From contig JBEBBO010000008.1 of assembly GCA_041158345.1 (NCBI GenBank), forward strand, positions 841-64,840: a DNA stretch of 64,000 nt. Reading direction: 5' to 3'. How positions within the stretch are numbered: the stretch's first letter is position 1; each line of letters opens with the position of its first letter. The stretch is from Pseudomonadota bacterium. GTDB taxonomy: Bacteria > Pseudomonadota > Gammaproteobacteria > Methylococcales > Methylococcaceae. Shown in pieces: positions 1 to 64,000 of this stretch. The translations under genes and the position numbers were made by a program. The notes beneath the pieces were generated by a model, which was given only the letters and a program-made list of their open reading frames with translations, did not search any database and had not been told where the DNA came from.

Positions 1-169
1 CGCCTCAGCCTTAAACCAATCATCGGCAGGGCACCCTCCCGAGAAACCGCGGCATTCAGCAATGTAATAAGCGGCCTCCGAAATCATTCGATGACGATCC
101 TCGGCATCCATGTAAACGGGGTTGGAGGGCTCTAAATTGCTTTTTGATTCAACGTTACTAGTCTTCACA
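1..169 (-). CDS. DUF2934-like small protein (3' end lies outside the window)
   Basis: The minus-strand frame is open to the window edge. The translation ...MDAEDRHRMISEAAYYIAECRGFSGGCPADDWFKAEA fits the DUF2934 pattern (AY.IAE.RGF..G...DDW..AE). An in-frame GTG at 169 is preceded by GAGGTGA, and an alternative ATG lies at 111. Confidence 0.45.
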
Positions 170-330
170 AATCACCTCATAATTCATGGTTTGAACGATT
201 CGCGGTGCTAACACTAGATTCGATCACCGAATGCAGAAATTCGTAACATTACGGCAACGTTGAATCCGATCGGGCCTGACCGAAGACTTGGCAGGTAAAA
301 TAGGAGAGGACTCCATTGGGTCTCTATAGA

Positions 331-510
331 TCAAGTTCCCCTATTTTTTTGAGACTCCCGTTCAATCCACTCGATGACTGTATGCATCGGAAAAAGCATC
401 AGAAATTCAGGAATGCTTGGCCGACCCAGCGTGGCCCAGTAATTCATGATGGTTTTGATCAGCTCTTTCTGGGCTTCATCAGGCTGATTCAAGGAACAAG
501 TGTCGGTCAT
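331..510 (-). CDS. hypothetical small protein (59 aa)
   Basis: Hand-translated minus-strand ORF MTDTCSLNQPDEAQKELIKTIMNYWATLGRPSIPEFLMLFPMHTVIEWIERESQKNRGT, with GAGGAA 6 nt upstream of the ATG. It looks more protein-like than the antisense 81-aa track ORF at 316-561. Confidence 0.25.
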   Translation of the reverse strand: MTDTCSLNQPDEAQKELIKTIMNYWATLGRPSIPEFLMLFPMHTVIEWIERESQKNRGT

Positions 511-999
511 CGGGTATTTCCTCTGAGGAATCCTTGCAGGAAGGAGGGGGTGGTTAGTTAAGTCACGAGACCATCTAAATCAGGCTGACAGGCGCTCAGT
601 GTGGCTCGACCCATTGAAGATCAGTTTCTGAGAGGGTGCTCAGGCCTCTCCATGTGTACCGAAACACACCCCACCTCTAATGTCGCTCGTTGTCGGTTCA
701 AGGATGCGTAAAAAAGCTGGCGGTGAAACTGAAATACCTTGCGGCCTTGCGATTAGCTCGACTCGCAGCGGAACTTCGCCCACATTCCGAACTTGATCCG
801 CGACCGAGAGGCGGCCAAGAGCATGAAGGGTCAAATTCCAATACGAAATCCGTAGATCATCCTAGGTAACTTTTCTATTCAGAGGCCTTCGCGGATGCCC
901 GCCTCTGCATAACCTGAAGTAGGAGTTCATACGGATGGATTCCTCATCCTGAGGCGGTAGGATCGTACCTGCCTGTAATAAGAACCCCCCACTCTCCCA

Positions 1000-1032
1000 G
1001 GCGGCTACGTTTGACGGATGCCGCCTTTTTTT
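1000..1032 (+). terminator. rho-independent terminator
   Basis: GGCGGC (1000-1005), a 14-nt loop, GCCGCC (1020-1025), then seven T residues (1026-1032). The T tract follows the hairpin only on the plus strand. Confidence 0.5.
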
Positions 1033-1135
1033 GCATCGGGGGTCTGTCAATTACACGCTTCCCTAGGTTTCATTACGGCTTGTGAGCACCCACTGAGAAT
1101 TGAAGAATCTTGGGTATCGCAACTCGGGGATAGTC

Positions 1136-1378
1136 ATGATGAAAAAGCACACGACCATAAAAGAGCCCTTGTGTCTCAATCCCTTCAAAACACGAGAGGA
1201 TAGACGGGTGCAGCAAATGCGATCCTTGTTTTCAGGAATTCCCTTTTACGACAGAGCGGCCGCCGCCTGTCAGAGAGCAGGTGGGGAGGCCGCTGAAAGG
1301 CAATATTGGCTTGATCTTTACGATGAGGTCCAGAACGAACGCTTTCGATCAATTCTGATCCCCCGAAGGGGGCCATGA
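1136..1378 (+). CDS. hypothetical protein
   Basis: Track ORF 1100-1378. The internal ATG at 1136 has a GGGGA purine box 6 nt upstream. No family recognised. Confidence 0.2.
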   Translation: MMKKHTTIKEPLCLNPFKTREDRRVQQMRSLFSGIPFYDRAAAACQRAGGEAAERQYWLDLYDEVQNERFRSILIPRRGP

Positions 1379-1445
1379 GCGGGTTCCTCACAAAACGTGG
1401 GGTCCAGAATTATCAGGAGCAGATGATCTAAGCATCACATTCGAG

Positions 1446-2357
1446 ATGGAGCTGAAATTGCACTCGGAACCGCACCAGTTTGAAGAACTCGTCGACTTGA
1501 TCAGCGACTATGAGAAGTGTTTTGGAGGGGGGAGCCACTATGAGATTTTAGAAAGTCTCAATCTGTCCGAGGCAATTCACGCGCTTAGACTATCGATCGG
1601 CACCCGAACCCGCCTGAGACTCCCCAGTTGTCCCAGAGGGATCAAGACGCCCCGGCGCAGTGATGGCCTGGATGCGTATCGTGAAGACCGTATGGAAATG
1701 GTTCGAACGATACTTCGGTACCAGAATCTTTCGATTACTGACCGCCGCGTCCTTCGCGCAATGCGGCAGGTTCCCAGGGAATGCTTTGTCCCCTCAATCT
1801 TCCGTCCCGTTGCGTATCGGGATAGCCCGCTCCCCATTGGCTGGGGACAAACGATTTCACAACCTTATGTCATTGCTCTGATGACTGCGCTGCTCAGGCT
1901 GAAAGGGGAAGAGGCCGTATTGGAGTTGGGAACAGGCTCAGGCTATCAGGCAGCCATTCTCAGCTGTCTGACAAAGTGGGTGCATTCGATCGAAATTATT
2001 CCCGAGCTTGCAAGCAGGGCATCAAAAACGCTTAAGAAATTGGGTTACAAAAACGTTGCGGTCCGATCATCCAATGGCATCAACGGGTGGCCAGAAGAGG
2101 CCCCCTTCGACGGCATGCTGATTACTTGCGGCTCGACCCACTTCCCGACCCAGCTTGCCGCTCAGTTAAAGGTCGGTGGGAGGGCAGTAATGCCGATTGG
2201 TCCGGCAGGGGTTCAATCACTCACTCTCGTGACCAAGCATCAGGATCATATTGAACAAGAGCCAATCATTCCCGTGCGGTTTGTACCCTTAATGGGCTTT
2301 GAAAGGAGAGATCAAGACGTGAAGGTTGGGGATCGGGCTCATGGATACCCATCTTGA
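1446..2357 (+). CDS. pcm: protein-L-isoaspartate O-methyltransferase
   Basis: The C-terminal ~220 aa carry PCMT hallmarks: QTISQPYVIALM, the SAM motif VLELGTGSGYQAAILS, and RFVPL near the end. The 82-aa N-terminal extension is unrecognised, and an alternative start at ATG 1692 (MEMVRTIL...) gives a canonical length. Confidence 0.85.
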   Translation: MELKLHSEPHQFEELVDLISDYEKCFGGGSHYEILESLNLSEAIHALRLSIGTRTRLRLPSCPRGIKTPRRSDGLDAYREDRMEMVRTILRYQNLSITDRRVLRAMRQVPRECFVPSIFRPVAYRDSPLPIGWGQTISQPYVIALMTALLRLKGEEAVLELGTGSGYQAAILSCLTKWVHSIEIIPELASRASKTLKKLGYKNVAVRSSNGINGWPEEAPFDGMLITCGSTHFPTQLAAQLKVGGRAVMPIGPAGVQSLTLVTKHQDHIEQEPIIPVRFVPLMGFERRDQDVKVGDRAHGYPS

Positions 2358-3000
2358 TGGCCAGTGCAACCAGTTCTGCCGCATTTTTGACTGCGAGTTT
2401 TTCCAGGATCCGGCTTCGGTGAATTTCGGCTGTACGCGGGCTAATCCCCAGCGCACGTCCAATCATCTTCGCGGTAAATCCCTTACAGATGTATTGGGAG
2501 ATCTCTTGCTCCCTGGGCGTTAGCCGATTAAAGAGCACGGCAAGGCTTTCTTTTTTTGACCGCTCACGAAGCTTCTCTTCCGCAAGCTGGAACGCCCGTT
2601 CAATTGTCTCCATCAATTGTTCTGGGTTCACCGGTTTTTGCAGATAATCAAACGCGCCAGCACGCATACCTGAAACTGCAGAATCAATCCCTGGGTGGCC
2701 CGTAAGAAAGATGATAGGGCAAAACAAGCCATGCTTTTCATTCATGTAACTCTGCACCTCAAGACCATCCAGGTCCGGCATCAGAAGATCCATAACAATA
2801 ACGATGGGTTGATTTGAGGGGATGAATTCATCAAGGAATAATCGGCTAGAGCAATAGGTCGATACCCCAATCCCATGATGAGAAATCAGGTCGGCGATCG
2901 CCTCGCACACCGATGGATCATCATCCACAATAATCACCGTCCTGACGTTAGACGCAAGTTCTTTCTTTTGATTTCTATTGCTTATTCTCATGAGAACCAT
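2266..3000 (-). CDS. response regulator, FixJ/NarL (LuxR-type HTH) family
   Basis: Receiver domain (VIIVDDDPSV...MDLLMPDLDG...FLTGH...DYLQKP) followed by a LuxR-type HTH (LTPREQEISQYICKGFTAKMIGRALGISPRTAEIHRSRILEKL). Confidence 0.85.
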   Translation of the reverse strand: MVLMRISNRNQKKELASNVRTVIIVDDDPSVCEAIADLISHHGIGVSTYCSSRLFLDEFIPSNQPIVIVMDLLMPDLDGLEVQSYMNEKHGLFCPIIFLTGHPGIDSAVSGMRAGAFDYLQKPVNPEQLMETIERAFQLAEEKLRERSKKESLAVLFNRLTPREQEISQYICKGFTAKMIGRALGISPRTAEIHRSRILEKLAVKNAAELVALAIKMGIHEPDPQPSRLDLSFQSPLRVQTARE

Positions 3001-3065
3001 TCTTGGGTGGACCTGGTAGATTTATTCAACTCTGGACTTTAACGCTTCACGAACTATGAAGCGGC

Positions 3066-3269
3066 TCAAAGAATCGGGGCTTCTCTCCAACACTTAGGCA
3101 GCGGCTCACCCGATGGAAAAACCAAAGCCGACTTGTCAAAGTTCTCGGGATCCTGCATTTCTTCTCCATAGTGGAGGCGACCCTTGACGGTTGCGTGTAA
3201 GGGGCTAAGGAGCTCTTGCAGATTCTCGACCTCAACCAGATGACCTTCCTTTAGTTGACGCAAAAACAT
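3066..3269 (-). CDS. small conserved hypothetical protein (67 aa)
   Basis: ORF with TAGGAGTG 8 nt upstream of the ATG, lying 30 nt downstream of the preceding gene. The motif GRLHYGEEMQDPENF...FPSGEPLPKCW resembles a small family I recall only as hypothetical. Confidence 0.5.
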   Translation of the reverse strand: MFLRQLKEGHLVEVENLQELLSPLHATVKGRLHYGEEMQDPENFDKSALVFPSGEPLPKCWREAPIL

Positions 3270-3299
3270 AATTCGGCACTCCTACAAAAAGGACATTAC

Positions 3300-3797
3300 T
3301 TAATTTCTTGTCCAAGCAATTCGCACAAGATAATCACCATCGACATATTCCGTATCGAGAGTACCCGAATAGGTCTCCACCATGCAGTCGCCGATCAATG
3401 ATGTCAGATGCGGCTCAGTGAATGTGATGACCTGGCTTCCATCCGCGTGTTTGACACTCCCCATAAGCCTTTTTAAGGGATGTGCCATGCCTTGGCGATC
3501 GATGATCCCGGAAATCATGGCTTCAATCTCGTTGCGATGATGTCTGAAATAGTTTCCTCGCAAGGTGAGGTACCCGGCCGGAAAGCGTTCCCTTATTCGC
3601 TGACAGGCGGGACAGAGACGCCTTTCCGCATCCAGTTGGTACATGAACCAGCACCAACGCCCTGAGGAGTAGAGCGCTCCGCAATCCGGACAGACACACG
3701 GATCCGGCCATTTCCGACGAATTTGATAAGGATCGTGCTGCCACTCCGGTATGTATTGAATAGAGTGTTCAATCAGGGGGTGATTGATCTGATTCAT
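3300..3797 (-). CDS. NMD3-like zinc-ribbon protein (BCAM0308-type family)
   Basis: Two CxxC pairs (CPDCGALY...CPACQRI) are followed by FPAGYLTLRG...HPLKR...FTEP. It is a clear paralog of 11207-11713. The family name is recalled from memory. Confidence 0.6.
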   Translation of the reverse strand: MNQINHPLIEHSIQYIPEWQHDPYQIRRKWPDPCVCPDCGALYSSGRWCWFMYQLDAERRLCPACQRIRERFPAGYLTLRGNYFRHHRNEIEAMISGIIDRQGMAHPLKRLMGSVKHADGSQVITFTEPHLTSLIGDCMVETYSGTLDTEYVDGDYLVRIAWTRN

Positions 3798-4222
3798 ATA
3801 TGGCCTAACTAATGGTAAGGAGTTAAAGCACCCCCACCGTCGGAGGCTCCCACACCTCCGATCTTAGATATCCAGGCCGTTGGAATAAATACGAACAACT
3901 ACCTAATCCCCAATCGCATCTCACAATCACACAGAGATGCAGTCTCACAATTAAAGGGATGAAATGAATGAGCCCACAAAGAATCCTTTGAAGATTTCTC
4001 CAAGGCCGGTGCCAGGACCTCTTCGCTAAGACCGGATTATCTAGGATGGTTTAAGACTAGTTATTTATCCGTATAGTCATTGAATTCAGTACCTCTAAAC
4101 TGGCCTTCAGTGGATGGGGTTGGGTTAATTCGCCCATTGATCATTAATAGGTGTTTTCTCCTATTCCTCAGAAACTGTGTATTGGGCATTTTGCCTCCAA
4201 TTATTTTATAGAGGACATTATT

Positions 4223-4579
4223 ATGAATACTTTGACTAAAGGACTTTCGCTGGTTGCACTGATCGCCGCCGTCAATGTTGCAACTGCAGGGGAACCCATT
4301 GAACTGGCCAGTGCAGATCTGGATCAGATCACTGCGGGTGCCCTTTATGCACCAAATACGCGCCACAACGCCCCGTCTGTCTCATTCTCAGCCGTGGTAG
4401 GACCCAGCGCGCTGGCCATTGGCAGAACCACGCTTGCTAATGCGTCGTTTGCTAATGCCGTAACCAATGGTTCCAGCATGGCAGCCACTGAATCAGCGGG
4501 TCTGGCCGTAGCAAGCGGACCGTTTGGCGCGGTGTCCTATGTGAATACCGGTTCTGCCGTCTCTATGCTCACTCACTGA
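4223..4579 (+). CDS. secreted A/S/G/T/V-rich precursor peptide (118 aa) with a Sec signal plus a double-glycine-like leader
   Basis: The ATG at 4223 lies within track ORF 4151-4579. The signal peptide is MNTLTKGLSLVALIAAVNVATA, followed by ELASADLDQITAG (LSxxELxxIxGG-like). The 79-aa remainder has no Cys and is rich in A, S, G, V, T and N. Confidence 0.6.
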   Translation: MNTLTKGLSLVALIAAVNVATAGEPIELASADLDQITAGALYAPNTRHNAPSVSFSAVVGPSALAIGRTTLANASFANAVTNGSSMAATESAGLAVASGPFGAVSYVNTGSAVSMLTH

Positions 4580-4663
4580 GTAGAGGAGGCTCTAATGATG
4601 GTTATGGTGAGTGATTATGCGGTCGATCTCACCACCATTATTTAGAAAAAGCCATCCTTGCGT

Positions 4664-4691
4664 GTCGGGGCTATGACCTTATAGCCCCGAC
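4664..4691 (+). terminator. intercistronic stem-loop (possible attenuator or partial terminator)
   Basis: GTCGGGGCTAT / ATAGCCCCGAC forms an 11-bp perfect stem with a 6-nt loop, followed by the U-containing TCTATTACT. It sits between the peptide gene and the C39 gene. Confidence 0.35.
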
Positions 4692-4726
4692 TCTATTACT
4701 CAACCGCTGTAACCGAATCACCATCG

Positions 4727-5350
4727 ATGAGAGCACCTCTTGTGAAGAAGCGCTTGCTGATAGGTTTCACATGTCTAATCAGATCCATGGCAATCCCTGC
4801 AGAACCTGTGCATTCCCTGACGGAATTAAGACAAAAGAACGTCATGATGCAGAAGTGGGACATTAGTTGCGGAGCTGCCGCCATTGGAACCATTTTAAGG
4901 TATCACCACGGACTGGATATCTCAGAAAAGGATATTGCCATTTCGCTTATGCAGCGGGATGAATACATCAAGAACCCCCAGCTTGTCAGAATGCGACTTG
5001 GATTCTCATTACTCGACATCAAAAGATATGTCGAGAGTGTTGGCTATATCGGACTGGGTCTGGGTGGACTGCAACTCGCCGATCTGATTGAACGTGCCCC
5101 GGTTATGGTGACCGTCGTTATCAATGGTTACAACCATTTCGTGGTCTTTAGGGGAATCAAGAGGAATCGGGTGTTATTAGCCGATCCCGCATGGGGAAAC
5201 CGAACCCTGACGGTGGATCAGTTCATGGATATGTGGGCGGAAGCTCCCAAGATAGGCCGGGTGGGATTACAGATTATGTCTCCCATCAACGATGAAAAAG
5301 GACCTGAGTCGCTTAATCCACAAGATACCGACTTTATTTCATTTCACTAA
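4727..5350 (+). CDS. stand-alone C39-family cysteine peptidase with an N-terminal signal-like segment (FapD-like)
   Basis: The motif QKWDISCGAAA places Gln 6 residues before the catalytic Cys. In NHFVVFRG...LLADP the His and Asp are 16 residues apart, which is the canonical C39 spacing. The N-terminus KKRLLIGFTCLIRSMAIPA is hydrophobic, and there is no ABC-transporter fusion. Confidence 0.8.
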   Translation: MRAPLVKKRLLIGFTCLIRSMAIPAEPVHSLTELRQKNVMMQKWDISCGAAAIGTILRYHHGLDISEKDIAISLMQRDEYIKNPQLVRMRLGFSLLDIKRYVESVGYIGLGLGGLQLADLIERAPVMVTVVINGYNHFVVFRGIKRNRVLLADPAWGNRTLTVDQFMDMWAEAPKIGRVGLQIMSPINDEKGPESLNPQDTDFISFH

Positions 5351-5376
5351 TTGGATATCCGAGGATATTACACCGA

Positions 5377-6540
5377 ATGAGGGTGGCGACGATGTATCAG
5401 GTTTTATTGTTGATCGGTCTCCTGACGGGCTCCCTTGCAGGAGAGGCATCGACACGGCCGAGGAAAGTACAGACACCTCTAGAACAGTTACTCTTAGAGC
5501 GCGATCTGCAAATTCAAAGCCTTTTGAATCGCGTGGAAGCGCTGGAAAGCAGAGAGTTAAAACCCGCCTTACCGGTGACAGCCGAATCAAAGGTTGAAAC
5601 AAGTGGTCCGAAGCAATCAACATCCGTCCCAGTCAAAAAGTCGCGCCCAACACCGTCTAAATCGAAAACAGAGCTCGCGGATGGAGAGGACGCAGAGCGG
5701 GCCTTAGAGCGGACTCTGGTCATTAGCGGTGCATCGCTCGTTCCCTACGGACAGGGCGAAGTCCAGCCTGGATTCAACTATCTCCGATATTCGAGCGAAG
5801 GATCGGCTTTATTTCAACAGGGCTCTGCCGTCAGCCTAGCAACAACCAGGGCACACAGTGACATGTATGTGGGTAGTGCCTATGTTCGTCTAGGTCTCCC
5901 CTGGGAGTCCCAACTCGAAACCTACGTCCCGTATGAATCCATCAACCGAACAGATACGTCGATTTCAAATGCATCCATCCTCACATCCGCCAATCGGTCC
6001 GCCAACAGTTTTGGTGATATCCGTTTGGGACTCGCAAAAACCTTGCTGACAGAAAAAAGCTGGTGGCCTGATGTCATTGCGCGCATCACATGGAGTGCGG
6101 ATACGGGAGCCACTCCGTATCTGATTCCCTTGGGATCGGGCTTCAACGAACTGAATGGATCCGTCACGCTATCCAAACGTCAGGATCCCCTGGTCTTTTA
6201 TGGAACAGTTTCCTATCAAGCCGCGTTTTCCAAGGACAACCGATCACCCGGAAACACCCTTGGCTTCGTCATTGGGACCGTTATGGCGGCAAGTCCTGAA
6301 ACCTCGCTCCGGTTTTTCATCAATCAGAATTTTATCTCCGATGCGGAGTTTTACGGAAAAACCATTCAGGGCACTGCCACGAATAGCAGTATGCTGAACA
6401 TAGGCGCTGCATCCGTGCTAGGCAAGGGGTTATTTCTGGACTTCACCTCCGGAATTGGCCTGACTCGGGCTTCTCCAGACTATTCGGTCGGGGTTTCGTT
6501 TGCCTATCGATTCGACCTTCCATTTCTTCCAGCGCTTTAG
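5377..6540 (+). CDS. outer-membrane beta-barrel protein with N-terminal coiled coil and low-complexity linker (FapF-like architecture)
   Basis: Signal peptide MYQVLLLIGLLTGSLAGEA, with a probable start at ATG 5392 preceded by GAGGGTGG. A heptad-like segment LEQLLLERDLQIQSLLNRVEALESRE follows, then a P/S/K/T-rich linker. The last ~270 aa show alternating beta-strand patterns, including FGDIRLGLAK and a terminal SFAYRF. Confidence 0.65.
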   Translation: MRVATMYQVLLLIGLLTGSLAGEASTRPRKVQTPLEQLLLERDLQIQSLLNRVEALESRELKPALPVTAESKVETSGPKQSTSVPVKKSRPTPSKSKTELADGEDAERALERTLVISGASLVPYGQGEVQPGFNYLRYSSEGSALFQQGSAVSLATTRAHSDMYVGSAYVRLGLPWESQLETYVPYESINRTDTSISNASILTSANRSANSFGDIRLGLAKTLLTEKSWWPDVIARITWSADTGATPYLIPLGSGFNELNGSVTLSKRQDPLVFYGTVSYQAAFSKDNRSPGNTLGFVIGTVMAASPETSLRFFINQNFISDAEFYGKTIQGTATNSSMLNIGAASVLGKGLFLDFTSGIGLTRASPDYSVGVSFAYRFDLPFLPAL

Positions 6541-6761
6541 AAAAGCGGGTCGTACCCCAAATAAGCGGATTCTTGGTCTTGACTGATGGAACTTACTACG
6601 GGATGTCCACCTTTAGCTCTGACATATTGTTCTATCGTGCAAGGCTCCGATCCACTAAAGCCAATGAGGGTTGTCACCCTCTGGCGCAGTTGCGGGTCAT
6701 AAATATCAGAGAAAGCTTCAGCCGAAGCGATAAGCAATACCGGTAAGGTCAGTCGTTTCAT
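6537..6761 (-). CDS. small secreted hypothetical protein
   Basis: An internal ATG at 6761 gives MKRLTLPVLLIASAEA (signal-like). No family recognised. Confidence 0.3.
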   Translation of the reverse strand: MKRLTLPVLLIASAEAFSDIYDPQLRQRVTTLIGFSGSEPCTIEQYVRAKGGHPVVSSISQDQESAYLGYDPLF

Positions 6762-7066
6762 ACCTTTATCTCGCTGAGCTCCTTGAGTTAATTGATCACT
6801 GGCAGACCGATCAAGGCATCCCATGTCTCGTCCTAGCCGGCAACAGGCCCCTGTCGAATCGATGAAAAGTGAAGGATCAAAGGCGGATGCTAAAGACCAT
6901 CATTCCCAGAAATAGCAAAGCCCTCGCTGACAACTTGATTTTTTAAAGCCGTCCTCTTTACGCAGCATCGTGACACGCACTAGGCGTTGAAGATTCGGAT
7001 GGACTGTAGCGCCCGAAATTTAAAACCATCTATCCATAGGAATACCTAATCTGTAGACATCAGGAA

Positions 7067-7309
7067 TCATGTAAGCAGATGTAATGCAAACCATGGAACC
7101 AGGGTCAGCAGGATGATTCCGATCTTATACCCACCCAAGAGAATAAAGTGGCATGCATCAAACCTCGCAATTGGCATTGGAAAGAAACGTGATTGCAGGG
7201 AATAGATCTGGTCGCGCCATCCCACCAGAATCATTGAAGAAATAACCAAGATCCCATAATTAAAGATAAACGACCATAGCAAAAACGTTTTTATTGCTTC
7301 CAAGGACAT
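7067..7309 (-). CDS. small membrane protein (80 aa, 2-3 hydrophobic helices)
   Basis: ORF with a GAGGG box upstream and clearly hydrophobic segments. Confidence 0.4.
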   Translation of the reverse strand: MSLEAIKTFLLWSFIFNYGILVISSMILVGWRDQIYSLQSRFFPMPIARFDACHFILLGGYKIGIILLTLVPWFALHLLT

Positions 7310-7427
7310 AAATAAACCCTCATCTATATATTAAAGGCAATAGATTATCATAGATCCATGCCCTGTATTGTCCGTATGAATACCCCATGAAGCCGTTATC
7401 ATGCTGAGTATTAACTAATTATTGGCT

Positions 7428-7694
7428 CTACTCCCATCGGGGCCTAGTTCTGCGATCCATTCGCGGACTCTGTTGTTTTCGCAAAAGACTTTGAAGGTTG
7501 CCGTTCAATTCATATGTAAAGATGGGGTCCCAGTCCGCTCTCAAACCTGTCTCAATCGCTTCAGATAAAATGTCATTAAGGATACCAACCGTTCTTTGTC
7601 GCTGACAGACCTGTAGAACAGAACGCAGCGTATCCTCATCCTCTGGATACCGGTCAAGGTACTTCGCAAGCATAAGATAATCAATAACCTTCAT
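7428..7694 (-). CDS. hypothetical protein (88 aa)
   Basis: ORF with GGAGGT 6 nt upstream of the ATG. Confidence 0.4.
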   Translation of the reverse strand: MKVIDYLMLAKYLDRYPEDEDTLRSVLQVCQRQRTVGILNDILSEAIETGLRADWDPIFTYELNGNLQSLLRKQQSPRMDRRTRPRWE

Positions 7695-7919
7695 ACCCTA
7701 CCTCCACAGGACGCAGTCCTGATATGGGTTAGCCAATATAAGTTAGTATAACAACCTGGTTTTACCAACATATCAGAGATGGGTCTCTGATGTCTGTATT
7801 CAACCTCACCTAGGTATTTCGACGAATAGAATGGCGTCATGCGTCCTGATCTGATTCTTGCGATGCCTGCGAGGTATATCACTGGGCAGAAACCAATCAC
7901 TCTGCACTCGGAGTCCCCT

Positions 7920-8375
7920 ATGAAATCTTCCATCGCCATTATTCTTTTGACCCTTTCCTTCCTTCCCGCTCACGCGGGTGTCGCGGGGAAAGCCGAAACC
8001 CCATCCTCCATGATCCAATGCAATGACGTGGAAAAGCATCCAAAGTCCCTACAGCAGTCGCTTAACGAACTGGAGACCAACCTCAAGCTCACGAGCACCC
8101 AAGCCCCGCTCTGGGAGGAATGGTCTGCAAAACTCATAACTGCGCATCAGATCAAGGATAAATTCAAAAAGGATGAGCAAGAGCGGCGTAAACTCCCTGC
8201 GCCTCTTCGACAAGAGCAATGGATGGCGTCCGTTCAGGAGCACCTCAATGCCATGAAGGCCAGTCTCCCCTTTTTGAAATCCCTGTATTCAAGTTTCAAT
8301 GGTGATCAGAAATCGCTTTTCGACCATGAAGTCCCCTTCAAACATCACGCAAACAGCCATTGTGGTAACGAATAG
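7920..8375 (+). CDS. periplasmic LTXXQ-motif (Spy/CpxP-like) protein
   Basis: The internal ATG at 7920 gives the signal peptide MKSSIAIILLTLSFLPAHA. The rest is helical and K/E/Q-rich and contains LKLTSTQ (an LTXXQ motif). Confidence 0.5.
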   Translation: MKSSIAIILLTLSFLPAHAGVAGKAETPSSMIQCNDVEKHPKSLQQSLNELETNLKLTSTQAPLWEEWSAKLITAHQIKDKFKKDEQERRKLPAPLRQEQWMASVQEHLNAMKASLPFLKSLYSSFNGDQKSLFDHEVPFKHHANSHCGNE

Positions 8376-8523
8376 AGGTCACTCTTTAGATCGTCGGGGC
8401 ATTGCGCTCGACAATCCGTCCTCCCCGGGTCACGATGGATCCGGGGAGATGGTGACTATTAGGCGCTCCTGGATGCCCTGCGATGGTCAAGACGATGATA
8501 CGAATCCCGCCCCGTAGAAACGG

Positions 8524-8970
8524 TCAGACTCGAATGGCAGGCGGCCTTTGTGTGGTGACATGGAGATCGGCCAGCGCTGCAATGCCCTCGGCAAGCACCT
8601 CCATCACATCCGAGCTACTCAGGATCCCCTTCAGAAGGCCCTGATCATCCACAACCGGGACTCGCCGTACGCCTCGATCCCGCATCTTTTCTACCGTGAG
8701 GTTTAAGTCGTCCGTCTCTCGCGCTAGGACGAGGTCCTGGCACATGATTTCGGAGACAGGTACATCGGCCCGGTCCCACTCTTTACGTACGATATCGAGA
8801 ACAATGTCGCGATCGGTCAGAATTCCAATCGGCTTCTGCGCACCATTTGCCCCCTCGACTATCACCACCGAGCCGACATCGTGTTCACGCATCAGTTTTG
8901 CAGCCTGTGAGACCTTGGCATCCCTCCGCGCGACGACGACTTCTCGATTACATATCTCTCCACAATTCAT
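8524..8970 (-). CDS. CBS-pair domain protein
   Basis: Two CBS-like repeats (VSQAAKLMREHDVGSVVIVE... and LNLTVEKMRDRGVRRVPVVDDQGLLKGILSSSDV). The ATG at 8970 is preceded by AGGAG. Confidence 0.8.
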   Translation of the reverse strand: MNCGEICNREVVVARRDAKVSQAAKLMREHDVGSVVIVEGANGAQKPIGILTDRDIVLDIVRKEWDRADVPVSEIMCQDLVLARETDDLNLTVEKMRDRGVRRVPVVDDQGLLKGILSSSDVMEVLAEGIAALADLHVTTQRPPAIRV

Positions 8971-9167
8971 GATGATCTCCTGAGTTTGGGTTGACCCGGC
9001 GGTGCCCACGACAGGGACTGCCGGATATGAATTGTGCAAACTAAATCTCCCATCTCACGTGGTAAATACGTGAACATCAGGACGTAACATCTCTGATTAT
9101 GAGCAGTTCTAGGAAATCGTACTGATCGACTCACATCCGCAATCAGGGTCCTAATTGACGGACTCAT

Positions 9168-10382
9168 TTGCTGGAAAACCTCATGGAAAATCCTTTTGCC
9201 TTCATCGGGTGCCCTACCCGTTGCATATCCAAAGTCAGGACCTCTGCAGATGTCAGCCGGGCCCTGACTTCGTCCTTTATTCTGTTTATCGTTCTGATAT
9301 CCCCCGGGATTTCAGGGCGTGAGTTGAACGCAGAGTGCGATCTTTCCGACGTTCCCTCGAGTCATCTTGCGGGTGACATTCGCTCCGAAATCAGTGATCG
9401 GGAACTGACGGCAGACGAATTGCGAACGATTGAAGTTTTTGAAAAGACCAAATCTTCCGTCGTTTTCATTAATACCCTCAGAAGGGTGCGTGATCCCTAC
9501 AAGAAACGGGCCTTTGCACTCACAACAGGATCCGGAAGTGGTTTCGTTTGGGATCGCAATGGCCACATCGTCACCAACCATCATGTGATGGCAGAGGCCG
9601 AAGAGATTACGGTCCGAATGCCGGATCGACGGGAACTGCATGCAAAACTAGTGGGCGTAAGTGCCGCTTATGACCTTGCAGTAATCAAAGTGGATTTCCC
9701 GCGCCCCCCCCCTCACCCGCTCAGGCTTTTCGATAGCACCTCACTTCGGGTGGGACAAAGAACGCTGGCCATTGGTAACCCTTTCGGTCTTGACCTGACC
9801 TTAACGTCCGGCGTGGTCTCCGCTCTCGACCGAAGTTTGATGGATGATGAAGGCAATCTGATTCAACACCTCATCCAGACGGATGCGGCAATCAACCCCG
9901 GTAACTCAGGTGGCCCCCTTCTGGATTCCAGAGGAAATCTCATCGGAATGAATACCGCCATCTTCAGTAGCTCTGGAACCAGCACGGGGGTTGGCTTTGC
10001 CATACCAACGAATACACTGAATCGAGTGATTCCCAGCCTCATTCGAGAGGGTCACTATCTTCGCCCATCCCTTGGAATCCGCGTTGATGATGGCATCAAC
10101 AAACTCGCTCAAAGCAAAATGGGATATCAGGGCGTTATGGTAATTGCTGTAGAGCAAGGTTCGCCCGCCGACCGAGGGGGGCTTCGTGGAAGCCAATTCG
10201 ACCGACTGGGCAATTTTCGGGCAGGTGACATTATCTCTGCCGTCGACGATGCACCGGTCCATAGCGTTGAAGACCTTTTGAAACATCTCGAAGAAAAGAC
10301 GGTCGGTCAAACCGTTCAAGTCCGATTTCAGCGGGAGGGTGTTTCCAGGCTGGTCAGCCTGACCCTCGATGCACTAGGCTGA
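9168..10382 (+). CDS. HtrA/DegP-family serine protease with one PDZ domain
   Basis: Catalytic-triad context HIVTNHHV, D in YDLAVIK, and GNSGGPLLD, with a C-terminal PDZ-like region. The track start at 9168 is TTG, and an ATG at 9183 is an alternative. Confidence 0.9.
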   Translation: MLENLMENPFAFIGCPTRCISKVRTSADVSRALTSSFILFIVLISPGISGRELNAECDLSDVPSSHLAGDIRSEISDRELTADELRTIEVFEKTKSSVVFINTLRRVRDPYKKRAFALTTGSGSGFVWDRNGHIVTNHHVMAEAEEITVRMPDRRELHAKLVGVSAAYDLAVIKVDFPRPPPHPLRLFDSTSLRVGQRTLAIGNPFGLDLTLTSGVVSALDRSLMDDEGNLIQHLIQTDAAINPGNSGGPLLDSRGNLIGMNTAIFSSSGTSTGVGFAIPTNTLNRVIPSLIREGHYLRPSLGIRVDDGINKLAQSKMGYQGVMVIAVEQGSPADRGGLRGSQFDRLGNFRAGDIISAVDDAPVHSVEDLLKHLEEKTVGQTVQVRFQREGVSRLVSLTLDALG

Positions 10383-10490
10383 GTCTTGATGGGCCAAGCT
10401 TCGATTTTGGCCATTTCCCCATCTCTCTCTTTCTAATCGACATTCAGAAACGATGCGTTAGAGACCAGCGACAATTACCGGCCCGCTGAT

Positions 10491-11156
10491 TTATGCGGGT
10501 GAGATCAGTTGAATGGTGTCATTCTTGGGATTATTAACCGCCACAGGGGCGCGATGACACTCCATTCTCTCTGAAGCCATCGGGCGAAGAAACCGTTGCA
10601 ATTTGAAGGCTTCCGATGTTTTCGGATCCATCCAGGCATCGTAATCCTCAGGTTCCAGAATCACCGGCATCCGGGGGTGGATCGGGCGCATTTTCTCATT
10701 AGCGACCGTCACGATAATGGAGCAGGTTTCCAAAACCATGCTGTCTCTTTCCCAGCGCTCCCAGATACCCGCAAAAGCAAAAGGATGACCGCCGATGAGT
10801 CGAAAAAAATAGGGTTGTTTATGCCCATCCGATTCTTTATGCCACTCGAAGAACCCATCGGCGGCAATCAAGCATCTTCTCTGCTTGAACGCTGACCGGA
10901 ATGCAGGCTTGTCTGCGATCGTCTCGGCGCGCGCATTGATCGTTGAGAACTCGGTTCGGGGCTCGCTCGACCAGGAAGGGACGAGCCCCCACTTCAAAAG
11001 AGCCAGCTCACGTTGGCCATGGGCATCGTATCTTGCAACAAGAACCTGGCTACTCGGGGGAATGTTGTAGCTGGGGCGAGCCGCAGGTTTACCCTTTGCC
11101 GAAAACAATTCCGCAAACGTGGACATATCGCTGAATCGAACATAACGACCGCACAT
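10491..11156 (-). CDS. SOS-response-associated peptidase (SRAP/YedK-like abasic-site processing protein)
   Basis: N-terminal MCGRY with the catalytic Cys2. The family pattern YNIPPS...LKWGLVPSW...INARAET...PMPVIL is present. Confidence 0.9.
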   Translation of the reverse strand: MCGRYVRFSDMSTFAELFSAKGKPAARPSYNIPPSSQVLVARYDAHGQRELALLKWGLVPSWSSEPRTEFSTINARAETIADKPAFRSAFKQRRCLIAADGFFEWHKESDGHKQPYFFRLIGGHPFAFAGIWERWERDSMVLETCSIIVTVANEKMRPIHPRMPVILEPEDYDAWMDPKTSEAFKLQRFLRPMASERMECHRAPVAVNNPKNDTIQLISPA

Positions 11157-11206
11157 CAGAGTTCAAGCGTCCTTTCCGGTTAAACAAGACCCCTTCAACA
11201 CCCGAT

Positions 11207-11713
11207 TCAAGACCAACGCGTCCACCACACACGGAGCAGAAATTCTCCAGGCTGGTAGTCGAACTTCAATTCCCCTTTGTAGGCATCATAAAGCGCCTCA
11301 CCCACAGCCCTTGCCAACTGCGGGTCCGTGAATGTCATGCACGTCTGACCTTCGGCCGCTTGGTGCGTTTCAATGACTCTTTTCAGGGGATGTTCCGCCT
11401 TTTCTTTCATTTCAACATTCACGATCAGATGGTTAATCTCGGGTTCGTGTTGTCTATAAAAGTCTCCGCCAATCGTCAGGAATCCCGCGGGGCAGCGGTC
11501 TTTGATTCGCCTACAAGCCGGACATAATTTGAGCACTGCGTATGAATCAGCTTTCTGCCACGTCCATCGCCCTTTGTGATAGCTCGCACCACATTCGGCA
11601 CAAGCACTCGGTTCCGCTAATTTTTCCTGGCCATGATAGGGATCATGCTGAAGCTCTCTCAGATTTCTAATTTGGAAAGCTTGTTCATGGTGTTCAAAGC
11701 GATGCGTGGACAT
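11207..11713 (-). CDS. NMD3-like zinc-ribbon protein, paralog of 3300-3797
   Basis: Same architecture as the paralog: HDPY, CAECGASY...CPACRRI, CPAGFLTIGG, HPLKR, FTDP and a terminal W(T)R. Confidence 0.6.
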   Translation of the reverse strand: MSTHRFEHHEQAFQIRNLRELQHDPYHGQEKLAEPSACAECGASYHKGRWTWQKADSYAVLKLCPACRRIKDRCPAGFLTIGGDFYRQHEPEINHLIVNVEMKEKAEHPLKRVIETHQAAEGQTCMTFTDPQLARAVGEALYDAYKGELKFDYQPGEFLLRVWWTRWS

Positions 11714-11767
11714 ATTTAACTCCCCTCCGCTTCGAACGAGTCAATAGAGCAAAATTTAGTCATGGGC

Positions 11768-13690
11768 TTACTCCTTTTGAATCCAAGATCTGATCATCGT
11801 GCCATTCACCTCCTCGTGATCCATCAACTCCTGGATGATCCGCTCAAGCGCTTTTTGATGGGCCGATAACGTGTTGATGGCGACTCCTTCAGCCTCCCCC
11901 ACGATTCGGCGAATTTCTGAATCAATTCGCTCGGATGAAACTTCACTGAAATCAAGCGATTCAGTCTCTTCATGCTCTAGAAAAAATAGTCGTTGGCGAT
12001 GACCCAAAACGACAGGTCCAAATGTAGGACTCATTCCCCATTCACACACCATCTTTCGAGCAATTGTATTGGCCGTGTGCAGATCATTCGAAGCGCCATT
12101 GGAGTAGCTTCCAAACCGCATTTTCTCTGCGGCCCGGCCAGCCAAAAGGACCGTGATCTGATCCCAAAGCTGGGGCTCGGTTAAAAAGAATCGTTCCTGT
12201 TCTGGCGATTGCAGCGTGAATCCCAAGGCAGCCGCACCCCTTGGGATGATGGAGACCTTCTGGACAGGCTCGGCATTGGGCAGCAATTCCGCCACCAGAG
12301 CATGGCCGGCTTCATGGCAGGCCACCCGTTGTTTTTCATCCGCGGAGAGCAAAATGGAACGCTTTTCAGGTCCCGCAATGACACGCTCGATGGCGGTTTC
12401 AAAATGCGTCATTTGAATGCATGGCGCATCATCCCTGACCGCCAAAATGGCTGCCTCATTACAGATATTGGCAAGATCTGCACCGACTAATCCTGCCGTT
12501 CTTTTGGCAATGACATGAAGATCCATATCGGTTCCAAGAACCAGCGAACGGGCATGCAGCTGCAATATGGCCTCTCTGTCCTCAAGACCTGGCTTATCCA
12601 CGACAATCTGACGATCAAATCGCCCCGCTCTCAGAAGCGCTCGATCCAGAATTTCGGGTCGGTTGGTTGCCGCCATCACAATGATGCCCGCCGAAGGATC
12701 AAATCCATCCATCTCGGTCAGAAGCTGGTTGAGCGTCTGCTCCCTTTCGTCATGCGCACCGAGAGGGTTGACCCCCCCTCGGCTTCGTCCAATGGCGTCG
12801 AGTTCATCAATGAAGATCATGCAGGGTGCGTGCTCCCGAGCTTGCTCAAAAAGCTCCCGTACACGAGCCGCCCCAACACCGACAAAGATCTCCATAAATT
12901 CAGCCCCGCTGATGTTGTAGAAAGGAACCCCTGCTTCCCCTGCAACGGCACGAGCCAGCAAGGTCTTACCCGTCCCAGGCGCGCCGACCAACAGTAAGCC
13001 TTTCGGCATTCGCCCTCCGAGCCGTTGAATTCTTTGGGGATCCTTGAGAAAGGTAATGGCCTCCTGAAGTTCCTGTTTGGCCTCACGCGTTCCCGCGACG
13101 TCATCAAATTTAAGTCGATTTGCATTCCCCTGGATCAAGGGAATCATGGGTTTTCGCTTGCCAAACCATGCCCCTCCCCCACTCTGAATTTGCTTTGAGA
13201 TGAAAAGCATCAACCCCATCATCAGGATGAAAGGAAGAAGCCAAATGAGCAGGAATGAGAATAAATCGGATTCTTCGATCGCACGGAATGTGATCTTTCT
13301 TGCCGTCAATTTTTGGATGAGATCTGGATCTTCTACCCTCAGGCTGAAAAAGGGCGATTGCCGCCTCCCTTCTTGACCTAAAAGTCCTTGAATTTGCCTT
13401 TGAGAAATCCGAAGGTCAGCCACCTCACCAAGATCCACTCTGGAGAGAAATTCGGCATAGCTGATTTCGTGCTCGATGTTTTTTGAAATGACATGACTGA
13501 AAACCCCCAAAGTAAGGGCCACGATGCAGATAAGAAACCATCTCGGCTTCCCGGATGGGAAGGGGATTTGTTCAGAAACTCCAGACCCAATCGATCGGCA
13601 AAACCTTCCGATCCGATTAAAAATCCGAACGGACCGGAGAGCCTCCTCATGGGGATGCAGCACGGGCTCTGTCTTTTCTCTTTTACTCAT
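11768..13690 (-). CDS. ftsH: ATP-dependent zinc metalloprotease FtsH
   Basis: Walker A GAPGTGKT, Walker B IIFIDELD, SRH region, and the zinc site HEAGHALV. Two N-terminal TM helices. I chose the start at ATG 13690 (MSKREK..., 640 aa) because the longer track ORF would overlap the upstream gene. Confidence 0.9.
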
Positions 13691-13874
13691 GGCCACTCGT
13701 CGCCTCGGTGATTCGCCATTGATGCTGGACGATAAACAGGCCAGCCCCGACCGTCTGTGCGTAATCACACGAGGCATCCCGAAACAGAACTTGTCCATAA
13801 CACCGGATGCGATGAGAGGGGCTTCACTCCCTGAATATGTCCCTCGTGACATGTACATCCGAGAAGTGGGCTTT

Positions 13875-14264
13875 TTAAGGAATAGGCTTGCCACTTGGCG
13901 AGGCATTGGGAATGTGTCGCATACCCTCCTGGAGATGGCCAAACAGCTTTGCGCCCTCATCGGGATTGGCGCCACTCACCAGGATGGCCACGACGAGTTC
14001 CTCACCGAAGCGCATGCACTCCACAACCGCGATTGTCTGATCGGACCAGGAGCGAACCGAGTCCGCATCAACCGTCACATGATGCGTGGCGTCTTTGAGT
14101 ACCCCGCTGGATGCCTGTTTGACACAGCCGGAACGATCATTGTCTCGACCCCAGTGGATATGGTCCCACCATAGATTGGGTGCCGCTTGGGCCATCATGG
14201 GTACACTATATAAAAGCCAGATACTCACGATGACCCGAACCCATTTAAAGTTTTCATTCTTCAT
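13875..14264 (-). CDS. secreted hypothetical protein (129 aa)
   Basis: Signal peptide MKNENFKWVRVIVSIWLLYSVPMMAQA, with AGAGGT upstream of the ATG. Confidence 0.45.
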   Translation of the reverse strand: MKNENFKWVRVIVSIWLLYSVPMMAQAAPNLWWDHIHWGRDNDRSGCVKQASSGVLKDATHHVTVDADSVRSWSDQTIAVVECMRFGEELVVAILVSGANPDEGAKLFGHLQEGMRHIPNASPSGKPIP

Positions 14265-14970
14265 AATGACCTCTGTTGGAAAGCTCTCCTCAGCAGGGCT
14301 AGTTCAAGCGAAGAGCCTCCGGCTCGGATTGACCGCTCTGATGCTCCCCATCAATGAAGGCAATGCCGGAAGCGATCGGAAGCGAGGCCAGGAATTCCGC
14401 GAGGGGCGGTTTTCCCAAGAGATACCAGTACTGGATCAGGATGCGAGTGATCTCACCCTCGACGGCCCGAAGGTGGTCTTTTTCGGATAAATACTTCATA
14501 CGCAAAACCCCGCTGCGTTATAGGTTTTAAAGGCGCAGGACCTCTCGTCCGGTTCTCGGATCTGAAGATCATTCGCTCAGGTGTCCAGCGACTACTAGGT
14601 CGAAGGCCATGATTTCAGCGCACTAAAAATCAGCTTTGGAGAGGTGCTTAGTGCTCCCGATGGTCCCAAAGCCCATCCCGTCTTCATAGACCTATGGCTT
14701 GATCGTTCGGCCCATAAGGTCAAAAGCTACCGGCGAAGCTGAAGTACCGTGGACGAACAGAACGAGACTCTTCCCTTTTGATTTCTCGCCAGAGCATCGA
14801 TCGTCCTTCGTGTTCTCACCATGGCGGGAACAGGATGCACTCTCTATTCAGTTCACGATATTGGGGGTATCCCCTATGGGGAATCGGGAGCGGTGAATTC
14901 AGGATCTGAGCACACACGCCTTGACGAATGTCATATAGTCGAACCTACGGATATTCAGATGCGAAAGATC

Positions 14971-15420
14971 ATGTCCAAGACCCGTTCAGTGCCACAGGAA
15001 TCAGGAATCAGGAATCAGGAATCAATGAGAGTGTCGGTCAATCCCCTCCGAGGGAAGAGGATCCTTGTACTTGATGACGACCGAAGTAACCTCGAAGCCG
15101 TAGGGATGCTCTTGGGACACTTCGAAACGACAGCCTTCCTATTCGAGAGTGGCGAAGATGCTATGGATTGGCTGAAAAACCATTACCACCAATGTGATGC
15201 GGTAATTACAGACATTGCCATGCCCGTGATGGATGGCTTTGCCTTTGCACGTCATATCCGAGACGTGCTGGGCCTTCTTCACCTGCCCGTCATTGCGGTT
15301 ACCGGTGAGCCTATAGAAGCCAACTCACCAAGAGCGATCTCAGCAGGTTTTACCGCCCTTCTAAGGAAGCCTATCCATCCTGATGATTTACATCAGGTTT
15401 TAGTCCGGTATATCAACTAA
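14971..15420 (+). CDS. single-domain (CheY-like) response regulator
   Basis: Receiver domain KRILVLDDD...ITDIAMPVMDG...VTGE...LRKP with no output domain. The start is ambiguous among ATG 14959, 14971 and 15025. Confidence 0.75.
   Translation: MSKTRSVPQESGIRNQESMRVSVNPLRGKRILVLDDDRSNLEAVGMLLGHFETTAFLFESGEDAMDWLKNHYHQCDAVITDIAMPVMDGFAFARHIRDVLGLLHLPVIAVTGEPIEANSPRAISAGFTALLRKPIHPDDLHQVLVRYIN
14997..15024 (+). repeat. (GGAATCA)x4 perfect heptanucleotide tandem repeat
   Basis: Read directly: four perfect copies ending immediately before the ATG at 15025. Confidence 0.95.
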
Positions 15421-15488
15421 AGCGAGAGGGCGACGGCCTTTTCTATACGGCGCCTCGCCAGATCACTCTGATCGCTCGCATATTTCCT

Positions 15489-17528
15489 CTATTTCTCGAC
15501 GAATCGCTCACCTTCCCCTATCCCCATGGCGTGCCGATTCAGTGTTTGGGTGACAATCTCTAGGATCATATTTAAAAGCTTTCGTTGTTCAGGAAGGATG
15601 ACGCGCCGAAGCATTGGAGGCTTTATCACGAGCACACCAGCCGCAGTGTCACTTCGTGAGGCAGTTGCCATCATCGGTAAATAAAGAAACTCCGCGCCTG
15701 AAAGGATATGAGTCCCTTTTCCAGCGGCCACTTTATGCTGGAAAACCCATTGGGCAACGCCCATATCCACCTTATTCGGGGAATACTCACTGGATTTGCT
15801 CGAGAGAAACTCCAAGTTGCCCTCCCGATTCGGAAGAACAAATACCACCTTGCCACCAAACTCCCGATGCAACCCTTTGATTGCTAAATCAATGGCCTCA
15901 TAGCAATTGTGACTGTCTGCCAACTCGCGGCTCATTTGATATAGAAGGCTCAAACGACGCTCGCGATGCACAGAGTCAGAGGCATAATGGCGTATCTGCT
16001 CCATCAAGTGGCCCGGTATAAAGCCCACAATCAAGATGGCCAAAATCGTTAGAGCGCTCTGCGGGTCTGCGATAGTCCAGTTTAGAGCAGGTCCGGCGAA
16101 AAGAAAGTCCAAAGCCCCGATAACGAGGAGGGATGCCATCATTGCCGGGCCTTTTCCCCAATGCATGGCAACCATCAAAATCCCCAGGACATGGATCATG
16201 ATGAGGTTCACCTTCGAAAGATAGGGTGAAAGTAACCATGCAATCCATACAACACCCGCACTGATTCCCAGGCCCGAAATGTAGCTTAATAGGCACCTTT
16301 CTCTCTCTGATTCCTCCTGTTCCAGAAAAGCCTGAAGGTCAACGTCTTCATTGCTAAACGGTTTGACAAATTCGGCAACCTGTTCGTCAGGGCTACCGAG
16401 TAGGTAAAGATTAATGTCTTGTGCCCGACGAATGAGCGTGTCGACCATCGACCCACGAATCCAATGTTGAAGACCACGCAAGCTGGGCCGACCCAATACC
16501 AGCTTGCTGATATTTCGCTCTCGGGCGAACCGAATGATTTCGCTACTACTTTCAGCCCCGCGCAAGGTGACCGTCTCAGCACCCAGATCCTCAGCAAACT
16601 TCAACATTTGAAGCACTCGTCCTCGCTGTTCCGTAGGCAATCTCTCGAGCTCAGGCGTCTCGACATAAGCCACTATCCACTCTGCTCGAAGGGCGGAGGC
16701 AAAGCGCTTACCCGACCGTATTAACCGTTCACCCGTTTCCGTCGGACCGATACAGACCAAAACGTATTCCGACACCGGCCACACATCATGAATATGGTGG
16801 TTTTCCCGATAGCATTGCATCTGCGCATCAACCTGTTGTGTGGTCTGACGCAGTGCCAATTCTCTTAACGCGATCAGATTGCCTTCTTTGAAGAAATGTT
16901 GCGCAGCTTTCCGCGCTTGTTCTCCTGAGTAAATTTTGCCGTCTCGTAATCGGTCCAGAAGCTCACGAGGGGGCAGATCAATCAGACAGACTTCATCAGC
17001 CTGCTCAAAAACTCGATCGGGAAATGTTTCACCCACCCTCACACCTGCAATGTGGCCCACATCATCATTGAGACTCTCAAGATGTTGAACATTGACGGTC
17101 GTGTAGACATCGATCCCCGCCTCCAGTATTTCTTCGATGTCCTGCCAACGTTTGAGATGTCGTAAGCCACTCACATTGTTATGCGCCAGTTCATCGACCA
17201 GGATGAGTTCAGGTCGACGCTGAAGGGCAAGATCCAGATTAAATTCCCGAATCAGAATGCCTCGGTATTTGACTTCAAGTGCCGGCAAGAGCTCAAAACC
17301 CTCGAGAAATGTCTGGGTTCCGATACGGCCATGGGTTTCAATCCATCCGGCGACCACATCTGTACCCGAGAGAAGCTTCTGCTTGCCTGCCTGAAGCATC
17401 GCGCAGGTTTTTCCAACACCGGCGACCGAGCCAAAAAAGATTTTTAATCGGCCTCGCCTGCGGCGCCGTTCTGCGGACCGAGTACGCGCCAACAATCGAT
17501 CCGGGTCTGGACGCTGCGGTTCTGTCAC
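15489..17528 (-). CDS. kdpD: KdpD sensor module without a histidine-kinase transmitter (KdpD-N + Usp + 4 TM + GAF-like)
   Basis: The N-terminal KdpD domain has a P-loop (GSVAGVGKT), followed by a Usp-like region, hydrophobic helices and a GAF-like C-terminal part (VAQWVF...LPEQRKLL). The ORF stops about where the H-box helix of full-length KdpD begins, and no HisKA or HATPase motifs are present. Confidence 0.85.
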   Translation of the reverse strand: MTEPQRPDPDRLLARTRSAERRRRRGRLKIFFGSVAGVGKTCAMLQAGKQKLLSGTDVVAGWIETHGRIGTQTFLEGFELLPALEVKYRGILIREFNLDLALQRRPELILVDELAHNNVSGLRHLKRWQDIEEILEAGIDVYTTVNVQHLESLNDDVGHIAGVRVGETFPDRVFEQADEVCLIDLPPRELLDRLRDGKIYSGEQARKAAQHFFKEGNLIALRELALRQTTQQVDAQMQCYRENHHIHDVWPVSEYVLVCIGPTETGERLIRSGKRFASALRAEWIVAYVETPELERLPTEQRGRVLQMLKFAEDLGAETVTLRGAESSSEIIRFARERNISKLVLGRPSLRGLQHWIRGSMVDTLIRRAQDINLYLLGSPDEQVAEFVKPFSNEDVDLQAFLEQEESERERCLLSYISGLGISAGVVWIAWLLSPYLSKVNLIMIHVLGILMVAMHWGKGPAMMASLLVIGALDFLFAGPALNWTIADPQSALTILAILIVGFIPGHLMEQIRHYASDSVHRERRLSLLYQMSRELADSHNCYEAIDLAIKGLHREFGGKVVFVLPNREGNLEFLSSKSSEYSPNKVDMGVAQWVFQHKVAAGKGTHILSGAEFLYLPMMATASRSDTAAGVLVIKPPMLRRVILPEQRKLLNMILEIVTQTLNRHAMGIGEGERFVEK

Positions 17529-17535
17529 CGAGTCC

Positions 17536-18117
17536 TCACGAGGAGCTCAGACGGTCAAGCGCAAGATTCAAATCGAGCACGTTTACGCGTGGCTCTTGCC
17601 ATAAATAAGGGCGAGCAGGAACCGCGAATTGCTCCACGAGAGCTTCTATCGTTCCGGGCTTCAAATGCCTGACCCTCGCAATCCGGGCGATTTGGTAGTG
17701 TGCGGCTGCAACACTGATCTCTGGATCCAGCCCGCTTCCGGAGGCGGTTACCAGATCGATGGGAATAGGCGCTGGGTTTTCAGGGTCCATTTTTCGAAGC
17801 AGTTGAATTCTGGTTTTGATCAGATCGACCAGCACAGGGTTTGAAGGCCCGAGATTGGATCCATTCGAGGCGCGTGCATTATTGGCCCCCCCTGGAGTTG
17901 CTGAAGGCCGACCCCAAAAATAGTACGGAGCTGAAAAATATTGGCCCAGAATCTGGGATCCAACGGGAATGTCGCGAAATCGGACAATGCTCCCGTTGGC
18001 CTGAACAGGCATGAAGGACTGAGCTATTCCTGTCACCACCACCGGATAAAGGATTCCGAAGATGAAGGACCATGCCAGTAACATTACAAAAGAGGACTGG
18101 ATGACATTCAGTCGCAT
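17536..18117 (-). CDS. kdpC: potassium-transporting ATPase subunit KdpC
   Basis: Single N-terminal TM helix and KdpC-like motifs (SGSGLDP.IS...A). The ATG at 18117 overlaps the kdpB stop codon. Confidence 0.9.
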   Translation of the reverse strand: MRLNVIQSSFVMLLAWSFIFGILYPVVVTGIAQSFMPVQANGSIVRFRDIPVGSQILGQYFSAPYYFWGRPSATPGGANNARASNGSNLGPSNPVLVDLIKTRIQLLRKMDPENPAPIPIDLVTASGSGLDPEISVAAAHYQIARIARVRHLKPGTIEALVEQFAVPARPYLWQEPRVNVLDLNLALDRLSSS

Positions 18118-20243
18118 CAGCCTGCCTCCGCCCACCCGAGACCTCGAAGCGCGAGATCAATGATCTTGATGCCGATGAAAGGCACGATGATTCCGCCAAT
18201 GCCATAAATCATGAGATGGTCTCTAAGGAGAATTGCAGCACCCACCGGTCGATAACGGACCCCCGTTAGCGCCAGTGGAATCAGCCCGATGATGATCAAC
18301 GCATTAAAAATCACGGCCGACAAAATGGCGCTGGACGGCGTTGAAAGATGCATTAGATTAAGGTCACTCAAAATCGGGAATGTCCCCGCAAAGGCGGCAG
18401 GAATAATTGCAAAGTATTTGGCAACGTCATTGGCAATACTGAATGTCGTGAGGGCCCCTCGTGTCATTAACATCTGCTTCCCGGTCTCGACAATTTCAAT
18501 GAGCTTGGTGGGATTTGAATCAAGATCCACCATGTTTCCCGCTTCTTTGGCCGCCTGGGTGCCTGAATTCATCGCTACAGCCACATCGGCCTGAGCCAGC
18601 GCCGGTGCATCATTGGTCCCGTCTCCAGTCATTGCGACCATCCGCCCTTGCATCTGGTAATCTCGAATCAATCGAAGTTTCATTTCAGGTGTTGCTTCAG
18701 CCAGAAAATCATCCACGCCGGCTTCAGCAGCAATTGCAGCCGCTGTAATTCGGTTATCACCGGTGATCATGACCGTCTGAATGCCCATTTTTCGGAGCTG
18801 TGCAAAACGCTCACGAATTCCTCCCTTGACGATATCCTTGAGCTCAATCACGCCAAGAACGCGGGATGATTCTGCAACCAGTAATGGGGTACTTCCACGC
18901 TTGGAGACTTCATCAACCAGCGCCTGAGCGGCTTCTGGAAAGGTCCCACCCTGTTCAATGACAAAATTATGAATCGCATCCGCCGAGCCCTTTCGGATCC
19001 TGCGGGGAAGCTCCCCCTCTTTCTCCGGAGCCAGATCGACGCCACTCATCCGGGTCCGAGCACTAAACTGAATGAAGGCGGCATTCAGGGAGCGGACATC
19101 CCTCTCGCGAATCCCGAAACATTTCTTTGCTAGGACCACGACACTCCGACCTTCCGGCGTTTCGTCCGCCAGTGAAGAAAGCTGGGCAATCTGTGCAAAG
19201 GTTTCTTCGGTGCTTCCGGCCAGCGGAATAAAGGCCGCTGCCTGCCGATTACCCAGCGTTATCGTCCCGGTTTTATCCAAAAGCAGCACATCGACATCTC
19301 CCGCCGCCTCAACCGATCGTCCTGAAGTCGCAATCACATTGCGCTGCATCATTCGTCCAATTCCTGCGATGCCCACCGCGGAGAGAAGTCCTCCAATGGT
19401 GGTCGGGGTTAGACAGACCAAGAGTGAAACCAGCACGGTTATGCTGACCGGCTGTCCAGCATTTGATGCCTTGCTGGCATAGATCGAGAAAGGCAACAGA
19501 GTGGACGTTGCCAAAAGAAAGACCAAGGTCAAAGCCACCAGGAGGATCATCAAAGCGATTTCATTGGGGGATTTTTGGCGTCTGGCGTTTTCCACCATGG
19601 CAATCATCTTGTCCAAGAAGGCTTCACCCGGGTTCGCCGTAATGCGAACCACAACCCAATCTGAAAGTACTTTGGTCCCCCCGGTCACAGAACTGAAATC
19701 GCCACCGGACTCTCGGATCACCGGTGCCGATTCGCCGGTGATGGCACTTTCATCAACAGAGGCAATCCCCTCAATCACTTCACCATCACCCGGGACATAA
19801 TCGCCGGCAAGGACCATCACGAAATCGCCAACGTGAAGCGACGTTGCAGAGACCTCTAGGTATTCTTCCAAACGATCGGGTGAAGCCATCAGGCGTGCGG
19901 TCATGGCCCGCTTTGACCCTCTCAGGTAATTCACCTGGGCCTGACTTCGTCGTTCTGCCAATGCTTCTGCAAAATTGGCAAAGAGAACCGTAAACCAAAG
20001 CCAGAAAGAGATCGCAAAGATGAATCCGGGCTTTTCTTGGCCCTGCCCTGCTATGGCCTGAATTCCGAGGACGGTTGTGAGTAGTGATCCCACATAGACA
20101 ACAAACATGACCGGATTGCGTAGCTGATGGGTGGGATTTAGTTTGATGAACGCCTCACCCACTGCGCTGAGCAAAAGTTCACCGTAAGCGATTCCCGGCA
20201 TTCTTTGTAACATGGCCATTCCCTCAAGCTGAAAGCTCATCAC
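18117..20243 (-). CDS. kdpB: potassium-transporting P-type ATPase subunit KdpB
   Basis: DKTGTIT phosphorylation motif, MITGDN, and [19 protein letters not shown]. Confidence 0.95.
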
Positions 20244-22027
20244 GAAGATGAATGGGTTTCCCTGAAAAGCAGAAGATGTTCAACCACAGGCCCAAGGACG
20301 AGTGCGGGAATAAATGTCAAAGCCCCTGTAATCAGGACAATCGCTATCAGAAGGACAAGAAAGAGGCCGTTATCCGTCGATAATGTGCCCGCACCTGCCG
20401 GGGATGTTTTCTTCAGCGCAAGGTGACCTGCAATGGCCAGAACGGGAATGGCTCCCCCTAGACGAGCGATGAACATCGTCACCCCCAGGACTAGGTTGTA
20501 GTAAGGCGTTAGGGATGTGATGCCGGCAAACGCGCTGCCATTGTTGCTTGCTGCAGAGGAGAAGGCATAGAGGATTTCACTAAATCCATGGGGTCCTGGG
20601 TTCCCCACAGCACTTCTCCCGGGTTCCACCATCACAGAAACCGCCGTGCCCATCAGAATCAAAATGGCGGGGATCAAAATGACCAGAGCCGCCATCTTCA
20701 TCTCGAAGGCTTCGATCTTTTTACCCAGATATTCCGGGGTTCGACCAATCATGAGTCCAGCAATAAATACCGCGATCATGGCGAAAACCAGCATACTGTA
20801 AAGGCCGGAGCCCACCCCGCCAAAGATCACTTCCCCCACCTGCATTAACCCCATGGGCAGTAAACCCCCGATGGGCGTGAATGAATCCAGCATGCTGTTT
20901 ACAGAACCATTAGATCCTGCCGTCGTCGCGATGGCCCATAGCGCCGATGCGATGATCCCGAATCGGGTTTCCTTCCCCTCCATGTTCCCGCCTGATTGGG
21001 AGAGATTCGCACGAGCATCAAGACCCAGTTGGGAAAGTGCCGGATTTCCCCTCTGTTCAGTCCATATTTCCACGAGGGCCAGTCCCCCGAAAACGAGGGT
21101 CATGCTGCCGACAATGACCATTCCTTGTCGTAGATCACCGACCAACGAACCAAAGGTGAAACAGAGCGCGGCAGGAAGAAGAAGTATCGAGAGCAATTCG
21201 AGGAAATTCGATAGAGGTGTGGGATTTTCAAAGGGATGTGCTGAATTTGCATGGAAATAACCGCCCCCATTGGTTCCTAACTGCTTAATGGCTATCTGCG
21301 AGGCCACAGGACCCAGTGGAATGATCTGCGCATTCAGACAGCCCTCAGGACAGTCCCGATATCCATCCGAACGCCCAACCGTCGAATGGAAGCACTCAAG
21401 CGTTTTGAGGGGCTGATCAGGGGTAAGGCTTTGGACCACACCCTGACTGATTAAAAGAACTGAGAGCAGTATCGCCAATGGCAGCAATACGTACAGATTG
21501 GCTCGAGTGAGGTCAACCCAGAAGTTGCCTATCCGTGAGGTATTTAGTCGGGTAAAACCTCGAACTAAGGCGAAGAGGACAGCCATCCCTGAAGCGGCTG
21601 AAAGGAAGTTCTGGACGGTAAGGCCTAGCATTTGGGTGAGATAGCTGAGCGTCGTTTCGCCAACATAGCTCTGCCAGTTGGTGTTTGTGACAAAGCTCAT
21701 CGCGATATTGAAGGCCAGATCTGACGGGACATCGGGCCGATGTTGAGGGTTGAGGGGATGCGATCCTTGCACTCTGAGTAGCGCGTACAAGGCGATCGCA
21801 CCCGTGACACTGAAAATCATGAGATGTAAGGCGTACTCCTTCCAATCCATCTCATGATCAGGATCAATGCCTGTTATGCGATAAAGCGCGTTTTCCAGCG
21901 GCCAGAATAAATTCAGCGATCGTGAATCGCCTTGTACCAATCTCGCTATTAAAAGACCAAGAGGATAGGCCAACGCAAAAAGTATGATTAGGAGTTCAAG
22001 CAATTCAATGACTGCCGCGTGAATCAT
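20240..22027 (-). CDS. kdpA: potassium-transporting ATPase subunit KdpA
   Basis: Polytopic protein with KdpA selectivity-filter-like motifs ([22 protein letters not shown]). The ATG at 22027 (MIHAAV...) overlaps the kdpF stop in an ATGA arrangement. Confidence 0.95.
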
Positions 22028-22116
22028 TGAAACCGCTCTGGAAAAAAGAGGGCAATCAGAAGGTAAACGAGGAGAACACCTGCGACCCATGAAACGATGA
22101 AGTCGGTGGTATCCAT
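22024..22116 (-). CDS. kdpF: KdpF (30-aa membrane peptide), not in the ORF track
   Basis: Hand translation gives [30 protein letters not shown], a single TM helix ending in the KdpF-like PERF motif. Its TGA overlaps the kdpA ATG. Confidence 0.7.
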   Translation of the reverse strand: MDTTDFIVSWVAGVLLVYLLIALFFPERFQ

Positions 22117-22278
22117 CAATGCCCTGTTAATCGATGGATTGCTATAACCGCGGAGTCACTAGTCATGCGTTCGTTCGTTATCAGAGTTTGAGATCCATTC
22201 GTCCCCGGTGTCTCATGTCTCAGGGAAAGCAAGTACCCCTGTGCACATGAAGTCCTCTCTCACAGCAAAGGGGTTATT

Positions 22279-22470
22279 TCAGAAAAAGATGAATCCAAGA
22301 ATGAGAGCCGCCGCCAGTATCCAAAAACCGATACGGCGATCATGTCGGATCCGAGCGAGAAGACCTCGCTTATCCATATTCTCGTTTCCGCCTGAGTTAT
22401 CCCCTGAGGCACTGCCAGTCCCCGGATCCCTTCCCTCGTGCGCCTTAATCTCTTCCTCTTCGTTTGCCAT
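22279..22470 (-). CDS. small tail-anchored protein (63 aa; acidic/Gly-rich N-terminus, C-terminal TM)
   Basis: The ATG at 22470 has AGGAG 7 nt upstream. The sequence is MANEEEEIKAHEGRDPGTGS...RRIGFWILAAALILGFIFF. The rest of the 164-aa track ORF looks non-coding. Confidence 0.4.
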   Translation of the reverse strand: MANEEEEIKAHEGRDPGTGSASGDNSGGNENMDKRGLLARIRHDRRIGFWILAAALILGFIFF

Positions 22471-22699
22471 GACTTTGCTCCTGATGCGTGTGATGTTTCG
22501 TCTTGGGTGACACGCGTAAACGCTCCTTTCCCCAGTCCAAAGTCTCATGGGGATATCTTCTTTTCTATAGTCACACTTACGCACAGGGTGGACTTCTGCA
22601 TTAGTGGCAGCGGGTCTCCTCCGGCTTAAAGGAGATGATTGATGAGGCCTATCAGGCAAACAGAGGTAATCATCCTTATTCCTCAATTGGCTGACTTTC

Positions 22700-22890
22700 G
22701 TAGAGCATGCTTCCCGGACAAACCCTCGCCTTGAGGGAAGGTCTCTCCTAAAACACAGATTCAGGATAGACACCAGCTTGACTACCCCTCTCCCTAAAGG
22801 AAGAGGATTCCTGCTTCATTAAGAACTGCTTATGCCGTTTGGCGACACAAGTCTGACATTCTCTCCACGGGCTAACACCGCAAGTCCTGC
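22700..22890 (-). ncRNA. putative TnpB omega/reRNA scaffold region
   Basis: Established TnpB biology places the guide RNA scaffold over the tnpB 3' end and the right end of the element. A hairpin at 22787-22806 pairs perfectly (with one G-U) only in the minus-sense transcript and is conserved with a compensatory change at 32067-32086. Confidence 0.35.
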
Positions 22891-23968
22891 GGCTTTGATG
22901 TTGCGTGCCGCATTGATGTCCCGATCCAAAAGGGTCGAGCAGGAAGAACAGGTCCATTCCCGGTCATTCAACGTCAGCGCATCGTTGATGTATCCGCAAC
23001 AAGAACAACGCTTGGAGCTTGGAAAGAAGGTGTCGATCGCGACAACGCTTCGCCCCGCCCAATCCGCTTTATATTCCAGCATTCTCACGAAATATCCCCA
23101 GCCAGCATCAGCAATGTGCTTGCTGAGCTGGGGGTTGCGGGTCAGGTTCTTGACCTTGAGGGATTCAACGCAGAACACTTGGTTATCGTTAATCAGTCTG
23201 CGAGATAACTGGTGGAGGTTATCCATCCGGCCATCGGAGATCTTGGCGTGAATGCGGGCCACCTTACGTTTGGCCTTGGCCCGGTTCTTCGAACCGAATG
23301 CTTTGTGAGCCAATCGCCTCTGGTATCGCGCGAGCTGAGCCGCATATTTAGCTGTACGGCGTGGATTGCCGGTTTTATCTCCCTCATCGGTCACGAAGAG
23401 ATCCTTGATGCCCAGATCAATGCCGAGGGTATTCGGCGTCACACTCAGCACCGTCGGAGTGAATTCGCACAGGCACGAAACAAAGTAACGTCCTGCCGAA
23501 TCTTTGGTCAGCTTCAGGGTACTGGGTGCCGAGGGAAGTTCCCGCGACCAGCGAACATCCAGAGGCTCCGGACTCTTCGCCATATAGAGCTTCCCCTCTC
23601 GGTAGCTGAAAGCTCTCTGGGTCAATTCCGCCGACTGGCGGCCATGTTTCTTCTTGAAGGTCGGGTATTTGGCTCGCCCCTCAAAAAAGTTCGTAAAGGC
23701 GCTTTGCTGATGGCGAAGACATTGCTGCAAAGGCACCGAGGAGACATCATTGAGATAGGCAAACTCCGGAAGGCGTTTGATTTCCGTCAGCCGGGCTCTG
23801 GCCTTGAGGTAATTGATCTTTTCCTGTCGTTCCTGATAGGCCAAGCTACGCCACTCTAGGATCAGGTTATAGACTTTACGCACACACACCGAAGGTCTGA
23901 GCCAGAAGAACCTCCTGCTCAGGCGTGGGGTAGAACCGATATTTGTAGGCCCGTTTGCGCGTATTCAC
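22819..23968 (-). pseudogene. tnpB: tnpB (RNA-guided endonuclease / IS605 OrfB) interrupted by a frameshift in a (GT)4 tract
   Basis: The 356-aa ORF has RuvC D (GIDLGIKD), E (CVESLKV), zinc finger CSCCG...CSSC and DRDINAARNI. The canonical N-terminus MNTRKRAYKYRFYPTPEQEVLLAQTFGVCA* lies in another frame (GTG 23968 to stop 23876). The two frames meet at GTGTGTGTG (23881-23889). Confidence 0.8.
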
Positions 23969-24074
23969 GACGCGGAATATAGCCTGTGCTAACTATTCAG
24001 GCAACCGCTCTCCGGATCGAAGAGTTCGCTATGCCTCCCCGCCCCGAAGGACGGGGTTTCTCGCGAGATTAACG

Positions 24075-24335
24075 TTGAAAAATCTTTTTGTGGGCAATCG
24101 CAGTTACGCCAGCGACAATCAACAGTTGCACGCGCTTTTCTCACCATTCGGCCAAGTTCAGTCGGCGAATGTGGTCATGGATCGGGTGACGGGCCAATCC
24201 AAAGGCTTTGGATTTGTCGCCATGGCGGAGAACGAAGCCAAAACCGCTATCAGTGAACTGCATGGGAAAGAAATTCAGGGGCGCCCCTTAACGGTGAATG
24301 AAGCAAAACCCAGGGGAGTCACCGGGACCGGCTAA
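24075..24335 (+). CDS. RRM-type RNA-binding protein (paralog 1, TTG start, atypical RNP2)
   Basis: RNP2-like LFVGNRSY and RNP1 KGFGFVAM, 86 aa. The TTG at 24075 sits directly at the IS end, and the upstream in-frame part of track ORF 23955-24335 reads through IS sequence. Confidence 0.7.
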   Translation: MKNLFVGNRSYASDNQQLHALFSPFGQVQSANVVMDRVTGQSKGFGFVAMAENEAKTAISELHGKEIQGRPLTVNEAKPRGVTGTG

Positions 24336-24723
24336 ACCTAACTCCTCAGGAAGTGATGGGTCAGACTCGGGTTTTTCTCGCCGGAATCAGGCGCTGGGCC
24401 ATTAGTATGCCGGTCATGGCTTATTTGAAAGGTAATCCCGAAGGGATCACTGAATCTCAGAGTTGACCGCTTATTTGTCCCTGTCTCTCACGATTTTTAG
24501 ATGATAGGAAAACTACTTCCGTGGTTTTACCAAGTACCCAAACGGGGTTTTTCCAGTGCGGTTCGGTCACGTACCGTCCCTTACCGCTTTTTGGAGGGAA
24601 ACGGCGTACTTGGCAGGTATCCCCAGATCCACCCATTCGTTTTTCATAAAAAATCTATACAAATCTTCATCTAACCTTAATGCGTCAATCATCACTATTG
24701 ATGATTCGAAGCGATAGACTGCT

Positions 24724-25476
24724 ATGGTCTCCTTTCAGCTTCAGAGATTTAGAGACTATCAGGGGGAATCCATGCCATCTCAAGATCAAGGGGCGAAGTT
24801 ACTCGCTCTAATCGCCCATGAAATTCGGAGCCCTCTATCGGTCATCACGAATACCGCTCAGCTTCTGAATATGAACGAAGACGCCACGCCAGAAGAGCGG
24901 GCGTGTTACGAGCTCATCATGAGACAAGCCCGTCAAATTGACGACACAGCAAATACCCTGATTTCAATTTCCAGAATCAAGCTGGGAAAGGATCCCATTC
25001 CACGCGATGACTTTCTCTTGTGCGAGCAATTGTTCGAGGTCATCGAGTCGAGTCGCCATCTTTTTGAAAAAAAGTCGATGCGTGTTCGCTTGGAGACGCC
25101 CCCCCATGCGACCACTGTCTCTGGATCAAAGATTCTGTTTAAGCAGGCCATGATTAACCTGCTAAACAACGCCTTGAAATTCAGCCCTTCAAATAGCAAC
25201 GTTCATGTCAATGTCAGCCAGGAGAATGAGCGGGTTGTGGTCTCCGTCAAGGACGAGGGGCGTGGGTTAGACCCGAATGAAACACGGTCCCTGTTTTCCC
25301 TGTATGTACAATCTGGAGACAACTCAAATCGTTCAGGGCTCGGAATGGGCCTCTACCTTGTGAAGAAGATCGCCCGCCTCCATGGGGGCGGTGTATCAGT
25401 ATCGTCTGAGGGCCATGGCAAGGGTTGTGACTTTCGACTATGGCTTCCGATTTCGGACTCTACCCTGATGGCTTAA
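24724..25476 (+). CDS. transmitter-only histidine kinase (HisKA + HATPase_c, no sensor or TM domains)
   Basis: H-box LIAHEIRSPLSVI, N-box LLNNALKFSP, G1 DEGRGL, G2 GLGMGLYLVKKIARLHGG. An alternative start at ATG 24772 is preceded by GGGGGA. Confidence 0.85.
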   Translation: MVSFQLQRFRDYQGESMPSQDQGAKLLALIAHEIRSPLSVITNTAQLLNMNEDATPEERACYELIMRQARQIDDTANTLISISRIKLGKDPIPRDDFLLCEQLFEVIESSRHLFEKKSMRVRLETPPHATTVSGSKILFKQAMINLLNNALKFSPSNSNVHVNVSQENERVVVSVKDEGRGLDPNETRSLFSLYVQSGDNSNRSGLGMGLYLVKKIARLHGGGVSVSSEGHGKGCDFRLWLPISDSTLMA

Positions 25477-25618
25477 GTTTCCAGGCTGCAGTCACTGGTA
25501 TGCAATTGTCCTGATATCACGCTATCCAGTTTTCGGGGAATATGCTTCGGGTGACTCTAGCCCCAAGATCGGCTTGGATGATTTATTCAGAATTTAAAGC
25601 ATCAGGACATAGACCAGC

Positions 25619-25933
25619 ATGAAGAACCTCTATATAGGCAACCTCATTTACGGCATCGACAGTCAAAAACTAAAGGCGCTGTTCACGTCGTTCGGGCCAG
25701 TCAAATCTGCGAGTGTCGTCATTGACCGGGATACCGGCCGTTCCAAAGGGTGTGGCTTTGTCGAGATGGGAGCCACTGAGGCCAGTGCTGCCATATTGGC
25801 GCTTAACGGCAAAGAGTTTGAGAGTCGTGCTCTAAGGGTCAACAAGGCGAAACCACGTGAGACAACCAAGACCCGAGGAATTAGCCCTTTGGGGAGAGAT
25901 CGATTTGAGGCGGGACCCTCGCGAGGATTCTAG
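25619..25933 (+). CDS. RRM-type RNA-binding protein (paralog 2)
   Basis: RNP2 LYIGNLIY and RNP1 KGCGFVEM, followed by a short R/G-containing tail. Confidence 0.9.
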   Translation: MKNLYIGNLIYGIDSQKLKALFTSFGPVKSASVVIDRDTGRSKGCGFVEMGATEASAAILALNGKEFESRALRVNKAKPRETTKTRGISPLGRDRFEAGPSRGF

Positions 25934-26264
25934 GAGTCGTTCCTTATCCTTGCGATACCAATCGCATAACCAAAGTGCCCATTGCGTCGCCGATGATGCG
26001 CACTGAGCCTACGTAGCCTTTTCCTAGGCTAACCTTGTGAATCAAGATTCCATTCAGTCCTTCCGTGCGATGGTATAAATCACATTTACCTGAATACCTT
26101 CTAATCGAGCAATCTTCATGAGCTTCAAATTAAGCTCTTGCACCTTGCGTTGAGTCTCGGCATCGGGCTTCTCCATTGTGACCCGATAACCCGAACCAAT
26201 GACGCGAGATTCAAACGATGCCGTTCAGTCGCTTGAGGTTCGACAGGTCATCCATATTGTCTAA

Positions 26265-26291
26265 ACGACGGGGTTTCTCGCGAGGTTCACG
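26265..26291 (-). repeat. solo copy of the IS end motif (ACGACGGGGTTTCTCGCGAGGTTCACG)
   Basis: Direct comparison with 24048-24074 and 32171-32197. A weaker partial copy (GCGAGATTCAAACGATG) lies at 26204-26220. Confidence 0.45.
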
Positions 26292-26327
26292 ATGAAGCCA
26301 TCTGAAGTACTTGCTCTGAATTGAGCA

Positions 26328-26456
26328 TCAAGGACCATCATCGATATCATCGGGTTCGATCTCAGACACATGGGTCAATTCAAGGGTAAATTCTTCAAAC
26401 TTCACTTCATCTTCATGATCCAGGGATTCATAAGCCGATTTAATTGAATGAGTCAT
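26328..26456 (-). CDS. hypothetical acidic micro-protein (42 aa)
   Basis: Hand translation gives MTHSIKSAYESLDHEDEVKFEEFTLELTHVSEIEPDDIDDGP*, with AGGAGAG 6 nt upstream of the ATG. Confidence 0.25.
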   Translation of the reverse strand: MTHSIKSAYESLDHEDEVKFEEFTLELTHVSEIEPDDIDDGP

Positions 26457-26549
26457 TGGGTCTCTCCTAAGATTCGGATCGCATCCTCAGCATAGGACCC
26501 CAATTCAGTAAGAAGGTTGCGAGTCATCACCGACTCCTCGATCCTTCCC

Positions 26550-26900
26550 TTAAAGCTGGGAAGTTTTATCCGTATAGCACCGCATCACCAGCCGAAACTC
26601 TCGTTCGAAATTCCGTGGCGCATAGGGTGATATAGCATGGAGCGGATCAAGTATTTGAAGCAGCGCTGCGTCAAAGCAGACACCCGGTGAAATGGATTCT
26701 CCCGTCGCTATCTTCATGAGGGTGGCCAACGCCACTTCTCGATCTTCAGATAGTCGAATCGCTTTAAAGAAGATGACCTGATCATGCGCAAGCTGATCGA
26801 ATCGTTCCGCAAGGGAGAATGCACAGTAGGTAAACCATTCCGAGGACTCGGGGCTGGTCGGTGGGTCTTTACGTCGGAGTAGCGATTTCAGGAATCCCAT
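26550..26900 (-). CDS. hypothetical protein
   Basis: Track ORF. The ATG at 26900 (MGFLKSLL...) is used in place of the TTG at 26906. No family recognised. Confidence 0.4.
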   Translation of the reverse strand: MGFLKSLLRRKDPPTSPESSEWFTYCAFSLAERFDQLAHDQVIFFKAIRLSEDREVALATLMKIATGESISPGVCFDAALLQILDPLHAISPYAPRNFEREFRLVMRCYTDKTSQL

Positions 26901-27161
26901 ACACAAATTTTTCTGAAAAAAAATTCAACTTCAAAGTGACCGCATGGGGCGAGTTTTGAGCAAAAGGCGCAACCTAGGGGCAAGGATTCCTCATGGACGC
27001 CAACTCGTCACCCGTTCGTTGGGCTATAAACGCAACTTTCGCATTCTGCTGAACCACAGGGGAACATTTTCAATCCTCAGACTGACAAAGTGAGGCGCCT
27101 TCGGATGGATTGGATCCCAAGGTAATACCTTTGTCACTGGTGTATCAGAGTCTCGCTGTTT

Positions 27162-27455
27162 ATGAAAACCCTTTATGTCACCAACCTCAGTTATCTGATC
27201 GACGATCTCAGACTGCGTCAGATTTTCTCACCATTTGGTGAAGTCCTCTCGGCCAAGATCATTATGGACCGGGAAACTGGGCGGTCTAGAGGGTTTGGCT
27301 TTGTCGAAATGCAATCCGAAGCCGCAGACTCCGCCACGAAAGGGATGAACGGTAAAGAAGTTGAAGGCCGTGTGCTGACAGTCACTGAAGCGAGACCGAG
27401 GGGCCAAGCCAAAAATCATGCCCAATATGGCGGACGAGACCGGGCAATACCCTGA
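27162..27455 (+). CDS. RRM-type RNA-binding protein (paralog 3)
   Basis: RNP2 LYVTNLSY and RNP1 RGFGFVEM. Confidence 0.9.
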   Translation: MKTLYVTNLSYLIDDLRLRQIFSPFGEVLSAKIIMDRETGRSRGFGFVEMQSEAADSATKGMNGKEVEGRVLTVTEARPRGQAKNHAQYGGRDRAIP

Positions 27456-27510
27456 CTCGGCTTAATCGTTGAGATCAGTACCAAAGCATATCTGGTTGAG
27501 GTATCCCATC

Positions 27511-27810
27511 ATGGGCGAGAAAGACATTTATTTAGAGCGGCTCAGTGAACAGCTTGACGGCTGGAAAGCAGAAATCCTGGCGCTTGAGATGAAGGCCGAG
27601 ACCGGAGGAGACGAAGTCAAAGCAAGTTGCGAGGAAGCCTTGAGCGAATTGAAGAATGTCTACGAGGCAACCCAGGCAAATGTAGGAGTTTGGATCGAAT
27701 CAGCGGATGACTCCTGGGAAGTACTTGAGGCAAATGTGGAGGGGCATATCGAATCCGCTACCTCAGCGCTCAAGAGTGCAATCCAGCATATGAAGACCCT
27801 TATCGGTTAG
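27511..27810 (+). CDS. coiled-coil hypothetical protein (99 aa)
   Basis: The ATG at 27511 is 55 nt after the RRM gene stop. The sequence is helical and E/A/L-rich (LERLSEQLDGWKAEILALEMKAE...). Confidence 0.5.
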   Translation: MGEKDIYLERLSEQLDGWKAEILALEMKAETGGDEVKASCEEALSELKNVYEATQANVGVWIESADDSWEVLEANVEGHIESATSALKSAIQHMKTLIG

Positions 27811-27830
27811 GACAGCGATGGGAAGCCGAT

Positions 27831-28025
27831 TTAGGCGGCAGCCATGCTCTCAGACCTTTCTATAAAGCCGGCTAACCAGCTATAGGCTTCTGCTGAACCC
27901 AGTGGATATGGGTTATCAAAGGTACTTCCCCCTTTGGAGGCCCATTTCATGCCCTCATACCTTGCGATCTGATTGATCTGGACAACGACAGCCCTGTCGG
28001 AAGATGACGTCATTGAATGTTTCAT
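27831..28025 (-). CDS. Rmf/CrpP-like small protein (tentative)
   Basis: EGMKWASKGGSTFDNPYPLGSAEAYSWLAGF has the same G-x14-PY spacing as E. coli RMF (RGYQAGIAGRSKEMCPYQTLNQRSQWLGGW, from memory). The WL.G(F/W) motif is also present, but with one extra residue between PY and WL. Confidence 0.4.
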   Translation of the reverse strand: MKHSMTSSSDRAVVVQINQIARYEGMKWASKGGSTFDNPYPLGSAEAYSWLAGFIERSESMAAA

Positions 28026-28157
28026 ACGTTAGATCCGCTCTAGATATTCCGGGTGGACCCCCGGTCCGACGTTAAACCGTAACAATGAGAGTAGACCGCT
28101 ACTTTCAGAGAAAGTTTTGTTTTCAACGAATAGTTCGGCGCAACTTCTCTGCACCGC

Positions 28158-28433
28158 CTATTTCGGAGTGCTGAAGGGCCAGCTCATCCGGCTGAGGACG
28201 CCATCACGGGCACATTCAAGCGTTTCAAAGCTGCGGCCCGTCTCAAAGACCCGATCATCCAGATCGTATAGGTGATATCTAAAACTCGAACTCTCCATGA
28301 AAAGGGGTTCGTTAGCAGGGGTTGAAACGTCAAAAGAAACGAGAAAGTCCTTTCCTATACGGTAGATTTTATGGACTCGAATTTCAGTCCCTTGATCCAG
28401 GACATCGAACTGCTTCAGGGCGTCTCTCATCAA
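28158..28433 (-). CDS. hypothetical protein (91 aa)
   Basis: Track ORF only. Confidence 0.35.
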   Translation of the reverse strand: MMRDALKQFDVLDQGTEIRVHKIYRIGKDFLVSFDVSTPANEPLFMESSSFRYHLYDLDDRVFETGRSFETLECARDGVLSRMSWPFSTPK

Positions 28434-28848
28434 ATATCTCTGCGTTTATCTCGTGGAAGGTCGGAAATCCTAGTGGATCAGACCCCTGCCGACCAATCAG
28501 TATTTTCCACATAAATCATAAGGATTTCTAGGGGTGCCGATCAAAACACAGATTTTGCCTCTGGCTGGCTACCTCCCCGCGTGGGTTTAATCGGTCTCAC
28601 GCCCTTTTTGGTAAGGATTTCTTTTGCAATCGATTCTCAGTAGCATTCGGAATCTGGCACAACAACATCCTGCTGAATGCCAGTTGACCGATTAAAAGAA
28701 TAAAAACGTGGTCACGCAAATGCCCTCCTCTGAAAAACCCTTGCTGAATGAGAACACAGCAATCCCCTTTGACGCGCTGCCCATGAATCGTCAGTAATGC
28801 TCTTCAAAGATCACACACCCGGAGATCTCAATGAAAAAAGATCAGGCA

Positions 28849-28878
28849 CTGATTTACTCTGATTTACTCTGATTTACA
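28849..28878 (+). repeat. three tandem copies of a 10-bp unit (CTGATTTACT, last copy ...ACA)
   Basis: Read directly. The repeat ends 13 nt upstream of the ATG at 28892. Confidence 0.9.
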
Positions 28879-28891
28879 GACAACCTTCGCG

Positions 28892-29086
28892 ATGGATGGC
28901 CATACTCTTGAGATTATTATTTATCGATTGCCAGATAGCGACTGGACCCTTGAGGTGGTCGATGAAAACAACAACTCAACAGTCTGGGAAGACACATTTG
29001 CCACGGACGAAGCTGCCCTTGCAGAAGCCATTGGCGAGATAAAATCTGAAGGCGTGCATGCCTTTATGGGTCCACATTCTGCATAA
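28892..29086 (+). CDS. hypothetical acidic protein (64 aa)
   Basis: Track ORF with no obvious RBS. Confidence 0.3.
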   Translation: MDGHTLEIIIYRLPDSDWTLEVVDENNNSTVWEDTFATDEAALAEAIGEIKSEGVHAFMGPHSA

Positions 29087-29194
29087 TGTCAGGTTAGAAC
29101 GGTTGTAACCTTGGGAAAGTGCCCCTTCGTTGTTCGAGCCTACCCCAACCGTTCCGCTGAAACATAAAAACGACTAGAAAAATGAGGTAAAGGT

Positions 29195-29941
29195 ATGTGC
29201 TGGAGTGGAGAGGCGTCGGCCGTATTGGCGACAATTGGTTTTGGTACGGCTGCGTACATTGCATACAAGGGCGAGTCCAAGGATCTCTGGATCCCTCTGA
29301 CATACTTTGCCTGCATGGAACTTCTCCAGGCAGCGACCTATGTCTATATCAACCTATGTGACAGTCCACCCAACCAGATATTAACGTACTTCGGTTACAT
29401 ACATATTGCCTTCCAACCCTTCTTTGTGAACATGGTCGCGATGTATTTCATCCCCCAGAGCGTCAAGGAAAGGATCAGCACCGTCGTCTATACGCTTTGC
29501 GCCGTTGGAGCGCTGGGCATGTTGGTCAAAATGTATCCCTTTAACTGGGCGGATCATTGTGTTGTCGGATTAGAGGCCTTCTGTGGATCGCAGGCATGCT
29601 CCGTTTCTGGGGATTGGCATATTGCCTGGCAGTTGCCGCTGAACGGTATCCAGTACGACCTGTCCTACCTGATCCCGAACTACTTCCTGGGTCTTCATGG
29701 TCTCTCGTATATCCTGGTGGGGTTTGTCCTTCCCGTTGTCTATGGATCATGGCGTTTTGTCTTGTTCCACATCTTCATGGGACCAATCCTGTCGATCCTG
29801 ACGACCCGTGACCCCAATGAATATGCCGCAGTGTGGTGCCTATTCTCGATCGCACTGTGCCTGTCAGTGATCAAGTCACCCATCAGACGCCATCTCCACG
29901 TCGTTAGTTGGCCCTACTATTCAAGACTGGCCAAGGCCTGA
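29195..29941 (+). CDS. polytopic membrane protein of unknown function
   Basis: About 7 hydrophobic segments. The N-terminus is MCWSGEASAVLATIGFG, and GAGGTAAAGGT lies upstream of the ATG. Confidence 0.6.
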   Translation: MCWSGEASAVLATIGFGTAAYIAYKGESKDLWIPLTYFACMELLQAATYVYINLCDSPPNQILTYFGYIHIAFQPFFVNMVAMYFIPQSVKERISTVVYTLCAVGALGMLVKMYPFNWADHCVVGLEAFCGSQACSVSGDWHIAWQLPLNGIQYDLSYLIPNYFLGLHGLSYILVGFVLPVVYGSWRFVLFHIFMGPILSILTTRDPNEYAAVWCLFSIALCLSVIKSPIRRHLHVVSWPYYSRLAKA

Positions 29942-30073
29942 TCAACGGCTCACTCACCTGTGCGATACTCGGTTGAATTCGCGACAGTTTTGACCAACAA
30001 TGTTTTGATCAAAGCTCTAGCCGAGTTCATGTTTGCTCTACGGTGAGGGCATCGCCCCTCACCCTGAGCAAAG

Positions 30074-31348
30074 ATGATGAATCCCCCCGTTCCCGCCCCT
30101 ACCTCAAACTCGCAAACATTCAAGGTTATCGTTGGTCTTGTCATGGGCGTGTCTTTTGGCGCGGCCTTGAATGCCTATCTTTCGGCCTACGCAAGCCCTC
30201 ATCTTCCCCTCTGGATCAGCGGATTCAACGCGATCACGGACCTCTTCATGCGCCTGATCAAGATGATCATCGCGCCATTGGTTTTTTCAACCCTGGTTGT
30301 CGGTATGGCCAAGATGGGGGATGGGAACAGTCTGGGACGTGTCGCGGGCAAAGCCATTCTATGGTTCTTTAGCGCCTCTATACTGAGTTTGCTAATGGGA
30401 ATGGCGCTGGTGAATGGGTTTGAACCCGGGGAAAACCTTCATCTCCCCCTACCCGACGTTAGTGCTGAGACAGGGCTGAATAAAGAACCCCAGACGCTTC
30501 AGTCCTTCATTTCGCATATCGTTCCCAAGAGCGTTGTCGAAGCCATGGCACAAAACGAGATTTTGCAGATTGTCGTTTTTTCCATGTTCTTTGGTTTCGC
30601 CTGTTCGCAACTCGGTGAGCTGGCCAAACCCGTGGTTCACTCGCTCGATGCCTTGGGTCATATCATGCTCAAGATGACGAGCTACGTGATGCGATTTGCG
30701 CCTTTCGCAGTCTTTGCGGCCATGGCTGCGGTCGTCAGTCAGCAAGGTTTGGGCGTCGTTGCGACGTATGGCGTTTTTCTTTGCGAATTTTATCTGGGGC
30801 TCGCCGTACTTTGGTTGACTCTTGGAATACTGGGTTTCATTTTTATCGGGAAACGTGTCAGGGCACTCCTACACCATATCCGCGAACCGATGATCCTCGC
30901 TTTCGGCACAGCCAGCAGTGAAGCGGCTTTCCCGATGTTAATGCGGCAATTGGGCCGGTTTGGATGCTCTGATCGCATCACTGGCTTGGTTCTTCCCCTG
31001 GGCTATTCCTTCAACCTGGATGGAAGCATGATGTACATGACCTTCGCGGTCCTGTTCATTGCTCAGGCCTATGGCATCCAGATGCCACTCCAAGATCAAA
31101 TGTTGATGCTCTTGGTGCTTCTCTTTACGAGTAAGGGGGTCGCGGGCGTTCCGAGAGCGTCATTGATCGTCATCACTTCTACGCTTTCCATGTTCCATAT
31201 TCCGGAGGCGGGGCTCCTCCTGCTCCTCGGAATCGATCAGATTCTAGATATGGGCCGGAGTGCCACCAATGTACTAGGGAATAGCATTGCAGCCACGTTG
31301 GTCAGCCGCTGGGAAAATGAACTCAGCCATTCTTCTGACTTAAATTAA
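30074..31348 (+). CDS. dicarboxylate/amino acid:cation symporter (DAACS; DctA/GltP-like)
   Basis: Family-typical motifs: MIIAPLVF, SSEAAFP, PLGYSFNLDGS, TSKGVAGVPRASL and LGIDQILDMGRSATNVLGN. Confidence 0.9.
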   Translation: MMNPPVPAPTSNSQTFKVIVGLVMGVSFGAALNAYLSAYASPHLPLWISGFNAITDLFMRLIKMIIAPLVFSTLVVGMAKMGDGNSLGRVAGKAILWFFSASILSLLMGMALVNGFEPGENLHLPLPDVSAETGLNKEPQTLQSFISHIVPKSVVEAMAQNEILQIVVFSMFFGFACSQLGELAKPVVHSLDALGHIMLKMTSYVMRFAPFAVFAAMAAVVSQQGLGVVATYGVFLCEFYLGLAVLWLTLGILGFIFIGKRVRALLHHIREPMILAFGTASSEAAFPMLMRQLGRFGCSDRITGLVLPLGYSFNLDGSMMYMTFAVLFIAQAYGIQMPLQDQMLMLLVLLFTSKGVAGVPRASLIVITSTLSMFHIPEAGLLLLLGIDQILDMGRSATNVLGNSIAATLVSRWENELSHSSDLN

Positions 31349-31941
31349 GCCCCCCGAGGATCCACCCAGTGGATTCTCCCCTGACTTTCCCGGGTCAACT
31401 GGGTCACAATCTCTGCTAGCCGGTCCTTGGGTCCCTGAATGATCACCCGCAATTCCATGCTACGCTCGACACTCAACAGGATTACGCCATCCTTGTTTAT
31501 CCGGTTTCTGAAGAGTCCCTCAAGAGGATACGGTACGAGACAGGCCAGGGTATCCAAAGGCACGAGGGTGACCTTGGTTGCAGTTTTGAGCGCTTGTGCC
31601 ACTGCATCCGTGTAGGCACGAACCAAGCCGCCAGCACCCAGATTAATCCCGCCGTAGTAGCGAACAACCGTCGCCAGAACACCTTCCAGATTTTGGTGGC
31701 GCAGCACTTCTAACATCGGGCGGCCTGCAGTTCCACTGGGCTCCCCATCATCGACAGCGGCAGAATGCCCTCCTGCCATGAGCGCCCAACAGACATGGGA
31801 TGCAGTGGGGTGTTGTTGCTGGATTCTTGCGACCTGCCTGACCGCATCAGCGCGATCTGAAACCGGCTGAACCTGTCCAAGAAAACGGCTCTTCTTGATG
31901 ATGAGTTCACTGGTCGAGGGACCTTCTAGGGTCAAAGTCAT
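31345..31941 (-). CDS. yigZ: YigZ/IMPACT-family protein (UPF0029)
   Basis: IKKSRFLGQV..., HVCWA..., DDGEPSGTAG.PML and VVRYYGG..LG.GGL are typical of the family. Confidence 0.85.
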   Translation of the reverse strand: MTLTLEGPSTSELIIKKSRFLGQVQPVSDRADAVRQVARIQQQHPTASHVCWALMAGGHSAAVDDGEPSGTAGRPMLEVLRHQNLEGVLATVVRYYGGINLGAGGLVRAYTDAVAQALKTATKVTLVPLDTLACLVPYPLEGLFRNRINKDGVILLSVERSMELRVIIQGPKDRLAEIVTQLTRESQGRIHWVDPRGA

Positions 31942-31954
31942 GATCGGTTCGCGA

Positions 31955-32197
31955 CAGATGAGTGGGATGCGCCCAATGCAAACTGAGCGCGAAGACGTCT
32001 CAACTGAATCAGGTTGGGGTTACTGAAAAAGACTCGCCATTTGATATTCAAATCCCTTCGCTTCCTCCCCTTCCAAAAGGAAGGGGATTCCTGGTTCATC
32101 GAGAACTGCTTAAGCCGATTTACGACACAGGACTGACATTCTCTCCACAGGCTAACACCGCCAGCCCTAAAGGACGGGGTTTCTCGCAAGATTCACG
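31955..32197 (-). mobile_element. MITE-like internal-deletion derivative of the tnpB element (both ends, no tnpB)
   Basis: 32068-32165 aligns with 22786-22885 (tnpB 3' end plus downstream hairpin) at roughly 80% identity by eye. It is joined directly to the left-end motif GACGGGGTTTCTCGCAAGATTCACG (32172-32197). The left boundary is approximate. Confidence 0.55.
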
Positions 32198-32386
32198 ATG
32201 AGATAGACCGCGGCTCGTCGGGTATCGATGGAAACGAGTTCAAGGATCCTCTAGAGATCCAGCGGTTCGCGACGGTATTGCATCTATCGGCGGAGACTAC
32301 TACGCTTCAACGAAAAATCCAGCCCTCTTAGCGAATCGCATAGAGATCGGAACCCGTGCCCTCCATCATGAAGAATATGCCGTCCT

Positions 32387-33025
32387 ATGGATTTCGAGTT
32401 ACGACGAATCAATGACACTTCCATCAGACGGATCAAGTCAATCGTCTTCCTTCTTGCTCTGGTCCCCCTGGGGCGACTGGTTTACTGGGGATTGATTGAT
32501 CAACTCGGTGCCAATCCCATTGAAAAGGTTCTGAGGCAGACGGGTTACTGGACACTGACTTTTTTGACGCTGACGATGGCGGTCACGCCAATACGCCAAT
32601 GGCTCGGGTGGATCTGGATGGGACGGTTCAGGCGAATGCTGGGCCTATTTGCCTTTTTCTATAGCTTGCTCCACCTTGGCACCTATGTGGTTCTCGATCA
32701 ATTCTTTGATTGGTCTGGCATTCTCAAAGACATTGTCAAAAGACCTTATATCACCGTCGGATTCACGGCTCTGGTCTTGATGATTCCGCTCGCCGTCACA
32801 TCGACGGATGGCATGCTGCGGCGTCTGGGAGGAGCACGCTGGAAAAAAATCCACCGTTGGATCTATGTGATCTGTCTCGGAGGTGTCATTCACTTTTGGT
32901 GGTTGGTCAAGAAAGACATTTCGGAACCTTTCCTTTTTGCCCTGATCTATGCCGTATCCCTGTTGCTTCGTGCGCTGCTTCAGCGGAAAAGTGAACTGAG
33001 AGGCATCAAGGGCCTGTCACCATAG
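32387..33025 (+). CDS. msrQ: protein-methionine-sulfoxide reductase heme-binding subunit MsrQ (YedZ-like)
   Basis: Six-TM ferric-reductase-like protein with conserved His residues ([15 protein letters not shown]). It is adjacent to msrP. Confidence 0.85.
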
Positions 33026-33071
33026 CCCATTCAAGCGCGATCACGGCACACCCCGTCAGGAGAACCTCATC

Positions 33072-34004
33072 ATGCGATTCAAGTCCGACATTAGCGAGAA
33101 CGAGGTCACACCACAAAGCCTCTTTGAAAGCCGCCGAACGTTCATCAGGAAATCGTTTGGCCTTGCCGCCCTCGGCGGATTGAGCAGCCTGTCGGTGGAT
33201 CTTCGGGCGCAGGGGCTGGATCCCCAGCCCAATCCAGGATTCCGCGTTGACGAAACCCCGACGCCTCTTGAGAAGGTCACCACATACAACAACTTTTACG
33301 AGTTCAGCACCGACAAGGAAGAGCCACATCGGCTTGCCGGTTCATTAAAGACTCGGCCTTGGACGGTGCGTGTCGAAGGTGAAGTGCATAAACCCAGAAC
33401 TTTCGCGATCGAGGAGATCCTCAAGATGGCACCGCTTGAGGAGCGGATTTACCGATTCCGTTGTGTCGAGACGTGGTCCATGGTCGTCCCCTGGGTGGGG
33501 TTCCCTCTTAGCACGCTCTTGAAGGCGGCTGACCCGACGGGGAATGCTAAGTTTGTCGAATTTGTCACGCTGAATGATTCTGAGCAGATGCCTGGCTTGA
33601 AACGAGATGTTCTCGACTGGCCATACCGGGAGGGATTGAGGCTGGATGAGGCCATGAATCCTCTCACTTTGGTGACAGTGGGGCTCTATGGACAGGTCTT
33701 ACCCAATCAGAACGGTGCCCCCATCAGGATCATCGTACCCTGGAAGTATGGCTTTAAAAGCGCCAAATCCATTGTCTCGATTCGAATTTCCGAGCGAATG
33801 CCCACGACCAGCTGGATGAAGGCGGGCCCCAACGAATATGGTTTCTATGCCAACGTCAATCCCGAAGTGGATCATCCCCGCTGGAGCCAGGCAAGGGAGA
33901 GAAAACTTGGGGATTTTCTGAAACGCCCCACCCTGCCATTCAATGGATATGGCGACTATGTCGCATCCCTTTATCAGGGCATGGATCTAACACGTAATTT
34001 CTAG
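33072..34004 (+). CDS. msrP: protein-methionine-sulfoxide reductase catalytic (molybdopterin) subunit MsrP (YedY-like)
   Basis: Tat signal [17 protein letters not shown]. YedY-like motifs: [43 protein letters not shown]. Confidence 0.9.
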
Positions 34005-34029
34005 ACAGACGACGACAGGGGCTTTGGAA

Positions 34030-34185
34030 TCAGTCAGCCACAGTCCACTTGGAGTTAAACCGTTTCCCAAGTTCCCTGCGACGAATGATCTTGCAGATTT
34101 CCTGTTGAAACAATCTCCGCTGGCTCTCAGTATCCCGATTGAGACACGCCAGATACATTTGTTTGACCAGTTCACCTTGTTTCAT
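34030..34185 (-). CDS. hypothetical basic micro-protein (51 aa)
   Basis: The internal ATG at 34185 is preceded by GGGGGTGG. The sequence begins MKQGELVKQMYLACLNRDTESQRRLF... Confidence 0.25.
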   Translation of the reverse strand: MKQGELVKQMYLACLNRDTESQRRLFQQEICKIIRRRELGKRFNSKWTVAD

Positions 34186-34310
34186 AACCACCCCCTGAAT
34201 CCGATGGCCCATAGGTTCAGTCCACAGACCACGCAAGAACCACTAAACCGTTTATACCATTATAACGGTTATGACCCTTTAAGTCCACGGGAGTTCCTAC
34301 GCAGAACCCC

Positions 34311-37300
34311 CTATTTTTCATTTACTTGAAGCGCGAGGGGCATTAAAAGATGGTGACCATCGTCGGATGATTGCTCCTGTATGTCGCCTAGGCGAACTCG
34401 TTGACTATCCACCGGTTTGGGAACCGCCGAAAGTGCCGCTTTGACAACCCGCATCCGACGATCAGCCAATTCTTTCAGTTCATTGGCACCAATGGGGGCT
34501 TGATCAGCCAGATTTTGAGCCAGCAACTCATAAAAATCAGGCGTTTTACTCCCCTTTCCCATCAGCGTTCCGACTAGGCCAATCCGGTCTACAGGATGGC
34601 CTTTATCAGCAACATAACGCGTCAAGGCGACTTCAAGCAGTCGGTATTCCTGAGCCAAAGCCTCCAGCACTCGCTGTGTGGCGGCCTCAGTCGGATTAAC
34701 AGGATCAGGATCTTCCCCGGGTTTTAACGCTTCACCCAAACGAGAAGCAACCCGCTGCCTCAGCCAGAAGTGGCGCAATGCAACCTTATCCTTTTCTGGA
34801 TCAAAACTGCCATTCAGGATTAATTGAAGTTGGGGCTTTAAGTGGAGCGCATCCGACAATCGCACAATTTTTTCCTTTTCAGGCGGCGTCAACACATCAC
34901 TTCCAAGATCGAATGCAATTGCATTGAGTTCCTCACCGCCACTCAGCCCCAGAGCCCCGGTGATTGCAGTAAATGGCGATAAAACAGCCTTTTTGATGAG
35001 GTTTCCAAACGCATTCAGAAACACCACACCATAATCAAAATCAGGGGCATCCGTCTTTCCTTCGATGGGCAGTGACATATCGATATTGCCCTCTGCATCC
35101 GACAAGAGGGCCACAGCAAGATCCAGCGGCAGTGAAACAGCCTTTGGACTCTCGACCTTGTCACCTAATCGAAGTTGCTTGAGATAAATCCGGTTATCGC
35201 TCTTGAGTTGCTGTTCTTCCAGTCGGTAATGTGCGTTGAGATCCAGCTTGCCGTTTTCAATGCGCCGACCTGCAAAGGTTGCGCTATAGGGTGTGAGCGA
35301 TGCCAGAACCACATTTTCAAAATGAAGATCGACATCCAGCAATGATTTGGGATCAAGCGGTCTGAGTTGGCCATGAATCGAAGCTTCGCCATAGGGTGCA
35401 ATTCGTCCATTAAGTTCCAATAACGACTTCCCATTCGGATCCAGGGTCCAGCCCGTAATCGCACCCTTGAGGTCAACAATCTGGGTTGAAAAGGGCAGGA
35501 TGAGTGTTTCGTCCGTGTAATCAAGCTTGCCACCTTCGACCCGGATCCTCCGAATATGAATGTCGGGGTCTGGCGTTGTCGGTGCATTGGATCCGGGTCG
35601 GCGCGGGGACGGAACACGATCAATGGGCTTTGCCACCCGCAACTCTGAAAGATTAGAGCTTTTATCTGCGTGAATCGCGATGACCCCATCGGGATCCTGA
35701 AGCCGAATCTCATTGGCCGAAAACTCAAAGGGATTTAGACGACCCTTGATACCGTCCACCGTCAGGGATTGCCATCCCAAAAGCTTACGATCATTCGGTG
35801 CCTGGGTGAGCCGAAGGTTATCAAGGCCTATGAGACCGGAGTAGTCACCCGTCGGAACGCCACTTTCGATGCGCAGCGCCACTTTCAGCTGACTTGATAG
35901 ATAGCCCTCGACAGTATCGAAACGATACGACTCGGCAAGCAACGATTTAAAGGGGGCCAAACCGACTTGATCCAGGCGAACTTCACCCGTGAAGGCCATC
36001 TCACTCGGCTGGAGTTGGCCGTTGAGACCAACCTTTCCTCCCGATGACACCTCTGATGAAAGCACCATAGGTGTTTCTCCAGGGCGTTGCGTGTCGATTG
36101 ACCCCAGCGAAAGACGCGTGTGTTTGAACTCGAAGGGATCAGAGTTCAGGCCAGAAACCCGAACGACCCCCACAGAAAGATCCGAAACCTGTGTTTGATT
36201 AATCCCAATCGTCCAAGGCGTTGACGTCGTGTCGCCCACCGCACGCGTTGGGCTACTCGAACTCGTTTGAGGTACCAGAGCGTCCAACGGCAAGACTGCG
36301 TCCTGACCCAGCCCAAAGAGGATGACGGATGCATCGAGGTTCAGTGAATTTGCAACCAGGCGTCTGGCCCCCAAATCGACCACTATCGCCTCCCCTTCAA
36401 GGGAGCCCACTCGGATATCGGGCTGGTGCAGGGAGGGAGCCATGGGGTTCTGGATCAAATGCAAGTCGCTGAGCTTGACCTGATCGAGTCCAATCCGCCA
36501 GGGGCTATCCGGTGTCTTCGACACGGTGGCCTCGGTGAGGGATTGGCTGCTTGAACGGGACTGCGGCGGAAACAGTGCACGCCATCCAGGTTGTCCCTGC
36601 CCATCCTTCACACCAATCAAACCCAGGGACTTCAGCTCAAATCCATGGAGATCCAATCGATGCTGCGACAGATCCAGTTGTGCATCGTCGACAACCATTT
36701 GCTGAAGGGTAAGCAAAGGGAGATCAACTTGAGGACGGGATAGACGGAGATCCCGAAGCATCAAATGGGCATGCGCCATTTGAAATTGGGGCTCAGGCAG
36801 CTGCATGAATCTGAAATCAGAGGAAAAATCCAACAAGCCCTCGAACGTCGGTAAATCCATGGAGGGCGGCAATTGCGTCTGAAGTTCAGAAAGATTCAAG
36901 CCGCGGGCTTCGGCCGAAAAATGACTGTCAGACCCATCAGCCAGGAAACCCCCCTCAGCATGCACGGTTGCCCCAGGGTCCATCTGAAAGTAGAGGTTGA
37001 AAGAGCCCTCGGAGGCATCTAAGGTTTGGAGATTTACGACGTCCAGCGCCACAGCATGCAGGTTGACGGGTTGCCCATTTTCGAAGGGAGCGAACCGGAT
37101 CTTTCCATCCTCTACTTGGAAATTTGCCACGATCATCCTAAGGGGGGATGAATCTTCATCCGAGGCAGTCGCTGGCTGCCGTGATCGAAACCCCTCAAGT
37201 AGTTGATCCAGGTTCGAGGCGTGATCCCCATGGGCATGAATGTCGATGTTCGGGTCTGACACCGTGATGGCATCCATCGCCAACGCGCGATGGCGGAGCG

Positions 37301-37628
37301 AGCGGAGCAATCCAAAGTCAAAATCGAATTGTTTGACATCGAGAAGAGCATCTTCGGATGAAGCGCCAAGGACGACGCCTTCCAGTCGGAGTTTGAGTTC
37401 AAAAGGATTCCAGTGGATGCCTGTCACTGAAAGACTGGCGCCCGTTTGGGTCGTGATCGCTGGGAGAACCCTTTGGCGAATAAGGAGAGGAACAAGGGGT
37501 GTGGTGACCACTCCGTAAAGGACAAGGACTAGGAGAATTCGACGGATCGGTGACCGAACAAAGAAGTGCGAAACCCAGCCAAGATGGGTAAGAAAGGATT
37601 TCATTTCAGTCCACATTGACCCATTCAA
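34311..37628 (-). CDS. DUF748 domain-containing (AsmA-like) large envelope protein
   Basis: N-terminal TM anchor and a long beta-rich body. The C-terminal region is typical of DUF748 (GGKLDYTDETLILPF...LTPYSATFAGRRIENGKLDL...LPLDLAVALLSDAEGNIDMSLPIEGK.DAPDF). The start is ambiguous among TTG 37628 and ATG 37616 or 37604. Confidence 0.7.
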   Translation of the reverse strand: MNGSMWTEMKSFLTHLGWVSHFFVRSPIRRILLVLVLYGVVTTPLVPLLIRQRVLPAITTQTGASLSVTGIHWNPFELKLRLEGVVLGASSEDALLDVKQFDFDFGLLRSLRHRALAMDAITVSDPNIDIHAHGDHASNLDQLLEGFRSRQPATASDEDSSPLRMIVANFQVEDGKIRFAPFENGQPVNLHAVALDVVNLQTLDASEGSFNLYFQMDPGATVHAEGGFLADGSDSHFSAEARGLNLSELQTQLPPSMDLPTFEGLLDFSSDFRFMQLPEPQFQMAHAHLMLRDLRLSRPQVDLPLLTLQQMVVDDAQLDLSQHRLDLHGFELKSLGLIGVKDGQGQPGWRALFPPQSRSSSQSLTEATVSKTPDSPWRIGLDQVKLSDLHLIQNPMAPSLHQPDIRVGSLEGEAIVVDLGARRLVANSLNLDASVILFGLGQDAVLPLDALVPQTSSSSPTRAVGDTTSTPWTIGINQTQVSDLSVGVVRVSGLNSDPFEFKHTRLSLGSIDTQRPGETPMVLSSEVSSGGKVGLNGQLQPSEMAFTGEVRLDQVGLAPFKSLLAESYRFDTVEGYLSSQLKVALRIESGVPTGDYSGLIGLDNLRLTQAPNDRKLLGWQSLTVDGIKGRLNPFEFSANEIRLQDPDGVIAIHADKSSNLSELRVAKPIDRVPSPRRPGSNAPTTPDPDIHIRRIRVEGGKLDYTDETLILPFSTQIVDLKGAITGWTLDPNGKSLLELNGRIAPYGEASIHGQLRPLDPKSLLDVDLHFENVVLASLTPYSATFAGRRIENGKLDLNAHYRLEEQQLKSDNRIYLKQLRLGDKVESPKAVSLPLDLAVALLSDAEGNIDMSLPIEGKTDAPDFDYGVVFLNAFGNLIKKAVLSPFTAITGALGLSGGEELNAIAFDLGSDVLTPPEKEKIVRLSDALHLKPQLQLILNGSFDPEKDKVALRHFWLRQRVASRLGEALKPGEDPDPVNPTEAATQRVLEALAQEYRLLEVALTRYVADKGHPVDRIGLVGTLMGKGSKTPDFYELLAQNLADQAPIGANELKELADRRMRVVKAALSAVPKPVDSQRVRLGDIQEQSSDDGHHLLMPLALQVNEK

Positions 37629-37733
37629 AGGAAAACCCTAGTTGAAGTCCTGTTTTGCATCCTGTCAAGGAAGACAGGGGCGGCATGCGTTGGATTCCAA
37701 AGAAGGCGCTGTTATGCCTAAGACCCCAATCCA

Positions 37734-38801
37734 TTATTCCGCCTTGTCGGATACTTCACTGTCGATGAAGGAGTTCCACGCATGATAAAGAATGGACAGA
37801 ATGCAGGGCCCGAGAAAAATTCCTGCAAGACCGAAACTTAAAATGCCTCCGATGACGCCCAGAATCATCAAAAGTATGGGGCTGTGCATCAACTTGCCGA
37901 TAACCCAAGGCCGAAGGAGATTATCCGCAGGATGCACAATGAGAAGCCCCCAAAGCACCAGACCCACGGCTTGTGGAAGTTGATTCTCAGAGATGAAGGC
38001 AAAGACCAGAGGGCCCCAGACCAAAGAGGCTCCAAGGACCGGAACCAGTGAAGCAATGACCGACAGCAAGCCCAGTAGCAAAGGGGTTTTGACACCAAAA
38101 ATCAGGTAACCGCAGGTCGCAATGAATCCCTGGAGCAACGCCCCCCCCATGATGCCTAGACTGACTGCATAGACGGTGGCATGAATGATCCCGAAATAAA
38201 CCGGGACATCAACAATACCCATACGCATCAATCCACGCTGAAGACGATCCGTGATGCAATGCCCATCTCGGATGAAAAAATAGAGGGCAACAACCATCGT
38301 GAAGAGTTGTAGCATCTGATCTGAAAGCCCGATCACCAGATGTTTGAGCGAGCGACCCATGATCGGGATCAGATTCTTGATCACACCCATCAGTTCATGG
38401 GCTTCTCTGGGGAAGGCTTGCAACACATCAACCAGCATTGGGCCAAGAAGCGGTATGCGGTTGACGATTGCCTTAAGCGCCCCGTACTGCTGCGAAAAAT
38501 CGATGGAAAGCCATTGATAGGCGAGCGACGCTTCATCCTGTAGCGTAAGCATAAGCCAGCCGACCGGCCCGACCAGAACGAAAATCCAACCCAGGATCAT
38601 GGGGATGGGGATAAGCTGGGGATGGCGCGGAAATCGAGCGCTGAGCCCATGATGGATCGGCTTGCTCAATATAGCGAGGACACCAGCCCAAATCAGGGCC
38701 ACTCGAAATGGCCAGAGGACCACAGCCCCCATGGCGATCAAGACAAATCCGAGGCTGAGGCGCCCGGCGCTGATCCCGCCAAACCTAATCAAACGACTCA
38801 T
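37734..38801 (-). CDS. AI-2E family transporter (PerM/YhhT-like, UPF0118)
   Basis: Polytopic protein with the family-typical C-terminal half (VGLVLWGLLIV...DNLLRPWVIGK...HPILLMILGVIGGILSFGLAGIFLGP). I chose the ATG at 38801. Confidence 0.85.
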   Translation of the reverse strand: MSRLIRFGGISAGRLSLGFVLIAMGAVVLWPFRVALIWAGVLAILSKPIHHGLSARFPRHPQLIPIPMILGWIFVLVGPVGWLMLTLQDEASLAYQWLSIDFSQQYGALKAIVNRIPLLGPMLVDVLQAFPREAHELMGVIKNLIPIMGRSLKHLVIGLSDQMLQLFTMVVALYFFIRDGHCITDRLQRGLMRMGIVDVPVYFGIIHATVYAVSLGIMGGALLQGFIATCGYLIFGVKTPLLLGLLSVIASLVPVLGASLVWGPLVFAFISENQLPQAVGLVLWGLLIVHPADNLLRPWVIGKLMHSPILLMILGVIGGILSFGLAGIFLGPCILSILYHAWNSFIDSEVSDKAE

Positions 38802-38819
38802 ACCCGGGCCTGCTTTCCG

Positions 38820-41495
38820 ATGAAGAGAACTTCCAGTGTAGACATAGCGACAGTGGCCACGCAATTCGATGCGTCGCTAGAGGGTCTTTCAGAGCAGCAA
38901 GCACAGCAGTTGGTCAAATCGATCGGGAAAAATGCTTTACCCCAGACGCAAACCCGCAGATTCTGGAACATCCTTCTTCCCGTCATTAAGGAACCCATGC
39001 TAGCCCTCCTCCTGGGATGTGGCACGATCTACTACGTTCTGGGGGAACCCCAAGAGGCCTTGGTTCTGTTGGCTTTTGTGGTGATCGTCATCCTGATTAC
39101 GCTTTATCAGGAGGTTAAAAGCGAGAGAGCGCTGGAGGCACTGCGCGATCTTTCGAGCCCTAAAGCCTGGGTCATCAGGGACGGCATGAAACTGCAGATC
39201 CAAAGCCAGGATTTGGTTCCAGGCGATCTGATGATGATCGCTGAAGGCGATCGGATTTGTGCCGATGGTACCGTCCTTCAAGGATCGCATCTTGCAGTCG
39301 ATGAGTCCTTACTGACCGGTGAGTCCGTTCCCGTTCGCAAGAGGGCATGGCAACTCGACGCCCTATCACGGACTCCTGGGGGGGATGATCAACCGGAGGT
39401 TTACTCTGGAACGCTGGTGGTCTCCGGGCATGGACTGGTGCGCGTCACCGGAACCGGAATCTCGACGGCATTGGGGAAAATCGGGGCGAGCCTCAACGCG
39501 ATCCAGGAGTCGCAAACCGCACTCCAAAAGGAGACGGGCTGGTGGGTAGGCCGACTGACCTTCTTTGGTCTCGGTCTTTGTCTCGTGGTGACGATCAGCC
39601 TCGGTTTGATGCACCAGGATTGGCTTGGGGGCATTCTCTCCGGTTTGACCTTGGCTATGGCCGTGTTACCGGAGGAGTTTCCCCTTGTGCTGACAATTTT
39701 TTTGGCCATGGGGGCATTCAGGCTTGCACGGGTCAAGGTGCTGACCCGACGCAACCAAACGATTGAAACGCTCGGTTCAGCGACGGTCATCTGTACCGAC
39801 AAGACCGGAACACTGACCGAAAACCGGATGCAGCTTCGCAGTTTGTGCATCAATGGCCAGTTTGCAGACTGCCTTGTTCGTGATCAGCCGATCCCCGAAA
39901 CCCACCACCGGCTAATAGAGACCGCATTATTGGCCAGTCAGAGGGATCCCTTTGATCCCATGGAGCGCGAGCTATTTGCGGTCGGTAGAACGCATGCAGC
40001 AGATCATGTCCATGACGCCTGGCGACTTGAAAAGCAGTATCCGCTGACCCGTGAATTGCTTGCGATGTCCTGTGTCTGGACCGCGGAGGCCGATAGTCAG
40101 GAATTCATTGTTGCGACCAAAGGCGCTCCCGAAGCCGTCATGGATCTTTGTCACCTGGGAAGCGGAGAAGCCGCTGCCATTCGCCGCGACATCAACCGAA
40201 TGGCCGAAAAAGGGCTGCGTGTGCTTGGGGTTGCGCGGACCCATGCGCAAACACTTCCAATCATTCAGCACGACTTTCCATTTGAATTTGCGGGCCTGAT
40301 CGGGTTCATGGATCCGATTCGGGAACAGGTACCCGCTGCGATCCGGCTGTGCCAATCTGCAGGAATCCGCATCGTGATGATGACGGGCGACTATCCGATC
40401 ACCGCCCAGCAGATCGGCCAAGACATTGGATTGTCCCAAGGGCGGATTGTCACGGGCGATGAACTGGAACAGATGTCGGAGCAAGCCCTCCGATTGGCCC
40501 TTCCTTCAATCAGTATCTTCGCCCGCGTGGTGCCAGAACAAAAGCTCAAAATCATCCAAAGTCTCCAGGCGTGTGGCGAAATCGTCGCCATGACCGGCGA
40601 TGGGGTCAACGATGCGCCGGCCCTCAAGGCCGCTAATATCGGGATTGCAATGGGTCTTCGTGGCACGGATGTGGCCCGCGAAGCATCGGACCTCGTCCTA
40701 CTGAATGATGCCTTTGATGCCATAGTCGAAGGCATTCGGATGGGCCGCAGGATTTTTGATAATCTTCGAAAGGCGATGGCCTACATCATTGCGGTCCACC
40801 TGCCTATCGCCGGAATCAGTCTGCTCCCCCTCCTGTTGGAATCGGCGACCCACCATGTCTGGCCCAGTGTCTTGATGCCCATTCATATCGTATTTCTCGA
40901 ATTAATCATTGATCCGGCATGCACCATCGTGTTCGAAGTGGAGCCTGATGAGAAGGGCATCATGAACCGCGCACCCCGCCCCGCTGGCGCAGGCATTTTT
41001 TCTGCAAAAGTCCTGAGACTATCCATCACGCAAGGACTGCTAGGGCTGGTGAGCAGCGCGACGGTCTATTGCTACGCCGTCCTGAGTGGTCTTGAAGAGG
41101 ATGCCGTCAGGAGCGTGACATTTGCCAACCTGGTCTTCGTTAATCTGGCGCTGTTATGGGTCAACCGTTCCTGGAATGCCAGCTTTATCGATTCACTGAG
41201 GGTCAGAAATTCGGCCTTGTGGTGGGTCATGGGAGGAACCTTGAGCACGTTGACTGTCGCCTTAATGATGCCCAAAGCCCAGACCCTTTTTCATTTTCAG
41301 CCGGCTTCCAACGAGAGCTTCGTTCTGGCCTTTGTGGCCTCTGCCCTCTCCGTCGCTTGGTTTGAAGTCTACAAGGCGATCGGCCGTTATCGACAGCGTA
41401 ACCCCGTGCGGCCGCATAAGGCTTCACCGCTGAAGTTCCATTCGCAAAGAGCAGGCATGAGAAAAAAGAATCGCAAACGGCGCCATCGACGTTGA
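38820..41495 (+). CDS. cation-transporting P-type ATPase (P2-like, HAD-IC)
   Basis: Cation_ATPase_N-like start (LSEQQAQQLVKSIGKNALP), TGES, PEEFP, DKTGTLTEN, MMTGD and GDGVNDAPALKAANIGIAMG. I chose the ATG at 38820, because the upstream part of the track ORF is antisense to the transporter gene. Confidence 0.9.
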   Translation: MKRTSSVDIATVATQFDASLEGLSEQQAQQLVKSIGKNALPQTQTRRFWNILLPVIKEPMLALLLGCGTIYYVLGEPQEALVLLAFVVIVILITLYQEVKSERALEALRDLSSPKAWVIRDGMKLQIQSQDLVPGDLMMIAEGDRICADGTVLQGSHLAVDESLLTGESVPVRKRAWQLDALSRTPGGDDQPEVYSGTLVVSGHGLVRVTGTGISTALGKIGASLNAIQESQTALQKETGWWVGRLTFFGLGLCLVVTISLGLMHQDWLGGILSGLTLAMAVLPEEFPLVLTIFLAMGAFRLARVKVLTRRNQTIETLGSATVICTDKTGTLTENRMQLRSLCINGQFADCLVRDQPIPETHHRLIETALLASQRDPFDPMERELFAVGRTHAADHVHDAWRLEKQYPLTRELLAMSCVWTAEADSQEFIVATKGAPEAVMDLCHLGSGEAAAIRRDINRMAEKGLRVLGVARTHAQTLPIIQHDFPFEFAGLIGFMDPIREQVPAAIRLCQSAGIRIVMMTGDYPITAQQIGQDIGLSQGRIVTGDELEQMSEQALRLALPSISIFARVVPEQKLKIIQSLQACGEIVAMTGDGVNDAPALKAANIGIAMGLRGTDVAREASDLVLLNDAFDAIVEGIRMGRRIFDNLRKAMAYIIAVHLPIAGISLLPLLLESATHHVWPSVLMPIHIVFLELIIDPACTIVFEVEPDEKGIMNRAPRPAGAGIFSAKVLRLSITQGLLGLVSSATVYCYAVLSGLEEDAVRSVTFANLVFVNLALLWVNRSWNASFIDSLRVRNSALWWVMGGTLSTLTVALMMPKAQTLFHFQPASNESFVLAFVASALSVAWFEVYKAIGRYRQRNPVRPHKASPLKFHSQRAGMRKKNRKRRHRR

Positions 41496-41870
41496 ATCAT
41501 CTATGGAACTACCGAATTCTGATGGCGAAAATATCCACAGCGGGGTATGATATGTCGTTCTCCAAAAGGAGGGATCCTTTTCGCGAGAGTTAGTCACAGC
41601 TTCTCCCTCCCCGCGCGATCACAACCATCAGCTACTGGCTGAGAACGCCAAGGGTACCCCAGATTTTTCGTCGAACTGGTGGTACTGGAATCGCTGATAT
41701 CAGCAATCAATCGTCTTCCCTCGTGTTCTGACGAACCACGATTGGCGTGGGTCACGTATCTTGCGTTGAGTCTTTTCAGAGGCTCCGCTCGATATGGCAT
41801 CACACACTCATTTACGGTCTGAACGGCAAAGACCCGTCCATGGCCAAGCTACCCGTGAGGTCCCTCTAAA

Positions 41871-42134
41871 ATGATCAGGCTACGTGTTGGGAATCTGCCC
41901 AGCGACATGAACGAAAAAGAATTCAATGAACTGTTCGCGGAATTTGGCCGCGTGTTCAATTATGAGCTCACCCGTGACATCTTCACCGGCCGTTGCCGTG
42001 GTTTTGGATTTGTCGACATGGAAGGTCACGAAGCCCGGGCAGCAATTGCCGGACTGAATGGCAAGACTGTGAAGGGAAATAGCCTCCGGGTTGGCGAAGA
42101 ACGCGCCCGCAGTGGCCGCGGCGGCCGGCGATAA
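41871..42134 (+). CDS. RRM-type RNA-binding protein (paralog 4, divergent, RGG tail)
   Basis: RNP2-like LRVGNLPS, RNP1 RGFGFVDM, and C-terminal SGRGGRR. Confidence 0.85.
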   Translation: MIRLRVGNLPSDMNEKEFNELFAEFGRVFNYELTRDIFTGRCRGFGFVDMEGHEARAAIAGLNGKTVKGNSLRVGEERARSGRGGRR

Positions 42135-42195
42135 GGCTGCGTCGATCCGTCCCGAGCCACCCGGCAAATCCCGAATCATCTATTTAGGTAAAAAT

Positions 42196-42507
42196 ATGGC
42201 CAAGAATTTATACGTTAGTAACTTAAGCTATGGCGTTGATACGCAACAACTCCAGGAGATCTTCGAAGCTTACGGCGAAATCCAGTCGGCCAAGGTCATC
42301 ATGGATCGAGATACGGGTCGTTCCAGAGGTTTTGGCTTTGTCGAAATGACCTCTGATGCAGACGCCAACTCAGCCATCTCCGCACTCAACGGCAAAGAAG
42401 TCGATGGACGCGCGATGATTGTGAACGAGGCTCGCCCTCGCGAAGAAGGTGGTTCCAACGCGTTTGGTGCCGGTCGACCCCGCCCAGGTGCGAATCGTCG
42501 CTATTGA
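42196..42507 (+). CDS. RRM-type RNA-binding protein (paralog 5)
   Basis: The ATG at 42196 lies within track ORF 42091-42507. RNP2 LYVSNLSY and RNP1 RGFGFVEM. Confidence 0.9.
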   Translation: MAKNLYVSNLSYGVDTQQLQEIFEAYGEIQSAKVIMDRDTGRSRGFGFVEMTSDADANSAISALNGKEVDGRAMIVNEARPREEGGSNAFGAGRPRPGANRRY

Positions 42508-42534
42508 TCGTCCTTTAGAACCTTCAGGGACAAC

Positions 42535-42560
42535 AAAAAGGCCGCATTAGCGGCCTTTTT
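42535..42560. terminator. bidirectional rho-independent terminator
   Basis: AAAAA-GGCCGC-ATTA-GCGGCC-TTTTT, lying between the convergent RRM gene and gnd. Confidence 0.75.
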
Positions 42561-42627
42561 GATGCGTGCCATTTTCCCCTGGGCCGATCAATGACAGTGG
42601 TCGTCCCAGAGCATGGATGAATCCGCG

Positions 42628-44043
42628 TTAGAACCAGTCATTGTGGAAGAACTGGCCTTCCGGCTTATCCAGACGCTCAAAGGTATGGGCACCAAAGAAG
42701 TCGCGCTGGGCCTGAAGGAGATTCTGAGGCAGTCGTGCCGTCCGGTAGCTGTCGTAGTAAGACAGCGCAGAGGAGAATGCAGGGGTAGCCACCCCGTACT
42801 CAACCGCCACCTGAGCCACCTTCCGCCAGTTCGCCTGCGTATTCACGATGATGTCCCTGAAGTAGGGATCAAGAATCAGGTTCTTGAGCGCTGGATTCTT
42901 TCGATAGGCATCCGTGATGCGATTCAGGAAACGGGCGCGAATGATGCAGCCGCCACGCCAGATGGAAGAAATGTCTCCAAAGTTGAGTTTCCAGCCGTAG
43001 AGCTCAGATGCCGCGCCCAACTGAACGAAGCCTTGCGCATAACTGATGATCTTGCTGGCATAAAGTGCATCCCGAACCGCCGTAATCAGTGCCTCCCGAT
43101 CACCGGTATACGCTCCCGGATTAGGCCCCGGCAAGACTTTTGAGGCCTCCAGACGCTCGGTTCTGAGGGAACTGAGGATACGACCCTCAACTGCACTGGC
43201 AATCACGGAAAGGGGGACGCCCATTTCTGTCGCATGCCCCACAGTCCATTTCCCGGTGCCCTTCTGTCCGGCCTTGTCGACGATCACATCCACCAGAGGC
43301 TGACCGGTTTCCGGATCCTTGTGCGTGAAGATTTTGGCCGTGATATCGATCAGGAAGGAATCCAGATCGCCTTGATTCCAATCATTGAAGATTTTTGCAA
43401 ACTCTTCCGCACTCGGATTGAGTACCGACTTCAGGATCGCATAGGCCTCGCAGATCAACTGCATGTCGCCGTATTCAATGCCGTTATGGACCATCTTCAC
43501 ATAGTGGCCGGCCCCATCGGTGCCCATGTGGCGACAGCAGGGCTCCCCTTCCGCGACCGCAGCAATCTTGGTGTAAATCGGCGAAATGGCCTTCCAGCCC
43601 TCGGCGGAACCACCCGGCATGATGGAGGGTCCCTTCAATGCGCCCTCCTCGCCTCCCGAGACACCGACGCCGAAAAAGTGAATGCCGATCTCCTTCAGCC
43701 TTTTTTCTCGGCGCTGCGTATCCGTCCAAAGCGAATTGCCGCCATCAATGATGATGTCACCGGGCTCCAGCAGCGGAATCAGCTGGTCAATCACGGCATC
43801 CACAGGCCCGCCCGCCTTGACCATGATCTGCATCTTCCTGGGCTTGGCCAAGGCCCCCACGAAGGATTCAAGGGTTTTGCAGGGCGTAATGCGTTTGCCT
43901 TTGGCACGGCCCTCGGCAAATTTATCGGTGACTTCCGTCGTTCGGTTGTAGACGGCAACATGAAACCCCTTGGACTCCATGTTGAGAACCAGATTCTCGC
44001 CCATGACGGCGAGACCAATCAGACCAATATCGCAACCGCTCAT
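42628..44043 (-). CDS. gnd: 6-phosphogluconate dehydrogenase (decarboxylating)
   Basis: N-terminal IGLIGLAVMGENLVLN Rossmann motif and Gnd-typical motifs (GGNS, MVHNGIEYGDMQLI, WRGGCIIR). I chose the ATG at 44043. Confidence 0.95.
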   Translation of the reverse strand: MSGCDIGLIGLAVMGENLVLNMESKGFHVAVYNRTTEVTDKFAEGRAKGKRITPCKTLESFVGALAKPRKMQIMVKAGGPVDAVIDQLIPLLEPGDIIIDGGNSLWTDTQRREKRLKEIGIHFFGVGVSGGEEGALKGPSIMPGGSAEGWKAISPIYTKIAAVAEGEPCCRHMGTDGAGHYVKMVHNGIEYGDMQLICEAYAILKSVLNPSAEEFAKIFNDWNQGDLDSFLIDITAKIFTHKDPETGQPLVDVIVDKAGQKGTGKWTVGHATEMGVPLSVIASAVEGRILSSLRTERLEASKVLPGPNPGAYTGDREALITAVRDALYASKIISYAQGFVQLGAASELYGWKLNFGDISSIWRGGCIIRARFLNRITDAYRKNPALKNLILDPYFRDIIVNTQANWRKVAQVAVEYGVATPAFSSALSYYDSYRTARLPQNLLQAQRDFFGAHTFERLDKPEGQFFHNDWF

Positions 44044-44154
44044 ATGTACCTCGGACTCTGTTGTCTTGGGGGGTGGGTATCCTAGGGATGGCCCACCCGT
44101 GTGTTGTTGCGCCTCGAAAACGTGCCTCATGGGAGGCCCGCCCCGATGCGGGGC

Positions 44155-45810
44155 TCAGTGCTTTGGCTTACGACTCACATAGGCGTTGATCAAGCCGTTG
44201 GTTGAGACGTCGTGGTGATTGACGGGTACCTGGGCTTCGATTTCCTTTTGAACCTTGCTCGCAAGCTGTTTCCCGAGTTCAACCCCCATCTGATCGAATG
44301 AGTTTATGTGCCAGACAACCCCTTGAACAAAGATCTTGTGTTCGTAGAGAGCAATGAGACTGCCAAGCGTTTCTGGCGTCAGCTTTTGATAGAGGAAGGA
44401 GTTGGACGGGCGATTTCCGCTGAATGACTTTGCCGCGGCCAGATCCTTGAGCGCCTCCCCTTCCAGCGTGCAACCGGAAGCCAGAAGTTCCGCCTTTGCT
44501 GCCTCGGGGGTTTTGCCGACCATCAAGGCTTCCGTTTGCGCAATGAAATTGGATATCAAGAGGTCATGATGCGCCTGATTGCCATTGTGGCTTTCAACCG
44601 CCGCAAGAAAGTCCGAAGGAATCAGGGTCGTTCCCTGATGCATCAATTGATAGAAGGCATGTTGCCCATTGGTCCCGGGTTGACCGAAGATGATAGGGCC
44701 CGTGCTGTAGTCGACGGGGTCACCGTCCAAATCGATACTTTTCCCGTTACTCTCCATGTCGCCTTGCTGCAGATAGGCGGTCAGATATTCGAGGTACTGA
44801 TCGTAAGGGAGAATCGCGTAGGCTTCGGCAGAGAAAAAGTTGTCGTACCAAATACCGAGGAGCCCCATGATGACGGGGATGTTTTGATCCAAGGGCGCAG
44901 TACGGAAATGCTGATCCGCCTTGTGGGCCCCCATCAGCAAGCTTTCAAAACGATCCATGCCGACAGCGATCGCAATAGGCAGGCCAATCGAAGACCAGAT
45001 CGAATATCGACCACCGACCCAGTCCCAGAATTCGAACATATTAGCCGTATCAATGCCAAACGCCTGAACCTTCTCGGCATTGGTCGAGATTGCAGCGAAA
45101 TGCTTAGCAATCGCCTTGGGATCCTTGAACTCATCCAACAACCAGGCCTTGGCCGTGTTGGCATTCGTCATGGTCTCAAGCGTCGTAAACGTTTTGGAGG
45201 CCACAAGGAACAGGGTTGTCTCGGGGTCCAATCCCTTCAGATTTTCAACAATGTCCGCTTCATCGACATTGGAAACAAAGTGAACCGAGAGGCCCGGCTG
45301 GTGGTAAGGCGTCAACGCTTTGACGACCATTCGAGGGCCCAGATCGGAGCCGCCAATGCCGATATTCACGACATCGGTGATGGCCTTTCCAGTCCAGCCC
45401 TTCCAGGCACCCGAACGCACCTTCTCTGAAAAAGAGCGCATGCTCTCGAGGACCCGATTGACATCGGGCATGACGTCCTTGCCATCGAGAAGCACCGGAT
45501 GGTTCGAGCGGTTTCGAAGCGCCGTATGGAGCACCGCCCGGTTTTCGGTGAGGTTGATCCTGCGGCCTTCAAACATGGCCTCACGCTTTTCAGCGACCTT
45601 GGCCGATTCGGCAAGGGTCAGGAGTAGGCCCAGGGTTTCATCGGTGACGCGATTCTTGGAATAATCGAAGAGAATATCGCCAAATTGAATGGAGTAACGC
45701 TGGAAACGCGTGGGATCGTCGCGGAACAGGTCACGCATGTGAAGCTGCTCCACCACTTTCTGGTGTGATTTGAGCGAATTCCAAACGGGAAGATCATCAG
45801 GCTGGGTCAT
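44155..45810 (-). CDS. pgi: glucose-6-phosphate isomerase
   Basis: PGI signatures: [32 protein letters not shown] and GQHAFYQL. Confidence 0.95.
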
Positions 45811-46198
45811 GCGTTCTCTCACTCATCAAGGTTGACCTGTCTCCTTGGGAGACGGGTAAAAAAACGGAAAGTGGAAGGTCTCCGTTTTGGCGTTTTATAG
45901 CGTTATAGCCCTCAGGCTTGAATAACTCTTTGGATCAATATCGCGTTCACGGCGATATCCTCCCTACGCTGTCTGGACAAGTGCGACAAACCCACCTGAA
46001 ATGGCGTCATACAGGCTAGGGCGCATCCCTCAACGGTCACGGCTCGAGAAAAAATGGACCGCTTTTTAGTTGCCGAAGATACTAGTCCTAATTCTTAAAG
46101 ATACACAACAATATTTCCAAATAACCCCTTTATTCTAAGGGTTAATAACCCAGATCTCAAAAGAGCTTCAGCGGACCTGTGGGCCTCTAGGCCAGACG

Positions 46199-47242
46199 TC
46201 AAAGGGTCGCCATATCGATCACAAACCGGTAGCGCACGTCACTCCTGAGCATGCGTTCATAGGCCTCATTGATGGCCGACATGGAGATCAACTCAATGTC
46301 CGAAAGCACCTCATGTTGCGCACAGAAATCAAGCATCTCCTGCGTTTCAGCAATGCCACCAATCAAGGAACCTGCGATGGATCGGCGCTTGAAAATCAGC
46401 GTAAACGGCTGAACCGCCGGGTGCGCTTGCTCCGGCGCCCCGACGAGTACGAGTTGACCATTTTTCGTCAGGAGATTGAGATACAGTTCAAGATCATGAC
46501 TGACCGCAACGGTATCCACAATGAGATCCAATCGTCCGGCCCAATGTGCCATGGCGTCGAAATCCGTCGAGACGCAGACATGATCCGCCCCGAGCCTCAG
46601 ACCGTCTTCAATCTTGCTCTTTGATGTCGTAAAGAGCGTCACTTCGGAACCCATGGCTTTCGCCAGTTTGACGCCCATGTGGCCCAATCCCCCGAGACCC
46701 ACGATGCCCACTTTTTTTGATGGCCCGGCACCAAAATGTTTGAGCGGGGAGTAAAGCGTGATTCCCGCACAGAGCAACGGCGCCACACGGGGGAGATCGG
46801 ATTCAGGATGGTTCACCTTGAGGACAAAGGCGCGTTTGACCACGATGGATTCGGAGTAACCGCCGAACGTGTTTTCACCCCCGTAAATGGGACCGTTGTA
46901 GGTGCCGGTAAAACCCGCTTCACAATATTGTTCTTCACCCTCCATGCAGGATGAACAATGGCCACAGCTATCGACTATGCAGCCGACGGCAGCAAAATCA
47001 CCCAAACGCAGGTCCTGCACTTCCGATCCCACGGCAGAGACGCATCCGACGATTTCATGCCCCGGTACACACGGATATTGGGTGCCATGCCATTCATTGC
47101 GGGCGGTATGCAGATCCGAGTGACAGACCCCGCAGAAGAGAATCTGAATTTGAACATCATCCGGATTCAACCCCCGCCTTGGGATGGTCAATGGCGACAG
47201 TTGCGACTCGGGGGACACGGCGCCATAGGCTTTGTAGCGCAT
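46199..47242 (-). CDS. Zn-dependent NAD(P) alcohol/aldehyde dehydrogenase (YahK/CAD-like)
   Basis: GVCHSDLH, GHEIVG, the structural-zinc Cys cluster CGHCSSCMEGEEQYC, and GLGGLGHMGVK. The ATG at 47242 is preceded by AAGGAG. The upstream 129 aa of the track ORF are rejected. Confidence 0.9.
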   Translation of the reverse strand: MRYKAYGAVSPESQLSPLTIPRRGLNPDDVQIQILFCGVCHSDLHTARNEWHGTQYPCVPGHEIVGCVSAVGSEVQDLRLGDFAAVGCIVDSCGHCSSCMEGEEQYCEAGFTGTYNGPIYGGENTFGGYSESIVVKRAFVLKVNHPESDLPRVAPLLCAGITLYSPLKHFGAGPSKKVGIVGLGGLGHMGVKLAKAMGSEVTLFTTSKSKIEDGLRLGADHVCVSTDFDAMAHWAGRLDLIVDTVAVSHDLELYLNLLTKNGQLVLVGAPEQAHPAVQPFTLIFKRRSIAGSLIGGIAETQEMLDFCAQHEVLSDIELISMSAINEAYERMLRSDVRYRFVIDMATL

Positions 47243-47371
47243 CTGGAACTCCTTGAAAGACTCGTGTGAAAATTTCGTGAGATTAAACCACGCGTTTTTG
47301 ATAAGGAAATCGATAAAATATGGGGATGCAGGGAACCCTTTGCTTGATTCTATCCCCGAGCCCCCAACCGA

Positions 47372-49357
47372 ATGAGCGCATCCCCGACCCGAATTGAGCT
47401 CCTCTCCCCGGCCAAGACACCTGAAATCGGTATCGCCGCGATTAACCATGGCGCCGATGCGGTCTACATTGGGGGACCTTCCTTTGGTGCGCGGCACAAC
47501 GCAGGAAATTCGATCAGTGACATTGCGCGCCTTGTCAGCCATGCACACCGGTTCAACGCTCGAATCTTTCTGACCCTGAACACGATTCTTCGGGATGATG
47601 AACTCCCAAAGGCAAAGGCCCTGATTCAATCGGCCTATGATTGTGGCGTAGATGCCCTGATTATTCAGGATATGGGCCTGTTGATGCTGGATCTACCCCC
47701 AATCCAGCTCCATGCCAGCACCCAATGTGACATTCGAACGCCTGAAAAAGCCCGGTTTCTCCAGGATGCCGGGTTCTCTCAAGTCGTCGCCGCTCGCGAA
47801 CTTTCATTGAAGGATCTCACGGCCATGGCGTCCGTTCTGGACACCGCGATTCTGGAATACTTCATACATGGCGCGCTTTGTGTGGCCTACAGCGGGCAGT
47901 GTTATATCAGTCACGCCCAGACCGGCAGAAGCGCCAATCGGGGCGATTGCTCGCAGGCGTGCCGCCTCCCCTATGAGGTTCTGGACGACCAGGGCCGTGT
48001 CATTGCCCATCAAAAACATGTGCTTTCGGTCAAGGACAATGATCAAAGTGCCAACCTTGCCGCACTCATCGAAGCCGGTGTCCGAAGTTTCAAGATTGAG
48101 GGCCGATACAAGGATTTGGCTTACGTTAAAAACACCACCGCGCATTATCGGCAGCTTCTGGATGCGATCCTTGAGGATCAGCCGACCTTGAAACGCGTCT
48201 CCAGTGGCACCACCGTGTTCCATTTCAAACCGGAACCGGAGCGCAGTTTCAATCGCGGGTCCACCGACTACTTCGTCAACGGGCGACAGCAAGATATTGG
48301 GGCCTTCGACACCCCAAAGCCCCAAGGGCTTCCTCTCGGTTGGGTCATTCGAACGGGACAAGATCACCTGGATATCAGCCTGCATGATGGCGTCAGCGAT
48401 CTCAACAATGGCGATACCCTGACGTATTTCGATCTTCAGAAAGAACTGAAGGGATTCAGGATCAATACGGCAGAACCCATGGGTATCGGTCAATTCAGGG
48501 TCTATCCCAATGAGCCCATCAGCCAATTCAAGGATCTTCGTAAGGACGTCGAAATGTTTCGAAGTCGCGACATGGCTTGGGAACGTCTGATGGAAAGTGA
48601 TCGGACGTCTGAGCGGTTGTTGTCGATCGATGTAAAACTGGCTGAAACGCCTTCTGGGCTGATTTTAGAGATCATCGACGAAGATCAGCACGTCGTCACC
48701 CTTCGACGCGATCAGGCATGGCAACCGGCAAGAGATCTTGAGCAACAGACCCAAGCAATCCATGACGCACTGGGAAAATTGGGGGGTACGCGCTACAAGG
48801 CGCGTCAGATTCGCATTGAACCCCTCGATCTTTCAACGATCGGATTTTGGCCTGCATCCCTCCTGAATGGACTCCGTCGCGATGCCATTGAAGCCCTGGA
48901 TCAGCAGCGAGAAGCCCAATTCAAGCGTCTGGAACGCCATCCGGAATCCATGCCGCCACCGATCTACCCTGAAGACACCCTGAGCTATCTGGCCAATGTC
49001 TACAACCAGCCAGCGCAACAGTTCTACCTGAAACATGGGGTCAAAGTCGTCGAGGCGGCGTATGAAAGTCATGAGGAGACCGGTGAAGTCAGCCTGATGA
49101 TCACCAAGCACTGCATCCGTTTCTCACTCTCCCTGTGCCCTAAACAGACCAAGGGCGTCCTGGGTGTCCAGGGAACCGTGAAAGCCGAGCCCTTGCAGTT
49201 GATCAATGGCAATGAAAAACTGACGCTTCGCTTCGACTGCAAGGCCTGCGAGATGCATGTCGTTGGGAAGATCAAACGGCACATTCTTAAAGACGCGGTT
49301 GCGCAACCGATCACGTTCTACCGAACCCGGCCCAAGTCCGGAGCGCCCCGTCCATGA
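47372..49357 (+). CDS. U32-family peptidase-like protein (long YdcP/RlhA-like form)
   Basis: U32 N-terminal pattern ELLSPA...AAI..GADAVY.GG..FGAR, FLTLNTI, DALIIQD and E.FIHGALC..YSGQC. The length is ~660 aa. Confidence 0.8.
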   Translation: MSASPTRIELLSPAKTPEIGIAAINHGADAVYIGGPSFGARHNAGNSISDIARLVSHAHRFNARIFLTLNTILRDDELPKAKALIQSAYDCGVDALIIQDMGLLMLDLPPIQLHASTQCDIRTPEKARFLQDAGFSQVVAARELSLKDLTAMASVLDTAILEYFIHGALCVAYSGQCYISHAQTGRSANRGDCSQACRLPYEVLDDQGRVIAHQKHVLSVKDNDQSANLAALIEAGVRSFKIEGRYKDLAYVKNTTAHYRQLLDAILEDQPTLKRVSSGTTVFHFKPEPERSFNRGSTDYFVNGRQQDIGAFDTPKPQGLPLGWVIRTGQDHLDISLHDGVSDLNNGDTLTYFDLQKELKGFRINTAEPMGIGQFRVYPNEPISQFKDLRKDVEMFRSRDMAWERLMESDRTSERLLSIDVKLAETPSGLILEIIDEDQHVVTLRRDQAWQPARDLEQQTQAIHDALGKLGGTRYKARQIRIEPLDLSTIGFWPASLLNGLRRDAIEALDQQREAQFKRLERHPESMPPPIYPEDTLSYLANVYNQPAQQFYLKHGVKVVEAAYESHEETGEVSLMITKHCIRFSLSLCPKQTKGVLGVQGTVKAEPLQLINGNEKLTLRFDCKACEMHVVGKIKRHILKDAVAQPITFYRTRPKSGAPRP

Positions 49358-49887
49358 TGTCAGCCTTGCATCTGAAAATCGCTCTGTTGATCCTCTTGTT
49401 GGTCAATGCCCTGGTGTTCATGCTCCGCGGCGAACTGAACGACAGCTTCGATTCATTGGCCTGGATCGTCCTGATGGTCCTCTATGAAATCGAAACCGGT
49501 CGAATTCAACGACTTCAATCTGGCTGGCTTCAACTGCCCTGGATTCGAAATCTTGCCGTACTCGTCGTGGTATTCGCCGAATTGTCTTACTTCTTCGAGG
49601 GCGCCTGGCTGGATGGGGTATATTCCTTCCTTTGGCTGCTGGTGGTCGCTCTTTTCGAGTTCGAAAGTCGATATCCTGATGCCGTGAGTGCCCACCCTCA
49701 AGGCTTTCGGGCCGCTGGCGCGGGTCTGGTTTTGGGCATGATCGGCGTGATTGGCGCCTGGATTTCTGAACACGCCTATTTCAATGCCTACGATGGGCTG
49801 ATCTGGTCTCTGGCGTTTCTGATCATCGATCTTGACCTCATGGCCTCTGCCCTGGATCCAGCGGACCAACGTCGCCATCATTCCTGA
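49354..49887 (+). CDS. membrane protein of unknown function
   Basis: The start overlaps the previous stop (ATGA). There are 5-6 hydrophobic segments. Confidence 0.5.
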   Translation: MMSALHLKIALLILLLVNALVFMLRGELNDSFDSLAWIVLMVLYEIETGRIQRLQSGWLQLPWIRNLAVLVVVFAELSYFFEGAWLDGVYSFLWLLVVALFEFESRYPDAVSAHPQGFRAAGAGLVLGMIGVIGAWISEHAYFNAYDGLIWSLAFLIIDLDLMASALDPADQRRHHS

Positions 49888-49933
49888 CCTCATCTTCCCC
49901 ACATTCCCTGTGATTCAACCGACGCGCTCACTC

Positions 49934-50797
49934 ATGGAAAATTCCCTTCGCCACGTCGCCCCCATCGGGCGTTTGTTGTCCCTCCTCCTGGCGAGCCTTG
50001 TCTTTATCGGGGCAAGTCATGCGGCTTCCAAACGAATTGACGTCATTAGTACCCGGGTTGTGAGACCCGCCGGCGTTGCCGTGACGCCAGAGGGCAATGT
50101 CTGGATTTCAAACCAAGGTGACTGCTATCAGTTAGGTCTTTCAGGTTGCACCACCAATGCCTCCGTCATTTTAGTCACCCCCCAAGGGACCAAAACCTAT
50201 ACCGGATTTGCCTCACCTGCAGGGATTGCGGTGGATTCCAATGGCAATGCTTGGGTGGCCGATCTCGGCGGCAATAATGTTCAGCACATCAATGTCGCGG
50301 GCGGTGGCGTTGACCGCGTCCTGAGCGACCCCAATCTTCAACTGATCAATGGACCGACCTCTGTTGCTGTCGATAGTCAGGACAATGTTCTGATTGCCAA
50401 TCGCGCAACGCAGGTGATCAGCAAGTACTCCAAAACGGGGCAGTTCATTAGCTATCTCCAGATCAGTTCCAATCTGTTTTCTCTGGCCATTGGACCCGAT
50501 GACCGGCTGTGGATCGCCAATACGCAGGGTAATGCCATTTACTGCCCGTCTCTAGGGCTCAGTTTCAAGCTTCCACAGAATACGGCGCCCCATGCGCTGG
50601 CCATCGATCGAGACGGTAACCCTTGGGTCGCGAACTACAACACCTCTTCCGTTGTTCAATTCAACGCTAAAGGCCGGCCCTTGCGTGTCGTCAAATCCGG
50701 CGTTCGTTTTCCGACGGGTGTGGATTTTGATGCCGCCGGCAACCTCTATATCTCCAATTTCAGCCTCAATAACGTCGGCAAGTACCAAATCCGATGA
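49934..50797 (+). CDS. secreted NHL-repeat beta-propeller protein
   Basis: The ATG at 49934 gives a signal peptide (LLSLLLASLVFIGASHA). Motifs of the type P.G(I/V)AVD..GN.W(V/I)A(D/N) repeat about six times. Confidence 0.7.
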   Translation: MENSLRHVAPIGRLLSLLLASLVFIGASHAASKRIDVISTRVVRPAGVAVTPEGNVWISNQGDCYQLGLSGCTTNASVILVTPQGTKTYTGFASPAGIAVDSNGNAWVADLGGNNVQHINVAGGGVDRVLSDPNLQLINGPTSVAVDSQDNVLIANRATQVISKYSKTGQFISYLQISSNLFSLAIGPDDRLWIANTQGNAIYCPSLGLSFKLPQNTAPHALAIDRDGNPWVANYNTSSVVQFNAKGRPLRVVKSGVRFPTGVDFDAAGNLYISNFSLNNVGKYQIR

Positions 50798-50986
50798 TCC
50801 AATACCCTTTTTTGATCCACGAATTGATGAATCGCAGGGAACTCAATCGGACTTTATGGAGTCCTACTCAGAGGAAAAGTGAATCTGGATCAATTTCCTT
50901 TTCCATCTAGATTTGTAAAATTTCCATAAGAACCGGGGGACTCTCATGCGAGTCCAGATACTGAGACCTGAGGGAGGAACAGCGGA

Positions 50987-51526
50987 ATGAATGGTGCGAA
51001 GCGAGTGGCCAAGGCCGGACTGATTTTGAGTGCTCTGCTTGCAATCATGGGGCTCTCAAGCCCTGCCATTGCAGAGTCTGACAAGGAGATCGCGGAAAAG
51101 GCTGCCAAGCAGCGGGCGTTGGCGCGTGAGGGCGGCGATATGGATCACTCGCAACACAGCCTGCCGGGTGATAAAGGCAAGTTCAGAGGCGTTTTCTATG
51201 GTTATCTGCCCTGCAATGAACTGGACTGCAACGGCATCAAGATGACGCTCTCCCTTAATGCCAAGGATAATTACCTGCTGGTTATCCAGCCGGCCAAGCT
51301 GCTGAACCGCGAATCCTTTGAAAAAGGCAAGTACACCTGGGATGAGTCCAATCGAATGGTTATCCTAACGCCTAATAAGGAAGCCCCGATCCGCAAACTG
51401 CAGATCAAAGATGATGGTGCGCTTCTTTATGTGAATTCAGACGGTCGCCCCTTCCCCGGTAGCGAAAAACCCTACCTGATGGAACGCAGTGATCTTGCCG
51501 GCAACCGCGAGATGCATATTCACTGA
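50987..51526 (+). CDS. NlpE N-terminal-domain-like (copper-resistance/CutF-like) periplasmic protein
   Basis: Signal peptide, then FRGVFYGYLPCNELDCNGIKMTLSLNAKDNYLL, resembling the NlpE_N motif (Y.G.LPCADC.GI...L.L). Confidence 0.55.
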   Translation: MNGAKRVAKAGLILSALLAIMGLSSPAIAESDKEIAEKAAKQRALAREGGDMDHSQHSLPGDKGKFRGVFYGYLPCNELDCNGIKMTLSLNAKDNYLLVIQPAKLLNRESFEKGKYTWDESNRMVILTPNKEAPIRKLQIKDDGALLYVNSDGRPFPGSEKPYLMERSDLAGNREMHIH

Positions 51527-51551
51527 TCCCGTTGCTCCAAGAAACTCCGAT

Positions 51552-51581
51552 AAAGGCCCCTCATGTGGGCCTTTATGTTTT
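51552..51581 (+). terminator. rho-independent terminator
   Basis: AAAGGCCC, a 7-nt loop, GGGCCTTT, then ATGTTTT. It lies between convergent genes. Confidence 0.55.
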
Positions 51582-51590
51582 GGTCTGAAA

Positions 51591-53024
51591 TCAAACCGGA
51601 ATGCTCAGTACGGCGAGCACGCCACCTTCCGAGTGATTGGTCAGGCTGACCGAACCATAGTGGAGGTCCGCGACATGCTGAACCACATTCAGCCCAATGC
51701 CCGTTCCCTTGCGTCCGGTGGATTCCTTGGGCAAGGTGAAATACTTGTCGAAGACCTGATGAACGACGGCGTCCGGGATGCCATTTCCGTGATCCCTGAC
51801 ATGAATGGCTACGATTTTTCCCTGAGCCACAGCGGAAATGACCACACGTCTCCCCCGCGGGGAATGATCGATGGCGTTCTGTAACAAATTGCCCACAGCC
51901 AACTCCATGAGCACGGGTTCGCAGCGCACCTGGCAATCCACGTTCCCCTCCAACCGAAGATCGATGTGCTGCTGATCTGCCGAGTGACGATGCCCATTGA
52001 CGACGGCCTCCAAGACATCCCCGATCCGAATCGGGGTTAATTCAGTCAGGGCGTCCTGACGTTCGATGGCGGCGATGACCAACAATCGTTCGGTCACCTG
52101 TGTCATTCGATCACAGCAGGATTTGATTTCAGCAATGAGCTGTCGACGCTCTGAACCCTGATGGCTCCGCCCGAGAAGTTCGGTGTGTATTCGTACCGCC
52201 GTGATCGGATTTTTCATCTCATGCGCCAAACAAGCCACCATCTGCTCCATATGACGCTTTTCAGAAATGGCCTCATGCACACGATCCAACAGAATACCCA
52301 GACGACCAAATCGAGCTCTTCGAAGATTGGGCCTGAGAATGGGGCTGCCTCCCCGCGCCTGATCCAAACGCCCCAGCCAGATTTCAATCGGGCGGTACAA
52401 CAAGAGATAGGCTGTAAGCAGCAGAAGGACAGCCAATAGCCCTGTCGCGGCAAAGACTAATAACATGCCCTGTTCGACGGCGATCACCAGGGGCTTTAAT
52501 AAAACATTACTTTTCGAGGCAACCAGCGCCCCCAAAATGGTTTCACCGCGTCGAATCGGAAGCCCAACGGACATCCGATAGATGCCCTGCCCCTCGTCTT
52601 CATCCCTCCGAAGCACAAATCCTTCAAGTGCTGTGGCCACTTCAGGTCGTGAGGACACATCAGCCCCGAGCAACTTTCCGGCCGAATCATAGATGACCTG
52701 ACCCCTGGGATCCGTGATCAATAGATGCAGCACGAGACGATGTTCCACCTCGACGTCATAGAGTTTTGTATGGCTCAACTCGGAAAAAGGCCGAAATACC
52801 TCCGCCAAGGCCTCGGGTTGATCGAGGCCCCTGTCTGCGAGCGTCGCAACAGGACCTGCCAGCGCATGTGTGATCTCATTGAGGTACCCTTCTCTTAAAG
52901 AGTAAACCTTCTCTTCAAACGCCTGGATGGAATGCCAGGCAACGACCAGAAGGCCGATCGCTGCGATGAAAATCAGACCATAGAGGAGTTGGAGAGGTCT
53001 AGATCGATTTGTCAGCAATGGCAT
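51591..53024 (-). CDS. sensor histidine kinase with a periplasmic sensor domain between two TM helices
   Basis: H-box VACLAHEMKNPITAV, N-box LLQNAIDHSP, G1 DHGNGI, G2 GTGIGLNVVQHVADLHYG. The ATG at 53024 is preceded by GGAGGG. Confidence 0.85.
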   Translation of the reverse strand: MPLLTNRSRPLQLLYGLIFIAAIGLLVVAWHSIQAFEEKVYSLREGYLNEITHALAGPVATLADRGLDQPEALAEVFRPFSELSHTKLYDVEVEHRLVLHLLITDPRGQVIYDSAGKLLGADVSSRPEVATALEGFVLRRDEDEGQGIYRMSVGLPIRRGETILGALVASKSNVLLKPLVIAVEQGMLLVFAATGLLAVLLLLTAYLLLYRPIEIWLGRLDQARGGSPILRPNLRRARFGRLGILLDRVHEAISEKRHMEQMVACLAHEMKNPITAVRIHTELLGRSHQGSERRQLIAEIKSCCDRMTQVTERLLVIAAIERQDALTELTPIRIGDVLEAVVNGHRHSADQQHIDLRLEGNVDCQVRCEPVLMELAVGNLLQNAIDHSPRGRRVVISAVAQGKIVAIHVRDHGNGIPDAVVHQVFDKYFTLPKESTGRKGTGIGLNVVQHVADLHYGSVSLTNHSEGGVLAVLSIPV

Positions 53025-53616
53025 ACCCTCCATGCATCCCATCCAGTGGATCATCAATCCACACGGCGAGCGAGCGGGGCTCCCCCTCCACACGAAGATC
53101 CCGGTCCAATGCATCCTGATTGCCCCAAACGACCTGATCCAGCAGACCAGACGCCACCTTCTGTTCAATCTGCTGGCAATGAAGGCCGATGCCTTTTTGC
53201 ATATAGTATCCGTAGGATCGACAAGCGAGTGGACGATAGGGATAGATTCTGCAAGCGCCTTCGTCGGCATCGAGCATCGGGCACATCACCGGCATCGTCG
53301 CGCCGGCGAGCGATCCGATGTCTGTCAGGATGCGTTGACGTAGCTCAGCGGAGAGCGTCAGGAGCCCTGCTTTGAGCCGAAGCCATTCGGCACGCGTGAT
53401 GATCGGTAATTCAGCAAGCCGACGACAACAGCTGTCGCAGCCTCGGCGGCACAACCAATCCGGATGACTGCCACGTATGTTTTCAATCAGCCGTTCAATC
53501 CGGCTCTCGATTTCGTCCAGTGATGACACGAAGTGATCTCGGTTCCACCCGGTAACATTAAAAGCGATGGGCTGTGCTATTTTGCCCTGAAGATCCTTTG
53601 AACCGAAGCCCTTCAT
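52999..53616 (-). CDS. YkgJ-family Cys-cluster (CxxCxxCC) protein
   Basis: CRRGCDSCC...CPMLDADEGACRIYPYRPLACRSYG matches the zinc/iron-chelating UPF0153 pattern. Confidence 0.7.
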   Translation of the reverse strand: MKGFGSKDLQGKIAQPIAFNVTGWNRDHFVSSLDEIESRIERLIENIRGSHPDWLCRRGCDSCCRRLAELPIITRAEWLRLKAGLLTLSAELRQRILTDIGSLAGATMPVMCPMLDADEGACRIYPYRPLACRSYGYYMQKGIGLHCQQIEQKVASGLLDQVVWGNQDALDRDLRVEGEPRSLAVWIDDPLDGMHGGYAIADKSI

Positions 53617-53632
53617 TCAGGCAGCTACCCGC

Positions 53633-54412
53633 ATGAGCATCGCAAGCGCCCTCGAGGTGTTAAACACACTCCCGAAGACCCTTTCCCCCGTTCTTGAAAC
53701 CCTGAGCCGCTATGCCGCGCTACCCGTCATCGCCGCTATGGTGGGAACGCTGCTGGGTTCCTTCTATCGTTTGGGTCCCAAAGGCTTGAGCCATCTCCAG
53801 CATTTGGCTGCGGGCATTATCTTTTCAGTGGTTTCCGTTGAAATTCTGCCCGATGTGATTCATCGACAAAATCCGACCCTGTTGACGATAGGGTTCAGTG
53901 CCGGGGTTGCGTTCATGCTGCTGCTGGCGCATTTTTCAGAACATGCCGATGACTTGAAGCCGGGTAAACGGCAACGCATTCCGCTCGCCTTGGTTGCGGG
54001 CGTCGGGGTCGATGTCTTTCTGGATGGCTTGATTCTCGCCTTGACGATGCATACCCTGGAGAGCGCCGGTCGGCTCCTCTCGCTGGCTCTTTCGGTGGAA
54101 CTCCTCTCGGTGGGTCTCACGCTGACTGGGAGCCTGCGTAAATTGAAACGCTCACGCGGCTTCATTTTCCTACTGAACCTCGGCATCTTTTCCATGCTGG
54201 CGTTGGGAACGCTGGTGGGTATGGTGGGTCTTCCCTATCTTCCGGACAGCGCGTTGGATCTCGTCCTTTCATTTGGACTCGCCGCACTGCTCTTTCTCGT
54301 GACGGAGGAACTCTTGGTCGAATCACATCGAGAAGTCGATACCCACCTTTCCACCATCTTCTTCTTTGCTGGCTTTCTGGTCTTCCTGCTACTCGGCCAG
54401 CACCACGGCTGA
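53633..54412 (+). CDS. ZIP-family divalent metal transporter (tentative)
   Basis: About 8 TM segments with acidic or His residues inside helices (SVEILPDV, GVDVFLDGL, LSVELLSVG, VTEELLVESH), as in ZupT-like proteins. Confidence 0.55.
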   Translation: MSIASALEVLNTLPKTLSPVLETLSRYAALPVIAAMVGTLLGSFYRLGPKGLSHLQHLAAGIIFSVVSVEILPDVIHRQNPTLLTIGFSAGVAFMLLLAHFSEHADDLKPGKRQRIPLALVAGVGVDVFLDGLILALTMHTLESAGRLLSLALSVELLSVGLTLTGSLRKLKRSRGFIFLLNLGIFSMLALGTLVGMVGLPYLPDSALDLVLSFGLAALLFLVTEELLVESHREVDTHLSTIFFFAGFLVFLLLGQHHG

Positions 54413-54465
54413 AGCTATATTTTTGTTCGCCGTGATCTGGCTTGGCACGACACCCTCGCCATCAC

Positions 54466-54960
54466 TCAGAATTGACGGCCTGCATCCAACGCTGCCTGAA
54501 GTTTGCTTTCGTCGTCATGGGAGAGGGAGGACTGGAGCACCTTGCCGCCTGTGCCACGAATTTCCTCAAGGACCTTGTCGGTGGTGACTTTTCTGACCAG
54601 GATAAAGAGTGCTGAAGTTTCCGGTTTGAAACCTTCCGCTAAATCCTTCATGAATTGATCATTAATCCCGATATCACTGAGGGCACCCGATACGGCACCT
54701 GCACTGGCGCCGACCACGGCACCAAGAAGCGGATTCATAAAGATCAAACCAATCAATGCGCCCCAGAAACCGCCGCCGGTAGCGCCCATGGCCGTTAAGG
54801 GGAAGGCCTGATTCAGTTTGACCTTCCCGTCCTTGGACTTGATGGCTACAACGGCGTCTTCCAGATCAACGAGGTATTCACGTTGAAGCTTTAAGAGCTG
54901 CAATCTGATTTCATCGGCCTTGAAGGGATCGTCATAGCCGATCACGATTAATTCGCTCAT
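54466..54960 (-). CDS. DUF1269-domain membrane protein
   Basis: N-terminal LIVIGYDD..KADE....L......L.DAVV..K..DGK, a Gly-zipper TM region (GGGFWGALIGLIF...GAVVGASAGAVSGAL), and a C-terminal repeat of the first domain. Confidence 0.65.
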   Translation of the reverse strand: MSELIVIGYDDPFKADEIRLQLLKLQREYLVDLEDAVVAIKSKDGKVKLNQAFPLTAMGATGGGFWGALIGLIFMNPLLGAVVGASAGAVSGALSDIGINDQFMKDLAEGFKPETSALFILVRKVTTDKVLEEIRGTGGKVLQSSLSHDDESKLQAALDAGRQF

Positions 54961-55211
54961 GGGAAATCCTCCTTAGAGTGAAACGGGTTGCTAAAACAAT
55001 GACGCACAGGACGCGCTTTAGCACTTTGAGGAACGAAAATCGTAACAGTTCCGAACCCCGATAATAAGAGAGATCCTGCAGATAACTTTGAACCAAGGCA
55101 CCGCTAATCCGTCTACAATGGAGTGAGGGATCAAGGTCGCCTCCGGCAAAAGCCTGTTGGTTTCCAGCCTATTTTATTGGGGCTCAAGTCCCTCCGAATG
55201 CATCATCCCCC

Positions 55212-56384
55212 ATGAAGTTGATCAAAGGAATTTCCCGCCGTTGGCTGATCGGACTGACTGTCCTGTTGCTTGTGATCCTCGTCGGATTGAACCGCGGCCA
55301 TGCACCCTCCGAACCTGCGAAAGGCACCCCGGGGAAGTCTGCCCCCATCAGCGTCCGGACAGAATCGATCCGACAGGGTGATTTTGAAATCCATCTCAAT
55401 GCCCTCGGCACCGTGGCTGCATTCAACACCACGACCGTCAAATCGAGAGTCACCGGAGAACTGCTTCGAATTCATTTCAAGGAGGGCCAATACGTCAAGG
55501 CAGGCGATCTTCTGGCCGAAGTGGATCCTCGCATCTATCAAAGTCAGCTCGATCAGGCGCTAGGGAAGATCAGCAGCGATCGCGCACAGCTTCAGTTTGC
55601 GGAAGCCGAATTAGCCCGTGACGAGCGACTGATCAAAGAAGGGTACATCGCCCTCTCGCAGCTTCAGACGCAAAGCGCGAACGTCAATCAACTCAAGGGC
55701 GCGATTGCGACCGATCAGGGGCAAATCGATGCGGCCCGGGTCGAACTTTCATTTTGTAAGATCACCGCCCCCCTCTCCGGACGTGTAGGCCTCAAACAGG
55801 TCGATTTGGGCAACATTCTGAATGTCATGGATCCCGTGGTGGTGATCACCCAAATGCAGCCAATCTCCGTCATTTTCAGCATTCCGCAGGATTACAACAA
55901 ACGCCTGCAGGACCGCATGACTCAAGTGCCGGATCTCGCCATTGAGGCCTTCGATCGGGATGGACGCAACCTACTCGCTGTAGGCCGCGTGGCGAGCGCG
56001 GATAACTTGATCGATATGACTACCGGCACCCTGAAGATCAAAGCGCGTTTCGAGAATCAGGATCTTTCGCTCTACCCCAATCAGTTCGTCAATATTCGCT
56101 TGTTGCTCGATGTGCTTCCGGATCGGCTCATCGCTCCACGAAAGGCCGTGCAGCAGGACCCCAAGGGCTACCACGTCTTTGGTCTCAATTCGGACAACAC
56201 AGTCCGGACCCTGCCGGTGGTCCTGGGCGCATCGGAAGATGACAGGGTGGTGATCGAATCGGGTCTTGAGGCGGGACAAACCGTGGTGACCGAAGGCTTG
56301 GACAAACTGAGGGATGGAATCAAGGTCATCCCGATCGAGCCCGGTCCTCAAGCGGATTCAAAGCCCGCCAGCGCATCGCCCTGA
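55212..56384 (+). CDS. mdtA: RND efflux periplasmic adaptor (MdtA-like)
   Basis: Signal-anchor, then membrane-fusion-protein lipoyl, hairpin and beta-barrel patterns (V.AGD.LAE.DPR.YQ, ITAPLSGRVG). It precedes two RND permease genes. Confidence 0.85.
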   Translation: MKLIKGISRRWLIGLTVLLLVILVGLNRGHAPSEPAKGTPGKSAPISVRTESIRQGDFEIHLNALGTVAAFNTTTVKSRVTGELLRIHFKEGQYVKAGDLLAEVDPRIYQSQLDQALGKISSDRAQLQFAEAELARDERLIKEGYIALSQLQTQSANVNQLKGAIATDQGQIDAARVELSFCKITAPLSGRVGLKQVDLGNILNVMDPVVVITQMQPISVIFSIPQDYNKRLQDRMTQVPDLAIEAFDRDGRNLLAVGRVASADNLIDMTTGTLKIKARFENQDLSLYPNQFVNIRLLLDVLPDRLIAPRKAVQQDPKGYHVFGLNSDNTVRTLPVVLGASEDDRVVIESGLEAGQTVVTEGLDKLRDGIKVIPIEPGPQADSKPASASP

Positions 56385-56389
56385 GGCGA

Positions 56390-59300
56390 ATGAAGGTTTC
56401 AACGCCCTTTATCCAACGCCCCGTCGCGACATCCATGCTGATGTTCGCGCTGCTCCTCGTAGGGGTCGTCGGGTTCATGAGACTCCCGGTTTCTGCGCTA
56501 CCCGAAGTGGAATATCCCACGATTCAGGTGCGGACGTTCTATCCCGGCGGAGGACCGGAGGTGATTGAATCGACGATCACGGCGCCCCTCGAAAAGCAGC
56601 TCGGGCAGATCTCCGGATTGACCCAGATGTCTTCATCGAGTGCCTATGGTGTCTCGACCATCACCCTGCAGTTCAATCTCGATCTTGACATTGATGTGGC
56701 GGAGCAGCAGGTGCAGGCGGCCATCAATACGGCTTACACCTACCTTCCCCGTGATCTTCCGACCCCCCCGATCTACAGCAAGAGCAACCCGGCTGATGCA
56801 CCAGTCATGACCTTGGCGCTGACTTCAGACACCCTCCCCCTCATTGCCTTGCATGATCTGGCCGATACCCGCCTGGCCCAGAAAATCGCCCAACTCGCCG
56901 GGGTCGGCCTGGTCAATCTGAACGGGGGCCTTAAACCCGCCATTCACATTCGGGTCAATCCAACCAGCCTTGCGGCCTATGGCATCAGTCTGGAAGAACT
57001 CCGAGATAGCCTGACCCTCGCCACAGTCAATCAGGCCAAGGGCAATTTTGACGGGCCTGAAATTGCGATGACCATTCTCGCCAACGATCAAATCATGACG
57101 TTGGAGGACTATAGAAACCAGATCGTGGTCTATCGAAATCAAGGACCCGTTCGTGTCAGCGATATAGCCGAAGTCACCGAAGCACCTGAAAACCGTCGGC
57201 AATCCAGCATGCTGGACGAGCAGCCTGCGGTCATCCTCGCCATTCATCGCCAACCAGGCGCCAATACCCTCAAGGTCGTCGATAGCATCAAAGCCATTCT
57301 TCCGGAACTCGAAGCAAGTCTTCCAGGGGATATCGACATCCATGAAGTCGCCGATCGCACCCTGACCACGAGGGCCTCCATTCGAAATGTCGAGCATGAA
57401 CTTCTGACGACCATCGCCCTGGTGGTCATGGTCATTTATCTCTTTTTGCGGAATATTCCGGCAACCCTGATCCCGAGCCTTTCCGTCCCCTTGTCCCTCG
57501 CCGGCACCTTTGCTGCCATGTATGGTCTGGGTTACAGCCTGAATAATCTGACCTTGATGGCGTTGACCATCGCGACCGGGTTTGTGGTCGATGATGCCAT
57601 CGTGATGTTGGAGAACATCATGCGCTACATTGAAAAGGGGGAATCGCCTCGAAAAGCGGCCGTCCAGGGCGCGGGAGAAATCGGGTTCACCATCCTCTCG
57701 TTGACCGCATCGCTGATTGCCGTCCTGATTCCGCTCTTGTTCATGGGCGATGTCCTCGGACGCCTGTTCCGTGAATTTGCCATGACCCTCACCCTGGCCA
57801 TTCTGGTCTCGGCGCTGGTTTCACTGACGCTGACGCCCATGTTGGCGGCCTTTTTACCGCAAGCCCAAAAAGGGATGGAACATCAAGAACCCTGGAGGCT
57901 CATGCGCGAAATCCAGGCTTTTTATGAAAAAACGCTGACCTTTGCCCTCGATCGCAGCCGCATCGTTATCAGGATTGCCATAGGGCTGCTGCTCCTGACC
58001 TTGGGCCTAATGTATGTGGTTCCCAAGGGTTTTTTTCCGGTCCAGGATGTGGGAATGCTCGTGGGAATCACTGAAGCCGACCCCTCGATCGGTTTCGAGT
58101 CCATGCACGCGCACCAACAGGAACTGGCCGCACGCATTCTCAAACACCCCGCGGTAGACTCACTCACGTCGCATGTCGGCATCGATGGCACCAATACCAC
58201 CTTGAACCAAGGGCGCCTATTAATCACCCTCAAGCCTTACGCATCGCGGGATTCGGCCTTTAAGGTCATTCAAACCCTGAATGCATCGGTCAAAGGGGTA
58301 GAAGGGATTCGTCTTCATCTGCAACCGGTTCAGGACCTGACCATCGAGGACCGGGTCAGCGAGGCACAATATCAATTCACCGTCGAAGCCCCTGAATCTT
58401 CCCTTGTGGAGACCTGGAACCCGATCATTCTCGAAAAACTCGCCGGACTTCCCGAAATCAGGGACAGCCAGAGCAATTTTGCTGCGACCTCCCGAACGCT
58501 TCAGCTTCAAATTGATCGGGATACCGCATCCCGACTGGGTGTAACCACCGAAGCCATCGCGCAGACGCTCTATGATGCGTTTGGGCAACGACAGATCATC
58601 ACCCGCTACAGTCAAATCAACCAATATCGCGTCATCCTGGAAGTGGATCCGCGGTTTCAGTCGGACCCCGAGAGTTTCCGAAACATCTACATCCCCGGCG
58701 CGAATGGCCGGTCGATCCCCCTTGCCGGCCTATTACATGAGGTGGAAATCCGTTCGCGTTCGGTGATTCATCGGCAAGGTCAATTTCCGACCGCCACCTA
58801 CTCCTTCAACTTGAATGGGCATGCCTCTTTGGGCGATGCGGTCGAGGCAGTCAATCAGGCCCTTTCGGCGTTGAACCTTCCAAAGAGCCTTCGGGTCAAT
58901 TTCCAGGGCACAGCGCGAGCCTTTCAGGGGGCGCTCGACCACCAGTTACCCCTCCTGATGGCTGCGATCATCTCGGTCTATATCCTGCTGGGCATGCTCT
59001 ATGAGAGCTATGTTCATCCCATTACCATTCTGTCGACGCTCCCCTCGGCGGCCGTTGGCGCACTCCTCATGCTCGTTCTGCTGGGCATTGATCTCGATAT
59101 CGTGTCCTTGATCGGTATCGTCCTGCTGATTGGGATTGTCGCCAAAAACGCCATCATGATGATCGATTTCGCCATCAATGCTCAACGGGAAGAGCGGCTG
59201 TCCTCAAGAGCCGCCATTGAGAAAGCGGCCATGCTTCGATTGCGTCCGATTCTCATGACCACCATGGCTGCGCTTTTAGCCGGTGTTCCCCTGGCACTGG

Positions 59301-59482
59301 GCAGCGGGATGGGTGAGGAGATGCGTCGCCCTCTCGGTGTCGTGATCATCGGCGGGCTGATTTTCAGTCAGATCATGACGCTCTACACCACGCCGTGCAT
59401 CTACCTCGGATTCGACAAGTTGTCCAAGCGAATGAGACAACACTTCGGGGCCCGGGGAACCGATCACGCCCAGGCACCTTGA
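56390..59482 (+). CDS. mdtB: RND multidrug efflux permease MdtB-like
   Basis: The N-terminus FIQRPVATSMLM...LPVSALPEVEYPTIQV...AEQQVQAAIN...NPADAPVMTLALTSD closely resembles E. coli MdtB as I recall it. It has 12 TM helices and two large loops. Confidence 0.9.
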   Translation: MKVSTPFIQRPVATSMLMFALLLVGVVGFMRLPVSALPEVEYPTIQVRTFYPGGGPEVIESTITAPLEKQLGQISGLTQMSSSSAYGVSTITLQFNLDLDIDVAEQQVQAAINTAYTYLPRDLPTPPIYSKSNPADAPVMTLALTSDTLPLIALHDLADTRLAQKIAQLAGVGLVNLNGGLKPAIHIRVNPTSLAAYGISLEELRDSLTLATVNQAKGNFDGPEIAMTILANDQIMTLEDYRNQIVVYRNQGPVRVSDIAEVTEAPENRRQSSMLDEQPAVILAIHRQPGANTLKVVDSIKAILPELEASLPGDIDIHEVADRTLTTRASIRNVEHELLTTIALVVMVIYLFLRNIPATLIPSLSVPLSLAGTFAAMYGLGYSLNNLTLMALTIATGFVVDDAIVMLENIMRYIEKGESPRKAAVQGAGEIGFTILSLTASLIAVLIPLLFMGDVLGRLFREFAMTLTLAILVSALVSLTLTPMLAAFLPQAQKGMEHQEPWRLMREIQAFYEKTLTFALDRSRIVIRIAIGLLLLTLGLMYVVPKGFFPVQDVGMLVGITEADPSIGFESMHAHQQELAARILKHPAVDSLTSHVGIDGTNTTLNQGRLLITLKPYASRDSAFKVIQTLNASVKGVEGIRLHLQPVQDLTIEDRVSEAQYQFTVEAPESSLVETWNPIILEKLAGLPEIRDSQSNFAATSRTLQLQIDRDTASRLGVTTEAIAQTLYDAFGQRQIITRYSQINQYRVILEVDPRFQSDPESFRNIYIPGANGRSIPLAGLLHEVEIRSRSVIHRQGQFPTATYSFNLNGHASLGDAVEAVNQALSALNLPKSLRVNFQGTARAFQGALDHQLPLLMAAIISVYILLGMLYESYVHPITILSTLPSAAVGALLMLVLLGIDLDIVSLIGIVLLIGIVAKNAIMMIDFAINAQREERLSSRAAIEKAAMLRLRPILMTTMAALLAGVPLALGSGMGEEMRRPLGVVIIGGLIFSQIMTLYTTPCIYLGFDKLSKRMRQHFGARGTDHAQAP

Positions 59483-59507
59483 TGCAGGCGAGCGCCAGCC
59501 TCCGCCC

Positions 59508-62500
59508 ATGGCCATGAATCCTTCCGCCTTTTTTATCCGTCGGCCTGTCGCAACGACGCTCTTGACCGTGGCCATTGGTCTGGTGGGCCTACTGGCGATG
59601 AGTCGACTCGCGGTGGCCCCTCTGCCCCAGATCGAATTTCCGGCGATCCAGGTCAATGCTGTGCTGCCCGGCGGAAGCCCCGAAACGCTTGCGAGTACGG
59701 TGGCCACGCCACTGGAGCGGCAATTTGGCCGGATTGCGGGGATTACCGAGATGAGTTCAACCTCAACGCTCGGTGGGACCTCGGTCGTACTTCAATTTGA
59801 TCTGGACCGGGATATCGATGCGGCGTCCCGGGATGTTCAAGCGGCCATCAATGCCGCCCGAAGCTTCCTGCCACCCAATCTTCCGACGCTGCCCAATTAC
59901 CGTAAGGTCAATCCGGCCGACAGTCCCGTCATCATTCTCGCGTTGTCCTCTGATCTCTATCCCATGAGCGAGGTCTACAACGTCGCCTCCTCGATCCTGC
60001 AACAGCGATTGAGCCAGACGCCGGGTGTCGGTCAGGTGATGATCGGGGGCAGTTCCCTCCCCGGGATCCGAATTGAAGTCGACCCCGCCTATCTCAATAA
60101 CTATGGACTGGGTCTTGAAGACATTCGTCGCGTCATTCAGGGCCAAAATATCCGGCGACCCGTCGGGGTGATTGAGAACCATGACCTGACCTGGATCCTG
60201 AAACCGATGGATCAATTGCTGAAGGTTGAGGAATACCAAAATCTCATCATCCGCACCGCCAAGGGCCAAACGCTGCGGCTGGGTGACCTTGCCCACATCA
60301 CCCAGGCCGCCGAAGATGCTCGCGCCATTGGTTTTATGGGCGATCAGCCCTGTGTCATCCTCTTGGTCAATCGCCAGCCCGGCGCCAACATCATTGATGC
60401 GGCCGATCGGGTCATTGCGATGATGCCAGAACTTCAGGCCTCTATCCCGGCAGGAATGACCCTCACCAAGGTCATCGATCGAACCCTGACCATCCGCGCA
60501 TCCGTTCACGACATTGAGCTCAGTTTGGTGGTCTCGATCCTCTTGGTGGTCTTTGTCGTTTATCTCTTCCTCGGCAATCTCAAAACCACGCTGATTCCCG
60601 TCATCGCGATCCCGGTGTCGATCCTTGGGACCTATGGCGTGATGTTCGCCCTCGACTACAGTCTCAACAACCTCACGCTCATGGCCTTGACCATTGCAAC
60701 GGGATTTGTCGTCGATGATGCCATCGTGGTGACTGAAAACATCACCCGCCATCTGGAGCGGGGCTTGTCACCCCGGGCGGCGGCGATTCGGGGATCCAAG
60801 GAAATTGGATTTACCATCCTGTCCATCAGCATCTCGCTGGTGGCCGTGTTTCTTCCGCTGCTCCTGATGGAAGGCATGCTGGGTCGCCTTTTCCGCGAAT
60901 TTTCTGTCACCCTCGCTTCAGCGGTCCTGATTTCCATGGTCATCTCCCTGGTGACCACCCCCATGCTCTGCAGTGTCTTCTTGCGACACGAACCCGAGGA
61001 CAAAGCCCTGCGAGGACGCTTCAGCCTTTGGACCGAGGCGTTTCAATCACGGATCGAATCGGGCTACGGGCGCGGTATTCGTTGGGTGGTGGAGCACCAG
61101 TTTTTAATGCTGATCCTCACGTCTTTGACGGTCTTTGCCACGGGTTATCTCTATAAAACAATCCCCAAGGGATTTTTCCCACAACAGGATACGGGGCGAC
61201 TGATGGGCCAGGTCATTGCCGATCAGCAAACCTCCTATCAGGCCATGGTCGGTCGGCTCCATGAATACATCAGGATCATGGGTGAGGATCCTGCGATACA
61301 GGTCGTTGTGGGCTTTGCCGGCGGATCAGGTCCCGGCGGAGGCGGCAGTGCCGTTAATACGGCGCGCGTCTTTGGCGCCTTGAAACCCCTGTCTGATCGG
61401 GGTGTTAATGCGGATGCCGTCATTGGTCGTCTGCGCAGCAAGATGCTTCAGGTCCCCGGTGGCCAGCTGTTCCTACAACCCCCCCAGGATCTTCGGATAG
61501 GCGGCAAGATCAGCGCGACGCAATGGCAGTACACCCTGAAGGCCAGTACCCTCGATGACCTTCGAGACTGGTCGCCCAAGGTTCTCGAGGCCCTTCGAAG
61601 CATCCCGGCCATCACGGATCTCAACATGGACCATCAGAATGCCGGCTTGAGTGCCGTCGTCGAGATCGATCGCGAGACGGCGATGCGCCTCGGCGTGTCC
61701 GTGCAGGCGATTGATGACGCCCTATACGATGCCTTCGGACAGCGTCAGGTTTCAACGCTGTACGGCCGATTGAATCAGGCCCACGTGGTGATGGGTGTTC
61801 CCCTCAATGCCGCCGAGCGGGCCGGGGCCCTTGACCACCTGTATGTGGCCAGCCAATCAGGTAAGGCAGTGCCTTTACGACAGCTCGCCCATTTTCGGAT
61901 GGAGAATATTCCCCTTCAGGTCAACCACAGCGAGCAGTTCCCCTCGACCACGTACTCGTTCAATCTAATCCCAGGCTACTCGCTCAGTGATGCCATCAAG
62001 GACATCCAGACCGTTGAAGCGCGTATCGGCCTTCCGGATGGCGTCAAGGGTAAGTTTCAAGGGGCGGCGCTCGCCTTCCAGTCCTCTCTGAAAAGCCAGC
62101 CGTTTCTGGTCCTCGCCGCCCTGATTTCGGTCTATATCGTCCTCGGCATGCTCTACGAGAACACCCTGCATCCGATCACCATCCTCTCAACCATTCCCTC
62201 AGCCGGCGTCGGCGCCCTTCTGGGACTGATGCTGTTCAAGATTGAACTGAATGTCATTGGCCTGATTGGCATCATCCTCCTGATTGGGATCGTGAAGAAA
62301 AATGCGATCATGATGATCGATTTTGCACTCCACCTTGAGCAACATGAAGGGCTTGATCCCAAGGAAGCCATCATCAGAGCTTGTTTGCTGAGATTTCGCC
62401 CCATCATGATGACCACACTTGCCGCCATTTTTGGGGCCATTCCGCTCGCATTTGGCCGAGGGCCAGGATTTGAGATTCGCCAGCCCCTTGGCATCAGCAT

Positions 62501-62621
62501 CATTGGCGGGCTGCTTCTGAGTCAGCTCATTACGCTCTACAGCACCCCTGTGGTGTATCTCGCGATGGAGCGTTTTCGACTGAAAATGGCGCAGTGGCGA
62601 CTTGCCTTTTCCTCTCGCTAA
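59508..62621 (+). CDS. mdtC: RND multidrug efflux permease MdtC-like
   Basis: The N-terminus FFIRRPVATTLL...VAPLPQIEFPAIQV...ASRDVQAAINAA...NPADSPVIILALSSD resembles MdtC. It is the second permease in tandem. Confidence 0.9.
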   Translation: MAMNPSAFFIRRPVATTLLTVAIGLVGLLAMSRLAVAPLPQIEFPAIQVNAVLPGGSPETLASTVATPLERQFGRIAGITEMSSTSTLGGTSVVLQFDLDRDIDAASRDVQAAINAARSFLPPNLPTLPNYRKVNPADSPVIILALSSDLYPMSEVYNVASSILQQRLSQTPGVGQVMIGGSSLPGIRIEVDPAYLNNYGLGLEDIRRVIQGQNIRRPVGVIENHDLTWILKPMDQLLKVEEYQNLIIRTAKGQTLRLGDLAHITQAAEDARAIGFMGDQPCVILLVNRQPGANIIDAADRVIAMMPELQASIPAGMTLTKVIDRTLTIRASVHDIELSLVVSILLVVFVVYLFLGNLKTTLIPVIAIPVSILGTYGVMFALDYSLNNLTLMALTIATGFVVDDAIVVTENITRHLERGLSPRAAAIRGSKEIGFTILSISISLVAVFLPLLLMEGMLGRLFREFSVTLASAVLISMVISLVTTPMLCSVFLRHEPEDKALRGRFSLWTEAFQSRIESGYGRGIRWVVEHQFLMLILTSLTVFATGYLYKTIPKGFFPQQDTGRLMGQVIADQQTSYQAMVGRLHEYIRIMGEDPAIQVVVGFAGGSGPGGGGSAVNTARVFGALKPLSDRGVNADAVIGRLRSKMLQVPGGQLFLQPPQDLRIGGKISATQWQYTLKASTLDDLRDWSPKVLEALRSIPAITDLNMDHQNAGLSAVVEIDRETAMRLGVSVQAIDDALYDAFGQRQVSTLYGRLNQAHVVMGVPLNAAERAGALDHLYVASQSGKAVPLRQLAHFRMENIPLQVNHSEQFPSTTYSFNLIPGYSLSDAIKDIQTVEARIGLPDGVKGKFQGAALAFQSSLKSQPFLVLAALISVYIVLGMLYENTLHPITILSTIPSAGVGALLGLMLFKIELNVIGLIGIILLIGIVKKNAIMMIDFALHLEQHEGLDPKEAIIRACLLRFRPIMMTTLAAIFGAIPLAFGRGPGFEIRQPLGISIIGGLLLSQLITLYSTPVVYLAMERFRLKMAQWRLAFSSR

Positions 62622-62657
62622 ACCCCAACGAACCACCACGTTGACCGACGGATACCG

Positions 62658-63653
62658 ATGCACGATCTTCCCAAAAACCTGTGGTATCCCCTCTTTCTGG
62701 CCCGGGAAATCAAGACCAAGCCCCAGCGGTTCGAGCGATTTGGTCACTCATGGGTGGTCTGCCGGATGGCCGATGGCGCCCTGTTCATGGCATGGGACCG
62801 TTGCCCGCATATGGGCGCTTCGCTGGCGACCGGCAGCCTCCACGAAAGGGAGATCCAATGCCCTTTCCATGGCTTCTGTTTCAATGCCGAGGGGGACTGC
62901 ACCAGGATCCCGGCGCTCGGGAGACATGGCAAGATCCCCAAGAAAATGAAGCTCCGTACGATTCCACTCCGCGAGGTTCAGGGCTGGGTCTGGGGCTGGT
63001 GGGGTGAAACGGACCCTGATGCGGCCCGGATCCCAGCTTTCACCGAGTTTGATCAACACTGGCGTTGGCGAGATATTTGGAGCACCTGGTCTGTCCATAT
63101 CACACGGGCCATTGAAAATCAGCTCGATGTGGCACATCTCCCCTTTGTGCACCGCAAAAGCATCGGAGCCGGTGGCCGGTCTCTGGTCGAGGGCCCCTAT
63201 GTTGAAGCGAATACTGACGCCATCAAAGTCTGGGTCACGAATTGTCGAGACGAAGGTCAGGTGCCCAGGGACCTTGACACACTGGCACACCTCTCAAAGA
63301 CCCAACCTCCAAACCTCGAGTTCCGTTTTCCAGGACTCTGGCAACTTCGCATCCATTCCACACTGCGATTGCTGGTCGCATTCGTACCCGTCAATGCAAA
63401 GGAAACCCGCTTCTACGTCCGATCCTGTCACACCCTCCGGCTGCCTATCTTGGGCCACCTCTACAGCCAGATTCTGGGACTCAGTAACCGTTGGATCCTG
63501 AAAGAAGACGAACGCATTGTCCGCGAGATTGTCCCACCCAGCAGCCTTGATGCAGAGGATGATTGCCTGATTGCACCAGACCGCGCCATCGTGCATTTCA
63601 GGAAAATCTGGCGGCGCCTTCTTAAAGACACCCCCACCAGCGCACCCGAGTGA
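62658..63653 (+). CDS. Rieske [2Fe-2S] non-heme iron oxygenase-family protein
   Basis: Rieske motif CPHMGASL...17 aa...CPFHGFCF. A downstream D..H....H-type motif (ENQLDVAHLPFVH) suits the mononuclear iron site. Confidence 0.85.
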   Translation: MHDLPKNLWYPLFLAREIKTKPQRFERFGHSWVVCRMADGALFMAWDRCPHMGASLATGSLHEREIQCPFHGFCFNAEGDCTRIPALGRHGKIPKKMKLRTIPLREVQGWVWGWWGETDPDAARIPAFTEFDQHWRWRDIWSTWSVHITRAIENQLDVAHLPFVHRKSIGAGGRSLVEGPYVEANTDAIKVWVTNCRDEGQVPRDLDTLAHLSKTQPPNLEFRFPGLWQLRIHSTLRLLVAFVPVNAKETRFYVRSCHTLRLPILGHLYSQILGLSNRWILKEDERIVREIVPPSSLDAEDDCLIAPDRAIVHFRKIWRRLLKDTPTSAPE

Positions 63654-64000
63654 AACGATTGCCGCACAGACTGCTCATCGCCCTCCTGGCCGTTACGATC
63701 GGCAGCGGACTGCTGTGGGTCCCCCGGCTTTCAGAGTGGGCGATGAACCGTGGGCGCATGGGCATCGAAAAGGCAATCGGCGTTCATGCCGAGGTCGGCG
63801 GTTGGCATGTGGATGCCCTGCGTCACGCGCTGGTCCTTGAAGAGATTCGGCTCGATGATGCACTAGGGCCGGCACTGGCGATCAAGCAGATCGAGATCCA
63901 CTATGAAGGTCCAACCTCAGGGCATTGGTTAGCCCCTCGCTATCGCGTTTCGCTTTCGGAGCCTGTGATCCGACTCATCCGCAATGCCGAGGGGCGTTAC
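63650..64000 (+). CDS. membrane-anchored protein, 5' part only (AsmA/TamB-like N-terminus, tentative)
   Basis: The GTG at 63650 overlaps the previous stop (GTGA). Hand translation VKRLPHRLLIALLAVTIGSGLLWVPRLSEWAMNRGRMGIEKAIGVHAEVGGWHVDALRHALVLEEIRLDD... stays open to the window end. It is absent from the ORF track. Confidence 0.45.
   Translation, partial: MKRLPHRLLIALLAVTIGSGLLWVPRLSEWAMNRGRMGIEKAIGVHAEVGGWHVDALRHALVLEEIRLDDALGPALAIKQIEIHYEGPTSGHWLAPRYRVSLSEPVIRLIRNAEGRY

Follow-up and report, generated by a model that had tools for sequence, protein, structure and literature searches.

Described systems with related machinery

The Fap functional-amyloid system of Pseudomonas pairs a Sec-exported stand-alone C39 peptidase, FapD, with the outer-membrane transporter FapF, a 12-stranded-type barrel with a plug helix, a disordered linker and an N-terminal coiled coil carrying an R-h-x-x-h-E motif that stabilises the trimer (PMC6173795). 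FapD acts in the periplasm and its catalytic Cys is required for secretion of FapC through FapF, although the substrate of the peptidase has not been identified (PMC5557850, PMC6173800). This "hybrid" system is the only studied case of a periplasmic C39 peptidase working with an outer-membrane polypeptide channel. Co-localised fapD/fapF homologues outside fap operons were already remarked upon in 2018 (PMC6173800). A second locus with this pair, encoding the Acinetobacter Fil pilus (FilA-F), contains the C39 peptidase FilB and the barrel FilC together with the pilus subunit FilA (PMC11784438).

Two further systems bear on the comparison. Peptidase-containing ABC transporters (PCATs; for example colicin V/CvaB, ComA, LahT and PCAT1) use a C39 domain fused to the transporter to process, in the cytoplasm, an N-terminal double-glycine leader, and export across the outer membrane uses TolC. 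Double-glycine peptidases of the C39 family cleave after a Gly-Gly, Gly-Ala or Ala-Gly leader in the substrate. Such leaders are thought of as Sec-independent signals for ABC exporters. Curli (CsgA/CsgG, type VIII secretion) export unfolded beta-rich subunits by a two-step route, Sec followed by a dedicated outer-membrane channel, but without a peptidase.

Organisation of the locus

The locus described here lies in a stretch of 64,000 nucleotides of Methylococcaceae DNA (GCA_041158345.1, contig JBEBBO010000008.1), referred to below as the window. Three co-directional genes encode a small precursor protein (the cargo), a stand-alone C39 peptidase and a predicted outer-membrane barrel (Table 1). 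A sequence-only reading had proposed this trio, preceded by an AT-rich intergenic region, as a compact relative of Fap with a swapped cargo, possibly secreting a fibre subunit, amyloid or bacteriocin-like peptide. The features on which that reading was built are all present in the DNA.

Table 1. Coordinates of the cassette and its surroundings within the 64-kb window.
Positions	Strand	Feature	Residues
2266-3000	-	FixJ/LuxR-type response regulator, divergently oriented upstream; possible but unproven regulator of the cassette	
3798-4222	+	AT-rich 425-nt intergenic region; presumed promoter and 5' UTR of the cassette	
4223-4579	+	Cargo gene	118 aa
4223-4288	+	Predicted Sec signal peptide, MNTLTKGLSLVALIAAVNVATA	1-22
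4289-4339	+	Double-glycine-type propeptide, GEPIELASADLDQITAG; predicted C39 cleavage after G39	23-39
4340-4579	+	Cys-free core of 79 aa, plus stop	40-118
4594-4691	+	Two stable hairpins in the cargo-to-peptidase spacer; candidate partial terminator or mRNA-stabilising element	
about 4594-4643	+	First hairpin	
4664-4691	+	Second hairpin, perfect 11-bp stem (arms 4664-4674 and 4681-4691)	
4727-5350	+	Stand-alone C39 cysteine peptidase, FapD/FilB relative	207 aa; signal-peptide-like segment 1-25; Q42, C48, H137, D153
5377-6540	+	FapF-like outer-membrane transporter (predicted)	387 aa
	+	Signal helix	3-20
5476-5556	+	N-terminal helix	34-60
5530-5547	+	R-V-E-A-L-E motif	52-57
	+	Disordered P/S/K/T-rich linker	61-96
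5665-5727	+	Plug-like helix	97-117
5752-6516	+	Beta-barrel strands	126-380

An AGGA Shine-Dalgarno sequence lies 8 nt before the ATG of the cargo gene, which favours this start over a GTG at 4151, and NCBI also calls a protein of 118 aa. The core is 72% A/S/G/V/T/N.

The peptidase matches Pfam Peptidase_C39 (PF03412) at 51.7 bits against a gathering score of 22. Its catalytic Cys and His, together with the oxyanion Gln and the orienting Asp, are invariant in 29 homologues, with Q 6 residues before C and H and D 16 residues apart, as the sequence-only reading had stated. The protein is not fused to an ABC transporter, and none is adjacent. Its N-terminus reads MRAPLVKKRLLIGFTCLIRSMAIPA, and 73 of 76 family members have a comparable hydrophobic extension. 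However, in the window protein the h-region is short and interrupted by Arg, and one gene caller starts the protein at M21, which would remove the signal; the periplasmic location is hence a prediction from sequence heuristics.

Relationship of the peptidase and the barrel to Fap and Fil

The analogy with Fap is backed by homology. The best NCBIfam hits of the peptidase are FapD (NF058616, 96.5 bits against an equivalog cut-off of 330) and FilB (93.4 against 475), and those of the barrel are FapF (NF058560, 39.8 against 700) and FilC (21.2 against 630). All are far below cut-off, and identity to an Aeromonas Fap operon is only 40.5% for the peptidase and 24.6% for the barrel. The AlphaFold2 model of the peptidase (pLDDT 88.7) has its best fold matches in the PCAT1 peptidase domain with substrate, LahT150 with its leader and the ComA peptidase domain.

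For the barrel, FapF is the only PDB sequence hit. The AlphaFold2 monomer model (pLDDT 86.9) shows the FapF architecture, and Foldseek ranks the FapF chains 5o67/5o65/5o68 first (E 2.6e-19, TM 0.78), followed by the COG4313 channel 4rl8. R52, L56 and E57 are near-invariant, and the R-h-x-x-h-E motif is present in 49 of 56 family barrels, which gives indirect support to an inferred trimer.

The interpretation offered by the sequence-only reading is supported, with corrections. Of the findings it had named in advance as fatal, three could be examined and none was obtained: the trio is syntenic elsewhere, the peptidase family has signal-peptide-like N-termini, and the barrel is FapF-like rather than porin-like. 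Further, the cleavage it implied after ...TAG, giving a 79-aa product, coincides with a family-wide double-glycine-type motif. However, Fap is not, as had been suggested, the only described system with this pair, because the Fil locus has FilB/FilC homologues. Neither is the cassette a unique minimal relic, but a member of a large clade, and as the equivalog cut-offs are not reached it is a relative of Fap and not a Fap system.

The gene content differs from both precedents. No FapA/B/C/E homologues and no N/Q-rich repeat subunits are encoded in the window or in 84 related loci. The Fil locus resembles the present one in that a FilB/FilC-like pair sits immediately after the gene for a small secreted fibre subunit. 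FilA, however, is a 279-aa DUF6160 protein (NF050077), whereas the window cargo has no DUF6160 or FilA hit, and the FadL-like FilD, FilE and FilF, which are present with FilA in the genuine fil locus examined (L088), are absent here. As in Fap, the cargo is predicted to be Sec-dependent and is probably unfolded during export.

Conservation of the gene trio

At least 542 species genomes encode a close C39 relative. Among 84 loci, the barrel is adjacent to the peptidase gene in 75 by blastp and in 81 by looser clustering, across several proteobacterial classes. Leader-bearing small ORFs occur in 73 of the 84 loci, with 1-6 per locus; of these ORFs, 151 of 169 lie on the C39 strand and most are upstream. 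No other gene is conserved: no immunity, chaperone or ABC gene was found in these loci, and the other apparently conserved clusters are antisense-ORF artefacts or variable regulators.

The cargo cores are, in contrast, hypervariable. The 189 family cargo proteins fall into 53 clusters, often occur as tandem paralogues and have a median core length of 75 aa. Close homologues of the window core are rare, with P0002 (59% identity) in 5.8 billion proteins and, in an HMM search of 1.84 billion representatives, a single true core homologue (P0243). Pfam and NCBIfam searches gave no family for the window cargo or for 12 other cargo proteins. Three units of about 22 residues seemed discernible by eye in the window cargo, but self-alignment scored no better than shuffles (p = 0.51; 0.20 for the L001 homologue), and internal repeats were rejected.

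A double-glycine-type leader behind a predicted signal peptide

The new finding is the architecture of the cargo. A Sec signal peptide, predicted from a Lys n-region, a hydrophobic core and an A-T-A motif, is followed by a conserved 17-residue propeptide, AEPvxL(T/S)xxQMDxVTAG. The signal peptide assignment rests on heuristics, although 186 of 189 family cargo proteins have a hydrophobic h-region upstream of the leader. The propeptide matches the double-glycine leader register (L-12, E/Q-8, L/M-7, V/I-4, A/G-2, G-1), with L-12 at 99%, Q-8 at 67%, M/L-7 at 99%, D-6 at 98%, V/I-4 at 97%, A-2 at 95% (A/G 99%) and G-1 at 100% in the family. It should, however, be noted that the motif seeds were chosen with a regular expression covering -7 to -1, so that conservation at those positions is partly imposed; positions -16, -15, -11 and -8 were not imposed, and -12 was only loosely constrained.

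The leader HMM hits the window cargo at E 2.1e-7, the only hit in the window. The window leader scores 25.5 bits on the family PSSM, which also scores the colicin V leader at +19.6 bits and 10 of 13 known double-glycine leaders at p <= 0.005 on positions -12 to -3 alone. In common with the PCAT systems, the peptidase fold and catalytic set and the leader register are the same, and the leader is conserved while the cores are hypervariable. The arrangement differs in that the peptidase is stand-alone and predicted to be periplasmic, the leader is internal, and a dedicated barrel would take the place of TolC.

The Fap and Fil operons examined lack this leader. The leader HMM found nothing in the Aeromonas fap locus, the Cupriavidus fap-like locus or the A. 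baumannii fil locus (best E 0.64). FilA has a signal peptide followed by a short conserved ...LSAATGQ segment that looks loosely similar, but the FilA N-terminus and the look-alike segments (FilA ...MDDAALSAATGQ; FapE ...LADGELAHLRGR) score negatively on the PSSM. The idea that Fap and Fil use the same leader is therefore not supported, and the precedent systems do not confirm the recognition rule. Literature searches found no description of this cargo or leader class beyond the 2018 remark on fapD/fapF homologues.

Proposed mechanism

The best explanation, to which a probability of roughly 0.7 is assigned, is a three-gene, two-step secretion cassette of the FapD/FapF type, belonging to a large, unnamed sister clade of the Fap amyloid and Fil pilus machineries. 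In this view, the precursor would cross the inner membrane through Sec and be cut by signal peptidase I after A-T-A (residue 22), leaving a periplasmic intermediate that begins with GEPIELASADLDQITAG. The Sec-exported peptidase would recognise this amphipathic leader (L-12, L-7, I-4, A-2, G-1) and cleave after Ala-Gly, at the candidate site ...ITAG|A, which is conserved family-wide. The unfolded Ala/Ser/Gly/Thr/Val-rich core would then be released or handed over to the neighbouring FapF-like barrel, closed by a plug helix and trimerised by a periplasmic coiled coil, and leave the cell through it. A hairpin-rich spacer after the cargo gene probably keeps cargo transcripts in excess over machinery transcripts. 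By analogy with FapC and FilA, the exported product is most likely a beta-rich surface or matrix fibre subunit.

The analysis itself establishes the homology, the predicted folds, the catalytic residues, the synteny and the conservation of the leader. Localisation, the cleavage and its site, processing and export through the barrel, trimer formation and the function of the product are, on the other hand, inferred, without experimental data for this clade. The fibre reading in particular is by analogy only, as the window core has no detectable repeats and no family assignment. A hint comes from cargo cores of Oxalobacteraceae in related loci, some of which weakly resemble a single curlin repeat: Curlin_rpt hits 5 of 20 at best E 4.7e-4, below the gathering score, and hhalign against CsgA gives E 0.0035 at a probability of 9%. 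The window cargo shows no curlin similarity, and the curli channel CsgG is unrelated to the barrel.

A broader reading remains tentative, with odds slightly below even. The cassette may represent a widespread outer-membrane secretion pathway, not described as such, in at least 542 species of Alpha-, Beta- and Gammaproteobacteria including methanotrophs and nitrifiers. Its substrates would carry a tandem address, a Sec signal peptide followed by a microcin-type double-glycine leader that is removed in the periplasm by a FapD-family peptidase before exit through a FapF-family trimeric pore. The hypervariable, often multi-copy cargo would be short beta-rich subunits that assemble outside the cell, in Oxalobacteraceae as single curlin-like repeats that stack into amyloid. 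If so, the clade supplies the substrate-recognition rule for periplasmic C39 peptidases that is missing for FapD.

The locus matters because it makes the question of what such a peptidase cuts testable, offering a three-gene model with an obvious, strongly conserved candidate cleavage motif. Here a double-glycine leader appears to be placed behind a Sec signal peptide and used in the periplasm. The clade is common in methanotrophs, ammonia and nitrite oxidisers, sulfur oxidisers and Oxalobacteraceae, and its probably abundant extracellular products could matter for biofilm or floc formation in environmental and wastewater communities. Further, a compact cargo-plus-two-gene exporter might be useful for secreting small proteins from Gram-negative hosts.

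Alternative explanations

The alternative that survives best, although unlikely, is a microcin or bacteriocin cassette in which the same machinery exports an A/G/S-rich antimicrobial or competition factor, the hypervariable cores reflecting an arms race with competitors. The sequence-only reading had listed this option. The leader is quantitatively closest to that of colicin V (microcin V), and the small, Gly/Ala/Ser-rich, hypervariable cores, often tandem, resemble class II microcin loci. However, no conserved immunity-like or other accessory gene accompanies the trio in the 84 loci, no ABC or PCAT exporter is present, and the homologous characterised machineries export the fibre subunits FapC and FilA. 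Most cores are also Cys-free and, on a comparison that was not rigorous, seem to lack the C-terminal receptor-binding modules of known microcins.

More doubtful is the possibility that the conserved motif is a targeting or chaperoning signal rather than a cleavage site, with the peptidase binding the leader, or acting on the linker or plug of the barrel to gate it, and the cargo leaving with the propeptide attached. This follows the speculative model of Rouse et al., who proposed that FapD may act on FapE or on the FapF linker and noted that some C39-like domains act as chaperones (PMC5557850, PMC6173800), and the barrel does have a long disordered linker. Nevertheless, the invariant catalytic set argues for proteolysis rather than a C39-like chaperone domain, the invariance at -1 and -2 is what a scissile site requires and exceeds what a binding helix needs, and the linker of the window barrel contains no leader-like motif.

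A coincidental neighbourhood, in which the barrel is a COG4313/Phenol_MetA_deg-type uptake channel for hydrophobic compounds unrelated to the peptide and the peptidase, is very unlikely: PF13557 is the only Pfam hit of the barrel but at 20.4 bits falls below its gathering score of 22, and although several homologues do carry PF13557, so that the families are related, and 4rl8 is the second-best fold match, FapF chains outrank 4rl8 by 7 orders of magnitude in E-value, the conserved synteny already largely refutes this reading, and the barrel has the FapF-type coiled coil and trimerisation motif, an equivalent of which COG4313 channels such as 4rl8 may or may not have.

Flanking regions and spacer

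The upstream intergenic region has a GC content of 42.8% against 52.8% for the window, within the lowest 0.7% of 425-nt windows. A sigma-70 scan found no + strand promoter in it, and a sigma-54-like GG-N10-GC element looked for by eye near 4184-4196 does not fit in spacing. Rfam gave no match anywhere in the window, and no tRNA was found. The divergent upstream regulator has Response_reg and GerE domains, with FixJ as its best NCBIfam hit. A homologous regulator is present in 19 of the 84 loci, while other loci carry LysR (15) or sigma-54 activators (8), so the regulator is not a fixed part of the system.

The spacer between cargo and peptidase is structured. The RNA fold of 4575-4730 gives -57.8 kcal/mol (z = -5.5), with 0 of 200 shuffles as stable, and the arms of the inverted repeat are 100% complementary. 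The function of the hairpins is inferred; in a reduced form of the analysis, the equivalent spacer is structured in 22 other loci (median z -2.8).

Gene content of the cassette

The sequence-only reading had described three co-directional genes, namely a precursor peptide, a stand-alone C39 peptidase and an outer-membrane barrel, behind a 425-nt intergenic region that looked AT-rich, and this observation held exactly as described. The three ORFs encode proteins of 118, 207 and 387 aa. Although the cargo ORF could be extended to a GTG at 4151, an AGGA sits 8 nt upstream of the ATG at 4223, and NCBI's annotation of the same contig uses the 118-aa form. The upstream gap has a GC content of 42.8% against 52.8% for the window, which places it in the lowest 0.7% of windows of that size. 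In the public record (MAG Pseudomonadota bacterium, RL333_45 to RL333_47), all three products are annotated as hypothetical proteins.

Coordinates of the cassette, its neighbours and the features discussed in related loci
Sequence	Coordinates	Strand	Feature
Window	1446-2357		Protein-L-isoaspartate O-methyltransferase with an 80-residue N-terminal extension
Window	2266-3000	-	FixJ-type response regulator
Window	3300-3797	-	BCAM0308 family paralogue (NF040826)
Window	3798-4222		425-nt upstream gap
Window	4072-4097		Imperfect palindrome (TATAGTCATTGAATTCAGTACCTCTA)
Window	4223-4579		Cargo ORF, 118 aa
Window	4727-5350		C39 peptidase ORF, 207 aa
Window	5377-6540		Barrel ORF, 387 aa
Window	7067-7309	-	DUF6868 membrane protein
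Window	7428-7694	-	88-aa protein with no family
Window	7839-8375	+	LTXXQ (CpxP/Spy-like) periplasmic protein
Window	8524-9039	-	CBS-pair protein
Window	9168-10382	+	HtrA/DegP-family serine protease
Window	10491-11156	-	SRAP/YedK-like protein
Window	11207-11713	-	BCAM0308 family paralogue (NF040826)
Window	11768-13975	-	Putative FtsH
L001 (65%-related metagenome contig)	5486-6820		Region syntenic with the genes that follow the cassette
L087 (Aeromonas fap operon)	6547-7194		FapE-position ORF
L088 (A. baumannii fil locus)	5263-6108		FilA
L088 (A. baumannii fil locus)	6403-6840 and 6850-7242		FilB reading frame, split into two ORFs
L089 (Cupriavidus fap-like locus)	3536-4024		Protein encoded next to the FapD/FilB-type peptidase

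The peptidase

The second protein matches Pfam Peptidase_C39 at 51.7 bits (gathering score 22). In an alignment of 29 homologues, Q42, C48, H137 and D153 are invariant, which confirms the spacing noted from the sequence alone, with Q lying 6 residues before C, and H and D being 16 apart. An AlphaFold2 model (pLDDT 88.7) found its best PDB fold matches among double-glycine peptidase domains, including PCAT1 bound to its substrate (6v9z), LahT150 with a leader peptide (6mpz) and the ComA peptidase domain. The protein is not fused to an ABC transporter. Its first 25 residues (MRAPLVKKRLLIGFTCLIRSMAIPA) resemble a signal peptide as judged by inspection rather than by a dedicated predictor, although one gene call starts the protein at M21. 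Further, 73 of 76 family members have a hydrophobic N-terminal extension ahead of the conserved (R)PVxSL start of the domain.

The predicted barrel

With a 53-sequence alignment, AlphaFold2 gave a model of the third protein with a pLDDT of 86.9, comprising a signal helix (residues 3-20), a helix (34-60), a disordered Pro/Ser/Lys/Thr-rich segment (61-96), a second helix (97-117) and a beta-barrel (126-380). A Foldseek search against the PDB ranked 18 FapF chains first (E 2.6e-19, target TM 0.78), followed by the COG4313 channel 4rl8 at 3e-12, and by sequence FapF is the only PDB hit. The N-terminal helix contains R52-V-E-A-L56-E57, in which R52, L56 and E57 are at least 90% conserved, and an R-h-x-x-h-E match lies upstream of the plug motif in 49 of 56 full-length family barrels. 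This is the trimerisation motif that Rouse et al. found conserved in the FapF coiled coil, where its mutation destabilises the trimer (PMC6173795). The proposal of a coiled-coil-bearing barrel is therefore supported as far as monomer modelling allows. Some barrel homologues (proteins P0170 and P0199) carry a hit to an AMIN domain (PF11741) or a LysM domain (PF01476), and these may be peptidoglycan-binding N-terminal modules replacing or supplementing the coiled coil, although this is inferred from the hits without their positions.

Relation to Fap and Fil

The best NCBIfam hits for the peptidase are FapD (96.5 bits, cut-off 330) and FilB (93.4, cut-off 475), while those for the barrel are FapF (39.8, cut-off 700) and FilC (21.2, cut-off 630). 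Against an Aeromonas fap operon retrieved from the plasmid collection (L087), identities are 40.5% for the peptidase and 24.6% for the barrel, whereas members of the window's own clade share about 54% and 35-45%, respectively. The cassette is therefore a member of a homologous sister clade and not a Fap or Fil system, and the other Fap genes (A/B/C/E) and Fil genes (FilA/DUF6160, FadL-like FilD, FilE and FilF) are absent. The interpretation first drawn from the sequence, that of a compact relative of Fap with an unrelated cargo, was thus supported at the level of homology.

Distribution and synteny

The peptidase has more than 1,000 close homologues in the protein collection, and a pattern scan of one genome per species found at least 542 genomes with a relative. 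These include Methylobacter, Methylococcus, Nitrosomonas, Nitrosospira, Nitrococcus, Noviherbaspirillum, Sulfuriferula and Thiocapsa, plus many alphaproteobacterial MAGs. Cultured carriers include Methylobacter marinus A45, Nitrosospira briensis Nsp8 and Noviherbaspirillum spp. In 84 non-redundant loci, a barrel homologue lies next to the peptidase in 75 by blastp and in 81 by looser clustering, most exceptions being cut by contig ends. Clustering of every ORF of these loci showed that only three gene families are conserved, namely the peptidase, the barrel and the small cargo proteins. In contrast, the regulators vary, with a FixJ/LuxR-type response regulator in 19 loci including the window, LysR in 15 and sigma-54 activators in 8. 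The three-gene cassette is thus the conserved functional unit, as had been proposed from the sequence. Some loci (L039, L067 and L083) carry two C39 genes and/or two barrel genes a few kb apart, the second pair being much more divergent (19.9% and 24.1% barrel identity in L067 and L083), which suggests duplicated or co-resident systems.

The cargo leader

The window's cargo core is almost an orphan, with one 59%-identical homologue in 5.8 billion proteins and one more among 1.84 billion representatives. The small proteins next to the peptidase in other genomes share no core similarity with it, but they share an N-terminal architecture in which a hydrophobic signal-peptide-like segment, present in 186 of 189, is followed immediately by a conserved propeptide. 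In the window's cargo this propeptide (GEPIELASADLDQITAG) is predicted to end at Gly39, ahead of a core that would start at Ala40 (ALYAPN). A leader HMM found 207 instances in 73 of 84 loci, with 1-6 per locus; of these, 151 of 169 are on the peptidase's strand and 124 are upstream of it. In the whole 64-kb window the HMM hits only the cargo ORF (E 2.1e-7; next best 1.2). No Pfam or NCBIfam model covers these proteins.

Position frequencies in the family leader, numbered back from the predicted cleavage site
Position	Residue(s)	Frequency
-16	E	49%
-15	P	71%
-12	L	99%
-11	T/S	73%
-8	Q/E	82%
-7	M/L	99%
-6	D	98%
-4	V/I	97%
-3	T/S	95%
-2	A	95%
-1	G	100%

It should be noted that positions -7 to -1 were partly imposed by the seed pattern, whereas positions -16, -15, -11 and -8 were not, and -12 was only loosely constrained to L/I/V/M/F/A/T. 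The register is that of the classical double-glycine leader of the Havarstein-type consensus (L-12, S-11, E-8, L-7, I-4, G-2, G-1). To test the match, a PSSM was built from 169 unique family 12-mers and used to score 13 well-known double-glycine leaders in the fixed register. Ten of the 13 beat residue shuffles at p <= 0.005 on positions -12 to -3 alone. The colicin V leader (LTLNELDSVSGG) scores +19.6 bits, compared with a family median of 33 and a score of 25.5 for the window's LASADLDQITAG. A 330-aa protein made of repeats, each containing GAEP(V/I)ELKAADLSNITVDG (protein P0244), also matches the cargo leader region weakly (E 1.5e-4); it is probably an unrelated repeat domain, although the resemblance to the AEPxxLxxxxLxxIT motif is curious.

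Cargo cores

The cores have a median length of 75 aa (range 15-241) and a composition of A 15%, S 11%, G 11%, T 10% and V 8%. Of 189 cores, 152 are Cys-free, and they fall into 53 similarity clusters. The window's 79-aa core is 72% A/S/G/V/T/N and Cys-free, and it has no significant internal repeat. In Oxalobacteraceae (Noviherbaspirillum, Keguizhuia), 4-6 tandem genes encode 40-60-aa cores that end in ...QxN(I/A)SPVT(I/V)VQ...G.(G)N.A.V.SGNF..IRQ. Curlin_rpt is the Pfam family matched by the most members of this group (5 of 20; best E 4.7e-4, below the gathering score), and hhalign aligns the profile to CsgA repeat 4 (E 0.0035, probability 9%). This is a hint of amyloid-type cargo in the clade and not proof, and it does not apply to the window's core. 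In loci L003, L009, L012, L014, L031, L042, L043 and L051 (Noviherbaspirillum, Keguizhuia and other Oxalobacteraceae), arrays of 3-6 cargo genes have 40-60-aa cores ending in a single curlin-like unit (SPVTxVQ...GxGNxAxVxSGNFxxIRQ), the barrel gene is on the opposite strand downstream of the array, and sigma-54 activators or LysR regulators are nearby. These cargo proteins may be single-repeat amyloid subunits.

Fap and Fil substrates

The leader HMM found nothing in the Aeromonas fap locus (L087), the Cupriavidus fap-like locus (L089) or the A. baumannii fil locus (L088). FilA begins with a signal peptide followed by ...MQSMDDAALSAATGQDG, and Aeromonas FapE has ...PELADGELAHLRGRY; these look loosely related but score negatively on the PSSM. 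The tandem Sec plus double-glycine address is therefore, on present evidence, specific to this clade. Nevertheless, proteins encoded next to FapD/FilB carry short acidic-hydrophobic segments after their signal peptides, namely ...MDDAALSAATGQDG in A. baumannii FilA, ...PELADGELAHLRGRY in the Aeromonas FapE-position ORF and ...SSKLDDVRGGAE in the Cupriavidus protein. While they do not match this clade's leader model, these segments could be divergent recognition sites for their own C39 peptidases, and FapE is the Fap protein whose N-terminal ~70 residues are missing in proteomics (PMC5557850). In A. baumannii VB1190 (L088) the FilB peptidase reading frame is split, and the PLSDB table lists no CDS there, which may reflect a frameshift or pseudogene, or an assembly error.

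Proposed export pathway and product

In the best-supported model, all three proteins would be exported by Sec and signal peptidase would cleave the cargo after ATA22. The exposed 17-residue amphipathic propeptide would then be recognised by the periplasmic C39 enzyme and cleaved after Ala38-Gly39, and the unfolded core would pass through the plug-gated, coiled-coil-trimerised FapF-like barrel. Precedent comes from Fap, wherein FapD works in the periplasm and its catalytic Cys is required for FapC secretion through FapF (PMC5557850). While the homology, catalytic residues, synteny and leader conservation come from the analysis itself, the localisation of the proteins, cleavage, export, trimer formation and the function of the product are inferred. 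A probability of about 0.7 is placed on this pathway overall, and somewhat less on the exact scissile bond.

For the product, a surface or matrix fibre subunit is favoured, by analogy with FapC and FilA and in view of the curlin-like relatives. A microcin-like role is unlikely but cannot be excluded given the colicin V-like leader and the hypervariable small cores. However, the absence of any conserved immunity gene in the loci examined argues against it.

The FapD/FapF pairing and its presence outside fap operons ("five additional phyla") were noted in 2018, without cargo analysis (PMC6173800), and NCBI curates the Acinetobacter FilB/FilC pair. Literature searches found no description of this clade, of its cargo, or of a Sec signal peptide followed by a double-glycine leader, although most subscription journals fell outside the literature searched, so that prior description cannot be excluded. 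The type of machinery is thus already known, whereas the cargo class, the leader logic and the breadth of the clade appear to be new.

Operon features and genomic neighbourhood

The 147-nt spacer between the cargo and the peptidase is predicted to fold into two strong hairpins (-57.8 kcal/mol, z -5.5). The equivalent spacers in 22 other loci are also more structured than shuffles (median z -2.8; 73% below -2), although this is a rough estimate based on mononucleotide shuffles. By inference, this fits a partial terminator or stabiliser that keeps subunit mRNA in excess, as in fimbrial operons. The peptidase and barrel genes are 26 nt apart, with a GAGGA upstream of the barrel start. The imperfect palindrome in the AT-rich upstream region lies about 130 nt before the cargo start and is a possible operator for the neighbouring response regulator, a suggestion that rests on the window's sequence alone.

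Two paralogues of the BCAM0308 family flank the cassette region (NCBIfam NF040826, 146 and 171.6 bits, both above cut-off). The short name of this model begins with 'lxa', the low-oxygen-activated locus of Burkholderia, and a FixJ-type response regulator also lies nearby, which suggests a low-oxygen or stress regulon context for the neighbourhood. The DUF6868 membrane protein, the 88-aa protein and the LTXXQ protein that follow the cassette are syntenic in L001, where a DUF4214 protein is inserted, but they are not conserved across the wider clade. Beyond them, the region 8524-13975 is an envelope and protein-quality-control neighbourhood, in which the FtsH assignment was made by reading the sequence and not from a family profile.

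What the first reader, a model, noticed from the sequence alone, without database searches (positions are those of the whole stretch)
4223..4579. Precursor carries a Sec signal peptide followed by a near-consensus double-glycine-type leader
The N-terminus reads MNTLTKGLSLVALIAAVNVATA / GEPIELASADLDQITAG / ALYAPNTRH...

The first part is a normal Sec signal with an A-T-A signal-peptidase site. The second part (nt 4301-4339) matches the C39 leader consensus L(-12)Sxx[E/D](-8)L(-7)xxI(-4)xGG at every hydrophobic position: L-12, D-8, L-7, I-4, G-1. Only position -2 differs, with Ala in place of Gly.

Classical double-glycine leaders are N-terminal and are cut by cytoplasmic ABC-fused C39 domains. 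Here the motif lies behind a Sec signal and next to a signal-bearing C39. That implies periplasmic C39 processing, which to my knowledge is little characterised.
Basis: partly seen in the sequence, partly recalled or inferred. Interest (0 to 1): 0.75.

Follow-up and report, generated by a model that had tools for sequence, protein, structure and literature searches.

The report
Sec-exported cargo with periplasmic double-glycine-type propeptide
A small secreted protein carries, just behind its ordinary export signal, a 17-residue tag almost identical to the colicin V leader; it sits beside a periplasmic C39 protease and a FapF-like outer-membrane pore, and the same arrangement recurs in many Proteobacteria, pointing to an undescribed cargo class for a Fap/Nap-like two-step secretion route.

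Summary
The ORF at 4223-4579 encodes a Sec-type signal (residues 1-22, cleavage site ATA|G). This is followed by GEPIELASADLDQITAG (residues 23-39) and a 79-residue core rich in Ala, Ser, Gly and Thr.

Downstream lie a C39 peptidase with an intact Cys/His/Asp triad and a FapF-like barrel. Both have signal-like N-termini.

- Of 82 loci fetched through the peptidase, 77 contain at least one ORF with the same motif. The consensus is A-x-A | (A/G)EPxxL(S/T)xx(E/D/Q)(M/L)DxV(T/S)AG. A codon-shuffled control reached at most 16.7 bits against a threshold of 18.
- Leu at -12 is present in 60 of 61 leaders although it was not used to select them. Conservation collapses right after AG.
- The colicin V leader LTLNELDSVSGG scores as a member of the motif.
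- No Pfam or NCBIfam model covers these precursors.

The machinery is a known kind. FapD/FapF and the Neisseria NapP/NapF pair are precedents, so periplasmic C39 processing is not new in itself. What appears undescribed is the tandem of a Sec signal and a GG-type propeptide, and the large, hypervariable cargo family that carries it. Cleavage and export are inferred, not shown. I rate it a new variant of a known kind, with interest about 0.7.

The parts
4211..4215 (+). Shine-Dalgarno-like GAGGA, 7 nt upstream of the precursor ATG
   Evidence: Read directly from the sequence.
4223..4579 (+). Precursor gene (118 aa plus stop)
   Evidence: ORF. Homologues are P0002 (59% identity) and P0123. No Pfam or NCBIfam family matches.
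4223..4288 (+). Sec-type signal peptide, residues 1-22 (MNTLTKGLSLVALIAAVNVATA), with a predicted signal peptidase I site ATA|G
   Evidence: Heuristic n-, h- and c-region analysis. Across 61 leaders, A/S is enriched at -20 and A at -18 relative to the AG site.
4289..4339 (+). Double-glycine-type propeptide, residues 23-39 (GEPIELASADLDQITAG), with predicted C39 cleavage after Ala38-Gly39
   Evidence: 38.2 bits on the family matrix and unique in the window. The logo shows L-12 in 60/61, E/D-8, M/L-7, D-6 in 60/61, V/I-4, A-2 in 60/61 and G-1 in 56/61, with information dropping below 1 bit at +1. Codon changes against L001 are 9 synonymous and 2 non-synonymous.
4340..4576 (+). Predicted mature cargo, residues 40-118 (ALYAPNTRH...SMLTH), rich in Ala/Ser/Gly/Thr with few charges
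   Evidence: The core has diverged from the relatives while the leader is nearly identical. There are 23 synonymous and 42 non-synonymous changes. The AlphaFold2 model is not confident (pLDDT 34).
4664..4691 (+). 12-bp GC-rich hairpin in the 147-nt spacer between the precursor and peptidase genes; possibly an attenuator or mRNA-stabilising element
   Evidence: The fold of 4575-4730 gives -57.8 kcal/mol, z = -5.5. An analogous hairpin followed by a U-tract occupies the same position in L001. Its function is inferred.
4727..5350 (+). Stand-alone C39 cysteine peptidase (207 aa) with a signal-like N-terminus; catalytic residues C48, H137, D153
   Evidence: Pfam PF03412, E = 1e-13. Nearest NCBIfam models are FapD (96.5 bits) and FilB (93.4 bits), both below their cut-offs. 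The triad is invariant in 24 homologues. The AlphaFold2 model (pLDDT 86) matches PCAT1, ComA and LahT150 peptidase domains.
5377..6540 (+). FapF-like outer-membrane barrel (387 aa): signal, coiled coil with an R-h-x-x-h-E motif (RVEALE), Pro/Ser/Lys-rich linker, then beta-barrel
   Evidence: NCBIfam FapF, E = 2.5e-10, below the cut-off. The only sequence hits in the PDB are FapF entries 5O65, 5O67 and 5O68, E about 1e-5. The R-h-x-x-h-E motif is found in 41 of 58 homologous barrels. A barrel homologue accompanies the C39 gene in 71 of 82 loci.
2266..3000 (-). Response regulator with a LuxR/GerE DNA-binding domain; a possible regulator whose membership in the module is not shown
   Evidence: Pfam Response_reg plus GerE. 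LuxR-type hits lie within about 6 kb in 16 of 82 loci. This is context only.

Best explanation
This is a three-gene, two-step secretion module related to the Fap and Nap systems. Its cargo carries two N-terminal signals in series, which I propose are read in three steps.

1. The Sec-type signal (residues 1-22) takes the unfolded precursor across the inner membrane. Signal peptidase I removes it at ATA|G.
2. This exposes a 17-residue propeptide, GEPIELASADLDQITAG. It has the spacing and residues of a double-glycine leader and is closest to the colicin V leader LTLNELDSVSGG. I propose it acts as a periplasmic address tag recognised by the Sec-exported stand-alone C39 peptidase, which cleaves after Ala38-Gly39.
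3. Cleavage is coupled to, or licenses, passage of the low-complexity mature protein (ALYAPNTRH...) through the FapF-like trimeric barrel to the cell surface or the medium.

Shown here:
- the sequence features;
- the enzyme's fold and intact catalytic triad;
- the near-universal co-occurrence of precursor, C39 and barrel;
- purifying selection on the propeptide against a hypervariable core.

Inferred:
- signal peptidase cleavage;
- C39 cleavage at AG;
- export through the barrel;
- the function of the mature product.

My best guess for the cargo is an extracellular fibre, matrix or surface protein (about 0.4). A microcin-like toxin is less likely (about 0.2-0.25).
For: **Anatomy in the window.**

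**Family-wide association, starting from the peptidase.**
- The peptidase has more than 1000 relatives at 50-60% identity in Alpha-, Beta- and Gammaproteobacteria.
- In 82 loci, 77 have at least one matrix hit of 18 bits or more, against a shuffle maximum of 16.7.
- The strict motif occurs 66 times in 1.04 million residues of open frames, and 61 of those follow a signal-like N-terminus. Controls gave 0.
- Many loci carry two or three tandem precursors with unrelated cores.

**Logo.**
- L-12 is present in 60/61 although it was not part of the search pattern.
- S/T is enriched at -11, E-P at -16/-15 and A-x-A at -20/-18.
- Information is about 4 bits at -2/-1 and below 1 bit from +1 onward.

**Reverse test, starting from the motif.**
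- 98 of them carry matrix-positive sites, 223 sites in all, often in tandem.
- 19 of 30 stretches of 5 kb or more also carry the C39 and/or the barrel.

**Link to classical leaders.** The colicin V leader scores 22.4 bits on the matrix. Its sequence was verified against annotated cvaC.

**Enzyme.** The triad is invariant. Structural neighbours are exclusively double-glycine peptidase domains, including substrate- and leader-bound PCAT1 and LahT150.

**Barrel.** FapF is the only PDB sequence match, and the barrel shares the FapF-type coiled-coil trimerisation motif (PMC6173795).

**Selection.** Propeptide 9 synonymous: 2 non-synonymous, core 23: 42, p = 0.0065.

**Precedent.** FapD is periplasmic, and its Cys is needed for secretion through FapF (PMC5557850). 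The NapP/NapF model is in PMC11798529.
Against: - No biochemical evidence exists for cleavage or export.
- Position -2 is Ala in 60 of 61 leaders, not Gly. Classical C39 sites are GG, GA or GS, so specificity for A-G has to be assumed.
- No signal-peptide predictor was available.
- One full-length locus, L037, has the C39 and barrel but no precursor within 6 kb.
- Some metagenomic leader clusters show no C39 in view, so the link is not strictly in cis.
- The peptidase scores far below the FapD and FilB equivalog cut-offs. Transferring function from FapD is therefore by analogy.
- The real substrate of FapD itself is still unknown (PMC6173800).
- The structure prediction of the precursor was uninformative.
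Confidence: 0.7

Rival explanations
1. The conserved motif is an uncleaved targeting or chaperone-binding signal, comparable to the N-terminal 22 residues of mature CsgA that target it to CsgG. It would dock the cargo to the barrel's coiled coil or to the C39 domain. The protease would act on something else, such as the barrel's disordered linker, as was once suggested for FapD and FapF.
For: Rouse et al. considered FapF linker cleavage by FapD (PMC5557850). Catalytically inactive C39-like domains that only bind substrates are known in type 1 secretion ABC transporters, for example 3ZUA among the fold hits. The barrel here also has a long linker.
Against: The catalytic triad is invariant. Conservation ends sharply after A-G. 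The motif is near-identical to a leader known to be cut at that position, colicin V. The small residues at -2/-1 are what a C39 active site requires, and a docking signal alone would not explain them.
Confidence: 0.12
2. The hydrophobic N-terminus is not removed by signal peptidase I. It acts as a transient membrane anchor, and the C39 protease itself releases the cargo from the inner membrane by cutting after A-G, serving as a dedicated 'leader peptidase'.
For: A metagenomic subfamily has a lipobox (…VAGC / …VGGC) in place of an A-x-A site, followed 17-20 residues later by ...ARILTGFEMDxVTAG (L090, L114, L130, L162, L168, L178). In those proteins, C39 cleavage would release a lipid-anchored precursor.
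Against: In the window and most homologues, a good A-x-A site lies at -20/-18, with Glu-Pro after it. This is typical of signal peptidase I substrates. For the window the two models differ only in whether one or two cuts occur.
Confidence: 0.1
3. The cargo is a microcin- or bacteriocin-like toxin, as in class II microcins and the Neisseria Nap peptides, rather than a structural or surface protein. The module would then be a Sec-dependent bacteriocin export system.
For: The leader is closest to the colicin V leader. The core is Gly/Ala/Ser-rich, 79 aa long and has few charges, which resembles class II microcins (from my own knowledge). Cores are hypervariable and multi-copy, as expected under conflict-driven diversification. 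The Nap system offers a precedent (PMC11798529).
Against: I saw no candidate immunity gene conserved next to the precursors. The window's neighbours are shared only with close relatives. Many cores are 100-190 aa. Several cores carry curlin-like repeats (Q-x-N-x-SPVT-x-VQ...GGGN-x-A-x-V-x-SGN in Oxalobacteraceae) or Tyr-rich low-complexity sequence. The barrel's nearest characterised relative exports amyloid subunits.
Confidence: 0.22
4. The resemblance to a double-glycine leader is coincidental, and the protein is an ordinary Sec-secreted protein unrelated to the neighbouring peptidase.
For: The motif is short, and only 3 close homologues of the whole protein exist.
Against: The site scores 38.2 bits against a null maximum of 16.7. 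The motif is found in 77 of 82 peptidase-anchored loci. The reverse association starting from the motif also holds, and the propeptide is under purifying selection.
Confidence: 0.02

Closest known systems
Fap functional-amyloid system of Pseudomonas (FapD C39 peptidase plus FapF trimeric barrel)
   Same: It has a Sec-exported stand-alone C39 protease next to a FapF-type barrel with an N-terminal coiled coil (R-h-x-x-h-E motif), a linker and a beta-barrel. Substrates are unfolded, low-complexity and Sec-dependent. FapD and FapF are the best NCBIfam matches, and FapF is the only PDB sequence match (PMC5557850, PMC6173795).
   Different: Scores are far below the equivalog cut-offs (96.5 against 330; 39.8 against 700). 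No FapA, B, C or E genes and no Fap repeats are present. In Fap the protease substrate is unknown, and the literature states that Fap proteins lack canonical C39 sequences. Here every cargo carries an explicit GG-type propeptide. I noticed that FapE N-termini carry a weaker version in the same register (L..x-E-L-x-x-L/M-R-G-R|Y).
Neisseria nap island (NapP C39 peptidase, NapF FapF-homologue, NapA-C GG-peptides; PMC11798529)
   Same: A C39 peptidase and a FapF-like channel are encoded with small GG-motif peptides. The authors propose cleavage in the periplasm and export through the barrel.
   Different: Nap peptides are short cationic helical peptides with a classical N-terminal GG leader. No Sec signal is described, and a holin-like NapH is proposed for crossing the inner membrane. 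Here the leader follows a Sec signal, ends in A-G, and the cargos are 23-192 aa, mostly uncharged and low-complexity. The Neisseria peptidase is only about 28% identical.
Class II microcin / colicin V leader with CvaB-type peptidase-containing ABC transporters (PCAT1, ComA, LahT)
   Same: The leader pattern is the same: colicin V LTLNELDSVSGG| against the family consensus L(S/T)xx(E/D/Q)(M/L)DxV(T/S)AG|. The peptidase fold and catalytic triad are the same.
   Different: Classical leaders sit at the extreme N-terminus and are cut in the cytoplasm by a peptidase fused to an ABC exporter. Here the leader is internal, behind a Sec signal, and the peptidase is free and periplasmic. No ABC transporter is present, and Ala replaces Gly at -2.
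Acinetobacter fil locus (FilA/DUF6160, FilB C39, FilC barrel)
   Same: FilB and FilC are the second-best NCBIfam matches. FilA also has a Sec signal followed by a leader-like stretch (…MDDAALSAATGQ|DG) with hydrophobic residues at -12, -7 and -4 and Gly at -2.
   Different: It belongs to different equivalog families. FilA is a 280-aa DUF6160 protein, and the locus has additional FadL-like FilD and other genes. I found no published mechanism.

Membership tests
Double-glycine (GG-type) leader peptides of class II bacteriocins/microcins | Conserved hydrophobic residues at -4, -7 and -12, and an acidic residue at -8 relative to the cleavage site | tested here: met
   Window: I-4, L-7, D-8, L-12. 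Family: V/I-4 in 61/61, M/L-7 in 61/61, E/D-8 in 61/61 (Q also occurs in matrix hits), L-12 in 60/61, the last not imposed by the search.
Double-glycine (GG-type) leader peptides of class II bacteriocins/microcins | Gly-Gly (or Gly-Ala / Gly-Ser) at -2/-1 | tested here: not met
   Ala at -2 in 60/61 and Gly at -1 in 56/61. The window has A38-G39.
Double-glycine (GG-type) leader peptides of class II bacteriocins/microcins | The leader is the extreme N-terminus of the precursor (no Sec signal), removed in the cytoplasm by a C39 domain fused to an ABC exporter | tested here: not met
   The leader starts at residue 23, behind a Sec-type signal. The peptidase is stand-alone with its own signal, and no ABC transporter lies in the module.
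Double-glycine (GG-type) leader peptides of class II bacteriocins/microcins | Recognition by curated leader models (for example the TIGR bacteriocin double-glycine leader models within NCBIfam) | tested here: not met
   No leader model hit the window precursor at E <= 0.1, and none hit ten homologous precursors at E <= 1. However, the colicin V leader scores 22.4 bits on this family's matrix.
Peptidase family C39 | Match to the Pfam PF03412 profile above the gathering threshold | tested here: met
   51.7 bits against 22.
Peptidase family C39 | Catalytic Cys and His (plus Asp) conserved; papain-like C39 fold | tested here: met
   C48, H137 and D153 are invariant in 24 sequences. The model has pLDDT 86, and top Foldseek hits are PCAT1, ComA and LahT150 peptidase domains.
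Peptidase family C39 | Cleaves after the leader's last two small residues | not testable with these tools
   This needs an in vitro or in vivo cleavage assay.
Fap functional amyloid system (fapABCDEF) | FapD and FapF equivalogs above the NCBIfam cut-offs | tested here: not met
   FapD 96.5 bits against 330, and FapF 39.8 against 700. By comparison, Aeromonas FapD scores 249 and FapF 371.
Fap functional amyloid system (fapABCDEF) | FapB/FapC repeat-containing amyloid subunits, and FapA and FapE genes in the operon | tested here: not met
   None are present in the window. L067 carries a separate fapCDEF-like operon beside a module of this family, which shows that the two are distinct.
Fap functional amyloid system (fapABCDEF) | Barrel architecture: signal, trimeric coiled coil with R-h-x-x-h-E, disordered linker, 12-stranded barrel | tested here: inconclusive
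   The signal, the heptad-like region with RVEALE, the linker and the FapF-matching C-terminal barrel are all seen in the sequence. Strand number and trimer state were not modelled.
Neisseria nap island | Short cationic helical GG-peptides without a Sec signal; NapH, NapI and NapR accessory genes | tested here: not met
   The cargo here is 79 aa, nearly uncharged and Sec-dependent. No such accessory genes appeared among the ORFs listed or the flanking ORFs scanned against Pfam. The comparison uses the description in PMC11798529.
Acinetobacter Fil system | FilA (DUF6160), FilB and FilC equivalogs | tested here: not met
   FilB 93.4 bits against 475, FilC 21.2 against 630, and no DUF6160 in the precursor.

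The most novel reading that the evidence does not exclude
A widespread and so far unannotated secretion route exists in Proteobacteria. In it, a colicin-V-like propeptide placed behind a Sec (or lipoprotein) signal is the periplasmic address tag. That tag hands diverse low-complexity cargos to a FapD-like C39 protease and a FapF-like trimeric barrel. The same logic would unify the Fap system (through FapE's L..ELxxLRGR|Y), the Fil system (through FilA's …LSAATGQ|DG) and the Nap system. It would also identify the long-sought recognition rule for FapD-type proteases.
Probability: 0.45. Interest if true: 0.82.

Novelty: new variant of a known kind. Interest (0 to 1): 0.7.

Why it matters
**An open question becomes testable.** The substrate and recognition rule of periplasmic FapD-type C39 proteases have been unresolved since 2017 (PMC5557850, PMC6173800). 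This family offers a clear candidate substrate: a defined 17-residue propeptide with a predicted scissile bond. That makes simple peptide-cleavage and secretion assays possible. It also suggests where to look in FapE and FilA.

**A large unannotated cargo class.** The tandem of a Sec signal and a GG-type propeptide marks hundreds of hypervariable secreted proteins that are currently 'hypothetical'. They occur in methanotrophs, nitrifiers, sulfur oxidisers and Oxalobacteraceae. No Pfam or NCBIfam model covers them.

**Evolutionary interest.** It shows that the double-glycine leader/C39 pairing, normally cytoplasmic and coupled to an ABC transporter, has been moved to the periplasm and coupled to an outer-membrane barrel.

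**Practical use.** The propeptide could serve as a search key for new extracellular fibre, matrix or toxin proteins, and as a secretion tag for engineering.

Tried and rejected
- **Leader-profile search of the 5.8-billion-protein database.** The first attempt failed because the query was under 40 aa. The second found 139 word-sharing candidates, none with E <= 10.
- **Full HMMER search with the two-sequence precursor alignment.** It found only one further true family member (P0123) and two leader-only hits.
- **AlphaFold2 of the precursor.** pLDDT was 34, which is uninformative.
- **tblastn of Aeromonas FapE against plasmids to collect more FapE N-termini.** It returned only the query itself.
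- **Literature searches for FilB/FilC and for periplasmic C39 with a signal peptide and double-glycine motif.** I found no description of this precursor class.
- **Promoter and terminator consensus scan.** It found nothing above the shuffle expectation.
- **Pfam and NCBIfam scans of 11 precursors.** No family matched.
- **A RiPP-type reading (modified peptide).** Rejected, because no modifying enzyme genes are conserved next to the module.
- **An alternative cleavage register one residue later (after A-G-X).** Rejected, because +1 is hypervariable and the AG| register reproduces the colicin V spacing.
Full report
**1. What is in the window.**

The ORF at 4223-4579 (+) starts at an ATG preceded by GAGGA (4211-4215) and encodes 118 residues: MNTLTKGLSLVALIAAVNVATA-GEPIELASADLDQITAG-ALYAPNTRH...SMLTH.
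- Residues 1-22 have one Lys, an 11-residue hydrophobic core and an A-T-A site.

A 147-nt spacer follows. It folds strongly (z = -5.5) and contains a 12-bp hairpin at 4664-4691.

Next comes a 207-aa C39 peptidase at 4727-5350.
- Pfam PF03412 scores 51.7 bits against a cut-off of 22.
- The nearest NCBIfam models are FapD (96.5 bits) and FilB (93.4 bits), both far below their cut-offs.

Then comes a 387-aa outer-membrane protein at 5377-6540.
- Its nearest NCBIfam models are FapF and FilC.
- Its only sequence matches in the PDB are the FapF structures 5O65, 5O67 and 5O68.

Both downstream proteins have signal-like N-termini. There is no ABC transporter and no modifying enzyme in the module. Upstream on the other strand lie a BCAM0308-family protein and a LuxR-type response regulator.

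**2. Is the motif more than chance?**

The whole precursor has only two close relatives, P0002 and P0123. In both, residues 1-39 are almost unchanged (…ADMDQITAG-G, …ADLDYITAG-G) while the core has diverged. Codon by codon against L001:
- propeptide: 9 synonymous and 2 non-synonymous changes;
- core: 23 synonymous and 42 non-synonymous changes (Fisher p = 0.0065).

The peptidase, in contrast, belongs to a very large family. There are 1071 proteins at E <= 1e-5, typically 50-60% identical, from Alpha-, Beta- and Gammaproteobacteria. Cys48, His137 and Asp153 are invariant, and a hydrophobic N-terminal extension is present in all 24 aligned members.

I fetched 80 genome loci through the peptidase and scanned them.
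- A strict pattern preceded by a signal-like N-terminus occurs 61 times in 42 loci. It occurs 0 times in five codon shuffles and a reversed control.
- 61 of the 66 occurrences of the pattern anywhere in 1.04 million residues of open frames follow such an N-terminus.
- A 17-position matrix built from these sites finds at least one hit of 18 bits or more in 77 of 82 loci. The shuffle maximum was 16.7 bits.
- Of the five loci without a hit, four have under 1 kb of sequence upstream of the peptidase. The fifth (L037) is an orphan C39-barrel pair.
- In the 64-kb window the site at 4289-4339 scores 38.2 bits, and nothing else exceeds 8.

**3. What the logo says.**

Anchored on the A-G, the consensus is A-x-A | (A/G)-E-P-x-x-L-(S/T)-x-x-(E/D/Q)-(M/L)-D-x-(V/I)-(T/S)-A-G |.
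- Leu at -12 is present in 60 of 61 leaders, although it was not part of the search pattern.
- Glu-Pro at -16/-15 and A-x-A at -20/-18 were also not imposed.
- Information content is about 4 bits at -2/-1 and below 1 bit at every position from +1 to +7. This is the signature of a processing boundary.
- The leader ends at a median of residue 40.
- Cores run from 23 to 192 residues (median 88) and are 47% Ala+Ser+Gly+Thr. They are unrelated between loci, and often between tandem paralogues within one locus.

The spacing is exactly that of double-glycine leaders. The colicin V leader (MRTLTLNELDSVSGG) scores 22.4 bits on the matrix, above the null maximum. I verified its sequence at 100% identity in 501 plasmids annotated cvaC. 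The one systematic departure is Ala instead of Gly at -2.

**4. Reverse test.**

I searched metagenome contigs with a degenerate DNA pattern for L-x3-[E/Q]-M-D-x-V-T-A-G, independently of the peptidase.
- 98 stretches carry matrix-positive sites, 223 in all, frequently as 2-4 tandem genes about 400 nt apart.
- Of the stretches of at least 5 kb with a site, 19 of 30 also encode the C39 and/or the barrel. For stretches of at least 8 kb the figure is 11 of 18.
- The exceptions include obvious chance hits inside an ABC permease. They also include some genuine leader clusters with no peptidase in view, so the association is strong but not strictly in cis.

**5. The machinery.**

- A barrel homologue accompanies the peptidase in 71 of 82 loci, usually immediately downstream. 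Most of the loci without one are contigs that end shortly after the C39 gene.
- The barrels share a signal, a coiled-coil segment (…ERDxxIxxLxxRVxxLE) and a Pro/Ala/Ser-rich linker before the barrel domain. The R-h-x-x-h-E trimerisation motif described for FapF (PMC6173795) is RVEALE in the window and is found in 41 of 58 barrels.
- An AlphaFold2 model of the peptidase (pLDDT 86) finds PCAT1 (including substrate-bound forms), ComA and leader-bound LahT150 as its best structural neighbours.

**6. Mechanism proposed.**

- Sec export is followed by signal peptidase I cleavage at ATA|G.
- The exposed 17-residue GG-type propeptide is recognised by the periplasmic C39 protease, which cuts after Ala38-Gly39.
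- The unfolded mature protein is exported through the FapF-like barrel.

Shown: the sequence features, the enzyme family, fold and triad, the gene association in both directions, and the selection pattern. Inferred: both cleavages, the coupling to export, and the function of the cargo.

On cargo function, the low-complexity, weakly charged cores fit a fibre, matrix or surface role. So do the curlin-like repeats in the small Oxalobacteraceae cargos and the nearest characterised barrel being an amyloid exporter. The similarity to the colicin V leader, the hypervariability and the Nap precedent keep a microcin-like role open. I found no conserved immunity gene.

**7. Relation to what is known.**

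- FapD is an established periplasmic C39 protease whose catalytic Cys is required for FapC secretion through FapF. Its substrate remains undetermined, and the authors note that Fap proteins lack canonical C39 sequences (PMC5557850, PMC6173800).
- It is known that FapD and FapF HMMs hit many non-Fap proteins, and that fapD-fapF pairs occur in other phyla. The substrates of those pairs were not described (PMC3792158, PMC6173800).
- The Neisseria nap island pairs a C39 peptidase and a FapF homologue with classical GG-peptides. The authors propose periplasmic cleavage, with no Sec signal and a holin-like protein for inner-membrane passage (PMC11798529).
- I found no paper, Pfam model or NCBIfam model describing precursors with a Sec signal followed by a GG-type propeptide.

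The window's module fails the membership tests for Fap, Fil and Nap proper and for classical double-glycine leaders, but it works like them. I therefore rate it a new variant of a known kind.

**8. Limits.**

- No signal-peptide predictor and no complex modelling were available.
- The leader is too short to census in the large protein databases.
- All functional steps await experiment.

Noticed in passing
L083:7593-8237 (Aeromonas FapE); L067:1954-2766; L075:10120-10791: FapE and FapE-like proteins carry a motif soon after their signal peptide, in the same register as the double-glycine leader: LADGELAHLRGR|YV, LEDAELGEMRGR|YV and IADSDLATLCGG|FR. All have L/I at -12, E/D at -8, L at -7, L/M at -4 and G at -2. 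This suggests FapE is the FapD substrate and that it is cut there. Published MS found no peptides from the FapE N-terminus (PMC5557850).
   Followed up: partly
L085:5673-6518 (Acinetobacter FilA, DUF6160): FilA, encoded just upstream of the FilB C39 peptidase and the FilC barrel, has a Sec-like signal followed by ...QSMDDAALSAATGQ|DGI. Hydrophobic residues sit at -12, -7 and -4 and Gly at -2, which makes this a possible FilB cleavage site.
   Followed up: partly
L067:55-7905: One Thiotrichales contig carries a fapCDEF-like operon directly next to a module of the window's type (two AG-leader precursors, C39, barrel). The two systems therefore coexist and are distinct.
   Followed up: partly
L090, L114, L130, L162, L168, L178 (metagenome stretches): A subfamily of precursors has a lipoprotein-type lipobox (…VAGC / …VGGC) instead of an A-x-A site, followed by ...G(A/K)ARILTG(F/A/L)EMDxVTAG. 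Cleavage at A-G would release the protein from a lipid anchor.
   Followed up: no
window 4580-4726 and L001:2474-2625: The spacer between the precursor and peptidase genes folds strongly. In the window z = -5.5, with a 12-bp hairpin at 4664-4691. L001 has a similar GC-rich hairpin followed by a U-tract. This looks like a partial terminator or stabiliser that would raise the ratio of precursor to machinery transcripts.
   Followed up: partly
L008, L010, L031, L034, L047, L048, L056 (Oxalobacteraceae loci): Here the precursors lie downstream of the peptidase, in tandem. Their short cores (41-50 aa) have a curlin-like pattern: Q-x-N-x-SPVT-x-VQ-x-N-x-L-x-x-GGGN-x-A-x-V-x-SGN-x-x-x-I-x-Q.
   Followed up: no
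L040, L061, L067, L071, L078, L081: Several otherwise unrelated cores share a vicinal-cysteine motif (…A-C-C-G/Q… or …D-C-C-G-A…). Other cores are extremely Tyr-, Trp- or Asp-rich (L025, L060) or end in long Lys/Arg tails (L012, L035, L076).
   Followed up: no
window 4151-4579 and 4727-5350: Public gene calls disagree with the likely starts. The precursor is called at 142 aa from a GTG at 4151 (P0001). The peptidase is called at 187 aa from Met21 (P0003), which would delete its signal peptide. Such calls would hide the periplasmic location in automated annotation.
   Followed up: partly
window 3300-3797 (-) and 11207-11713 (-): Two paralogous BCAM0308-family proteins with a zinc-ribbon-like CxxC...CxxC pattern, 40% identical, lie 8 kb apart. 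One is divergently adjacent to the precursor gene and is syntenic in L001 and L002, but it is absent from the other 80 loci.
   Followed up: partly
window 2266-3000 (-) and 16 of 82 loci: A response regulator with a LuxR/GerE output domain lies near the module, and LuxR-type hits occur within about 6 kb in 16 other loci. This is reminiscent of CsgD control of curli, but it may be generic.
   Followed up: no
L037:5869-7841: A complete Methylobacter genome locus has the C39-barrel pair but no leader-bearing ORF within 6 kb. Its cargo genes are presumably elsewhere in the genome.
   Followed up: no

Follow-up and report, generated by a model that had tools for sequence, protein, structure and literature searches.

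An ancient tandem pair of RRM genes and three fast-evolving Rbp copies in a probable composite locus of a Methylococcaceae genome

Why a segment of 18.4 kb in a Methylococcaceae genome should contain five genes for small single-RRM proteins is the question raised by this locus. The window analysed here (64,000 nt; positions 841 to 64,840 of contig JBEBBO010000008.1, forward strand, assembly GCA_041158345.1) comes from a MAG (G000) of 2.15 Mb in 195 contigs, 95.6% complete, in which six RRM_1 genes were identified: five in the window and one (RRM6) on contig C88. An earlier note on this DNA proposed a post-transcriptional stress regulon or a set of sub-functionalised paralogs. The reading favoured here, with a probability of roughly 0.7, is a composite locus, in which an ancient, constrained gene pair and three fast-evolving, partly damaged Rbp copies were moved near each other by rearrangement. 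Thus, the locus would contain ordinary members of the known Rbp RNA-chaperone family rather than a new regulon.

All five genes are on the + strand at the positions first described (RRM1, 24075-24335; RRM2, 25619-25933; RRM3, 27162-27455; RRM4, 41871-42134; RRM5, 42196-42507), and each product covers all 70 positions of the Pfam RRM_1 model above its cut-off of 20.7 bits (64.6, 67.7, 72.0, 64.8 and 84.8 bits, from RRM1 to RRM5). The equivalog cut-off of NF058537 'Rbp_regulator' (100 bits) is exceeded by RRM5 (125.4 bits), RRM3 (102.6 bits) and RRM6; RRM1 (97.9 bits), RRM2 (94.5 bits) and RRM4 (65.1 bits) fall under it. The RNP1 motifs (KGFGFVAM, KGCGFVEM, RGFGFVEM, RGFGFVDM and RGFGFVEM, in the same order) and the differing tails are as the earlier note had read them, and the paralogs are clearly diverged, real Rbp-type RRM genes. 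By analogy with bacterial Rbps, to whose type all five belong, the proteins would be chaperones that bind RNA in single-stranded form. The chance of finding five RRM genes in 18.4 kb of 2.15 Mb at random is about 1e-7 (a rough estimate); if the pair RRM4-RRM5 and the group RRM1-3 are taken as single units, their 14-kb separation is marginally unusual (order 0.01-0.05). The number of copies, whose density the earlier note called unusual, is largely ordinary for the family: congeners have 1-6 RRM genes each (median 3), dispersed except for the tandem pair, and sister genera have up to 7-8 each, mostly dispersed.

The RRM4-RRM5 pair, with a gap of 61 nt as first reported, is ancient and under very strong purifying selection, being present in 13-14 of the 19 congeners and, beyond the genus, in three sister genera and a further family of the same order. 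RRM4 belongs to a pan-gammaproteobacterial RRM orthogroup (a clade of 27 copies, support 100/100); its orthologs are 99% identical (dN/dS 0.01), and its hallmark D[VI]F[ST]G.C[KR]GFGF[IV]EMEGHEARAAI is shared over many gammaproteobacterial orders. RRM5 is a canonical Rbp with orthologs in G009, G015 and G018 (92-95% identical, dN/dS 0.01-0.02). RNP2 of RRM4 (LRVGNL) has Arg in place of the aromatic residue (Y to R), and its AlphaFold model has the canonical b1a1b2b3a2b4 fold (pLDDT 86). The domain of RRM4 is 36-45% identical to the other four paralogs, the lowest values within the genome, so that it is the most divergent copy in that sense, but it is no outlier, being the most deeply conserved of the five. 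RRM5 has the strongest Shine-Dalgarno sequence among the five genes (AGGT, 7-nt spacer) and shares a bidirectional intrinsic terminator (42535-42560; AAAAAGGCCGC-ATTA-GCGGCCTTTTT, read from sequence) with the convergent gnd gene; its hairpin is the cause of weak Rfam leader-type matches at this site.

Upstream of the pair on the + strand, sequence conservation delimits a -10 box (TATGAT, 41546-41551) and a leader of ~313 nt (together 41543-41870). The leader is 88-92% identical in G004, G009, G012, G015 and G018, with core motifs found in G014 as well; by comparison, RRM4 coding dS is 0.37-0.55 (synonymous sites 29-39% different) and adjoining genes are 68-81% identical. The leader has a 1-nt indel and is therefore non-coding; it is single-copy across the genus and gave no match in an Rfam search. 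Its MFE z-score is -1.6 and its covariation is weak, all compensatory changes coming from one sequence (G014). A promoter near 41546 most likely drives RRM4 and RRM5 as one transcript with this leader as 5' UTR, and the leader, both genes and the terminator (unit A, 41543-42560) would be the core ancient system. By analogy with cspA and the rbp genes of Bacteroides, the leader probably gives temperature-dependent and/or autoregulatory control.

Across Gammaproteobacteria, the gene directly upstream of RRM4-type genes on the same strand is cspA in 30 of 80 loci and a DEAD-box helicase gene in 15 of 80. The order helicase-RRM4-RRM5 is found in 10 congeners and in G021, G024 and G030, and other families within the order contribute six csp-to-RRM pairs; Methylococcaceae would characteristically pair RRM4 with a canonical Rbp. 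In this genome, no helicase or csp gene adjoins RRM4, and a P-type ATPase gene is located upstream instead; the cold-shock link of RRM4 here would thus be one of orthology only. Canonical CspA was not found in any of 20 genus genomes, and 15 of 21 other genomes hold 1-4; the compared genomes are MAG drafts, in which absences (of canonical csp, or of the 'MKNIYV...FKTTQDEL' Rbp type) mean 'not found' and synteny is read contig by contig. The apparent lack of canonical CspA suggests that the RRM proteins of the genus probably act as cold or stress RNA chaperones in its absence, as Bacteroides and cyanobacterial Rbps do. Rbp genes of Anabaena are cold-induced.

The group RRM1-3 (unit B, 24075-27455) has a different character and would lie in DNA that insertion sequences have rearranged. 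RRM1 and RRM2 would be copies stranded between IS ends and pieces of other genes (a remnant and a kinase fragment), and all three genes appear to be changing at a much higher rate in this genome than their counterparts in relatives. An IS200/IS605-type element (22778-24074, - strand) with tnpB as its only gene (a TnpB-like ORF at 22819-23889) abuts the start codon of RRM1 with its left end. Its limits follow from alignment with complete copies in G018 (86-88% at the DNA level); near-full-length copies are also present in G012 (76%) and G015 (75%), the latter with many end fragments, and the end motif of 24038-24078 is seen again at 26255 and 32161. The junction reads ...GAGATTAACG joined directly to TTGAAAAAT, so that RRM1 starts with TTG against the IS end, and neither a Shine-Dalgarno sequence nor a + strand promoter-like site was found at this start. 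RRM1 is, from its sequence, severed by the IS from any native leader. Its RNP2 is LFVGNR where relatives have ...NL, its protein ends at 86 aa with the +1 frame running on to '...SGFSRRN' (resembling the 'GPSRRF' tails of relatives), and its terminal branch is 0.47 versus 0.016 in the nearest relative.

RRM2 has orthologs on metagenome contigs (87% and 68% identity), the nearer of which scores 101.8 bits against NF058537 versus 94.5 for RRM2 itself. In comparison with that ortholog, RRM2 has a dN/dS of 0.32, indicating relaxed or altered selection; 11 of the 14 replacements fall on the branch of this genome, including S10I, E76K and F45C, the last a loss of the core RNP1 aromatic residue, and the terminal branch is 0.14 versus 0.006 in the nearest relative. 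A methyltransferase gene remnant downstream (26057-26215, - strand, 60% identity over 53 aa) has as its counterpart an intact 272-aa methyltransferase gene after the RRM2 ortholog on contig L156, and stops at solo IS-end copies (26255-26295). The assumption that every copy functions does not fit these sequences, as RRM1 is probably disabled and RRM2 probably degraded, with assembly or consensus error possible in principle for the RRM1 tail and RRM2 F45C. The 'soluble kinase' of the earlier note proved to be a transmitter-only histidine kinase (24724-25476, + strand; Pfam HisKA and HATPase_c and, among generic NCBIfam matches, the KdpD C-terminus), a neighbour outside the RRM system; a DNA search of the five closest relatives gave no match for either the kinase or RRM2.

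RRM3 clades with its orthologs in G012 and G015 (support 100/95 and 98/98) on a terminal branch of 0.34-0.39 versus 0.014 in the nearest relative, and its tail is without their terminal PSRRF. It retains a conserved partner: the 'coiled-coil protein' first described is an sll1863-family stress response protein (99 aa, 27511-27810, + strand, ATG at 27511; NF052504 53.4 bits, cut-off 35), the co-oriented gene starting 55 nt past RRM3. This pair occurs in five of the six genus genomes that have such an sll1863-family gene, including G012, G014, G015 and G018, and also on four metagenome contigs (L172-L175). In Synechocystis, sll1863 is not known to adjoin rbp genes. The neighbouring block includes an Rmf/CrpP-like small protein (64 aa, 27831-28025, - strand; Pfam RMF 16.5 bits, cut-off 27.9), with homologs near X-type RRM genes, the type of RRM1-3, on L156 (30.6 bits, above cut-off), on L172 (24.6 bits) and in G015 (16.4 bits); a four-sequence profile matches E. 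coli RMF with an hhalign probability of 81%. Also in the block are two small ORFs without Pfam or NCBIfam matches: one of 118 aa (26550-26906, - strand), conserved beside RRM3-type genes, with homologs adjoining the RRM3 orthologs of G012 (55%) and G015 (43%), and one of 91 aa (28158-28433, - strand), with a homolog 60% identical at the same position in G015 (contig C38) and further matches at the DNA level in G012 and G018. In Synechocystis, sll1863 encodes a top salt-induced and general-stress protein (PMC8670252). The proposed link to stress stands for the RRM3-sll1863 pairing, the recurrent Rmf-like gene and the cspA and helicase neighbours of RRM4-type genes, but not for the kinase.

How the three copies of unit B arose can be judged from their surroundings. 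Tandem triplication of a ~1.54-kb unit, recently and in this lineage alone, could account for their common strand and for a shared 103-nt core spaced 1544 and 1543 nt start-to-start, but it is refuted in practice: the three spacers are without homology (blastn, tblastx), and the copies are just 49-57% identical as proteins and 64-65% as DNA. Phylogeny likewise speaks against the lineage-specific duplication raised earlier, as RRM2 and RRM3 are closer to orthologs in other organisms than to their paralogs here and a clade of RRM1 with RRM2 is rejected (AU p = 0.02); even the remnant after RRM2 is orthologous to a neighbour of its L156 ortholog. By their sequences, RRM1-3 are three older subtypes, and they nest with RRM5-types (support 95/89), as if their sub-lineages had arisen from RRM5-type ancestors in one part of the genus. 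This genus-level placement also makes it very improbable that the region is a horizontally acquired island with foreign RRM genes, although its GC is slightly lower (0.49-0.50 versus 0.52-0.57), it is flanked by IS copies, and window positions 1-28.8 kb are otherwise without a DNA match, and largely without synteny, in the closest relatives. In G015 and G012, RRM3 is syntenic together with the sll1863, Rmf-like and 91-aa ORF genes, and the nearest database relatives have the same RRM subtype and tail motif as congeners G014 and G018.

Unlikely, though the least so of the rival readings, is that the long branches record adaptation, with positive or altered selection driving the neofunctionalisation of RRM1-3, perhaps towards new RNA or protein partners. 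All of their ORFs are open with pairwise dN/dS of 0.07-0.32 (below 1, dS mostly saturated), RRM3 is above the NF058537 cut-off with its sll1863 partner retained, and RRM4 demonstrates that loss of the RNP2 aromatic residue can coexist with very strong constraint. However, the acceleration affects all three copies together and in this genome only, the changes strike otherwise invariant core positions, RRM1 is without its leader and probably also without its tail, and IS ends with a gene remnant around are typical of decay. Slightly less probable again is one post-transcriptional stress regulon of five active, sub-functionalised and co-regulated paralogs together with the kinase, coiled-coil and Rmf-like genes, for which the five intact ORFs, tail differences as a plausible basis of sub-functionalisation, and the real, recurrent sll1863-family and Rmf-like neighbours of X-type RRM genes could be cited. 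Comparison of upstream regions revealed no sequence or 5' UTR common to the five paralogs, and Rfam searches identified no element; with the differing histories of the paralogs this does not bear out one co-regulated locus. The IS separating RRM1 from any native leader, the loss of the RNP1 aromatic residue from RRM2, and the absence of DNA matches to the kinase and RRM2 in the five closest relatives weigh against it as well. Nor is the clustering conserved, the two groups being close in this genome only: in G015, contig C14 is colinear with window positions 28.9-45.8 kb and the RRM3 block sits elsewhere, on a separate contig; G018 likewise has the RRM-sll1863 pair and the tandem pair on two contigs, with no RRM gene in 15 kb past the syntenic block. 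Under the composite reading, units A and B would be 14 kb apart because this particular genome was rearranged or reduced, and not because they form a functional super-cluster.

The closest described parallel is offered by RbpA, RbpB and RbpC of Bacteroides (NF058537; PMC13370968, PMC11697453, 10.1101/2021.04.27.441718), which are likewise small single-RRM proteins with short disordered tails, have several paralogs per genome (mostly three, versus a median of 3 in this genus), and occur in organisms with few or no canonical CSPs. The B. thetaiotaomicron rbp genes are cold-induced, redundant and autoregulating, with long 5' UTRs, and rbpB shares its operon with a DEAD-box helicase and the organism's only CSP (PMC13370968; 10.1101/2021.04.27.441718), so that in both groups long leaders occur and one paralog is tied to helicase and cold-shock genes. 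Unlike these, the present genes are from another phylum, only RRM5, RRM3 and RRM6 exceed the family cut-off, and the ancestral link to a helicase gene has been lost from this genome; descriptions of Bacteroides include neither a tandem of two different RRM types under one leader nor a pairing of RRM with sll1863. For the genes studied here, a cold phenotype, RNA binding and autoregulation are predictions. Cyanobacterial Rbps (Synechocystis Rbp2 and Rbp3, PMC12232666) also have a single RRM with a Gly-rich tail or none, form multigene families, and are cold- or stress-induced in organisms without CspA-type proteins, as may be the case here; the family of the RRM3 partner is named for cyanobacterial Sll1863. 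The present host, in contrast, is a gammaproteobacterium, to which no thylakoid mRNA-targeting role applies. E. coli cspA, cited in PMC13370968 for its long 5' UTR thermosensor, resembles RRM4 as a small RNA-chaperone gene after a long conserved leader, and cspA genes are the direct upstream neighbours of RRM4-type genes in 30 of 80 loci, but cspA encodes an unrelated OB fold, and any alternative structures of the leader found here are hypothetical. AB-Elavl of A. baumannii (PDB 7QZP; PMC9313427) is a gammaproteobacterial single-RRM protein with a solved structure and demonstrated RNA binding. Its gene is separated by 74 bp from that of an ATP-dependent helicase, recalling the helicase neighbour of RRM4-type genes in most Methylococcaceae; the protein is encoded only once, without a tandem partner, and its sequence is nearer to the canonical copies (RRM5, E = 2.8e-14) than to RRM4 (6.9e-10).

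The five small genes of the window that the earlier note had read, from their RNP motifs, as plus-strand single-RRM paralogs within 18 kb and as a possible stress regulon are RRM1 (24075-24335), RRM2 (25619-25933), RRM3 (27162-27455), RRM4 (41871-42134) and RRM5 (42196-42507). Each is indeed an open reading frame of the plus strand with a match to Pfam RRM_1 (PF00076) of 64.6-84.8 bits (gathering cut-off 20.7 bits; model positions 1-68/70 spanned in all five), and the tandem arrangement of RRM4 and RRM5, 61 nt apart, is confirmed. The observation of the cluster holds and the arrangement is not random, but nothing out of the ordinary is needed to explain it: the Rbp gene pair RRM4-RRM5, which is conserved, has three redundant, fast-evolving Rbp paralogs nearby as a result of genome-specific rearrangement. 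The locus belongs to the known bacterial Rbp (RRM-1) family and is not a new kind of system. To our knowledge, bacterial RRM proteins have been little studied, with most work on those of cyanobacteria and Bacteroides and on single proteins from Acinetobacter and Vibrio.

The NCBIfam equivalog domain model of bacterial Rbp proteins (NF058537, Rbp_regulator, cut-off 100 bits) is matched above its cut-off by RRM5 (125.4 bits) and RRM3 (102.6 bits) and below it by RRM1 (97.9 bits), RRM2 (94.5 bits) and RRM4 (65.1 bits); RRM1 and RRM2 fall slightly short, and relatives of both exceed it. The start codon is TTG in RRM1 and ATG in the other four. The RNP1 pattern [RK]-G-[FY]-[GA]-[FY]-[ILV]-x-[FY/M], scored with both aromatic residues required, fits RRM1 (KGFGFVAM) as well as RRM3, RRM4 and RRM5 (RGFGFV[ED]M), and is broken in RRM2 (KGCGFVEM) by a replacement, F45C, that is specific to the branch of this genome. 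The RNP2 pattern [ILV]-[FY]-[ILV]-x-N-L fits RRM2 (LYIGNL), RRM3 (LYVTNL) and RRM5 (LYVSNL), and is departed from by RRM1 (LFVGNR) and RRM4 (LRVGNL, arginine for the aromatic residue), the arginine of RRM4 being characteristic of the subclade of this genome versus tyrosine or phenylalanine in remoter orthologs. RRM4, the copy that was modelled (AlphaFold2, 28-sequence alignment, mean pLDDT 86.3), is predicted to adopt the canonical RRM fold b1-a1-b2-b3-a2-b4 (strands 2-7, 28-35, 42-50 and 73-76; helices 15-23 and 52-62) with a disordered tail.

Relatives largely carry similar numbers of copies in dispersed positions, an outcome that the earlier note had named as speaking against its reading. 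Six RRM_1 genes are encoded in the whole genome (a 2.15-Mb draft of 195 contigs, 95.6% complete), five in the window, on contig C8, and RRM6 on contig C88; all 19 congeners searched possess such genes, from one to six each (median three), and sister genera with genomes of 4-5 Mb possess up to seven or eight. Six copies are thus at the top of the genus range and not exceptional for the family. The copies of relatives lie on separate contigs, except for one recurrent tandem pair. RRM6 (G000:C88:7037-7363, locus L002) is identical to a protein of the congener G012, has a glycine-rich RGG tail and stands alone, upstream of two genes of PqiA-like membrane proteins. The Rbp orthogroup 'MKNIYVGNLSFKTTQDEL', present in 15 congeners, was not found in this 95.6% complete genome.

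The copies were placed in two phylogenies, one by maximum likelihood with 93 RRM proteins of 41 genomes and the other focused on 33 proteins, metagenome relatives among them. RRM4 belongs to a clade (support 100/100) of 27 copies located upstream in tandem pairs, which come from the genus, from its family and from a second family of the order, and is identical to or one residue apart from its orthologs in four congeners (G004, G009, G015 and G018), whose RRM5 orthologs are 92-96% identical to that of the window. RRM3 groups on a long branch with orthologs of G012 and G015 (100/95; 98/98), RRM2 is sister to a metagenome protein 87% identical to it (100/99), and the nearest relative of RRM1 is a metagenome protein with 71% identity; these three and their relatives, here termed X-types, are nested together with the RRM5-type lineage (95/89). 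Monophyly of RRM1 and RRM2 is rejected (AU p = 0.02), and the mutual identity of RRM1-3 is 64-65% between DNA cores and 49-57% between protein domains. Because of these placements, RRM1-3 are not recent in-paralogs, and the lineage-specific duplication that had been raised as a possibility does not apply to them. Their conserved cores (24133-27322) lie at intervals of 1544 and 1543 nt; a tandem duplication unit of this length was ruled out, the spacers having no detectable homology, and the regularity is apparently a coincidence.

The RRM4-RRM5 pair is found in 13-14 of the 19 congeners, and also in G020, G021, G024 (two copies) and G030. Purifying selection on the two genes is very strong (dN/dS 0.01-0.02). 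No terminator separates them, and a strong intrinsic bidirectional terminator (42535-42560) lies 3' of RRM5, toward the convergent gnd gene; it escaped a scan for consensus terminators, since the runs of A and T prolong the stem and leave no free T tail. RRM4, described in the earlier note as the most divergent copy, is in fact a member of a deeply conserved orthogroup that extends across the Gammaproteobacteria. A profile of the RRM4 clade, run against 185,579 species genomes, retrieved 80 loci, of which the gammaproteobacterial ones (among them Nevskiales, Competibacteraceae, Chromatiales, Sedimenticola, Granulosicoccaceae and Acidiferrobacterales) have in common the hallmark D[VI]F[ST]G.C[KR]GFGF[IV]EMEGHEARAAI and a short basic tail. 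Among these 80 loci, the tandem of the RRM4 type with a canonical (RRM5-type) copy occurs only in Methylococcaceae.

Upstream neighbours of the 80 loci, scored by targeted tblastn with one helicase and one Csp sequence as queries, include, 80-314 nt away on the same strand, a cspA-type gene at 30 loci and a DEAD-box (RhlE-like) helicase gene at 15, one or the other being present at 45. The order helicase, RRM4, RRM5 is found in ten congeners and in G021, G024 and G030. Members of this genome's subclade have a P-type ATPase gene ahead of RRM4; in the window no DEAD-box helicase or CSD gene was found beside RRM4, the ortholog of the helicase (71% identity) being encoded on another contig, C155. 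In Acinetobacter baumannii, 74 bp separate the gene for AB-Elavl from that for a helicase (PMC9313427). Like rbpB of Bacteroides thetaiotaomicron, the AB-Elavl gene is helicase-linked in the manner of RRM4-type genes elsewhere, unlike RRM4 of this genome. The csp- and helicase-linked RRM4 orthogroup of Gammaproteobacteria, which may be so far undescribed, takes the rbp-helicase-csp link of Bacteroides to another phylum.

Upstream of RRM4 is a -10-like box (TATGAT, 41546-41551), and the approximately 320 nt from this box to the start codon are 88-92% identical in G004, G009, G012, G015 and G018; in the same comparisons, RRM4 shows 29-39% divergence at synonymous sites and the flanking genes are 68-81% identical. 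The core motifs of this leader are kept in the more distant G014, and a coding function is excluded because of a 1-nt indel. The leader is single-copy, and genomes that have the helicase gene upstream lack it; its origin as a relic of the helicase gene's own leader was rejected, the motifs being located only upstream of RRM4 and none near helicase genes. No Rfam family was identified at the leader, either in the window at the gathering threshold or in a search with E <= 1. Folding is modestly better than that of shuffled sequence (MFE z-score -1.6), the RNAalifold consensus of 42 pairs has a covariation term near 0, with compensatory changes from G014 only, and a long-range pairing between the 5' end and the stretch past the Shine-Dalgarno sequence, possible in this genome, is not kept in G018. 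Since the z-score is only -1.6 and the covariation is thin, no structure is claimed, and the element is put forward as a predicted, conserved long 5' leader.

In the window as a whole, Rfam gave no match at the gathering threshold, no tRNA gene was detected, and the search with E <= 1 gave only terminator-like noise after RRM5, nothing in 23.9-29.2 kb and no Chlorobi-RRM-type motif. A 5' UTR shared among the paralogs, for which a search had been suggested, did not emerge when upstream stretches of 350 nt, from RRM1-6 and from the orthologs of these, were compared by blastn-short; no paralogs matched each other, and the only matches were between RRM2 and its ortholog at metagenome locus L156 and, trivially, between the overlapping upstream windows of RRM4 and RRM5.

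The genome-specific nature of the arrangement is evident from the congeners. Contig C14 of G015 is colinear with the window at 28.9-45.8 kb, and the block of RRM3, the sll1863-family gene, the Rmf-like gene and ORF91 is on a different G015 contig; G018 likewise has its RRM-sll1863 pair on another contig and no RRM gene within 15 kb past the syntenic block. The first 28.8 kb of the window, which include a kdp operon (kdpA, 20240-22090), have slightly lower GC content and almost no DNA-level synteny in G004, G009, G012, G015 and G018, the variable region being bounded near 28.9 kb. Within it, a tnpB-only IS605-type element (22778-24074) ends exactly at the TTG start codon of RRM1, which is why RRM1 is without a native leader, a Shine-Dalgarno sequence or a promoter-like site on the plus strand; the sequence to the left of the element, possibly a displaced RRM1 leader, matched nothing in the upstream comparison. 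G012, G018 and G015 contain many copies or end fragments of this element, in G015 frequently at the ends of contigs, and each left-end copy in the window (22778-24074; 26255-26295; 31955-32200) is followed by [AT]TGA, one of these being the start codon of RRM1.

RRM1 further reads NRS in RNP2 versus NLS in its relatives, and has a short tail, the +1 frame of which runs on to a relative-like "...SGFSRRN". RRM2 is followed by the remnant of a methyltransferase gene (the neighbour of its L156 ortholog) and then by solo IS ends; its dN/dS versus that ortholog is 0.32, and 11 of 14 replacements are on the branch of this genome, including F45C in RNP1, S10I and E76K. The terminal branches of RRM1-3 in the focused tree are at least 20 times longer than those of their nearest relatives. 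These features are most simply read as a relaxation of constraint on redundant copies, in a decaying region riddled with insertion sequences, with RRM1 probably dead and RRM2 probably impaired; that the three copies are instead neofunctionalising appears unlikely beside the lost leader and short tail of RRM1 and the broken RNP1 of RRM2. Read as relaxed constraint, the locus shows how redundant Rbp paralogs decay. Local pairs of the X-type subtype arise repeatedly, as is shown by L157 (a 20-kb contig of Logan SRR35908934), which carries two X-type RRM genes of 104 aa that share 81% identity. The two are on one strand, 2.6 kb from each other with small ORFs around them, and after them comes a response regulator gene with 42% identity to 15043-15417 of the window.

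The neighbours of the RRM genes that had been taken for parts of a stress regulon differ in standing. The "coiled-coil protein" (27505-27810) is a 99-aa protein of the sll1863 family of stress response proteins (NF052504, 53.4 bits, cut-off 35 bits) that spans all 93 model positions. An RRM gene is followed by a gene of this family in five of the six genus genomes that possess one and on four metagenome contigs, L172-L175, where the sll1863-family partners score 55.5-56.1 bits against NF052504. In G014, the sll1863 gene is directly 3' of the canonical copy of the tandem pair, an order which suggests that the unit of RRM3 and sll1863 arose by duplication of a unit of an RRM5-type gene and sll1863. 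Sll1863 is an abundant protein in Synechocystis, and we know of no function for it. It ranks in that organism with the proteins most strongly induced by salt and by stress in general, and its knockout has no phenotype (PMC8670252). The recurrent pairing of an Rbp with this family suggests an RNA- or ribosome-connected role.

The Rmf-like ORF (27831-28025) fared less well, scoring 16.5 bits against Pfam RMF (PF04957, cut-off 27.9 bits) and having no NCBIfam match, with Rmf_CrpP_fam as the relevant family there, but homologous ORFs are indeed located near X-type RRM genes at L156 (30.6 bits), L172 (24.6 bits) and in G015 (16.4 bits). With a profile of four Rmf-like ORFs compared to E. coli RMF, the hhalign probability is 81%, and membership of an Rmf-like superfamily is at most plausible. 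The kinase does not belong to the RRM system: it is a transmitter-only histidine kinase with only generic transmitter matches, and is not a conserved neighbour of RRM genes.

Each of the 20 genomes of the genus encodes only a weak CSD match (29-51 bits) in an open frame of approximately 180-295 aa (G000:C34:1554-1724 in this genome), and a canonical CspA gene of about 70 aa was found in none of the 20. Of 21 other genomes of the order, 15 have one to four canonical CspA genes, six of which directly precede an RRM gene. The genus thus appears to have lost canonical CspA while retaining its one to six Rbp genes (median three), a parallel to cyanobacteria and Bacteroides, and is a natural test of the interchangeability of Rbp and Csp proteins. 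Bacteroides genomes mostly have about three redundant rbp genes, which are cold-induced, needed for growth in the cold, preceded by long 5' UTRs and autoregulated, and rbpB of B. thetaiotaomicron is co-transcribed with a DEAD-box helicase gene and the sole CSP gene (PMC13370968; 10.1101/2021.04.27.441718).

From its orthologs and gene neighbours, the most likely function of the RRM4-RRM5 operon is that of an RNA-chaperone system for cold or stress. A broader joint reading, tentative and given a probability of roughly 0.3, is that RRM proteins replace the cold-shock and stress RNA chaperones in this genus without canonical CspA. The RRM4 type, which has the motif C[KR]GFGF[IV]EMEGHEARAAI and an RNP2 that is non-canonical in part, would be an obligate partner of CspA or RhlE-type helicases; RRM4 would be co-expressed with the canonical Rbp under a new leader of approximately 313 nt, acting as a thermosensor or autoregulatory element; and the module of X-type RRM, sll1863-family and Rmf-like proteins would couple RNA binding to ribosome hibernation under stress. 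The leads offered by the locus are the csp- and helicase-linked RRM4 orthogroup, the conserved leader, the lack of canonical CspA throughout the genus, and the way in which RRM, sll1863-family and Rmf-like genes recur together.

The RRM4 clade also contains a very divergent sub-branch (G021:C364, C312 and C40; G024:C16; loci L068-L070 and L075) with support of 100/100 and a branch length of 0.94, the proteins of which begin 'MLTLFVRGLPP...' and have an RNP1, RG[IVT]ATVNM, without either aromatic residue. The G021 copies of this sub-branch are located directly behind canonical cspA genes.
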